Shown piece by piece: positions 1 through 64,000 of a DNA stretch of 64,000 nt. A program made the position numbers and the translations under genes. Every line of letters starts with the position of its first letter. Position 1 is the stretch's first letter. The DNA is from Pecten maximus. Lineage: Eukaryota. The notes beneath the pieces were generated by a model. That model did no database searches. It was not told the origin of the DNA and saw only the letters and a list, made by a program, of their open reading frames with translations. Location of the stretch: assembly GCF_902652985.1 (NCBI RefSeq), contig NC_047033.1, forward strand, positions 32,240,001 to 32,304,000, given 5' to 3'.

Positions 1-908
1 GTTAAGGTGAAGGAAGTCCGGGGTTAAGGTGAAGGAAGTCCGGGGTTAAGGTGAAGGAAGTCCCCGGTTAAGGTAAAGGAAATCCAGGGTTAAGGTGAAG
101 GAAGTCAAGGGTTAAGGTGAAGGAAGTCCGGGGTTAAGGTGAGGGAAGTCCAGGGTTAAGGTGAAGGAAGTCCGGGGTTAAGGTGAAGGAAGTCCGTGGT
201 TAAGGTGAGGGAAGTCCAGGGTTAAGGTGAGGGAAGTCCAGGGTTAAGGTGAAGGAAGTCCGGGGTTAAGGTGAGGGAAGTCCAGGGTTAAGGTGAAGGA
301 AGTCCGGGGTTAAGGTGAGGGAAGTCCAGGGTTAAGGTGAAGGAAGTCCGGGGTTAAGGTGAAGGAAGTCCGGGGTTAAGGTGAGGGAAGTCCAGGGTTA
401 AGGTGAGGGAAGTCCAGGGTTAAGGTGAGGGAAGTCCAGGGTTAAGGTGAAGGAAGTCCGGGGTTAAGGTGAGGGAAGTCAAGGGTTAAGGTGAAGGAAG
501 TCCGGGGTTAAGGTGAGGGAAGTCCAGGGTTAAGGTGAAGGAAGTCCGGGGTTAAGGTGAAGGAAGTCCGGGGTTAAGGTGAAGGAAGTCTGGGGTTAAG
601 GTGAAGGATATCCGGGGTTAAGGTGAAGGAAGTCCGGGGTTAAGATGAAGGAAGTCCGGGGTTAAGGTGAAGGAAGTCTGGGGTTAAGGTGAAGGATATC
701 CGGGGTTAAGGTGAAGGAAGTCCGGGGTTAAGGTGAGGGAAGTCCAGGGTTAAGGTGAAGGAAGTCCGGGGTTAAGGTGAAGGAAGTCCGGGGTTAAGGT
801 GAAGGAAGTCTGGGGTTAAGGTGAAGGATATCCGGGGTTAAGGTGAAGGAAGTCCGGGGTTAAGGTGAAGGATATCTAGGGTGAAGGTGAAGGAAGGCTA
901 GGGTGAAG
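1..908. repeat. 22-bp G-rich minisatellite (GTTAAGGTGAAGGAAGTCCGGG), ~41 copies, runs off the window edge
   Basis: Period 22 read directly; degenerates near 880-908. Confidence 0.97.
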
Positions 909-1809
909 CCGCATGTAAAGTTATAAATACAAATTTGGCGAGTCGCTAGAATGGCCTCTGATAGAGGTTAAGCTTTGAATAGAAACTTGACTTGTCGCTG
1001 GTGTGGGCCCTGCTACAGAAAAAAACAATAAATGGAAATTGACGAGTCGCTGGTATGGGTTCTGCTACATGTAAATTACGTCCAGAAGCCATGCTAATTA
1101 TGTTTCAATTTTATCATTTTGTCTCTACACTAAAACGTCATTATGATAGATGGGTTTAGATAACCGAAACTTATTTGGAAATATATCAAAATTTATCTTA
1201 AAGTGCTGATAGAAATATTACAATATATCGGTACCTCTGTGAAAGAATTTTCAAATTTCTCCGACTCGGTGTGACGTGTTTGCCAATGTGTTACGTCATC
1301 GCTTTATTCCGAGACGCCTTCGTTTCCCGAGTGACCTGAAAACTTCCTTCTGTCTTGTCGATTGTACTATATAACGTTCTTTTCCACCTATTAACATCCA
1401 CCAATCATAGCAGAGTCCTGTTCTGTTATGGGGAATGTTTTGCATCAGAGCATGGATCTCTCTAGCCATAGACACGCCCATCACCCTAAGGCACGCCTAC
1501 CATCTTTGAGTGACCTTTCGACAGTCGCGCGGTATAGGTAAGACATCCAAATAGATCCACACGTTTCTGCTTTGTGTGGACAGTGCTTCAGCGTTCAACG
1601 TTTTGCTTACGTTTGAGGACTATTATATTACATCTTGTCATTTTTCCAAGATCTAATTAAATTAGCATCAATATATACAAATAATATGTAAGTTCATAAT
1701 TTAATTCATTTATTACAAATCTGCATAAATAGTCGAATCTGCGGATATTTTATATTAAAGTTAGCAGTTTTAAGTAGATTTTATCAATAATGTTTTGTTC
1801 TATTTACAG

Positions 1810-2400
1810 GTAGTCGAGAGGCAGATATCGCAGTTCTTTTCCACGTGGGACATAAAACAAAGCTGAGAGATTTGAACAAAAAGCTGAAAATATATCTTTC
1901 AAACTTATTTGCGAAAGCAAAAATTAGCCCAGATATGCTTCGCGTGGCACTGGTCAATTACGGTACAACGGCCAACGTGCTGTTTGATTTTAATGCACAT
2001 AGCAGAAAACCCCAGGTTCGAAGCGCAATCAAAACCACCATCAAAGGTAACTTACGGAAAAGTCGAGCAAATTTAGGCGAAGCTTTAAGCAAGATAAGGA
2101 CAGGTTTATTTGTGCCTGGCGCAGGGTCTCGGATAGACGAAGGAGTCCCTGCGGGTCTCATCATAGTTACCGACATGGTGTCCTCAAATGATGGATTTGA
2201 CTTTGAGCAGGAAATGACGTCACTAAAACAAATGGGTGTGGCGGTGTTTGGAGTCGGCATTGGTTCGAGCGACGTTCATGACGAGTTACGGCAGTTGACC
2301 TCAGATCCGACAAGCGATTATTTCCAAGCCTTTCAGACTTTTGGCGATTTGTTAACGGATGCTGCCCCGGTTAAAAATATAGTCAGTCGGGTGAGAGCTA
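1810..2400 (+). CDS. Exon: VWA1, Lys/Arg-rich, MIDAS degenerate (ADIAVLFHVGHK)
   Basis: tttacag| acceptor, A|gtaagt donor, 591 nt, phase 1-1; RVALVNYG, IIVTD and VFGVGIG motifs. Confidence 0.88.
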
Positions 2401-5400
2401 GTAAGTAATTTTACTTCCGGTTTTCCGCTCGGAGGTCAGCGGTGAGCTTAGAGTAGAATTAAAGTATAAATAAAGAGGGCTCTGGTAAGATAGATAATAT
2501 TGCTGTCTGGTAAACTAAAATGGCATAATTATTTTAATCATTTATCATTTCTATATTCAGGTGAAAGGTATAAGATGATAGGATTAAAAAAATTGATTAC
2601 CATGATTTTAAGATGCTAATTGATTAGGTAAATCCTAGAATAGTGGATAGTTGTCATATTGTAATTCAGGGGAGCACATTGTGTACTATTGGTTCATTAT
2701 ATTGTAATTCAGGGGAGCACATTGTGTACTATTGGTTCATTATATTGAAGTAAAAAAAAATCAGTTGTTAAATTATTCAGTTATAGAAAAATATAGAATA
2801 ATTATCAATAAAGAACAGTTTTTTTTTGGAAAACATTTTTAAAATGGAGAGTGTGAGGTATCAGATATAGATATACGATGTTTAGGACTATTGGTAGTGT
2901 GGGGTATCAGATATAGATATACGATGTTTAGGACTATTGGTAGTGTGGGGTATCAGATATAGATATACGATGTTTAGGACTATTGGTAGTGTGGGGTATC
3001 AGATATAGATATACAATGTTTAGGACTATTGGTAGTTTGGGGTATCAGATATAGATATACAATGTTTAGGACTATTGGTAGTGTGGGGTATCAGATATAG
3101 ATATACGATGTTTAGGACTATTGGTAGTGTGGGGTATCAGATATAGATATACGATGTTTAGGACTATTGGTAGTGTGGGGTATCAGATATAGAGGATATA
3201 CAATGTTTAGGACTATTGGTAGTTTGGGGTATCAGATATAGATATACAATGTTTAGGACTATTGGTAGTGTGGGGTATCAGATATAGATATACAATGTTT
3301 AGGACTATTGGTAGTGTGGGGTATCAGATATAGATATACGATGTTTAGGACTATTGGTAGTGTGGGGTATCAGATATAGATATACGATGTTTAGGACTAT
3401 TGGTAGTGTGGGGTATCAGATATAGATATACGATATTTAGGACTATTGGTAGTGTGGGGTATCAGATATAGATATACGATGTTTAGGACTATTGGTAGTG
3501 TGTGGTATCAGATATAGATATACAATGTTTAAGACTATTGGTAGTGTGGGGTATCAGATATAGATATACGATGTTTAGGACTATTGGTAGTGTGGGGTAT
3601 CAGATATAGATATACGATGTTTAGGACTATTGGTAGTGTAGGGTATCAGATATAGATATACGATGTTTAGGACTATTGGTAGTGTGGGGTATCAGATATA
3701 GATATACGATGTTTAGGACTATTGGTAGTGTGGGGTATCAGATATAGATATACGATGTTTAGGACTATTGGTAGTGTGGGGTATCAGATATAGATATACG
3801 ATGTTTAGGACTATTGGTAGTGTGGGGTATCAGATATAGATATACGATGTTTAGGACTATTGGTAGTGTGGGGTATCAGATATAGAGGATATACAATGTT
3901 TAGGACTATTGGTAGTGTGAGGTATCAGATATAGATATACGATGTTTAGGACTATTGGTAGTGTGGGGTATCAGATATAGAGGATATACGATGTTTAGGA
4001 CTATTGGTAGTGTGGGGTATCAGATATAGAGGATATACGATGTTTAGGACTATTGGTAGTGTGGGGTATCAGATATAGATATACGATGTTTAGGACTATT
4101 GGTAGTGTGTGGTATCAGATAAAGATATACGATGTTTAGGACTATTGGTAGTGTGGGGTATCAGATATAGATATACGATGTTTAGGACTATTGGTAGTGT
4201 GAGGTATCAGATATAGATATACGATGTTTAGGACTATTGGTAGTGTGGGGTATCAGATATAGATATACGATGTTTAGGACTATTGGTAGTGTGAGGGTAT
4301 CAGATATAGATATACGATGTTTAGGACTATTGGTAGTGTGGGGTATCAGATATAGATATACGATGTTTAGGACTATTGGTAGTGTGGGGTATCAGATATA
4401 GATATACGATGTTTAGGACTATTGGTAGTGTGGGGTATCAGATATAGATATACGATGTTTAGGACTATTGGTAGTGTGAGGTATCAGATATAGATATACG
4501 ATGTTTAGGACTATTGGTAGTGTGGGGTATCAGATATAGATATACGATGTTTAGGACTATTGGTAGTGTGGGGTATCAGATATAGATATACGATGTTTAG
4601 GACTATTGGTAGTGTGAGGGTATCAGATATAGATATACGATGTTTAGGACTATTGGTAGTGTGGGGTATCAGATATAGATATACGATGTTTAGGACTATT
4701 GGTAGTGTGGGGTATCAGATATAGATATACGATGTTTAGGACTATTGGTAGTGTGGGTTATCAGATATAGATATACAATGTTTAGGACTATTGGTAGTGT
4801 GGGGTATCAGATATAGATATACAATGTTTAGGACTATTGGTAGTGTGGGGTATCAGATATAGATATACGATGTTTAGGACTATTGGTAGTGTAGGGTATC
4901 AGATATAGAGGATATACGATGTTTAGGACTATTGGTAGTGTGGGGTATCTGATACGGAGTGCAAGGTATAGTCTTATTGCTATATATGGTATAAGTATGT
5001 TAGAAAATACCAAATCCATATTTGTAACTACATACACACCTTGTAAATAGTGGGAGGAAAATTTAAACGTCAACCCCCGACTACGGCCCCAGCTCTAAGC
5101 AGTAAGTAAAGCTACGCATGCGCAAAAATTTTAACAACACAAGACCCAGTGTTGTATGCACGGCATTTTCCCGTCGGTTTATGTTACCTGTAATTTCAGT
5201 CATTTGCTTTTTTATTTTGTTGACATGCGTTAATGATTTGTTCTCTCTCTGGTTTACACTGTAAATAATGTTCACCTCATCAGATGCATGGGAATATGTG
5301 CACGATATTGAAATATCTTTGTAGTAATGGATCTATTATTTCTCTGATCAAGACCATACTCATATCCGATATAAATAGGAAAATAACAATAATGGTAATC

Positions 5401-8400
5401 CTTTGTAACTATATACGGAATAAACAATATCGCTATCACTTACTACGACACATGGGATAATACATATACTCGTTAATACCCGGTTACTTTACACTGCATA
5501 CATGATCACATACATAATCGTTAAGACTAGGGGATACTTTATATAATTGATAATGCATTGTTACTATATATTGGGTAACATGTTTCATTACAAATACTTT
5601 GTTACTTTATAGGGGATAACACATGATTGTCAATACCCTGTTACTTTATATTTGATAATATATATACTCGTTAATTCCTTGTTACTATATAGGGGACAAT
5701 ACACATTATCATGATTAATTGTTACTATATAGGGAAAAACAATCGTCGTTAACACATTGTTACTATATAGGGAATAACAAACGTCGTTAACACATTGTTA
5801 CTATATAGGGAATAACAAACGTCGTTAACACATTGTTACTATATAGGGAATAACAAACGTCGTTAACACATTGTTACTATATAGGGAATAACAAACGTCG
5901 TTAACACATTGTTACTATATAGGGAATAACAAACGTCGTTAACACATTGTTATATATATAGGGAATAACAAACGTCGTTAACACATTGTTACTATATAGG
6001 GAATAACAAACGTCGTTAACACATTGTTACTATATAGGGAATAACAAACGTCGTTAACACATTGTTACTATATAGGGAATAACAAACGTCGTTAACACAT
6101 TGTTACTATATAGGGAATAACAAACGTCGTTAACACATTGTTACTATATAGGGAATAACAAAGTCGTTAACACATTGTTACTATATAGGGAATAACAAAC
6201 GTCGTTTACACATTGTTACTATATAGGGAATAACAGACGTCGTTAACACATTGTTACTATATAGGGAATAACAAACGTCGTTAACACATTGTTACTATAT
6301 AGGGTATAACAAACGTCGTTAACATATTGTTACTATATAGGGAATAACAAACGTCGTTAACACATTGTTACTATATAGGGTATAACAAACGTCGTTAACA
6401 TATTGTTACTATATAGGGAATAACAAACGTCGTTAACACATTGTTACTATATAGGGAATAACACACGTCGTTAACACACTGTTACTATATAGGGAATAAC
6501 AAACGTCGTTAACACATTGTTACTATATAGGGAATAACAAACGTCGTTAACATATTGTTACTATATAGGGAATAACAAACGTCGTTAACATATTGTTACT
6601 ATATACAGGGAATAACAAACGTCGTTAACACATTGTTACTATATAGGGAATAACAAACGTCGTTAACACATTGTTACTATATAGGGAATAACACACGTCG
6701 TTAACACACTGTTACTATATAGGGAATAACAAACGTCGTTAACATATTGTTACTATATAGGGAATAACAAACGTCGTTAACATATTGTTATTATATAGGG
6801 AATAACAAACGTCGTTAACACATTGTTACTATATAGGGAATAACAAACGTCGTTAACACATTGTTACTATATAGGGAATAACACACGTCGTTAACACACT
6901 GTTACTATATAGGGAATAACAAACGTCGTTAACACATTGTTACTATATAGGGAATAACAAACGTCGTTAACATATTGTTACTATATAGGGAATAACAAAC
7001 GTCGTTAACACATTGTTACTATATAGGGAATAACACAGGTCGTTAACACACTGTTACTATATAGGGAATAACAAACGTCGTTAACACATTGTTACTATAT
7101 AGGGAATAACAAACGTCGTTAACATATTGTTACTATATAGGGAATAACAAACGTCGTTAACATATTGTTACTATATAGGGAATAACAAACGTCGTTAACA
7201 CATTGTTACTATATAGGGAATAACACACGTCGTTAACACACTGTTACTATATAGGGAATAACAAACGTCGTTAACACATTGTTACTATATAGGGAATAAC
7301 AAACGTCGTTAACATATTGTTACTATATAGGGAATAACAAACGTCGTTAACATATTGTTACTGTATAGGGAATAACAAACGTCGTTAACATATTGTTACT
7401 ATATAGGGAATAACAAACGTCGTTAACATATTGTTACTATATACAGGGAATAACAAACGTCGTTAACACATTGTTACTATATAGGGAATAACAAACGTCG
7501 TTAACACATTGTTACTATATAGGGAATAACAAACGTCGTTAACACATGTTACTATAGAGGGAAGGGAAGGTTATCAATAATCTGAAACAACAAATTATAT
7601 TTTAATCATGTTTCTTCACGAAGCACTCACGGTGTTAGTTCTCCTTGTTATCACGGGTTTTGTTTTGTCCAGTTCGTATCCAGTCTATCTGTTGAATGTA
7701 TATTTTCCACACAAGGAATATTAACAAACTTTAGAATCACACACGTTAATTTACATTCAGGGTTACTTTCACTTTCCATACATTAAAATACATTTCACCT
7801 GACAACTTATAGGTTTCTTAGCTTTTAAAGGGATCGTTAACTCGCCCAAGTATACCTGTGGGTACTATAACTTGGAATGGTTATGAGATATATTGCTATA
7901 TAACATTTTGTTGTTCTGTGCCATTACTATCCAGAATTGTTCAAATTGTAGGTCTTTGTATATCTTTTAATTCCTCTCCAAATCTAATTTACGACTTCAT
8001 AGGAATTACTCTGGGTATGCCTCGTTTCTTTTTTATCATGTCGTATGACGTCATAAAGTGGCATGGCGTATATGCTGTATGACGTCATGACGTGTTAATG
8101 TCATACCCTGTTTTCTAGATATAACTCGATACTCAGTGATAAGGCATTAAGACGAAAACTGTCACCGAATACAAAATATACTTTTATAGTCATCGGTTAA
8201 AATTATATTTTTATTTATACAGTCATCGGTTCAAATGTTTTATTAACCTCTATAGTCATCGGTTAAAATGTTTTATTAACCTATAGTCAGCGGTTAAAAT
8301 GTTTTATTAACCTCTGTAGTCAGCGGTTAAAATGGTTGTATTATTTCTGTAGTCAGCGGTTAAAATGATTTTATTGTTTCTATAGTCATCGGTTAAAATG

Positions 8401-11400
8401 ATTTTATTATTTCTATAGTCAGCGGTTAAAATGATTTTCTTATTTCTATAGTCAGCGGATAAAATTATTTTATTATATCTATAATCATCGGTTAAAATGA
8501 TTTATTAACCTCTATAGTCAGCGGTTAAAATTATTTATTAACCTTTGTAGTCAGCGTTGAAAATGATTTTATTATTTCTGTAGTCAGCGGATAACATGAT
8601 TTTATTATTTCTGTAGTCAGCGGATAACATGATTTTATTATTTCTGTAGTCAGCGGATAAAATGATTTTATTATTTCTATAGTCAGCGGATAAAATAATT
8701 TATTATTTCTATAGTCAGCGGTTTAAATGATTGCTGTTCTATAATGTTGAAAACACATACATACATATCTAAACACTGCATCAGTTTTAAATCTATGTCA
8801 AATTCGTTTCATTCTGATGACGTATATGGAAATATTTTCATTCCTACACTTTGCCTTGTATATTGATTCGTGTTCTGTTATTGTTCATTTTGTTTTTATC
8901 TATGTTGTGCAGATTGCTTTTTGTCATATGTATCACGTGAGCATGACACAAATTGCATGCATAAAAACAAAACCAAATTATCACTTAATCAAAACAAATG
9001 GGTAAAATGGAAATTTTGTTTCAGAATATAGAAAATTTCAAATTGCCCTAGTTTTCCGTTCTGGATTAACAACCTCTCCCAGTGACTACTATACTCATCT
9101 TCTCCCATTCATGGCGAGATTTCTGGAAGAGAAATTCATTCAGAAAATCGATATTGAAATAGCATTGATAAACTATGGGGCCGCAGTAAATCAACTGTTT
9201 GGATTCAAAGAAATCAGCAGTTTGGAAGAAATGCAGACAATAATTTTAACCGCACCAGACAAACTGCAGTCAAAGTTTGCGAGATTTGGAGATGTCCTTC
9301 AACATCTCGATTTGCGTATTTTCAACAACGTGTCCAGTGATACATCCAAACACGTAATATTTATTACGGACAAAGTCTACGATAATCTGAACTTGAAAGT
9401 GAAAAACGGGTTAATAAGGTTAAAAAGGAAAGGGATAAAATATCATTGGGTGCTGATTGGTGGAGAAAGCAATGTGAGTACCCCGGGGGATACATACCTT
9501 ATAAACGACTACCCGAGTCTCACTCACAACTATGACGTCATAGATGATATCACAACAGACATTGCTCTCGGTGAGTATTATTTCTGTTTTTTTTATTGGT
9601 CCATTTTGTTGCGAAGGATTGACATAGATATAATATGTTAAGTAATCAAAGAAAATTGTGGAGTTTGACATTTTGAATTTAATTTTAGTTTATGCATTTA
9701 TTGTGGATGTGTTTTTTTTGACAAGAATAAACATTATTATTTTAGATACGATAACTATAAAATGCATTATATAAACGAATATTTTCATATTTAAATTTTA
9801 TTCCTTTGCAGATGATAGTGAATATTCTGAAGCCTTGGTACCAAAGACAATTCCAAGTGAAACAGGAACACTGCAAAGTATGTATGTTTAATAAACATAT
9901 CAATATATCAGTCTATATCTGTAAGAGCAAAATAAATCAGTTTAGCCTCTAGCGAAGCTGATTAGATACGACAGCTATTCTGGTGATATTTTAGGGGCCC
10001 TTTAATCTGCTATATAATTAATGATTAACAGTACTCACACATAGAGTATCTGTTGTCACCTGTTTTGGTCATTCTACTGTAGTATACACTTATAGCGTCT
10101 GACATCACAAATGATAAGGTCACTCTGACGTCACACATATCTTCCGTCATTGGAATGTCTCATTTGTGAAAATGTATAACATACTATTCGAAGTTCGCGT
10201 GCTATATATGATATAAACAAGAAGATTGATTTCCCGATCAAGTATTAGACCGATAGTATAATCCAGGTCTATTTTTTCTAGACTTCACATAGCTTATTAT
10301 ATATATAATTTGTCACATAGCTTGTTATATAGATAATTTGTCACATAGCTTGTTATATAGATAATTTGTCACATAGCTTGTTATATAGATAATTTGTCAC
10401 ATAGCTTGTTATATAGATAATTTGTCACATAGCTTTTATATAGATAATTTGTCATCCTCCTAAAAGTGCATCAAATCAATGACCACTTAAATAGTGACCT
10501 AATGATTTATTTGTGTGCTACATTCACCCGTGTATCATTTCAGACTCACAACAAACAAAGATCATCATAGCGTTTCGTTCTGGAAGTTCTACCTCGCCTC
10601 CAGAGTTCTTCAAAAAGCTGTTGCCTTTCATTAATTCATTCATCGATAGAAACGTTCTGTCCGAAGCCAACACAGACATCGCTGTAGTGAACTATGGGAA
10701 AGCTGTTAATCTAGTCTTCGGATTCCAACAGTTGAGCTTTGATGAGATGATGGACGCTGTGAGCGGAATAACAAAAAAGTACAGGAGTAAATTCTCGCGT
10801 TTTCCGTTGGTCATTGAATACATAAACCAGGAGATGTTGGTGCCACCGGCGGTAGCAGATACAGACGTCAGACATGTGATATTCATCGCAGATCAGCTTT
10901 ATGAGAAGTTAGATTCTGGTATTAGGAAGGGAATAGAACATTTAGAGACTAGGGGTATCCACACACATTGGGTACTTATAGGCGATAACAGTGCTATACC
11001 TACCACCAGTGTAGCCTATAAGGTGGCAGACTATGAGGAACTACGCATGCGTCAAGATATATCAGTTCAGATCCTTTCTGATATCACACAAGGTAGGATA
11101 TTAACTCTCCTACTATCTATTGGTTGTGTCGCCCTTGTAGGTGTACACGATGTCTCTGTCAACCCTTCTTTATCATTGACATTTGACTATGTCACCCGTG
11201 AAAAATCATTGCATTTTACACATACCTCATTTTCCTATCAGTATTTTTGGATTTGTTTATCCATCTGTACATATACTTAAGATAATAATTGTCATTTCAC
11301 CGTATTATATACACACATTATTTATTCGATTGCAGGAAAGAGTTATGCAAAGGACGTCAATGGAATCCCAACGCAACCGGAAGTGATGACACTAGCACCA

Positions 11401-14400
11401 GACTCAAGTCAGGGTTAGTACTGTTTGTACTGTTTGTACTGTTGGTACTGTTTGTTTGTATGCACATTAGATATGCATTTCGCGATGGACAAATCTTCCT
11501 TCCTTCCTTCCTTCCTTCCTTCCTTCCTTCCTTCCTTCCTTCCTTCCTTCCTTCCTTCCTTCCAAAGACATTCATTCATTTCTTCATATATTTTTTCATT
11601 CATTCATTCGTTCATTGCACTTATGCAAATATGTCATATATTACAGACACTACCTTCGAGGATAACACTGACGGTCATACTACTGAGATACCGAACATTC
11701 CTGTAATAGAACCAGCCACAGGTATTGTTATTAACCCCCATTTTAGGATCATACAATGGGGACAGCAGGCTTATTTACGAAGATCAGAATTAACGAATTA
11801 ATTGATTAATTGACAGGATAACGCAATGTTGGATTTGCGATTAAGATATTTTGGACGTAGAAAGGAGGAAAAGCAAGGCATATGTGTATATAATTGATAC
11901 ATACGTAGATTTTACAATACACAATTAGAACGTTATTATACTCGACATATTTATTCATGGTATGATGTGTATATTGTTGTTCAAAATGAAAGAAAGTTGG
12001 TGAGCTTATTTGATTATTGTGTTCAAATAAAATATTGCGTTGAAATTGATATCGTTTTTTTGGCAATATGCGAAATTCAATTCGCATAAACAGTTATAAT
12101 GAAAAACAACTCCTGTTTGTTTTGCAGAAGAAAGAAATATAAAAGTGGTAATAGTATTCCGTACCGGAAGTGGAACGTCTCCTAAAGACTTCTATCGCCA
12201 TCTCCTTCCGTTTATCGACAGCTTTCTGTTTGAGAGTGCTGCCATGCCTGATGTCAATATGGAGTTCTCGGTCATCAATTACGGAAAAACTGTTACTAAA
12301 GTAATCGGATTCAAAGATCATGACCTAGAAGAGTTGCATGGAATTATCCTGGGAATATCGAAGAAGTATAGAACTAAATTTGCAAGATTTCAAAACCTTC
12401 TTGAATTTCTGAGACAATCTGTTTTTACACCCAATAATGTGTTACCAGATGATGAGAAGCATGTTATCTTCATAACAGATAAGTTATTTGACAGTATGGA
12501 CGACAGCATTGAGAGAGGAATAGATGACCTTGAGACAAGCGGTGTAATGACCCACTGGGTTACCATAGGAACACAACCGACAATACCTACCAGAGGTCAC
12601 GTGTATTCGACACAAACATACAGTGGTCTATCAGATTACGATGTATTTGCAGCTAATTTCAAGATATTGGCCGATATATTAACAGGTATTTTTGTTATGG
12701 TGTAAACTGAAGTCAGTTGATAATGCATAAATATCATTTGCTTTGACATTCTTTCATACTCATTTTAATCATTTATTCACCCGTGTGTATTCATCGAGAA
12801 ATAATGCTCATTCAATATTTTTTTTTTTGTCAATTCGACCAAGGACATATGCCGATAACTTATAACGAACAATCTCGTCCATTTAAATGTTTGTAAGCCA
12901 TACAAAGTTAACATGTTTATATTTGATGAGTGTTGCCAGTATGAGTATTGTTAAAATCAATGATAGAAGAAGTCATCTGAACTATATTGAATCGGAGGGA
13001 CTTGCTCTGAAAGACAAATAATCTTAATTTTAGGATTCATTCACATCAAATATTTATAAAAACAGATGTAGGAAATAGCTTTAAATCCCCCCTTAACGTT
13101 AATTTGTTGATAATTTCCTAAAATTACCTTATACGCTACAAGTTAACGGCCAGCAGCCACATCAACTAGAGACTGTCTTCATTAAAACATATGTTGTTAT
13201 ATGTATTGAAATCAATTCATAATACGATTTTTCTCTCTTTTTTAAAATGTTTTTTCTTTCTTTTATTTTCCATATTTATTTGTTAGAACCAGGAGCGAGA
13301 TATCAAACCTTTCCAACGACAACAATGACAGACCCCACCACAATCCCTGTGATGACAACAAAAGGCATGTACATCTCCTAATATCACTGGAAACACCCTA
13401 TGGTTGATTGAAAATCTAATTTCTTAAATTATAAACAATACTAAATCTTAAAAGATTAATTTTAAAAATAATTACGATATTGCAAAGTCAAATAAAATAT
13501 AAACGTTTCTTAGCTTTTTACGCATACACAATTGATATGAGGTCTGTGGATAAGTTGATGATACTAGCATATTTTTAAAACAATTCTTATTGTTATATAC
13601 AGAAACCAGGTACGCCAAGATTGTTGTAGTGTTTCGATCCGGGAGTTCCACTTCGCCACAGGACTACTTTCAACACCTCCTGCCTTTTATTGATACGTTT
13701 GTTAACAATGTGTATACTGACCAGGTTCAGGCCGAGTATTCTGTGATTAATTACGGTAAAAGTGTGTCACAGTTATTCGGATTTAAAGACTTTGACGCGT
13801 CAGAACTACAATCTATCATACTAGGAATGTCGAAGAAATACAGAACAAAGTTTGCCAGATTCCAGCAGCTTCTGACGTTTCTGCGCCAGTCTGTGTTTGT
13901 ACCGAGCCAGGTGACGGAGAGCGATGAAAAACATGTGATTTTCATAACAGATAAAATATATGATAGGATGGATGATGATCTCCGTAATCAACTTCGTGAC
14001 CTTGAGGACGGCGGTGTCACTACACACTGGGTGTTGATTGGTCAGGGCCAGGATATACCTACGCAAGGGAAAAAGTACTACATAACAGATTATCCGGAAC
14101 TGTCGGACACGACCGACATTCCAGTGCCTTACAAAATCCTTACAGACATACAGTATAATCGTAAGTCTATTTTATCTCGGTATATCTACATTGATTGTTT
14201 TTATAGTTATCACAAATTATACACCCTATGAATATATCTTTGTTAAATTATAGAGACTGTTAATGTACATTAAATGTCGAATGTTAACATGTGATGATGC
14301 GCTTCAATACCTACTAGTTTATCATAGAAATGACATTTGGTATATAAATACGGAATTTCATTGTACACTTAAGATGTATTGCACATCTTATAATGAATGT

Positions 14401-17400
14401 ATCGGCTAAAACCAATCATAATGTTTTCAATCGAAATAGATGTTTAGAATGACGTGTTAACTCACTTTAACATAATGCACATTTCTTAGCCGAGATACAA
14501 TTATAAATTTAGAGGACACTTGTCTGTAGGAATGGAATCAATTCAATGGTCGTGTTTTCTGTTTCCTCTTCCCTGTAATTATCGTTGAAGTGATGTGTTA
14601 TGAGTATAGTAATCAGATTAAACGATGTCGTCGACAGGACAAACAACACCTCGAGTTCCATCAACGGAAGCAACAAAAACAACGGAAACCACAACAAGAT
14701 CCTCACTGCCTGACAATTCATCGAGTAGTGCAGACGTAGGTACGTGTACTTGTTAGTAACTGCAGTCAGGGGAATAACTTTACCAATGGTAAGCGCCTTT
14801 GTTCTACCTACTCGTTCCATTCATCACTGTTTCCCTAAAAAAATCCAAGTAAACTTTATGCGCAAATTAATCAAACACATATTGTTTCCGCAATGTTGCT
14901 ATTGGCTTTGATTTTTTTTTAAATATTATATCATTGTATGTATCCAACGAAATGATGAAAAATAAAATACTGGGTATTTATCACGATAATCACCTGTAAA
15001 TTTCCAAAAAAAAAAACAAAAAAAACGCATAGACATAATTATTTATTGACTATGGAAAAAAAAGTATACCATTTCTTTACTTTTCAAATCTTGAAATCGA
15101 ATTTAATAAATGCATTTCATCAATACGTGAAAACAAATCCATTTGAATATATATTGTATGCACGTAGAAACGTTGAAAAAATATAATTTAGTGGCATTTT
15201 CAGTATTGGAGGCATAGGTGCTATATTGACTGCAATGTCTATCTGGCCTTCATTTTAGAAATTTGTTATTTGAAGCAATTACCTTTTCTCTGATTTCTAT
15301 TGTCATAAGATGGTTACCGTCCAATGTCGAACACGTACTTGTTTTATTTTTATAACTGGCAGTGTCTTGTTTTACAGATTCATCACTGGCAGACATTGCC
15401 TTCCTTTTCCATGCATCGAATAAACTGTCAAAGAAAGTGTTTAAGAAAGGATATATAAAGTTCTTGCTTAGAATGATTAAAAAGTGTAAGCTGGACAAGG
15501 GTAACGTGAAAACAGCTCTCGCCACGTACGGAAATAAAGGACAGCTTCTGTTTAATCTCAACACCTTTTCCCAGAAGAAACCTGCCATGAAGTTCATACG
15601 AAAACTTCCAAAGAATCTTCGTTTTAAAAAGGCAGATTTAGCAAGCGGCTTGCGTCTTGTCAGAGAACAGGTATTTGTGGATCCATTTGATAGACCAAGA
15701 GCCCCAAACTATCTGGTTGTAGTGACAGACAGTCCATCTGATGACGGCATCGATGAGGTTCTTGTAGAAACAGAACTACTTAAGGATCAGGGTGTGTACG
15801 TTTATATGTTATCAATAGGAGACATTGGGGAAGAAATGATAATTGTACCCAGTGAACCTGCTGCAGAAAACTCTAAACAACTATCAGCTTATACGGATCT
15901 GGCAAACTTCAAGAAATCAGGAAAATCAATCATGAATAAGATACCAGCACGTGAGTACTGACTTTATCACCACATTTGCCACTTAATAATGTCAATTTCC
16001 AGAAATAATTAAATTGTTCTACTGTACTGATTCATTATTGATATGGATTGATTAGAATACACAAATCGCACTCGAATGAATAGTTTACTAACATAATTCG
16101 CTCTGAATGGTTACGAAGAAATTCAATTTGATTATATGCAGTTGACTTTTTTTTTCCACAACAGCGACATTTTCAGACACATAACAGCGATCTACAGTAT
16201 TACCCACGTGATAATGTTAATATAGAGATTACCCAACGAGTGTTTGTTGTTTATGGACTTTATTTCATCCGAGTAAGTTGTTTTTTAATGCCAGAAAAGA
16301 CACGAGCTTTAGCGAGTGTCTTTTGTAACTTTTAAAAAATAAATTACGAGTGTGAAATAAATTCCATATCCAACAATCAGGAGTCGTGTGACCTGTTAAT
16401 ACCACAATAATATCGGCTTGAATCAAAGGGAAACGTGACCAAGTCTTATTTTGCGTATGCAATATGGTGCACCGGTGACGGCCGGGACCCGGTGATGTGA
16501 CGTCATTCGATTATTGATGGCGTCAATAACAATTGCAGCTCGGATCAAAGTTCGAATTCTTGACCAATCAGAAGACCGGAAGGATATCTTCCACTAGTTG
16601 AATATAACACATATATATATTCAACAAACGGCACATCTATACAATTAACTGAGAGTGGAATAACACAGCGTATTGTGGTAGAAACGTTCATATTTCATCT
16701 TATACCATTACCATGGAATTATACAGCGGCTATCATGTTATGATTATGGTTAAATGACATATGGAATGTATGCACTGGAATGTTTTAAGACTCCTAGACA
16801 GTAATTGAATCGACAGCTGTTTGTCTAAACAATAATCTTATGAACATTGAAAAGTTTAATTGAGTACACTTCACACCTCAATGTTAAAATGCAGGCTTTG
16901 CTACTAAAGTCTATTTAAATTCTTACTTACGCGAAAAATGTTTCAAACATTTCAATACAAATGAAATATTGTTGAATTAATCTTTTTGTAATATCAATTG
17001 TATTATGTATTCATTAAACAGATGCAAACGCAAATTTCTTGGACATAACCCCAAGCAAGAAATCGCCTAATAAAACTCCCGCGTAATTAACCACGTTTAC
17101 AGTAGTTACCTTGTAATCTATATATCACCGGATGTAAATCAAGACATGGTGGGAATACGTCTCTTAAAATGCTCTGTTTCCTTTTCAGTTAAACTTCAGA
17201 AAAAGAAAAAAGGAGGAAAGAAAAAGAAGACTACAACAATACCAACAAGTACAAGCACTACCCTGACATCAACACTTCAGTCAACAAGTATGACGCCAGC
17301 AGATATAACTACCATATTTACTGTGCCATTAGACAAAACATCAACGGACATAATGACAACTACTGAATCAATTCTGACGGCAACTAATCTAAACCGTACG

Positions 17401-20400
17401 ACGGAAAGTTTCATGGTGACGTCGCCTTCAGCTTTAGACACAACTGAAGCGCTGATATCGACAACTAGAGAAGATGATACCACAGAAGGTGAAAGGGTGA
17501 CGTCACCATCGCATTCAGTCACAACTAAATCACTGACGTCGACAGATGGAGAACATACGTCAACGACAATCAAAATGACGTCACCATCTGATGATGTAAT
17601 AACGACCGATGCAACACTTTTAATAACCGAACCAAAGCAATCTACAGAAAGGGCCATAGTAACGTCAACACCGGATTCCGACACAGTAGAAACAACAATG
17701 TCAGCACCTACGACAGCAAAATCTACGGAAGTATCTATGACGACTTCATCAGAGGAGTCTGACATGTCAACAACACAGCTTTCAACAAAGTTAACTTATA
17801 CACAAAGTACACAAACAACACTACGAACAACACCGGTTACAGTAGTAACATCCAAGGCCCCATTAGTCTCGACTAGGTTTAGTTCGGCATCTTTACCTGA
17901 GCGTGTTACATCATCTAGCGACATAGCTCCCGTCAAAACATTAGGTACGACAACGTCACGATCTGAGACTTGGACCACTAGGGGTTACTTCACTACGACG
18001 AAAGCTCCAAAATCCACGATAGGACGTGAGGGGGACACTATCAACGGAATGAATACAACAAATGGACAAACAAGAGCGATAACGGAGTCTACAACATTAG
18101 GGGATCAACACATAGTGTCGACAGAGAGACGGATGTCAACATCAGATTCATATGTTATGCCGACAGTTGAAATTATAACCGATGAATCAACAGATACGGA
18201 AGTGGAATCGTCCATTACAACCTCTCCAACACGATACACGGAAATCATGACACCTGTGGTAAACAAAGTGTCAACAGAAGCTGTCGGTATGTCGTGTCTC
18301 TTTGAATGAGGAATGGATGCATGATCCCGAAATATAGACAAACCAATATTTACTATAGGAAGAGTACCATCCCTGGTATGAACATTGACGATTCTCTAGT
18401 CAAACTGAAATTGCAATGTTAGACTTTTCTGTTAGATAATTTATTTGCTCTTAAAGGAAGTGTGAAAGTATATATCTTATATAGAACGAACGCTTGGTAT
18501 GAACAATTCATATAATCATCCAGCATTCTATGCAATGAACACATTCTAGCTTCGTTTCTATTTCAATCATAAACCAACTTAGCCCTCCATGCAATGAAAC
18601 CAATATAGCTTCATCTCCATTTCTATCATAAAAAGTGACTACGAAATCATGTTTAGCATGTAGCATAATGACAATCTTGAGGATTCCTTATTTCATAGTA
18701 ATTTTGAATTATCACCAACAAGGAAAGTTTACCGATATGCTAAGCGTTTTTTCGTAGTCCGTTGCTATGGTGTGTGTATACAAATTGCATTATCGAAACC
18801 CGCTTGAATGACATACGTTAGATATATTTCAGAAATCAAAGAACTTTTTATTTATCATTTAAACCTGCATACTTCACAGCATATATGAAATACGATATAG
18901 TGATGTTAAAATATGCATAATGATGTTAATTTTGATGATGACTTAATTACAGATTTTATTTATTTAGATGACTTTATTTACAGTTTACAATTGTATATTG
19001 GCATTTCTAGGGATTTTGTATTTTTATTGATAAAAATGGCACGTGAGTACAATATTTTGTGATACTGTTTTTTGTTAATTCATGTTTTCATGTTTTATAG
19101 TGCCTAAGTGCACTCATTGATATTTGTTTTCATCTGTTTACTCATTATCAGTATACGTCATTTTCAAATACTATACGTTTCTTCAATGTGTTGGTTTTAT
19201 TCGTATATTTGTCACTTCCTGTTACATGTATGTTGCTTGCAAATGTGACAAATGTTGCTCCTGACTGTGTCTTGCAAATTTTAAAACCTTCGTTAATGCA
19301 CCACGTCTGTCCTTTTGTCTGCATGTCATTTTCTTTTCAAAGCTGTGTTCAATATACGTGAAATATGAGCTCCGTTGTAGGTACCGAGTAATCATATTAC
19401 TCTGTTCTAAATGCTACAATCACAACACAATTGCAAAATTGGTATGAACTGTAGGATGATAAATTATTATATATTTTTGTTTCATTAATTAAATATGTTA
19501 TAAAGATCGATTTTGATATAGTATTAGAGTTACTTAAAAGATACGATTTTGTGAATAGTATTTTGATCTTCATAACCTATACTACTCACCTTGAGATTTA
19601 TCAATGAGTATTATGTGAGATTTATCAATGAGTATTATGTGTATATTTAATTTCTGAAATTAACGGCAGGTAAGAATACGTAAATTTCAAATAAGTTTAC
19701 TTCTTGGGATTCTATATCGATGGGTTAATTGTTAAACTATATCTTCATGAATCAGTAATTTACAATGATGTTGAAAACATATTAATTCCACTGAATTTAA
19801 ACATAGATAATGCATTCAGAAACAACATAAGATGAAATACATAAACATATTATGTTTATGACTAATATTCTGTTCTTCTGTTATATTTTAGCTACTGTAG
19901 CACCGATGTCCTTATCAGGTAAGCGTCTGCCAAAATAATATATTTCCAAATAATTCCAAAATCTATCCTCAAACGGTGAATCAATCCTATTACAATAGCG
20001 AGTGCTGATATCTAAGCTAAATACTTACATGTATAACTAGCCTGATACTGAAATATGTTCTCTGTCCATTTACTTTGCAACGAGTTATCCCCCTTTGTAA
20101 GTATTTACCTGGTTACAGTGAGCGAGGAGGCTGACATAGTCATCGCTGTACACTCGTCCATCACCGCCACCCCGAGTCATTTCAACATTTTGCTGGAGTT
20201 CCTAGCTGAGTTGTACGAACAAGCTGATATAGACGGTGGCCGTGTCAAAGCCGGTGTCTTGTTTTACGGTTCTGCAGCCACGCCTATATTCTACCTTGAT
20301 CAGTAAGTCTACTGTGTTCTAAAATATCAGAAATGTTAAAAACATTTTGTTAATTCTCAACAAACCTTGATTCCAGTATAAGGAAATCATGTCTGGGGCT

Positions 20401-23400
20401 TTGCAAATCAATGAACACATGATTTAAGAGGCAATTTTAAAAATAGCTATTCGGTCCGAACGAGATACTTTATGTCACATTCAATTGGTAACACAAAATC
20501 TTACACTCGGATGAGTTATTGAGTTATTAATATAAATAAGAATTTTACCTTTCAGATATCTAATACAGACAGAAAAGTAATCTACTGGCCGTGATATGAG
20601 ATGAAACCGTATTCTATAATTGATTGCATACTAGATTGTTAATATAAATAAGTTTTTCATCATGTTCAGATTCAACAGTTGGGATGATGTCTTTGTAACA
20701 ATTTCACGGACAAGCAATGCTCTGCGAAGTAATGTAGTGGACGCCTCACGAGCCATGAAAAGGGCCTCTGACATGTTTGCTGCTGCAAGAGGAGGATCAA
20801 TCCCAAAGGCGCTTATTATGGTCACAGATGCGGCATCCAATGAAAACATTCTTATGATTCCCGCACGGAAAGAAGCATTGATAAATAATGGTGTCTCCAT
20901 CTACAGTGTGGGAATAGGGTTACCAGAGAAGGAGGAGCTGGAATCTCTAGCTAGTGCCAGCGAGAATGTTTTTAGTGTCATTGGTTATGACCAACTCCCT
21001 AGAGCTGCCCAAGACATCAAGCGAGAGATACGTTCATGTGAGTAATAGCATCGCCTCAACATAATTGATATGGACTGGGGGATAAGTGATGATAGTATTG
21101 TCATTTAAAAGAGTAATGTCAGGTTAAATTTGATGCCTATGCATAATTAACAATTAGCAAGCGGCTAACATAAGCAAATTATGCAAAGTTATAGATAAAT
21201 GAATACACTAAAAATCTGATAATCTGGAAAACACAAGCTTGGCAGACTTTGATGACTGTTCCTTTTCTGATAACGATCGATTGCCTCTCAAGGATTATGT
21301 TTAATTCGAAGTCGTAGTAGATTGTCTTTATTGTCCATTTTTCTATTTTAGTACAAACAATGCCGGAGCGTGTGACAGTTCCTCCAGTAACATCCACACC
21401 CAATCGTAAGTATATGGTACAGAATATCATACACAACACATCGAGATACAGTACTTATTAATAGTATAACAATACTAATACCTATATACAGAAATTATCA
21501 AGGGAGTTTACAGTTTGTCTGTACCCATTATAATGATGCAATTAGGATTCGACTAATTACGTGTTCAAGTAAGGTTGCTTTATTTATCTATACGTTCCTG
21601 ATAGAAACTCCTCGTGATTTTTCGAACAACGTAAAAGTTAGCTATCCCTGTTTGTTAAACAGTGTATTAGTGAGCAGTCACTGCTAAACATTATATCGTT
21701 GAGTTCTCCATGTTTGCTAGGGTTTGTATGGGTAAGCTGTCCCTGTTGGTTGGTAGGGGTAGTGAGATGTCCCTATTTGTGTTAGAAATATTGTGATGTC
21801 CCTGTTTGTGTTAGAGATAGAGTGATGTCCCTGTTTGAAACATTTTGAAGTGAGTATTGAGGTATGTTACAGCCATCAAAGAAATATCATTGGCTTCAGT
21901 GATTGTTCTTTAAGTATATATGATACACATATTGTAAAATTGTCAATTTTACGTGATCACAGTAGATAAGTTAGATGTATTTGAAGGACTTCGCAAGGTC
22001 TCCATACAATGCTACATGTGGTGTATCTTCGATTAATTCCGTCCTCTTTAAAATCTGAATGCAGTCTGCGTAGAGGCGGTTTGGTGTTTTGAAGATCTTG
22101 TCATTCAAACAAACAACGGTATTGCCAGAAATTCAATTAAAGCGGGATTAAATCATCTCAGGGATATAACTACTGGATTCATATCTTGATGGTCTTTATA
22201 TTGTATTGCTACTATTATATAAATATGTATGTAAAAAGCGGTTTTAACAAGGAGTGATCTCTCTTTAGCTGCTGAACCGGTGGAGAAGACCACGTCGCCA
22301 ACCAGTTCGTCAGGTAAGCGTTTTACTCACACCGTCTGTTGTTTCATTATTAGGTCAATACAAGACCACGTGTTCCCGTCATGCACCTTAGTGCTTCCGC
22401 TTTATTAGACCTTTTATACTACCGAGTAGTTAACAATAAGTTACATATATCAACTAGCGGTTTTGGGAATAAGTAGATGCATCATATATATCACCATTTT
22501 AGATAGCGTACGAGGCAAGGTGTTCATAACCAAAATATCAAGTCTCAAAATGTACTGTAATATAACTGTTCACAACTATATAACCAAATAATCAATCCTT
22601 AAGGGCATTCATTCGAGATAATGGTTTGCGTGAATGAATAAGATGTCTCATTGTTAGAATTAAGGTGTCACAGTTTAAGATATTGATCAATATTCATACG
22701 GATATTGTAAGCGAAAGGTCGATTTAATTTGTATCCATCCGATATAAACTATAGCTGGTTAGAGGTTTTAAATCTAGAAAGAATAATGATCACATTCCGT
22801 GACTTTGCTTGTTCATCCAATTTGTCCATCCGCTACATAACTGCATATTAACGTTTTGATATTCCATCGATCGCTATGTTCGTTTTCACATTTTTACATA
22901 CTTTTTCGAATTGGGTGACTCTTGAATTCTTTTATTTTATTTAAATTATTAGTAATCTTAATAAGAAATTGATCATTTGAATTCAAATTCATTTCTAGAT
23001 GAAATATAACGATTTTGAAAATAATGATGGCCATTTTAGTAATATTGGGGCCACGAAATGGAACTGATACATATTTTCGATATTATCCTGTAGTTTGTAT
23101 ATACAATTTCATTATAGAAATCAAGATGTTACCTGCGTTTTAGTATATTGTAGAAAGTTAAACGTTACAATAAACACGCTGGCTGCCTTTATCTATATAA
23201 TAATAAACCCATGTCTTTCGTCCGTGCTTCCGGCAATTCCTTTGTATTACAGAGCCAATACGTATTACGTTTCCACCTGCGGGCGGAGGTAAGTAACTGT
23301 TTTGTATATCTTAATTAGCCTCTTGATCAATTAGACGTAAATGAGTTTGTATCACTGAGAGGAGTGTTTTCCCTTTAAAAAGGTAAGTGGTTTATGCCTC

Positions 23401-26400
23401 AGAAGGCGGATGTCCTAACCTCAGAGGGTGGAAAAGGACAAAATTTCTTTTGAGATATTATTATGTTGAGTGAATCAATGCTTCTACTACCAGACCTCTG
23501 AAATCTATATCACGTTGAATCATAAATACGTAGGTACGTTTAAAGACGCCCTGGTTATGTATCTATGTATCGTGTTGAGTGATTGAGAGTATGGAAGTGA
23601 CTGGCATATTAATGTTATAATTATAAGATATACACACATATTAGCATTGCGTTTGTTACACATCATTTATGTTATATTGTTTTAGTCATCAACTATGTTG
23701 ACATATTTGAGTTACTTTTCAGAACTTTTCGGCGATGAAGGTAATAAAGACACGCACGCCCAATTGGCGCATATTTATATAAACAAGCTATATCGCGTGT
23801 ATAATCCGGAGGTACATCTGTATCTATGGCGACGCCATATGACGCCGTATAGTAGATACACCGTACCTGTTTTATCTTTGCGCATTCGCTTCTCATAACT
23901 TTGTGTACCTGTAAAATGTATCAGATCATCCATCTGCTTTACGTGTATAAAATGTCATTGGTTTATACAATCGTTTATGTGTCAATAATGTGTGTATCAA
24001 AACCTTGTTTTTACACTTTTCGTGTCCAAAAAATAAGTACCATGTTTTGTGTTTGTATTAAAGATTTCCGGATAACACTTCGGATCATGATGTAGTTTGG
24101 TACCGATATATTTGCAAATGTTGTAAAAACTCCCACTATTTTCAAACGTGAAGCCTGCCATATAAAATGTATCCCTCGAGGTGCCCCCCTACATATACCA
24201 CACTAATCAGACATTGATATTTTATCAGATGCTTTTGTGAGAAGGTTTCGATCTTGTCTCTGGATTCCAGGGGCTTGGTGTGGTATACTGTGCAACTGCT
24301 GGGTAGAGGGCGCGCGGATTAACTTCTATATTATGTGACGTATTAAGGTGAAGGAGGTAGAGGGCGCGCGGAGCTGTATAGTAAGGTGTTGGTAGACAAA
24401 TACGCTTGTTAAAGTGTGTGGTATTTGGGTACTGATATTTATTTGATGGTACTCATGAATTATTTTAATTCCACATATTTGTATATTTAAAATCATACCG
24501 AAATATATTATGTGATATCATAATTCCACAGATCTAATTGTCATGCCTTATATGGTAGAAGGAAAATCATTATAATTTTTAAAAAATGTGTTTTATATAA
24601 TGACAATAACATATAATTGTACAAGGTTTCACCACAGTTACGTCCTATGCTATACAATATGAATTGTGTCATTCGTAACATCTCAAATTACTAATGGTGG
24701 TGATAATTTGTATCGTAAACCTATTTCCCTTTTAAAATTGTCAATTAACTGACCATAGTAACCGTTCTACATATATTGATTGATACACATGTCGGTAATA
24801 ACCATTAGTTCCTGGTCATCCCATTACAGCGTTCTACGACTGCTCCTCAGGTAGCGCCGACATTGTCTTCATAATAGATTCCTCCACCAGTGTCGGTGGA
24901 CGGAGCTTTAAGAAAATGCTTGATTTCATGACCGACTTTGTCAACACCGTGGACATTGACTCCGGAAACCATAGAGTGGGCGTGGTTGTCTACAACACTG
25001 GGATCAGTACCAAGATATTCCTAGACGATCATACTGATAAAGACAGTCTACTGCAGGCGATCACTGGTATCCGGTACACGTACGGCAACACCAACACTGC
25101 CGATGGATTACGTGTAGCTAGAGAAGATATATTGGGGGCGAAAGGAGACCGCAGAACGGTTCCAAATGTGGTAATACTGATAACAGATGGTATTCCGAAT
25201 ATGAATGTCCGAAGAACCATACCAGAGGCGACACTAATAAAGGAAGGGGGAGCTCGAATGTACCTTATAGGTGTGGGATTAAGTCCTGGTATAGCTTTGG
25301 ATGACATACCTTCTGAACCCTTCTCCGAAAACGGTTTCTACATCAACGACTTTGATGATTTACCATCAATAGAAAACAGCATTTTCTCTGGGATCTGTAA
25401 AGGTACATTATGGAGTATCAGCTTTGGAAACTTGCTTCAGCATTTTATTCTTTTTCACGTCACTGTATGACACATAGCTGTGGAGATTGGCTTTATTTTC
25501 TTTTTAATCATCTCTCTTATCATTTCATCTGCCAGTGTGACCATTTTACTTTCTGTTTGTTTTCATATTAAAAACTCGACTTGGTGATGGATTTACTAAG
25601 AGAATAGGACACATCTTACATATGTATATTTGGAATGTTGAAAGCAAAAATAGCAAAACGCTGTGGTGATGGTACCAATACAACAACACTGATTTTTCTA
25701 CATTTGTAATACAGGTGTATGGGGAATGGTATCGCTAGGTTAATATTAATGGTGCAGGTATTATTGATTGAAAATAGAGAGGACCTAGCTAATGTACTTC
25801 CTGTCTGGTTTGCATGGATGTGGTTGAGCTATATTAGACTGGTGACCAGATTCACTTCGTGGAACAGGTAGTAGGTTTCGAGCAATCTGGTGGAGGTCGA
25901 AAATGATACCATGGCAGCGGTGATAATGCTGATTAATATTGAAATAAGATTTTATGTAAAGCCTGATGATTGCTTCTTAGATCAGACATTATAATGTTGA
26001 TTTGGTTGAGGGAAATGTTGCAAACACTATTATTGATTGCAGAAAATAACCTTTTCTTGGTGATTGGCTGACAGATATAATAAGGCCACGGTGATTGGTT
26101 GCAGACAACTACATTCACGGTAATTTGCTAACGGATATGATATATACACGCTGATTGGTTAAACAATAGCATGATATATGCAAGGTGATTGGTCGACGAT
26201 ACTTTAAACGGTGATTGGACCCTACATATTTACTCGTTTTTCTTTTGGTGAATGGTATTTGTATCAAAATATGTAATAAATTTGTTGATCATTATTTAAA
26301 AACTAAACAGATCATTTACTATAAGGTCATACTCGTACATCAAACGTCATCTTGAAGTCACCATTTGTCATTTAACGTTTACTTCTGTTCATCAACTCGT

Positions 26401-29400
26401 CGGTTTATTCTAGAATGTCATCTACGTCTTTTCAGAAAAGAAAAAAACATACGTGCAATCTTTGTTGAATATGTGTGATGTTCACAACTTCATTCGTTTT
26501 CAGAAACCATTAAATGTGTGTCCGGGCAGGCAGATATTGTCATACTCTTAGATTCATCAACAAGTGTTGGCAAAGAAAACTTCAACAGCATGCTGGATTT
26601 CACTAAGAACATTGTCAAGTCACTAGATATCGACTCCGGTCGGTTCCAAGTTGGTATTGCGACCTATAATACATATATAGTTCACAAGACAATGCTGAAT
26701 GCATTTCAAAGCTCGGGTGATCTCCTGAGGTTGATAGACAATATTCCATATACTTACGGTAATACAAATCCGTCAGATGCATTGAAGTTTGCCAGGTCGA
26801 ATATTTTCTCCCCAGAAGGCGGGGACAGACCAGACGCTTCTAACATCATTATACTGATCACTGATGGACTTGCTAACATGAATCCGAGGCGGTCAATTCC
26901 GGAGGCAAATCTGGCTCGAGATGAGGGCATACGAGTATTTGTGATGGACATAGGTGTAGGGAGGGCCGCGGAATTAGCTGGAATGGCTAATCAGCCACTT
27001 GAACACAACCGATTTAGCGTCGATACATTTGATGATATGGATAAGGTCAAGAATGCATTAATGACCGAGATATGCGAAGGTATATATATTATTTTGTACG
27101 ACATGCTATATGTATCTATGCTCTCTCCGTTGTATTCTGGTTCGGTCATTACTAAAAATAAGATCTGAACAAACTCATCATAAAATCAATTTTGTAAAAT
27201 ATTACAATTTTTTACCCATTTACCCTATTTGACCCATTGGTGCATGGTCATTTGATACAATGTCATACAACCAACATGGCATGTTTTACTACATGAACAA
27301 AGAAACCCCACACTAATACCTGAATATTTTCTCACAAACTGCAGGGATAAATTCTGGTAACACAAATAAAAAATCTAAATTTTCAGAGAGTCGCACATGT
27401 ATAGCTGTACAGCGAGACATCGTGTTTGTCATTGACTCTTCCTCGAGTGTGGGGACAAGGGGTTTCCGCAAGGTTCTCTCCTGGATAGCAGAGCTCGGAC
27501 ACACTATCGATTTAGACGGCGGTTCATATCGGATAGGAATTATTGTCTATAATACACAGGTCACTAAGAAAATTTACCTCAACCAAGCCACTACCAGGGC
27601 AGACCTAGATAGTGTACTAAAGAATATACCATACACGTACGGTAATACTAACACAGCAGGTGGTATCAGGGCCGCTCGGGAAGATCTGTTAGCCCGGGGC
27701 CAGGGGAGAAGAGCGGGGGTACAGGGAATGATCGTTCTTATCACCGACGGAGTATCAAATATGAATACGCAGCAGAGTATACCGGAAGCTAACAGTGCAA
27801 GGGCTGCTGGGATACAGGTGTACGTTATTGGTGTAGGTTTGACCGACCGACAGGAGATCGATGGGATAGCTAACAAACCTCTCTCCGTTCATCGTATACT
27901 TGTTGGCAGCTATGACGCAATGCCAGCGATTTCGAATGATTTATTTGATGGCGTTTGCTCAGGAGGTATTGTGTCACTTACTTACTTGTTTTCTTATGCA
28001 ATATTCGATAACAAGCTGAAAATATTGTTGTGATAATATATTAACGTTAAAAGAATATCGTTACCCCCAGTATTTCAAAGTTATAGGAACTGTTTTATTG
28101 TCTTGTCTTTTATTTATTATTTTAACGTTATCGTTACTGTGATGTCATCATTTGTAATTGTCGCTATCTATTTAAGCCGCTGCTCTCTTAGATATATTTC
28201 ACGTTTGTTTTCGTGTGCGTATGTCTTGTTTCAAAATTGTTGCCTGTCATTTTTTTTTTTGAATTTCATTTCAGTTTATTTTTGAGTTTTGGTTTTCTAG
28301 CAGAACATGTCTTTATCACACTATCATTAATATATTATTTAATATAAAAGTGTGCGTACCGATGTTTTATTATGAAGCCTGGAATAAATATATAACTTTT
28401 TGCTCTCTCGTTCACCACATCGACATTTGAATCATTTAAAGTTAATCTACCTATGAAACAAGATAAATTGACATTATTCGAGTAGCTAGCCGTAGCCCTA
28501 TCCGAATCCTAAATAATTGGCTATAAGTTATGTAATATCACTGTCATTTCCAAACCTTCCAACATTGGCCCACGGAGAGAATAGTTGGGACCACGCGAAG
28601 TATAGCGTCATATAGTGTTACTGGTCAGGGATCAGCGTAAGAGTTCTCACATATAGTGTTACTGGTTAGGAATCAGCGTAAGAGCTCTCACATATAGTGT
28701 TACTGGTTAGGAATCAGCGTAAGAGTTCTAACATATAATGTTACTGGTCAGGGATCAGCGTAAGAGTTCTAACATATAATGTTACTGGTTAGGAATCAGC
28801 GTAAGAGTTTTAACATATGTTACTGGTAAGGAATCAGCGTAAGAGTTCTAACATATAATGTTACTGGTAAGAGATCAGCATCAGAGTTCTAACATATAAT
28901 GTTACTGGTTAGGAATCAGCGTAAGAGTTCTAACATATAGTGTTACTGGTAAGGAATCAGCGTAAGAGTTCTAACATATAATGTTACTGGTAAGAGATCA
29001 GCGTAAGAGTTCTCACATATAATGTTACTGGTCAGGGATCAGCGTAAGAGTTCTAACATATAATGTTACTGGTCAGGGATCAGCGTAAGAGTTCTCACAT
29101 ATAATGTTACTGGTCAGGGATCAGCGTTAGAATTATAACATGTAATGATGTATCAACAGGGGTGGTAAATCCGTTGATACCGTCGCTACCACAACCACAG
29201 CCGGGAGCCTCAGGTAAGTTAATTTTTATATACTCTACTTGTTAATGGATATTTTTCATTTATTTATGTATACAAATATTGATTGTAACATACGGAAGTC
29301 CATTCACGATTATATTAACGGACATGAAGACCATATTTAATGATATATGTGACTATATATTGATCATTAATACCATAACATTAATCTACAGAAGCTTTCG

Positions 29401-32400
29401 TCACTGATAAAAGCATTTCTCATTAAAATGATTGATACATATTTAATCAATTGATATATTTGTAACCATTTCATCATTGACAGCGTAAAATATAACAGGA
29501 AACGTACAAAAGCATTTCAAACAGCTAAATTATGATATTTCCAATTCATGTTTTCAATGTTTATATTGAATATTCATATTTAGTAATAAGTATTCCGAAA
29601 TATTATCAATATAGAATAACTTTATATTTTCAGTGATCAAGGAGTGTTCTGATGGAAGAGGCGATCTTTTATTTATCCTCGACTCGTCAACAAGTGTCGG
29701 AGATGAAAATTTTCGTAAAATGCTGGATTTCATGAAAGATATCGTCCGAGCGGCTCCGATTGATTCCGGACATTACCAAGTAGCAGTGATAGTCTTCAAC
29801 TCCGATGTCAAGGTAACTTTGTTACTCGATGCTATTGATAACCAGCGGGACTTGTTGACATACATAGACAATATTCCATACAGTTACGGCAACACCAACA
29901 CTGCCTCCGCTCTCCAAGCTATGCGCGATACGATTTTCATTCCGTCAAACGGCGATAGGCCAGATGCTCCAAATGTTGCTGTTGTAATGACCGACGGAGA
30001 GTCCAACATCAACTCTGGACGGACGATTCCCGAAGCTAATGCCGCGAAAAGGGAAGGTGTCGAGATCTATGGAATAGGTATCGGACTGATGGAAACTTCT
30101 GAAATAGACGGGATATCAAGTGTGCCTTTAGACACTCACAGATTCAACGTGGATAACTTCGACAACCTTAACGACATGAAGGCTGACATATTTGCCAAGA
30201 TATGTATAGGTAAATGCATGCATGGCAAGGCGTATTATTCCAGAGCTATATTTACATTGATTCATTTAATCGTTATTCTATATGATACAGATGTTTATGA
30301 TTTATATTAAATGCGTTAAATGTCTTAATGGATCATATTCCTGGTAAACAAAACCATGTAATATCAAAAGTTTTTATCACCAATATATAACAATAATTAA
30401 TCATGATCTTGGCACACACGTCGAGTAACGACGATTGATAAGGAAATCGACCAGTTCGGAACTAAATAGCAATGTACGTAAAATGGCCTGGGTGCGGACA
30501 TTAACATTTTATATTTGGGAAATAACACAGCAAACCTAGTGTAGTTGGTTACGGGAACATTTCTAGATGTTATCAAAAATAAGCAACAATTTTTAGAGAC
30601 TTGATTGTGTTTTTGTATATTATGTGTTGTACCACAAACGCATATGCTTCAGCAAATATTGCACATCTATGCTGCTTTTGTATACTGAATTTATGCTGTA
30701 TTGCTCTAAGAAATATTATCTTACAATAACTTTGCCTATGGCATGGGATTGACAATAATATATTGAAATAATGTATGTAAAATAATCGGAGCCACGGGTA
30801 CGCCGCTAGACAACCGCATAGTTGTCACGTAAACTGGTAATCGTTCGCGTTTCGCGACAATTTATTATTATCCTGCCTTGCTAGTTATATAAAGCGGACC
30901 TGATGTGTTAATATACCAGTGTACGACAAATCAGACTGTCCACGGCCTTGTAACCGATTGATGCTGATTTCAGAAAAGCGAGTAGAAGAAACAACAGTGT
31001 CTCGAGAAGCGGATAGTGGCGGTGAGAACACAATACGTTATATATATAACTGTTGGGTGTGCGTTGTGTTCACTTTACATTCAGATTTAACATTATATAT
31101 GTTCTGTCTATTGTATAAGGAGACTAGATGACCGATCATCCGATCATGTGTTGGATGCGAGCGATGTTTCTATTATTTAAAAAAAAATGTTTAACCAAGT
31201 GTCACAAAATACGATATATCATTATTTTGCTTCATTATTACTTTAACAATAACCGTTTTATGTAATTATCTTTGTTACACATGTTTACAGTGTGTGGTTA
31301 TGACGTCGTATTCGTCTTGGATTCGTCGACAAGTGTAGGAAGACAAAATTTCAAACTTGTCCTAAATTTTACCAAGGGGTTAATACAAAATGCCGATATT
31401 GACTCCGGATCCGTTCGGGTAGGTCTCCTGACCTTTAGCTCCCGATCTAGAGTGCGTTTCTTTCTGAATACATTCTCATCAAAATCTTCCGTAATGGCAG
31501 CCATAGATGAAATTCCATATGAATTTGGTAGTACTAACACCGCTGACGCTTTACGTGATATGAGAGTGGAATTGTATTCGCCAAACAATGGGAATAGGCG
31601 GGGAGTTCCGGACATTGCTATTGTATTAACAGACGGCATATCGACCATTAATTCTGCTAGAACAATTCAGGAGGCCGAAAGAGCAAAACTGGCCGGGATA
31701 CATATATATGCCGTTGGTATAAACCTACGTGACACAGCAGAACTTGATCAGATAGTCTCAAGACCTGTAGAACATAACCGGTTCACTGTCACTGATTTTG
31801 GAGGTCTGGATGAACTAAGGGACACTTTGGTGTCTTCATTCTGTCCTGGTTGGTAATATCTTCGCTATGTTGGTGATGGTGATATACTTGGTGTGTGTCA
31901 ATGTTTGTAGTCTATATAGTTGGAAATGTTTGCTGTCATTAAGTTTGGAGATATATCTGTTACACGTGCCGGGTATTGTGCTTTATGTTTGTCTGTATGG
32001 CTATATGTTTTCAATTCCGGACGTGATATGATGTCCAGTGTCTGTGGTGGTGTTTTTATCTATATTACACTACATGCAAGTATAGTCTTTGGTGGGTTTT
32101 ATTGGCGGTGCGGTGACTTTTGTATTGTAACAGTGAATTACGTTTTCTCCACGTTGTGGAGAATGTTTTATTGGTGTTGAAATGCTTATCGTTATTAACA
32201 TTGTCAATTGCAGGCCGCATATATTTGTATGTATATGCTGTCTGTCATCCAGTGGCTTTATATGGAATTTATTCATAAATATTATGACATATAAATAGAG
32301 TTAAGTAATACCATAACATAAGTGGCTAATTGGTTCATATGTAAGTATATCAGCACACATTTTGTCAAGCAAGATAATTACATGAAGTACCATAGGAGAA

Positions 32401-35400
32401 TTGGTGTACTGATACATACATTTATGACCACGGAACACGCTTGACTCTGAACATGTAATAAGACCAGAAGACGGGGAAGACGTAATATTTTAATTCCATA
32501 CCGGAAAAAAGCAACATAAGCGACAAATGCTGATTTTAGATTGTCATCAACAGATCATATCAATGAACGAACTGATAAGTCGTCATATATTGTACACAGA
32601 CCAATGACATCAACAGATCATATCAATGAACGAACTGATAAGTCGTCATATATTGTACACAGACCAATGACATCAACAGATCATATCAATGAACGAAATG
32701 ATAAGTCGTCATATATTGTACACAGACCAATGACATCAACAGATCATATCAATGAACGAACTGATAAGTTGTGATATATTGTACACAGACCAATGACATC
32801 AACAGATCATATCAATGAACGAACTGATAAGTCGTCATATATTGTACACAGACCAATGACATCAACAGATCATATCAATGAACGAACTGATAAGTCGTCA
32901 TATATTGTACACAGACCAATGACATCAACAGATCATATCAATGAACGAACTGATAAGTCGTCATATATTGTACACAGACCAATGACATCAACAGATCACA
33001 TCAATAACGAATTGATAAGTCGTCATATATTGTACACAGACCAATGACATCAACAGATCATATCAATGAACGAACTGATAAGTCGTCATATATTGTACAC
33101 AGACCAATGACATCAACAGATCATATCAATGAACGAACTGATAAGTCGTCATATATTGTACACAGACCAATGACATCAACAGATCATATCAATAAACGAA
33201 CTGATAAGTCGTCATATATTGTACACAGACCAATGACATCAACAGATCATATCAATGAACGAAATGATAAGTCGTCATATATTGTACACAGACCAATGAC
33301 ATCAACAGATCATATCAATGAACGAACTGATAAGTCGTCATATATTGTACACAGACCAATGACATCAACAGATCATATCAATGAACGAACTGATAAGTCG
33401 TCATATATTGTACACAGACCAATGACATCAACAGATCATATCAATGAACGAACTGATAAGTCGTCATATATTGTACACAGACCAATGACATCAACAGATC
33501 ATATCAATGAACGAACTGATAAGTCGTCATATATTGTACACAGACCAGTGACATATTTCGAAAAGAGACAATCAATTTTATTTTAAGCAAGACTTGGATA
33601 CGCCACATAATGTTTTTGTGTATACCACTTCCCTTTCAGATATCCCTGCTCCTCCTCCGCACTCGGTGGAGTTAGGTGAGTCGGTTACGGGGTCTACCAG
33701 GTTCATGTTAATTAAATCATAAACACGAATGGAAGATCTCATATATTCCACATGCAATCCACGATTGGAAAAGTTGAGATATTTATTCCAATAAAAATTA
33801 TGAGGTATCTGATACATAGTTTTATAGAAATAGATATATTTTTTAAAGTTAATTAAGAAAATATTCACAATTCAATCATATTTGATAAAAAAACGTTCGC
33901 TGCATCTGGCGCATATATTAAGCGAGAGCGATAAAATAGCATTTGATTCGCAATATTGTTGCATGCTGCTAGGTATTTATTTGCAAATCATTGCCTGCAT
34001 TTTAGCGTGCAAGTCGCTGCGACAGGATATAGTCTTCATCCTTGATTCGTCCACAAGCGTCGGGAAAAGGAACTTTCAGAAAATGCTGAATTTTACAAAA
34101 GATTTTCTGCTGGCTGCTGACATTGATTCCGGTAGTGTCCGTGTTGGACTGATAACCTATAGTACCTCGGTCACTATTCACTTTTACCTGAACACGTTTA
34201 GCACGAAAGCAGAGGTATTCTCCGCCATTGATGACGTATTATATCAAGCAGGGAGTACCAATACAGCTGATGCCCTTAAAACTCTAACTGCCGACATGTT
34301 TACTCAAGGTCATGGTGACCGTGACGATGTCCCGAGCGTCGTAGTGGTAGTCACAGATGGGGTGTCAAACATCAATATGCGGCAGACCATCCCAAGAGCA
34401 GACGAAGCGCGATTATCTGGCATAGCAATATACGCAATAGGTATTGGCATTAAAGAAACAGCAGAGCTTCAAGGAATAGCAAATACTCCGACTGAAGATT
34501 TCCTTTATACCATTGAAGACTTCACAGAGCTGGACCAAGTAAAGGAGACGTTGTTTGAATCTTTCTGCCTCGGTAACATTATTTCTATAGTTGGAATGAC
34601 GGTTTAAACACTTCTACTGACGCTTACGCTTCTGTCCCAAACTCGTCTCATCCTGCAGTATCCATTTTTGTGTTGCGAGGACATTGTACGACCTTCTAAT
34701 TTTGCTTTTTTAAGCTTTTTACGGTGATGTTATGAGTTTTGTCTTTTCTATCTGCTAACTGCGTTTTGTAATAATTACGTTTGATCTCTCTATTTCTTTA
34801 TCATCTGCTCTAACACCAACGTCTAGTCTCTCTCCGTCTTTGTTGGGATTATATACATTGTGTACTACCCAATACTCATGAATCGTTTTCTCTTGTAGTT
34901 ATTTTATCAATTGAAATTGATGTAGTCGCCATTGAATTAAAATATCCTCTTGGCTGATAATTGAATACACGTTTTCTAGTTTAGTTAGTTTAGTTTACAT
35001 ACTATAAATATTTGGTGGAGTCTCCTTTGGTGTGAATGTTTCTATTACATATCATAATAAGCATGGAACTGAAGTCTGTTGTATCTTACATTGTAGTAGT
35101 TGAATACAAATCAGGGAGAAGTTTCTGTTTGACGAAATACAGAAACCATGAGGTGCCTTATCGTGAAAGTAATATAACAGTAACAAACTATAACCGAACC
35201 AATTTTATTTGTTTCAGAAGAACCTAAACCGACCCGTGGTATTTCTTGTGAGTAATAATATGAGAAATGTTATACATAAGTCAGATATGTTTAAATATTA
35301 CATATCATAATATATATCATTTCGTCAGAATCTTCAGTGATAAAAGAAACAATGATAAATGATGGAATTACCTATGAATACCAAACGTTTATTGTTCATA

Positions 35401-38400
35401 TTTAATTCATGGGAGGGTAACTCTTAACTGTTCAATTTGTGTTAAAACAATGGACATCTAATATCTGCATAAACATATATTTTGTGTATGTAGGGGCGGG
35501 AGCATTTATCTAAAAAAAAAAAACAACAAAAAACAAGCATTCCTACGGAGTAAAGAAAAATAAAAAAATAAATGTTTTATTCCATTACCCGGTTTGTACA
35601 TTCTTTTGAATATATTTGGTCGATAAATCAGAAGGTAGAACACCTGGTCCTATCCTGGTACAATGGTCTTCAGTCGAATATTTATATTTGCTCTTAGTTA
35701 GTCTTCGTTTTACCGATTTTTAGTTCAAATAACGGTTTTGGTTGCATGTCGATATTGTCTGTTTCTTTTTGCTTTTTGATTAGAATTCAAACAAAGTAAG
35801 GACCCATTCAGTAGTTAGTCGTACATGAAATATAATATGTTCAACTATTTTTTTCTGTGTAAATTCTTTATCATATTGCATTTCTTATTAGCAATCTTAT
35901 TTCAAAATATACTTAAAAACCTTCCAATTCATAAACGAAAAGACTATGTTAACCTAATCACTCACGATTCTAGAACACACAAAATGTATCTTATATTCAG
36001 TGGTAAGGGTTACTTATTATAATAATTTATTTCAACTAGTTCAGCAGACTATCTGTTTATTTAAATTCAAATTTTACGAATACAATAATTTCTGTTATTC
36101 TTTTATTTCCATATTTAGCGTGTTTCCCACCAAAGCTCGATATCATATTCATAGTCGATTCATCAACAAGTGTCGGCACAGCTAACTTCCAACGTATCAT
36201 AGATTTTATCAAAGACTTCCTGGCGTTTGCTGACATTGACTCTGGTAACACTCGAGTTGGCATGGTTGTTTATAGTACCAGTGTATCAATAGAGTTTTAT
36301 CTGAACCAGTACGCAACGAAATCTGAAGTGTTCCATGCGATAGACCAAATCGAGCATTCATTCGGAAACACATTTACAGCCGGTGGAATTATGGCTATGA
36401 GAACCGAAATGTTTACACAAGCCAACGGAGACAGGCCTGGCGTCCCGAACATTGCTGTCATCATAACCGACGGTCAGTCAAACATACAGGCAGCAAAAAC
36501 AATACCAGAAGCGGAAGCAGCGAAACAGTCCGGAATTGAAATATATGCCATTGGCATAGGTCTCCTTGAAACGGACGAATTAAAGGGTATGGCTAGCGAA
36601 CCCCTAGGGGATCATCTTCATCTCGTACAGGATTTCACGGAACTGACTGCACTCCTGGCGAGAATATTTGAAGCTGTTTGCATTGGTATACTATTTATCT
36701 TATTCACAATGTGAAAACGCTTGCGGCTTTCACGTTTAAACGTGGCGTAGATTTGCGCATTTTAAATATCGGCGCAGCATGATCTAGTTAACGATAGCGC
36801 TGCGTTGGGTGTATAAGTGTAATAAGATAATACGATATAACGGTTTAGTTGGTGGTTATATATTCATAAATCATAGTCTAGATAGGTTATATATCATCCT
36901 TAAACTGACTGATACAATACGTATATGGTTCTCTCTAGTATTCCACTTTAGTTGGTAGCCTTTGATTTGCATGCGGATTTCATACTTCAGTAATCCTTTC
37001 CAGCTGATCTTCCATTAGAATTGTGTGCGGTGTTTTGATGACATTTCTGTTTAGTTGGCGTTTAGTTGATACTGTAATTGTGATATTTTTTGTTTGCTTG
37101 TTTTGTTTGTTTGTTTGTTTTTTTGGGTTTTTTTTTTGTGTGGTTTGGTGATTTTGTTTTTCATATGTGTTGTGGCTCCTCGTATGGAATATTATTTAGA
37201 AATTTCAAATCGAATTATACTCCTTATGGGATCGATAATAAGCTTTGGGGTCAGGGTGCTGTACTGCAAAAAAAAATGCATTCAATTATATTAACTCTGG
37301 TAAAAATTAAAAAGAAACTGGTTTTACATACCATTGTAAGAATTCTTAAACCATTCGGTGGTAGAGTTAATGATTATAAGCATCGACAAAATATTTGAAA
37401 TAAATAGTTATATAAATCTAATAAAATTAACATGTGCTGCTCTATACAGAAGAGGAAGGACCAGTAGCCAGTCCAGCCCCTCCCTTTACTACCAGGTCTG
37501 CCGCGATTGGTGAGTTAACATTGGCTAACTAACTTTCCCTTTCTTTATTGTTACATTGATTATTTATCATGTGTTCATATTTGCCTTTAATGGTTATAAG
37601 GCTTTTGTGTAAGGTTACACGTTATCATTATCTTAATGTTTTTGTGTAAGGTTACACGTTATCATTATCTTAATGTTTTTGTGTAAGGTTACACGTGATC
37701 ATTATCTTAATGTTTTTGTGTAAGGTTACACGTTATCATTATCTTAATGTTTTTGTGTAAGGTTACACGTTATCATTATCTTAATGTTTTTGTGTAAGGT
37801 TACACGTTATCATTATCTTAATGTTTTTGTGTAAGGTTACACGTTATCATTATCTTAATGTTTTTGACATACGTTGTTTATGCATTATTATTTGTGAGCC
37901 CGGACCACATTTATTGGACAGTAACAATGAAAGGTTGTTTGTTTTTGTGTTGGTCAAGATAGTATCAGTATACCAAAACGAATCCCTTAATAAGAATGTT
38001 GTTCGGGTATTGGTNNNNNNNNNNNNNNNNNNNNNNNNNNNNNNNNNNNNNNNNNNNNNNNNNNNNNNNNNNNNNNNNNNNNNNNNNNNNNNNNNNNNNN
38101 NNNNNNNNNNNNNNNNNNNNNNNNNNNNNNNNNNNNNNNNNNNNNNNNNNNNNNNNNNNNNNNNNNNNNNNNNNNNNNTCAAAGCGTGTGGGCAAAGTGA
38201 ACAGGATATCATTTTTGTCCTGGATTCCTCTACAAGTGTTGGTACTGACAATTTTCGTGAGGTCCTGAATTTCGTCAAAGATCTGCTGTCGAATGCTGAT
38301 ATCGATTCTGGGCGAGTTCGTGTGGGAACACTCATTTATAGTACAGGTGTTGAAGTAAGATTCAATCTAAATGAGTTTAACACCAAAGCTGATGTATTTA

Positions 38401-41400
38401 GAGCAATAGATAATATACCGTACATACTTGGAAACACCAACACTGCCGGTGGTATCCGAGTAATGAGTACTGAAATGTTTACATCAAGGAATGGTGATAG
38501 AGAAGGTATTCCGAATATTGCATTTGTAATAACTGATGGTCAGTCTAATATAAACACAAAAGATACTATTCCAAATGCTGAGCTTGCTCGGATATCTGGT
38601 ATTGATATATATGCTATTGGAATCGGGCTACTGGAAACTACGGAACTTGAGGGGATTTCCAGCAGACCTCTAGAAGAATTTCTGTTCACTGTCGAGGAAT
38701 TCACGGAGTTACAGGGATTGAAGGAGACAATATTTGAAACCGTCTGTCCAGGTACTCCCCTAAGATATATATGTCTGTTCTGTCTGGTAAATGTCGATTA
38801 TTGTCTATCGGTATTGCTGATGAAAAGAGGGCTTGTTTTATTGTTGAATGTGTGTTCAGTATCTCAGAGTAAAGTTACTGTAAACATGAACAAATAGATG
38901 TAATGTGAGTGTAATCCTAACACCTGTTCCATAACCTAATGTCATAGCATTTAATATAATTCAAAAAATTAATTGCATCGACCGCCAGTTCTTGTATTAT
39001 TATTAAAAAACCACAATGACAGATGAATAAAATATAAAAGTACATATAGTTTAATCATTAAAATTTTAAAGAAACTCCTGCTCCAACTACGGATCCAACA
39101 ACAACCACGACAACTATACCGCCTACCACTTTATCTGGTACGTATGAGCATAGTGTGTACGACATCAATGCTTTAATGACGATATACCTAAACAATCTGT
39201 ATAGTGCAACCTAAATATTACCATGTGATTATTTTAGTCCAATTTAGTGTAGTGCTACCTAAACGTATAAATATCACCATGTAATTATCTTATTCCAATC
39301 CCGATGTTATGTACCATCTAGTTAATTATCCATGGCACAGGGTCATTTTTTTTTATCGCAAACCGAATTTGGTTTAGTTTTTCGTTATCCAATAACGTTA
39401 GTAAAAACTGAAGCTTCAAAAATACTGTACTTTAAGTAATTTAATTAAAAAAAATATCCCAATGGTTTCAGCTTGTGTGTCGACAGAACAGGATATCGTG
39501 TTTGTACTTGATTCATCTACTAGTGTTGGTGACGACAACTTCCGGCGAATCATTGACTTTGTAAAGTCCTTCTTAAATATAGCGGAAATCGATTCTGGAG
39601 CAGTTCGTGTTGGCGTTCTCACTTATAGCACTGATGTAAACATTCAGTTCCTACTGAATACATGGGGGACTAAGGATGACATATATCGAGCCTTAGATGT
39701 TATACCATACGCGTATGGTAGCACAAACACAGCAGATGCGCTGAAAATGATGAGAACTGAGATGTTCCGAACGTTTGCAGGAGATAGGCCTTATGTTCCG
39801 AACATTGCTATAGTTGTCACAGACGGTGTATCAAATATCAACTCGAGGCAGACCGTCCCTGAAGCGGATAACGCGAAATCAGCCGGTATACAAATTTACG
39901 CTCTAGGAATAGGCATCACAGAAAAGAAGGAACTTAAACAAATAGCTAGTTCTCCTTTATCTGATTATCTGTACACTGTAGAAGATTTCTCGGAATTGGA
40001 TCTCCTCCAGGATAACATCTTCAGGAATTTCTGCCCTGGTTAGTGAAGGTTTATGATATAATTAAAGAATCGTATAATAAGTTAAAACAAAAATTAATAT
40101 ATATTGCGTTTTTTTTTAAAAAATATCCGATATGTATACAGTTTAAAGTGATTTGCTTAAAACGACAAGCGATTTTCGTATTCAGGCATAACAAAATTCT
40201 GTATTTAAAAAAAAACAATGTTTAAAGAACGGAAACTTGTAAACAACAGACCTTAATTGATGACATTTTTGTTTAAAATTTCGAATGATTTTTCAGTTTC
40301 AAGTCCAACAACACAGCCCGTAGGTGAGTTTACGTGCCGTTAATGTTCCGTACGTCAACTTGTAACATTTTATAAATTGATGTCATCATTCCACTAATAA
40401 AACAAAAATATGGACATGCACGTTTTTTCCATTTCCAGATATAACCTAAATATTTTTGGCTCTAGGATTACAAATTAAGAACAACTTTCCGATTGAATGT
40501 TGCAACAGTTTTAAATTCTGAAATGCATGTATAAAAATGTTTATAAACATCGCTGTAAATATTTCAAACTGGGCAACAGTTCTTTTCATTTGATATATAA
40601 GTAAGCGTATAATTAATAGTTATCGTCACTTTACTGTCGTAAAGTTGAAACATCCCTAGATACAAAATGTCTTCTCTGTGGAGGATAACGATCAAGTCCT
40701 AAACATTCTAGAAACATAAAGGATTATCGCAGTGTATTAGGACTAAACATTAATTTACGAACTCACGCTTGAATGTGTTACTTGCCCAAATATTCACTCT
40801 AAAACAATTGAAATACGTCATTAACTTATACAGATATTATAATTTGAGTTGAACATCATGAATGCAGCTTAGTTCTGATATTTACATAATGACTATATCA
40901 AAGTACTTATTCTATTAACAGTAAGGTGCGTGGGTGTTCCACAAGATTTGATATTCGTCCTGGATTCCTCAACCAGTGTTGGTGATGACAACTTTCGACG
41001 AATGTTGGAATTCGTAAAGGACATTCTTTTACTCGCCGACATCGACTCTGGCAATGTCAGGGTAGGCGTTTTGATATATAGTTCTGGGGTAGAAATACAA
41101 TTTCATTTAAATGAATACCAAACACAAGCTGCCGTATTTCAGGCTATTGATAAGGTGCCATATATACTAGGTAGTACGAACACAGCGGATGGATTAATGG
41201 TCATGCGCAATGAAATGTTTTCATTTCAACATGGTGACCGTCCTGATGTCCCCAATGTAGGTATAGTTGTAACAGATGGACAATCCAATATAAACTCGCT
41301 GAGAACCATCCCTGAGGCCAACGAAGCCAAGTCGTCAGGGATAGATATATATGCTATTGGCATAGGACTAAAAGAGACCAAAGAGTTAAAGGGAATAGCT

Positions 41401-44400
41401 AGTGAGCCATTAGAGGATTTCCTGTACACGGTGAGAGGGTTCGAGGACTTACACAATCTCAAGGATAGGATGTTCGAGTCCATCTGTCCGGGTAACACAG
41501 TTTGTAATTTCTGGTGGAGGTTAATTACTTAACTATTTCTAACATGCTCTAGCTCATGACTGGCGTCGCTAACACAGGTGTTAAATGTTCACCTAAATAT
41601 GTTCCTGTAATTTTGACGTCATATCGATGTTACTGTTGGTCGTAATGTTGATCGTCTTTGTGTCTGCTATGATTTGTGGAACATCATGTATAACGGTCTG
41701 CTGGTATGCACATATGAACTGATATATCACGAAGTAACCTCCTCACTTATATGCTGTCGTATAAAAATGTCGCTGAAAGTGTTTGTGGACTGTTTGGGAT
41801 AGGTATATATTGCCTTATAATGGAATAATCAGTGTTTGTCGGCTGTTTTGGGTGTGTCTCGTGTCATAATGGAATAAACCAGTGTTTGTCGGCTGTTTGG
41901 GGTGTGTCTTGTGTCGTAATGGAATAATCAGTGTTTGTCGGCTGTTTGGGGTGTGTCCCGTGTCATAATGGAATAAACCAATGTTTGTCGACTGTTTAGT
42001 ATGTGTCTTGTTTCATAAAGAAAAAAACCAGTGATTGTTGGCTGTTTGGGCGGGGTGTATCTTGTCTCATAATGGAATAAACCAGTGTTTGTCGGCTGTT
42101 TGGGGTGTATCTTGTCTCATAATGGAATAATCAGTGTTTGTCGGCTGTTTGGGATGGGTGTATCTTGTCTCATACTGGTATATATCAGCGTTTGCTGGGA
42201 TCGAAAGCCAATGTAATGATTATTTTATATATTGTTTGCCGTCGTATGTCATGTAAACATCGTCATTAAATCAATGTGGTGTGTATCTAACTAGAAATAT
42301 ATATCTAACTTAATAATGACCTCCATATACCTGAAATGACCATCAGGTGTGACATCATATATTCGGTAACGGGCTAGTCTTGTCATGTGGTACAATATGT
42401 TTGCTTTATACGGTGCTATTCCGAGTACATTATAGCTATATAATAAATCGATTCTTCGGAATATTTTTAGAAAGATGTTATCTTAAAAATTAATTTTAGG
42501 CTGTGATTGCATAACAGATAGTAATGATAAAGCTCTGGAATTCTGTAAATTTTAATATTATCGTAATGGTAGAGTAAAATATATTTTTAGTGATTTAATA
42601 AACGCTGAAATGATACAGTGTCATTATTGTAGTTTGATTACCATGTAATAAAAATAAATATCTAGAAATATCAACACCAACGACAACGTCAACAACGACG
42701 ACAACATCACCAACAACGACGACGACGACGACAATTATCCCGACAACATTACAGAGTGTGGGTTAGTGTGAAAATATATAAATATATTACTTATTGACAT
42801 ATAATGAAAATAGCTCAGCCAACAATTGAATATATATTGGAACATATCCATATAATGCGATTGCCTCATTTTGTGCGATGAAAATGAATACATGTGTATT
42901 CAATCAATTTAAAGTTTCATTTAAATTTCAAATATAACCATACTTAAATGATGTTTAAATAATGAAATAAAAGTAAATCGTCACCATAAAGGCATTTCAA
43001 CTTCCGCTGTTCGCTTTAAATTACCTATTATTATTTTAATCTAACTGGTTATATCATGTTAACCTTAAGAACGTTTAGTTCAACGTTCATACCGATGCTA
43101 ATTACAGCTTGCAGCAACGATGAAAAAGATATCATTATCATTTTGGATTCCTCTACAAGTGTTGGTGACAAAAATTTTATAAAAATGCTGGAGTTTGCGC
43201 AGAACATTCTAAAGAACGCCGACGTGGATTCTGGTAGAGTTCGAGTTGGTGTAGTAACCTACAGCAGTTCTGTAAAGGTTCAATTCCACCTTAACTCATT
43301 CAGAAGTCTGTCCGCCGTATTAAATGCGATCGAGGAGATCTCGTTCATGCCTGGTAGCACTAATACCGCCGACGCTCTGAAGACAATGCATAATGATATG
43401 TTTACTCGTGAACGTGGTGATCGTCCCGATGTTCCAAACATTGCTATTATTGTAACTGACGGTGTTTCGAACATCCACTCTCGGCGAACCATTCCGGAAG
43501 CGGAAGAGGCTAGAGAGGATGGGATAGTCATATACGCTTTGGGTATAGGCCTTACTGAAACAAAAGAGCTGAAAGGAATATCCAGTCTCCCAACTGAAGA
43601 GTATCTTTATTTAGCCGAGGACTTTACACAGCTTGATGAACTCGAGAGAAATTTGTTCAAATCTTTCTGTCAAGGTATTTTTATTTCTAATATTATATAA
43701 AAAAAAACATTCTTGAATAAGTTCATAAAACATAAAATCATTTAAACGAAGAGACATAGCCATTGTGGTTGATGCTGAGTTTAGTTATAAGTGTAACGTG
43801 TTTACAATTATGTCGAAATGTGCTGTTATATTTTTTTTTTCGTTACAAACTTATCTTTTACTGAATATACCTGGATATGATAATGCAGGCAGGTTTGGGA
43901 TATAAATGCGTACAGCGATTTCTACAAATAATGATATTTTTGCAGATCCTCTACCAGAAATACATGAGCCTGTCGGTGAGTTGTTGTTTAAATGCATCTG
44001 ATATATCCGAATGTCTGCCCTTTATGTTGACATTCACAATTTACCCATCTGGTTCTGCACGAATGAGATGAACTCGGTACTGAAAGGGAATTATAGGTTC
44101 GGGTTCTGTTAAAATCAGTCGCCCTATCAAACGATCAAAATCATAGCACTGCTTTATTGATACCATTAACTACTCACTCGAAGAAAAGAAATATATGTTT
44201 ATTTTAACCTTAAATCAAATCGATTTTAACATGTAACCTACAGACTGGAAAGAGTTATGATAAAATGACAGCGTTATTTACATGAAATTAATTATCAACG
44301 TCACAATTTAAATACTATTTCAACTATAACACGCGCATTGAATAATTCAAGTATCCATTCGTGTTTAGCCTGCGAATCAGATGAACAAGACATCGTGTTT

Positions 44401-56400: not shown

Positions 56401-59400
56401 ACAATGCATCACGTGATGTTTACATCAGACCACGGCGACCGCCCTGATGCGGAAAACATTTGTATCATTTTAACAGACGGAGTATCAAACATTGACCACA
56501 CCCTCACCATCCCGGAAGCGAATTCAGCCAAAGACAGTGGCATTCGAATATACGCCATTGGAATTGGCCTCCTTGAAACCGAAGAACTGGACGGAATCGC
56601 CAGCCTGCCAACAGGAGAACATAGCTTTAACGTGGACGATTTCAGTGAGCTGGATAATCTCCATGACGCGGTGTTTGAATCAACATGCGAGGGTAAACTG
56701 CACACATAAATCTAACACGGGTTAAACATAATACTGCACTCTCTGATATTCTTTCTATGCGGTACTGATCGGTAAAAAGGGAGCTTTGAAGATTTGTATC
56801 CGTTTCCATTTTGTCTGATTTCTTTTCTTACATGGTTGTGGTATTTTGATTTTCTTGACATTTGGCCTCTGGTTGTGGCAGTAATGCGTAAAGGGAGATT
56901 TACAATTGTTTATTAATTAATTGTAATCCACGTTTACCTGATACGATATCTTGTCTTAATTGGCACCAACCATTAACATAATATTTGTGGTTATCGGTCT
57001 GTTTTATTTAACTTTATTTGCGTAATTTCCCAACAATCTGAATATGATTTGTTCCTTTACTAACATGTAACATTCATCATCAATTATAATCATTATTGCC
57101 CAATCGAGGCATTGATCTGAGATTGAGCATGATGTTATATGTAATAGCTATTTTACAAATTAAACATTAGCATTTGGCCTATAAACTGACCATAACTAAG
57201 CATTTGAGAAGGATTCAATTTCAAGTTGATAACCATGATGTTTCTGAGCTAAATTTGTTAATTTCCCGATGAGATATAGAGATATGTCATTCGTCATGTT
57301 CACTGGTCGACGCCAGAATTCAGTCTTATTGATAACATGGAATTCATAATGACATGAAAGTATGCAGTATTCTATTCTTGTGATTTATAACGATCTCCTC
57401 CATATTACAGTGATCACACTCCCGCCGACAACCACACCTCAAGGTGAGAATTTAAAATACTAGTGAAGGTCTAGTTTTAAAATTACCCGGTAAATAAACT
57501 TCCATACCCCAGTAGTAATTCACGATAAACATACCTTAAATCATGGTTCACTAAATACCAATGAGGGATGTTAAGTGAAATTCGACCTTATGACATAATG
57601 TTGACGGAAACTGATTATTCAGTTGAATTCGTCTTGAAAACGTGTTAAGCATTGCTTTGTTTATTTGGTATCAAAGCAAACATTGATGAAATTTACACTT
57701 GACTAATACGAAATGATTTTATTTTATAGTGTTTTAATGTCATTTCTGTTCTTATTTTCAAGTGTGCAATGCCGCAAGACAGGATATCGTTTTCATCATT
57801 GATATGTCTACAAGTGTCGGTTTTGATAACTTTGATAAAATTCTAGAATTCTTAGAACACTTTTTGTTACATGATGATATCGATAACGGTATAGTACGTG
57901 TAGGTGTAGTTGGGTATAGCACCGATGCCAAAGTGGAGTTTCATTTAGATGAATATTCAACGACTGCATCACTATACAAGGGTATCAATAATATCAAATA
58001 TATGCTCGGGAATACCAACACCGCCGCGGGCCTTAAGCTCATGAGAACGACGATGTTCACTGTTGAACACGGGGACAGATTGGATGCGGAGAACATTGCT
58101 ATCATAATTACTGATGGAGTTTCAAACGTGAACTCACGACAGACATTACCGGAAGCAAGAACAGCGAGAAACTCCGGAATAAAGATATACGCAATTGGTG
58201 TTGGTTTGATTGAAACAACGGAGTTGCAAGGGATAGCATCACTCCCATTAGAGGAACATTTATTTCTTGCTGACGATTTCTCCGAACTCAACAGTCTAAA
58301 AACTAAAATATTTGAAGGTCAGTGTCCAGAGACCACGCCAACGCCCAAACCTACGACACCGTTACCAACGACATTAGCGCCAACCACGCCACCTATTGGT
58401 AGTATTGCACTCAAATACTGATTACTTAACAATGCATTATTGGTGCTTAATTATAATATTAATGGTTTATTAACGTTTTCATGACAGGTGATGGGTCCAT
58501 GTTGTCTTTTTCGTTTATTAAGTCTTTGATTGATGGAGTGATTGTTTTTGTCATATACTTAAAGATTGATACATGTTCCTATTCAGCGTTTTAATAGTTT
58601 AGGGGTTGCTTGGTGATACAGAATGCTCTAATAACATCCACGCCACAATGTATTGAGCACTTCATAATCGAGTTTTAATAGCGATGTGTCATTGAACTCA
58701 TTTAACTAATTTCCATCGTTCCGTCGTCAAGTGTATCTAGTGTCAAAACAAATCCTTTGATTCAACAATTCGATGGCTATTATCCTAATATCGTTAGGTG
58801 TTTGGGCATATTATTATTATCTCACTAACATTTTATCTGTAATACTTATAGTAAATATCGATTATCAATTTGTGAAAATGAATTTAAACATATATCTGCT
58901 TAATTCGATTTGATGTGAAGCTTAAGGAAAATAACAAAACAAATATAAAGCATTATCGGTTGCAATTGTTTTTTTTTTAATATGCTTTATTCAATGAACG
59001 TAAAGTAGTGACATTCTGTATTCGTCGTAACTTTAAATTGACTTTATTGTATTAAGTGGCCTTTATAGAAACAACACATTTTGTTGTCTATATATGTATC
59101 AGGTAAGTATTTTACGTCGTTGATAATTCAGGAAACGATTCCCTTCATAATTCGGATTATTTGTAAAAGTATCACTAATCTATTGGTTTCGAATCATAGC
59201 CAGTTCGATCGGAATATATTCGGAATGTGCTTGAATTTATTATATTTCCCCAACTTTCATCAACATGCAGGCATACAACAATATATTCTATGTAACATAA
59301 CATAGAATGGGCATTATTAATTGTTTGTCCTTTGTTCGTTTCTTCCTAAGTATGTCACGGAACCAGACAGGATATAGTGTTCATACTAGACATGTCCACC

Positions 59401-62400
59401 AGTGTAGGTAACACAAACTTCAATAAAGTTTTGAAATTCCTGGAGACATTTCTCTTACACGAAGACATAGATAGCGGTATAGTGAGTGTCGGTGTTGTTG
59501 GTTATAGTACTGACGCTAAAGTCGAGATTTACCTCAATCAGTACTCTACTACTGACTCCCTATACAAAGCTATCAACAACATACAATATATGTTGGGTAA
59601 CACCAACACTGCGGCGGCACTACACCTCACAAGGACCGCCATGTTCACCGCCGACCACGGGGACAGGCCGGACGCCCAAAATATAGTTATCATTGTCACG
59701 GACGGCGTGTCTAATGTCAACTCTCGTAACACGATACCGGAAGCGGAAATGATGAGGAAGTCTGGAATTAAAATATATGCAATTGGCGTCGGGTTAGTAG
59801 AGACACAGGAATTAACAAGGATTGCATCCAAACCACTGAAAGACCATTTACTACTTGCTGACGATTTCTCGGAATTGAATAATCTTCAAGATAGAGTGTT
59901 GAATTCCTTTTGCATTGAACCGCTAACGACACCAAAACCGACCACTCCTGACTTGACCACACAATCTTTAACAACGCCAAGGCAGAGAATTCCTGCGCCA
60001 CATGGTAGTATTTTCACGCATACACTGACAACCGCTTGAACTCAACACATTACTAAAACACTGATGACATTTCTTACTACAGGTGCTTTGGTTTCCTATT
60101 TCAGACTTTAAAACTAAAACTGCATCTAGTTTTCAATGTCAAAACGACTTGAATGGAGACGCTTTGCAGTAAAAAATATTTACCCATTTCGCTGGTCTTA
60201 ATTTTTTGATATATATAAGATTAATATATTTTAACAATTTTGGTTTTTTGCTTTATCAGGTGGATTTTTTTTCCTTTCATATTTTTTCGACTTTGTAATA
60301 AGCTTTCGTCTAATCAAACATTTTCTCCCTTTTACACCATGCTGTCGGTACGTTTTCCATTTGTGTTTAAATGAATGCAATTATTCTTCAGCTTTTTTCC
60401 CGTTTTTTACTAAAACAATGACAAACCGTTTATACTATCGGCCAATTATATCCCATACTTCCTTATCTTTCGGCTTCCATTTACTCTATGAATTATCCTA
60501 TTTTTCATTTTATGTTTTGATTACATTAATGATTCACTAACTGGTCACTATTTAATTTATCGACAATGACATGTTATATATGTCTGTTATATCATTGTCA
60601 TTTTGACTGATCAATAAATCGATGAATATTCGAACATAAAAACTATCTAAAAATTGATGTTCCATAGATTATTACTGACGAAAAACCTTCGTCATGTAAC
60701 GGGTAATCTTAAAAAAGACAATTCCAAGCAAATCGATTCCTTCAATACTTCAAAAATGGTTTAAATTGATATATGTATATTTCTGACAAAATCAATTTCT
60801 CAGTGAAGATTTTTTTTTTTTTTTTTTTTTTTTTGAAAGCGACAAATGTTATATCGAAATAATATAGAAAAGTCTCTTGCTGGAGTCATAACTAAGCTGT
60901 CATTTCGTTTCTTCCTAAGTATGTCACGGAACCAGACAGGATATAGTGTTCATACTAGACATGTCCACCAGTGTAGGGAACACAAACTTCAATAAAGTTT
61001 TGAAATTCCTGGAGCCGTTTCTCTTACACGAAGACATAGATAGCGGTATAGTGAGTGTCGGTGTTGTTGGTTATAGTACTGACGCTAAAGTCGAGATTTA
61101 CCTCAATCAGTACTCTACTACTGACTCCCTATACAAAGCTATCAACAACATACAATATATGTTGGGTAACACCAACACTGCGGCGGCACTACACCTCACA
61201 AGGACCGTCATGTTTACCACCGACCACGGGGACAGGCCGGACGCCCAGAATATAGTAATCATTGTCACGGACGGCGTGTCTAATGTCAACTCTCGTAACA
61301 CGATACCGGAAGCGGAAATGATGAGAAATTCTGGTATTAAAATATATGCAATTGGCATTGGATTAGTAGAGACACAGGAATTAACGGAGATCGCTTCCAA
61401 ACCGCTTGATGACCATTTATATCTAGCTGACGATTTCACGGAACTGAATTATATTCAGGACGAAATATTTAACTCTGTCTGTCTTGGAATTAGACCGTCA
61501 TCGTCGCCATATCCTGAAACTGTATCATCACCAGCGACAGATACACTTGGATCAAAATCAACCCTTGGTAATATAACTAAATGAATATTGCCTTCCGACA
61601 TTCCTAAAACAACTAACCTTTCTTGCTCGTGTTTATTCTCAACTCCAGAGTTGTTGTTTTTTTCTATTTCTTACATTTCCGACCCTGGCGAATCTGCCTT
61701 TTTATTGCCTGGTGTCAAAGGCATTGCTTACTAAGGAATAACCAAATCAACACATTTCATACTTTACCTGTCCAAACGATCTGTATTCAAATGTATATAT
61801 GTTTTATTTGCAATTGTAAAAGTTATTTGTTCTTGATGATTCTTATCGGAAATGATAGACCGACTCATTTACTTTTTCCCTGTGACTGATATTTTCATTT
61901 TCTTACCTACATGCTTAACGTGTTTTGAAGGGTTCTTTATGTTTTCATTGCAGATATAAATAAACTCAAAACTAACCAAACAAGCACGAATTTGTTAAAT
62001 GGATTTACCTTTCCTAATTTTATTGCTCACCAATGCCGATAGTTGATGAACAGAAGTAAAGGCTTCCAGTTTTTCTCATTTGTTTACATTGTCACAGAAA
62101 ATACGTTTAATGTTTGTGCAAAAAGTCACGTAAAACTATTTTGAAAACAGTTTATCTCTATCGAATCTTTCTAAAAGTTTCCCGGCTAATGTTGCTTCTT
62201 CTCTTATTCCAGACAAAAATGCTTATTTTTACGATTGCTGAATTAGGTCAAGCGACTTATAGTTTAATCATGACAAAGAATACAGAAAAACAAACATTTT
62301 TCTCTTTTTGTCTTGTTTTCAAGAGTGTAATGGTGAGAGGCAGGACATCATCTTCCTCCTGGATATGTCTACGAGTGTTGGGTTTGATAACTTCGATAAA

Positions 62401-62914
62401 ATGATCGAATTTCTTGAGACATTTCTGTTGCACGAGAGTATTGACAATGGGGATGTTAGAATAGGCGTGGCTGGGTACAGCAGTGAAGCTAGAGTCGAGT
62501 TTTATTTAAATTCCTATAACACAACATCAGAACTGTACTATTTGATCAATGCTGTTGATTATTTGCTTGGCAATACAAATACGGCAGGGGGTCTGCGACT
62601 TGTACGGACAGACATGTTTACTTTTGTTAATGGTGATAGACCAGACGTGGAAAATATACTGATCATAATAACGGACGGTGTATCAAACATCAATTCAGAA
62701 GACACTTTATCTGAAGCCAAACTGTTACGGTCAGCTGGAGTAAGTGTATACGCTATAGGGGTGGGGCTTACAGAGACAGCCGAGCTGCGGGATATAGCAT
62801 CACAACCATTCCAGGACTATCTGTTGCTGGCTGATGACTTCTCTGAACTTGACGGTCTTCAGGACAATATATTTGAATCAGCATGCTCTGATTCAACATC
62901 AGCGCCCCATTTCG
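1810..62914 (+). CDS. Giant multi-exon gene (partial, 58 inferred exons) encoding a poly-VWA extracellular matrix/adhesion protein: 30 VWA domains, Pro/Thr linkers and a mucin-like segment (collagen VI N-terminal/matrilin-like VWA family)
   Basis: Repeated VWA-fold ORFs (DIVFxxDSSTSVG...GNTNT...TDG..N...IYAIGIG), all on +, each bounded by AG/GT in matching phase; junction codons checked and frame stays open; no start or terminal stop exon seen. Confidence 0.88.
2657..2747. repeat. 43-bp direct tandem duplication (2 copies)
   Basis: TATTGTAATTCAGGGGAGCACATTGTGTACTATTGGTTCATTA occurs twice in tandem. Confidence 0.9.
2851..4950. repeat. 46-bp minisatellite (GTGTGGGGTATCAGATATAGATATACGATGTTTAGGACTATTGGTA), ~45 copies
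   Basis: Period 46, highly homogeneous. Confidence 0.97.
5718..7560. repeat. 38-bp minisatellite (AACACATTGTTACTATATAGGGAATAACAAACGTCGTT), ~48 copies, with degenerate copies upstream to ~5390
   Basis: Period 38 read directly. Confidence 0.97.
8185..8730. repeat. Degenerate ~33-bp minisatellite (TCTATAGTCAGCGGTTAAAATGATTTTATTATT), ~16 copies
   Basis: Recurring TAGTCA(G/T)CGG(T/A)TAAAA core at ~33-bp spacing. Confidence 0.92.
9025..9570 (+). CDS. Exon: VWA2, divergent 'FRSG' type (IALVFRSGLTTSP)
   Basis: tttcag| acceptor, G|gtgagt donor, 546 nt, phase 1-1; INYG, HVIFITD and HWVLIG motifs. Confidence 0.85.
9812..9877 (+). CDS. Linker exon (DDSEYSEALVPKTIPSETGTLQ)
   Basis: ttgcag| ... A|gtatgt, 66 nt, open in phase 1. 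Confidence 0.7.
10285..10455. repeat. 28-bp minisatellite (TCACATAGCTTGTTATATAGATAATTTG), ~6 copies
   Basis: Period 28. Confidence 0.92.
10544..11092 (+). CDS. Exon: VWA3, 'FRSG' type
   Basis: tttcag| ... G|gtagga, 549 nt, phase 1-1; paralogous to VWA2, 4 and 5. Confidence 0.85.
11336..11413 (+). CDS. Linker exon (GKSYAKDVNGIPTQPEVMTLAPDSSQ)
   Basis: ttgcag| ... G|gttagt, 78 nt, open in phase 1. Confidence 0.68.
11496..11563. repeat. (TTCC)n microsatellite, ~17 units
   Basis: Direct reading. Confidence 0.97.
11647..11721 (+). CDS. Linker exon (DTTFEDNTDGHTTEIPNIPVIEPAT)
   Basis: ttacag| ... G|gtattg, 75 nt, phase 1-1. Confidence 0.7.
12128..12685 (+). CDS. Exon: VWA4, 'FRTG' type
   Basis: tttgcag| ... 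G|gtattt, 558 nt, phase 1-1. Confidence 0.87.
13287..13364 (+). CDS. Linker exon (EPGARYQTFPTTTMTDPTTIPVMTTK) with probable GC donor
   Basis: ttag| acceptor after a long T tract; the only phase-1 exit before the in-frame stop is AAG|gcatgt; 78 nt. Confidence 0.6.
13603..14160 (+). CDS. Exon: VWA5, 'FRSG' type
   Basis: tacag| ... C|gtaagt, 558 nt, phase 1-1. Confidence 0.87.
14638..14739 (+). CDS. Linker exon (QTTPRVPSTEATKTTETTTRSSLPDNSSSSADV)
   Basis: gacag| ... G|gtacgt, 102 nt, S/T-rich, phase 1-1; weak pyrimidine tract. Confidence 0.65.
   Translation, partial: DKQHLEFHQRKQQKQRKPQQDPHCLTIHRVVQT
15378..15950 (+). CDS. Exon: VWA6, strongly Lys-rich, MIDAS degenerate (ADIAFLFHASNK)
   Basis: tttacag| ... 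C|gtgagt, 573 nt, phase 1-1; DRPRAPNYLVVVTD motif. Confidence 0.87.
17189..18286 (+). CDS. Exon: polybasic stretch plus Thr/Ser-rich mucin-like segment (366 codons)
   Basis: ttttcag| ... G|gtatgt, 1098 nt, phase 1-1; long non-repetitive ORF dominated by T/S. Confidence 0.85.
19892..19918 (+). CDS. Micro-exon (ATVAPMSLS)
   Basis: ttttag| ... CAG|gtaagc, 27 nt. Confidence 0.65.
20119..20302 (+). CDS. Exon: VWA7 N-terminal part (ADIVIAVHSSIT)
   Basis: ttacag| ... CA|gtaagt, phase 1-2. Confidence 0.82.
20670..21037 (+). CDS. Exon: VWA7 C-terminal part
   Basis: ttcag|A ... T|gtgagt, phase 2-1; joins the previous exon as FYLDQFNSWDDV; IMVTD and IYSVGIG motifs. Confidence 0.82.
21352..21405 (+). 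CDS. Linker exon (QTMPERVTVPPVTSTPN)
   Basis: ttttag| ... C|gtaagt, 54 nt. Confidence 0.72.
22269..22313 (+). CDS. Linker exon (AEPVEKTTSPTSSS)
   Basis: ctttag| ... CAG|gtaagc, 45 nt. Confidence 0.7.
23253..23288 (+). CDS. Linker micro-exon (EPIRITFPPAGG)
   Basis: ttacag| ... GAG|gtaagt, 36 nt. Confidence 0.68.
24830..25402 (+). CDS. Exon: VWA8, first domain with intact MIDAS (DSSTS) and flanking Cys pair
   Basis: ttacag| ... G|gtacat, 573 nt, phase 1-1. Confidence 0.9.
26504..27079 (+). CDS. Exon: VWA9
   Basis: ttttcag| ... G|gtatat, 576 nt. Confidence 0.9.
27387..27965 (+). CDS. Exon: VWA10
   Basis: ttttcag| ... G|gtattg, 579 nt; DSSSSVG motif. Confidence 0.88.
28610..29140. repeat. 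41-bp minisatellite (CATATAATGTTACTGGTYAGGRATCAGCGTAAGAGTTCTAA), ~13 copies
   Basis: Period 41. Confidence 0.95.
29160..29213 (+). CDS. Linker exon (GVVNPLIPSLPQPQPGAS)
   Basis: caacag| ... CAG|gtaagt, 54 nt, Pro-rich. Confidence 0.65.
29634..30209 (+). CDS. Exon: VWA11
   Basis: ttttcag| ... G|gtaaat, 576 nt. Confidence 0.9.
30974..31021 (+). CDS. Linker exon (EKRVEETTVSREADSG)
   Basis: tttcag| ... G|gtgaga, 48 nt. Confidence 0.65.
31291..31848 (+). CDS. Exon: VWA12
   Basis: tttacag| ... G|gttggt, 558 nt. Confidence 0.88.
32544..33552. repeat. 63-bp intronic minisatellite, ~16 copies
   Basis: Unit TCAACAGATCATATCAATGAACGAACTGATAAGTCGTCATATATTGTACACAGACCAATGACA. Confidence 0.97.
33640..33675 (+). 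CDS. Linker micro-exon (DIPAPPPHSVEL)
   Basis: ctttcag| ... G|gtgagt, 36 nt. Confidence 0.75.
   Translation: MSLLLLRTRWS
34006..34572 (+). CDS. Exon: VWA13
   Basis: ttttag| ... G|gtaaca, 567 nt. Confidence 0.9.
35218..35247 (+). CDS. Linker micro-exon (EEPKPTRGIS)
   Basis: tttcag| ... T|gtgagt, 30 nt; an alternative in-phase donor exists at 35238. Confidence 0.68.
36119..36685 (+). CDS. Exon: VWA14
   Basis: tttag| ... G|gtatac, 567 nt; frame open upstream of the listed ORF start (CFPPKLDIIFIVDSSTSVG). Confidence 0.9.
37450..37509 (+). CDS. Linker exon (EEEGPVASPAPPFTTRSAAI)
   Basis: tacag| ... G|gtgagt, 60 nt. Confidence 0.72.
37602..37865. repeat. 37-bp minisatellite (TTTTGTGTAAGGTTACACGTTATCATTATCTTAATGT), ~7 copies
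   Basis: Period 37. Confidence 0.95.
38015..38178. other. Assembly gap (164 N)
   Basis: Run of n. Confidence 1.
38185..38751 (+). CDS. Exon: VWA15
   Basis: caaag| directly after the gap ... G|gtactc, 567 nt like its neighbours. Confidence 0.85.
39072..39137 (+). CDS. Thr-rich linker exon (ETPAPTTDPTTTTTTIPPTTLS)
   Basis: taaag| ... G|gtacgt, 66 nt. Confidence 0.72.
39472..40038 (+). CDS. Exon: VWA16
   Basis: tttcag| ... G|gttagt, 567 nt. Confidence 0.9.
40297..40323 (+). CDS. Micro-exon (VSSPTTQPV)
   Basis: ttttcag| ... G|gtgagt, 27 nt. Confidence 0.72.
   Translation, partial: FQVQQHSP
40922..41491 (+). CDS. Exon: VWA17
   Basis: taacag| ... G|gtaaca, 570 nt. Confidence 0.88.
41815..42190. 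repeat. Degenerate ~50-bp minisatellite (ATAATGGAATAATCAGTGTTTGTCGGCTGTTTGGGGTGTGTCTTGTGTC), ~7 copies
   Basis: Recurring CAGTGTTTGTCGGCTGTTTGGG core. Confidence 0.9.
42666..42761 (+). CDS. Thr-rich linker exon (EISTPTTTSTTTTTSPTTTTTTTIIPTTLQSV)
   Basis: tctag| ... G|gttagt, 96 nt. Confidence 0.75.
43108..43674 (+). CDS. Exon: VWA18
   Basis: ttacag| ... G|gtattt, 567 nt. Confidence 0.9.
43946..43975 (+). CDS. Micro-exon (DPLPEIHEPV)
   Basis: tttgcag| ... G|gtgagt, 30 nt. Confidence 0.75.
44369..44935 (+). CDS. Exon: VWA19
   Basis: tttag| ... G|gtattg, 567 nt. Confidence 0.9.
45675..45782 (+). CDS. Thr-rich linker exon ending TTTQSV
   Basis: tatag| ... G|gttagt, 108 nt; paralogous to exon 42666-42761. 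Confidence 0.75.
46192..46758 (+). CDS. Exon: VWA20 (near-identical to VWA18)
   Basis: ttgcag| ... G|gtattt, 567 nt. Confidence 0.9.
47031..47060 (+). CDS. Micro-exon (DPLPEIHEPV), copy of 43946-43975
   Basis: tttgcag| ... G|gtgagt, 30 nt. Confidence 0.75.
47454..48020 (+). CDS. Exon: VWA21 (near-identical to VWA19)
   Basis: tttag| ... G|gtattt, 567 nt. Confidence 0.9.
48248..48310 (+). CDS. Linker exon (AKTTPGPTLPVTTPRPSTTLT)
   Basis: catag| ... G|gtaata, 63 nt. Confidence 0.75.
48623..49189 (+). CDS. Exon: VWA22
   Basis: tttgcag| ... G|gtaatt, 567 nt. Confidence 0.9.
49453..49572 (+). CDS. Thr-rich linker exon (40 codons)
   Basis: aatag| ... G|gtaatt, 120 nt. Confidence 0.75.
49757..50323 (+). 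CDS. Exon: VWA23
   Basis: accag| ... G|gtaatt, 567 nt. Confidence 0.88.
50550..50582 (+). CDS. Micro-exon (EPPPVIDIRPV)
   Basis: tttcag| ... G|gtgagt, 33 nt. Confidence 0.75.
50958..51524 (+). CDS. Exon: VWA24
   Basis: ccacag| ... G|gtaatg, 567 nt. Confidence 0.9.
51857..51919 (+). CDS. Thr-rich linker exon (ESTTTTTTPPPTTAITVTSTR)
   Basis: attag| ... G|gtgaat, 63 nt. Confidence 0.75.
52103..52669 (+). CDS. Exon: VWA25
   Basis: tcacag| ... G|gtatcg, 567 nt. Confidence 0.9.
55041..55247. mobile_element. MITE-like non-autonomous DNA transposon (~207 bp) with 23-bp TIRs, flanked by TA
   Basis: TA-CTGTAAACGTACTTATTTTAGCG ... CGCTAAAATATGTACGTTTACAG-TA (1 mismatch); internal TTAGCGCA sub-repeats; no ORF. 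Confidence 0.85.
55695..55724 (+). CDS. Micro-exon (VPPTTPPPKI)
   Basis: tttcag| ... G|gtgagg, 30 nt. Confidence 0.75.
   Translation, partial: CRLQPRLLR
56126..56692 (+). CDS. Exon: VWA26, His-rich
   Basis: tttacag| ... G|gtaaac, 567 nt. Confidence 0.9.
57411..57443 (+). CDS. Micro-exon (VITLPPTTTPQ)
   Basis: ttacag| ... AAG|gtgaga, 33 nt. Confidence 0.75.
57763..58398 (+). CDS. Exon: VWA27 (DMSTS type) with fused Pro/Thr linker
   Basis: ttcaag| ... G|gtagta, 636 nt. Confidence 0.85.
59351..60004 (+). CDS. Exon: VWA28 (DMSTS type) with fused linker
   Basis: cctaag| ... G|gtagta, 654 nt. Confidence 0.85.
60920..61567 (+). CDS. Exon: VWA29 (DMSTS type) with fused linker
   Basis: cctaag| ... 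G|gtaata, 648 nt. Confidence 0.85.
62324..62914 (+). CDS. Exon: VWA30 (DMSTS type) with short fused linker
   Basis: ttcaag| ... G|gtagta, 591 nt. Confidence 0.85.
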
Positions 62915-64000
62915 GTAGTATGTCACCAAAGCACTCGTTTTATCTTCATGTGGGTACTAACGTGTGGTGTAGAACTACCCGACTGGGTTTAGTCCGAGTA
63001 ATGTAACCGTACACATAACGCTAATATTCATACTTTTTATTTGTGTTAACGTAACACCCTATATCTGTGACGTAACACGCAGAATATCTGACGTAACACA
63101 TACAATATCCGACGTAGTCAACTATATGTGATTAGTTGTAATACGACGTCTTGTACACGTTTTACTAATATCGTGTAGTAGTTCTAATGTTGTGTCGACG
63201 ATCACGTTTGAACAACACTTCACATAACCAATGGTTTTTTTGTCAATGGCACCGATACGTTATACTCGTGTAACCATGGTTACTACCTTTGACAACTGTT
63301 TGGTTGTGGATGTTCATATATCAAAGGTGTGATAACATTGTTTTTTCCTGTTCGGTGATTGGTCTAGTATTCCAACTAATAATTAATTTCTTGTGAGTGT
63401 GAACGTTTTACCCTAATATCACGACCATACTTAATTGTATGTCCATATTTTTTACCGTATACATACCACGGTATTTTTTTCTTGTGATGTTTTCTGATAA
63501 AAAGTTTATTACTCATATTAACAGTTTTTTGCACTCAAGCCAATAATGTCAATTCAACTCTCATTGATTTGAATAGAACACTGCCTGTTTTTATGTGTAG
63601 AACTATTTACTTGTTAATAGTCAAAATTGGACAACGGTTTCTATTCATTTAAGAAAACTGTATAACTGTTTTTTGTTGTTTCATTTATTCATACTTTCAT
63701 TTCAGTACCGTAGCAGTCCGACATTACGATATCTCATGTTTATACATATTGAAAGTCAATATTTAACGGTATTTCGCGTCGTTTGATTATTTCGTGAATA
63801 TGAATATAACTGACAGGTTTACTACGTTTACACCATTATTTGTTTAAGCAGTTGCAAAAGCTTTGAGATGCGTATAAAAGTTAAATATACCAGCTAGCTT
63901 CTATTTCAGGCTTGAGTGAAAATATATCGAGTAACCTTACAGCTTATTTGAGAGTGTTCAATTATATAAGTATCATGTTGTATGATTAATATACATGTTT

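Follow-up and report, generated by a model that had tools for sequence, protein, structure and literature searches.

The window, a stretch of 64,000 nucleotides of king scallop (Pecten maximus) DNA analysed here, is probably the middle of one ~243-kb gene for a secreted, beads-on-a-string matrix or adhesion protein that makes use of subsets of 76 VWA units. Domain content, exon phases, splice junctions, orthology and purifying selection are demonstrated below, and the length and bead composition of the protein appear to be set by in-frame skipping. Giant VWA-EGF proteins are already known from automatic annotation of molluscs; this locus stands out by its potential for 76 units and by an in-frame skip of 113.7 kb that is documented in transcripts. 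Positions are those of the window, with a minus sign upstream of it and a plus sign downstream.

Extent of the gene and its orthologues

Flanks of 100 kb upstream and 179 kb downstream, the latter reaching the contig end, were taken for gene extent (343 kb in total), and searched with a VWA profile built from the window. Between positions -25918 and +211827, 76 VWA units were found, all on the + strand: 3 upstream of the window, 30 inside, 36 more to +164 kb, and 7 C-terminal. The preliminary description, with its 30 VWA domains, had therefore undersized the gene. It was correct in seeing neither gene end inside the window: a putative signal-peptide exon, coding for a Met followed by a hydrophobic stretch, was found at -31317, 31.3 kb upstream, and the stop codon at +211827, 147.8 kb downstream of the window. 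The region from -100 kb to -32 kb consists mostly of long tandem repeats, open in several frames on both strands, and no gene with long exons was obvious there.

Ten divergent VWA domains without MIDAS stand near the N-terminal side of the whole gene, followed by a long MIDAS-bearing run. A unit of ~4.8 kb with two VWA exons is repeated in tandem ~17 times between +70.6 kb and +147.5 kb, its copies being 92-99% identical at the protein level. Of the two exons of this unit, one carries the full MIDAS motif, and DSS.. and TGND stand in the other; a frameshift breaks the copy at +146827 to +147454. The gene tail, outside the window, is [VWA-EGF]x4-VWA, with four EGF modules interspersed between split VWA domains. 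Read from end to end, the protein would be laid out as a signal peptide, ten MIDAS-less VWA domains plus the mucin exon, an array of MIDAS VWA domains with linkers, the ~17 two-domain units, and this tail.

In RefSeq, the 3′ two-thirds of the gene correspond to LOC117317678, whose isoforms X1 and X2 (XP_033728440.1 and XP_033728441.1, 2,917 and 2,887 aa) map to the window and its chromosome at 100% identity. Both run from VWA20-25 to +166.4 kb and then to the stop at +211827, with 13 VWA and 4 EGF domains. The 5′ part is unannotated or fragmented, and the LOC117317678 model is truncated at its 5′ side. No Pecten transcript or model joins the part from the signal peptide to VWA19 with LOC117317678; its 5′ continuity is read from orthologues, from the shared phase and from the lack of intervening starts and stops, and LOC117317678 and the RefSeq fragments form, in all likelihood, one giant gene.

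The Mizuhopecten yessoensis orthologue, LOC110464458 isoform X7 (XP_021375359.1, 6,558 aa, 28 VWA), gave a tblastn chain on the Pecten DNA from -31317 to +211827 that was collinear throughout. The chain starts at the putative signal peptide, whose exon is 87% identical to the X7 N-terminus, and passes through the 3 upstream VWA, VWA1-6, the mucin exon, the VWA7 pair and VWA8-11, then continues from +66.7 kb onward. Isoform X7 thereby takes in parts of the block that is skipped in Pecten transcripts (see below), and has the same C-terminus. In Argopecten irradians, VWA13-29 have one-to-one collinear counterparts with 73-90% amino-acid identity and dN/dS values of 0.02-0.11, dS being saturated; judged from these ratios, the VWA13-29 range is under purifying selection. 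Between Pecten and Argopecten the introns are not conserved, whereas short islands between the VWA exons are, and a 10,274-residue gene call covers the Argopecten locus. The preliminary view of a single gene rather than a cluster is borne out by the X7 collinearity from signal peptide to C-terminus, by the one-to-one Argopecten matches, and by an RNA contig across VWA22-25.

The gene is a member of a giant VWA-EGF family, being collinear with X7 along its whole length and having the putative signal peptide, VWA array, [VWA-EGF]n and VWA. Family relatives were fetched from Gigantopelta, Babylonia, Batillaria, Haliotis, Pinctada, Solemya, Argonauta, Mya and Ruditapes, so that gastropods, bivalves and a cephalopod are represented. 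Gigantopelta aegis LOC121387240 is predicted to have 7,308 aa and 35 VWA domains, and fish col6a3 predictions reach 33. The rarity formerly seen in comparison with the 12 VWA domains of human collagen VI alpha-3 was thus overstated, and the novelty then attributed to the architecture is not supported, since orthologues of the same layout are already auto-annotated across molluscs. With an amphioxus giant protein as query, chordate and cnidarian giants and, among bivalves, only Solemya were recovered, and no scallop. No papers citing the scallop loci or protein accessions were found.

Domains, linkers and repeats of the window

Stop-free + strand stretches of at least 110 codons were scanned singly against Pfam, all searches being made exon by exon. 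PF00092 was matched by 29 of the 33 open stretches scanned (best E 1.4e-45), and also by the stretch following the assembly gap (VWA15) and by the first half of VWA7. The 30 VWA domains initially reported are thus confirmed; they all lie on the + strand, each in a single exon apart from the split VWA7, whose two parts at 20052-20303 and 20635-21042, as first delimited, cover Pfam profile positions 1-57 and 75-169. With a curated PF00092 cut-off of 23.8 bits, VWA15 scored 149 bits, the VWA7 halves 25.5 and 34.2, and VWA3 28.7. The MIDAS motif DxSxS..T..D is present in VWA8-30 and absent from VWA1-7. VWA2-5 form a divergent clade in which FRSG or FRTG replaces the DxSxS of MIDAS.

The exons mapped for RefSeq isoform X1, beginning with the VWA20-21 linker and ending with the one at +171.8 kb, are multiples of 3 and all in phase 1-1, each mapped exon having two bases of a split codon at its start and one at its end. 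The VWA exons among them measure 567 nt, and the linkers 30, 63, 120, 33, 63, 36, 39, 117, 150 and 75 nt. Nearly all remaining single-exon VWAs have a predicted phase 1-1 AG..GT pair of 555-600 nt. The rule of phase 1-1 and multiple-of-3 length proposed at the outset holds for every exon verifiable on the RefSeq X1 map. Position 1810 is a candidate acceptor, and 62914 a candidate donor.

Linker islands were considered as supported when conserved with Argopecten or Mizuhopecten and bordered by AG..GT in phase 1-1. By this means, or by exact RefSeq exons or RNA junctions, 18 of the 26 linker exons of the preliminary description were supported. Linkers in conserved islands encode mostly Pro/Thr-rich peptides, and these Pro/Thr-rich linkers would probably be O-glycosylated. 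The mucin exon also stands, as a Ser/Thr-rich 411-codon open stretch (17074-18306) collinear with the Mizuhopecten orthologue. No Pfam family was found in this stretch, nor were gel-forming mucin families (VWD, C8, TIL, cystine knot) found by Pfam in RefSeq X1 or in window stretches of at least 110 aa. The features are the following; X7 stands for the Mizuhopecten isoform.

1810..2400 (+): VWA1 exon, without MIDAS; predicted, phase 1-1; Pfam E 3.4e-25; 88% identical to X7 residues 663-858
9006-9638, 10498-11277, 12103-12702, 13554-14228 (+): VWA2-VWA5, single-exon, 'FRSG' type without MIDAS; open stretches, 74-83% identical to X7 and collinear with it
9812-9877 (+): linker after VWA2, phase 1-1 candidate
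14638..14751 (+): Pro/Thr/Ser-rich linker that follows VWA5 and precedes VWA6, with a firm acceptor and candidate donors at 14724-14751; X7 residues 1721-1753
15363..15950 (+): VWA6 exon, without MIDAS; predicted, 83% identical to X7
17189..18290 (+): mucin-like Ser/Thr-rich exon of ~370 codons, from translation, ends approximate; X7 residues 1944-2361, 35% identity
19892-19918 (+): 27-nt candidate linker before VWA7
within 20052-20303 and 20635-21037 (+): VWA7, two exons, by Pfam; X7 residues 2353-2554
21352..21405 (+): 54-nt linker after VWA7, phase 1-1, GTAAGT donor; X7 residues 2558-2580
starts near 24830, 26504, 27387, 29634, 31291, block to 31848 (+): VWA8-VWA12, single-exon, full MIDAS, by Pfam; VWA8-11 77-88% identical to X7 and collinear
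29160-29213 (+): linker in the VWA8-12 block
32545..33554 (no strand): minisatellite of 63-bp period with 16 copies, 98% identical; partly open in one frame
33640-33675 (+): 36-nt linker before VWA13, phase 1-1 candidate
34006-34572, 36119-36685 (+): VWA13 and VWA14, 567 nt each; 78% and 82% identical to Argopecten, dN/dS 0.10 and 0.07
38185-38751, 39472-40038, 40922-41491 (+): VWA15, VWA16 and VWA17, candidate exons; an Argopecten RefSeq fragment maps at 78-86%
39072-39137, 40297-40323 (+): linkers flanking VWA16, conserved islands
43108-43674, 44369-44935, 46192-46758, 47454-48020 (+): VWA18, VWA19, VWA20 and VWA21; RefSeq X1 exons exact from VWA20 on
42666-42761, 43946-43975, 45675-45782, 47031-47060 (+): linkers amid VWA18-21
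48623-49189, 49757-50323, 50958-51524, 52103-52669 (+): VWA22, VWA23, VWA24 and VWA25, exact map of XP_033728440.1
48248-48310, 49453-49572, 50550-50582, 51857-51919 (+): linkers amid VWA22-25, exact map of XP_033728440.1
55039..55249 (no strand): 211-bp MITE with ~46-bp inverted ends, in an intron
55695..55724 (+): 30-nt Pro/Thr linker before VWA26, phase 1-1 AG..GT; 80% identical Argopecten island in an unconserved intron
starts near 56126, 57763, 59348, 60920, 62324, end 62914 (+): VWA26-VWA30, by Pfam; start of the 41-unit skipped block
57411-57443 (+): linker between VWA26 and VWA27

The VWA18-19 segment (43095-44940) is a tandem copy of the VWA20-21 segment (46179-48025), with 97.3% identity over 1,848 bp; Argopecten has one copy only. 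Both the false start of the RefSeq model (46179) and a fragment model of 232 aa on VWA19 fall at this duplication. Antisense open frames of 181 and 213 codons lie on the - strand opposite VWA19 and VWA21 (44304-44846 and 47389-48027), and are probably a by-product of codon composition. In VWA27-30, Pro/Thr tails are encoded inside the same exon. The Argopecten orthologues of VWA26-28 are 77-88% identical by codon alignment, with dN/dS of 0.02-0.10.

In the AT-rich window, a single stretch of 164 N occupies 38015-38178. The complete 567-nt, phase 1-1 VWA15 exon, which covers Pfam positions 1-172 of 174 and aligns with its Argopecten orthologue from the first base, comes directly after an AG at 38183-38184. 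The assembly gap is intronic, 6 nt upstream of this exon, so that continuity of the coding frame across the gap is not at issue; a short linker exon may be hidden in it. Minisatellites crowd the introns (1-896, 2850-4954, 5718-7563, 8185-8732, 28609-29147, 37603-37866 and 41778-42174); their periods measure 22-50 bp, their copy numbers go up to 48, and their copies are 84-99% identical. The intronic 37603-37866 array, of 37-bp period, is located ~150 bp upstream of the gap. The 63-bp minisatellite is probably intronic too. We considered 32545-33554 as a coding domain and rejected it, as it gave only repeat-driven, sub-threshold Pfam matches and no orthologue match. The MITE had 1,515 candidate copies in a first look at the genome, the best at 99-100% identity, and its word depth was in the thousands in RNA runs X1 and X3; it is a very young, high-copy element whose copies are carried in many transcripts. 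No Rfam families were found in the window.

Transcripts and in-frame skipping

The RNA data were assembled contigs placed on 51481-57480, from which isoform levels are not readable; at the other candidate boundary, 21042-24802, continuity was judged from the orthologue. Junctions 51524/51857 and 51919/52103 were present in spliced contigs of runs X1 and X11, which confirms the 63-nt linker between VWA24 and VWA25. A run X11 contig of 2,847 nt continues past 52669 with 605 nt that match nowhere in 51481-57480, and the first 30 letters of these match exactly at +166401 (position 32406401 of the genomic contig), the 36-nt linker preceding the VWA exon at +166700. The order fitting this contig is VWA22 (part), the 120-nt linker, VWA23, the 33-nt linker, VWA24, the 63-nt linker, VWA25, the 36-nt linker and the +166.7 kb VWA. 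The phase-1 donor of VWA25 (52669..52671) is thus joined in frame to +166401, 113.7 kb downstream, and 41 VWA units are skipped, namely VWA26-30 and 36 downstream. Junction 52669/+166401 is shared by the X11 contig and by RefSeq isoforms X1 and X2, its RNA side coming from one run. A chimera produced by word sharing is unlikely here, since VWA24-25 have no close paralogue in the 343 kb.

It had been proposed that almost any of the frame-symmetric modules could be skipped without a frameshift. They really are skipped, as seen with 52669/+166401 in RNA and RefSeq, and with Mizuhopecten isoforms that drop linkers or a VWA with its linker. At least 18 isoforms are predicted for LOC110464458, and the 8 that were compared (X11-X18) differ at 6 sites by one linker exon of 18-26 aa, or by 214 aa that comprise one VWA and its linker, these being automatic predictions in a repetitive array, where junctions between near-identical repeats may be mapping artefacts. 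The single protein of about 6,600 aa comprising all 30 domains, also proposed initially, is not supported, as the only documented Pecten transcripts omit VWA26-30.

A long in-frame skip is possible because all modules have phase 1 in common; such uniformity allows the spliceosome to join distant modules in frame, and the choice of blocks, which may be regulated, would set protein length and bead type. A search for base-pairing that could loop out the block, between the intron downstream of VWA25 (52670-56125) and the one preceding +166401, gave only matches of 10-15 nt, as expected by chance. In runs X2 and X3, some contigs run unspliced across 52669. A stop lies 3 codons past the unspliced VWA25 donor, with AATAAA/ATTAAA at 53371 and 53429 (within 52670..53450), and read-through into the VWA25 intron likewise terminates the RefSeq model XP_069108493.1 of Argopecten. 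A truncated read-through isoform with intronic polyadenylation after VWA25 is therefore possible.

More tentatively, the gene might be one transcription unit of 76 frame-symmetric VWA exons for a programmable matrix protein, in which a regulated choice at VWA25 between the linker at 55695 and the exon 113.7 kb away, in addition to cassette skipping of single beads and linkers, would fix how many metal-dependent adhesion beads, and of which type, are made in each tissue or life stage. If so, full inclusion would give ~17,000 aa, far more than in any recorded VWA protein, and would place the product with the largest secreted proteins.

We also considered, as a doubtful alternative, that a single mRNA constitutively contains all 30 VWA exons of the window together with the mucin exon and the linkers, the long skip being a minor isoform; extended to the whole gene, this would also yield ~17,000 aa. 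Such joining would fit the phase 1 of all modules, the strong purifying selection on VWA26-28, the presence before VWA26 of an Argopecten-conserved linker and of no conserved first exon, the inclusion of skipped-block units in Mizuhopecten X7, and the 10,274-residue Argopecten gene call. However, the spliced contig of run X11 had a depth of 22 while VWA26 coverage was nil in that run, and the skip is used by both Pecten RefSeq isoforms. In the other three runs VWA26 was covered by low-depth pieces, one of them unspliced across the donor. Among these contigs, no spliced read joined VWA25 to 55695 or to VWA26, and no spliced RNA was seen over the VWA26 part of 51481-57480.

The omission of the entire block from Pecten transcripts could alternatively mean that VWA26 to the +163 kb unit is a separate gene, nested with its own promoter in a 114-kb intron of LOC117317678. 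The Argopecten RefSeq model, which stops after VWA25, and the distinct DMSTS motif and same-exon Pro/Thr tails of VWA27-30 would agree with this, but we consider it improbable. Mizuhopecten X7 splices N-terminal exons to block units and then to the shared C-terminus, and the block keeps the same strand and the same phase throughout. In addition, comparison with Argopecten over 52.7-55.7 kb revealed no conserved first exon; the sole conserved island upstream of VWA26 is the phase 1-1 Pro/Thr linker, not a start exon.

Finally, a tandem cluster of several small VWA genes, in keeping with small RefSeq models, for example the 232-aa 'collagen alpha-1(XII) chain-like' XP_033728447.1 and, in Argopecten, models of 168-1,243 aa, is very improbable and largely refuted, because in both scallops the fragment models start inside domains or end by intron read-through, one RNA contig crosses four consecutive VWA exons and their linkers, neither signal-peptide exons nor stops are found between domains, and single orthologous models span the region.

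Relation to collagen VI, matrilins, bivalve VWA proteins and titin

The reading that we favour is a single gene whose VWA units are used in subsets. It corrects the local annotation, RefSeq fragments and a 5′-truncated model being replaced by one giant gene, and it means that a mollusc-wide, so far uncharacterised giant VWA-EGF family reaches 76 units in the king scallop. The protein would be extracellular, and its MIDAS domains may bind other components of the matrix in a metal-dependent way, as is the case for collagen VI and PTMP1. Taken together, the putative signal peptide, the MIDAS VWA domains, the Pro/Thr and mucin spacers, the EGF modules and the kinship with collagen VI and PTMP1 suggest that it is most likely a secreted, glycosylated, multivalent matrix or adhesive protein.

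The best PDB match was 9han chain C, collagen VI alpha-3, with E 9.6e-124 over many domains. The COL6A3 gene and the scallop gene both encode tandem VWA beads, N-terminal in COL6A3, and both show VWA exon skipping; for collagen VI alpha-3, an isoform without N-terminal VWA domains and skipping of VWA exons are known (PMC4316388). The scallop gene differs from COL6A3 in having no triple helix, in its Pro/Thr linkers, mucin exon and EGF modules, and in a far larger skip (41 units). No Gly-X-Y runs of at least 7 triplets were detected in the six frames of the 343 kb, and PF01391 is absent from RefSeq X1, so that the lack of a collagen helix, first noted for the window, extends to the whole locus. 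Without any Gly-X-Y helix, the protein does not qualify as a collagen VI chain. Neither a Kunitz nor an FN3 domain was found by Pfam in RefSeq X1. With matrilin, which combines VWA, EGF and a C-terminal coiled coil, the scallop protein shares VWA and EGF only. Its C-terminus coincides with the end of the last VWA exon, and it is not a matrilin because no room is left for a C-terminal coiled coil.

The second-best solved match was PTMP1, a collagen-binding protein of the mussel byssus (4cn8, E 3e-28). Bivalves have expanded VWA proteins without collagen helix that are found in nacre and shell proteomes (PMC5597905), and byssus-related vWFA proteins of scallop bear DxSxS and TDG motifs (PMC9168380). 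The bivalve VWA proteins, PTMP1 included, have 1 to a few VWA domains, and no tie of the Pecten gene to shell, byssus or any tissue was seen. The closest likeness is with the LOC110464458-type proteins, which have the same signal peptide, MIDAS-less VWA, mucin exon, MIDAS array and VWA-EGF tail; the scallop orthologues are 77-93% identical per domain to Pecten. The Pecten locus has 76 VWA units, against 28-35 in any predicted relative fetched, these relatives all being automatic predictions.

If the isoforms proved to be tissue-specific, the gene would offer a natural model for the tuning of a bivalve matrix or adhesive material by bead number and linker glycosylation. The I-band of titin is also built from frame-symmetric domain-exon arrays, in which very long in-frame skips set molecular length. 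Titin, made of Ig, FN3 and PEVK modules, is a muscle protein that stays inside the cell, and is to the scallop gene a working analogy without homology; with its concrete case of very long in-frame block skipping, the scallop gene would be an extracellular counterpart of titin-style length tuning.
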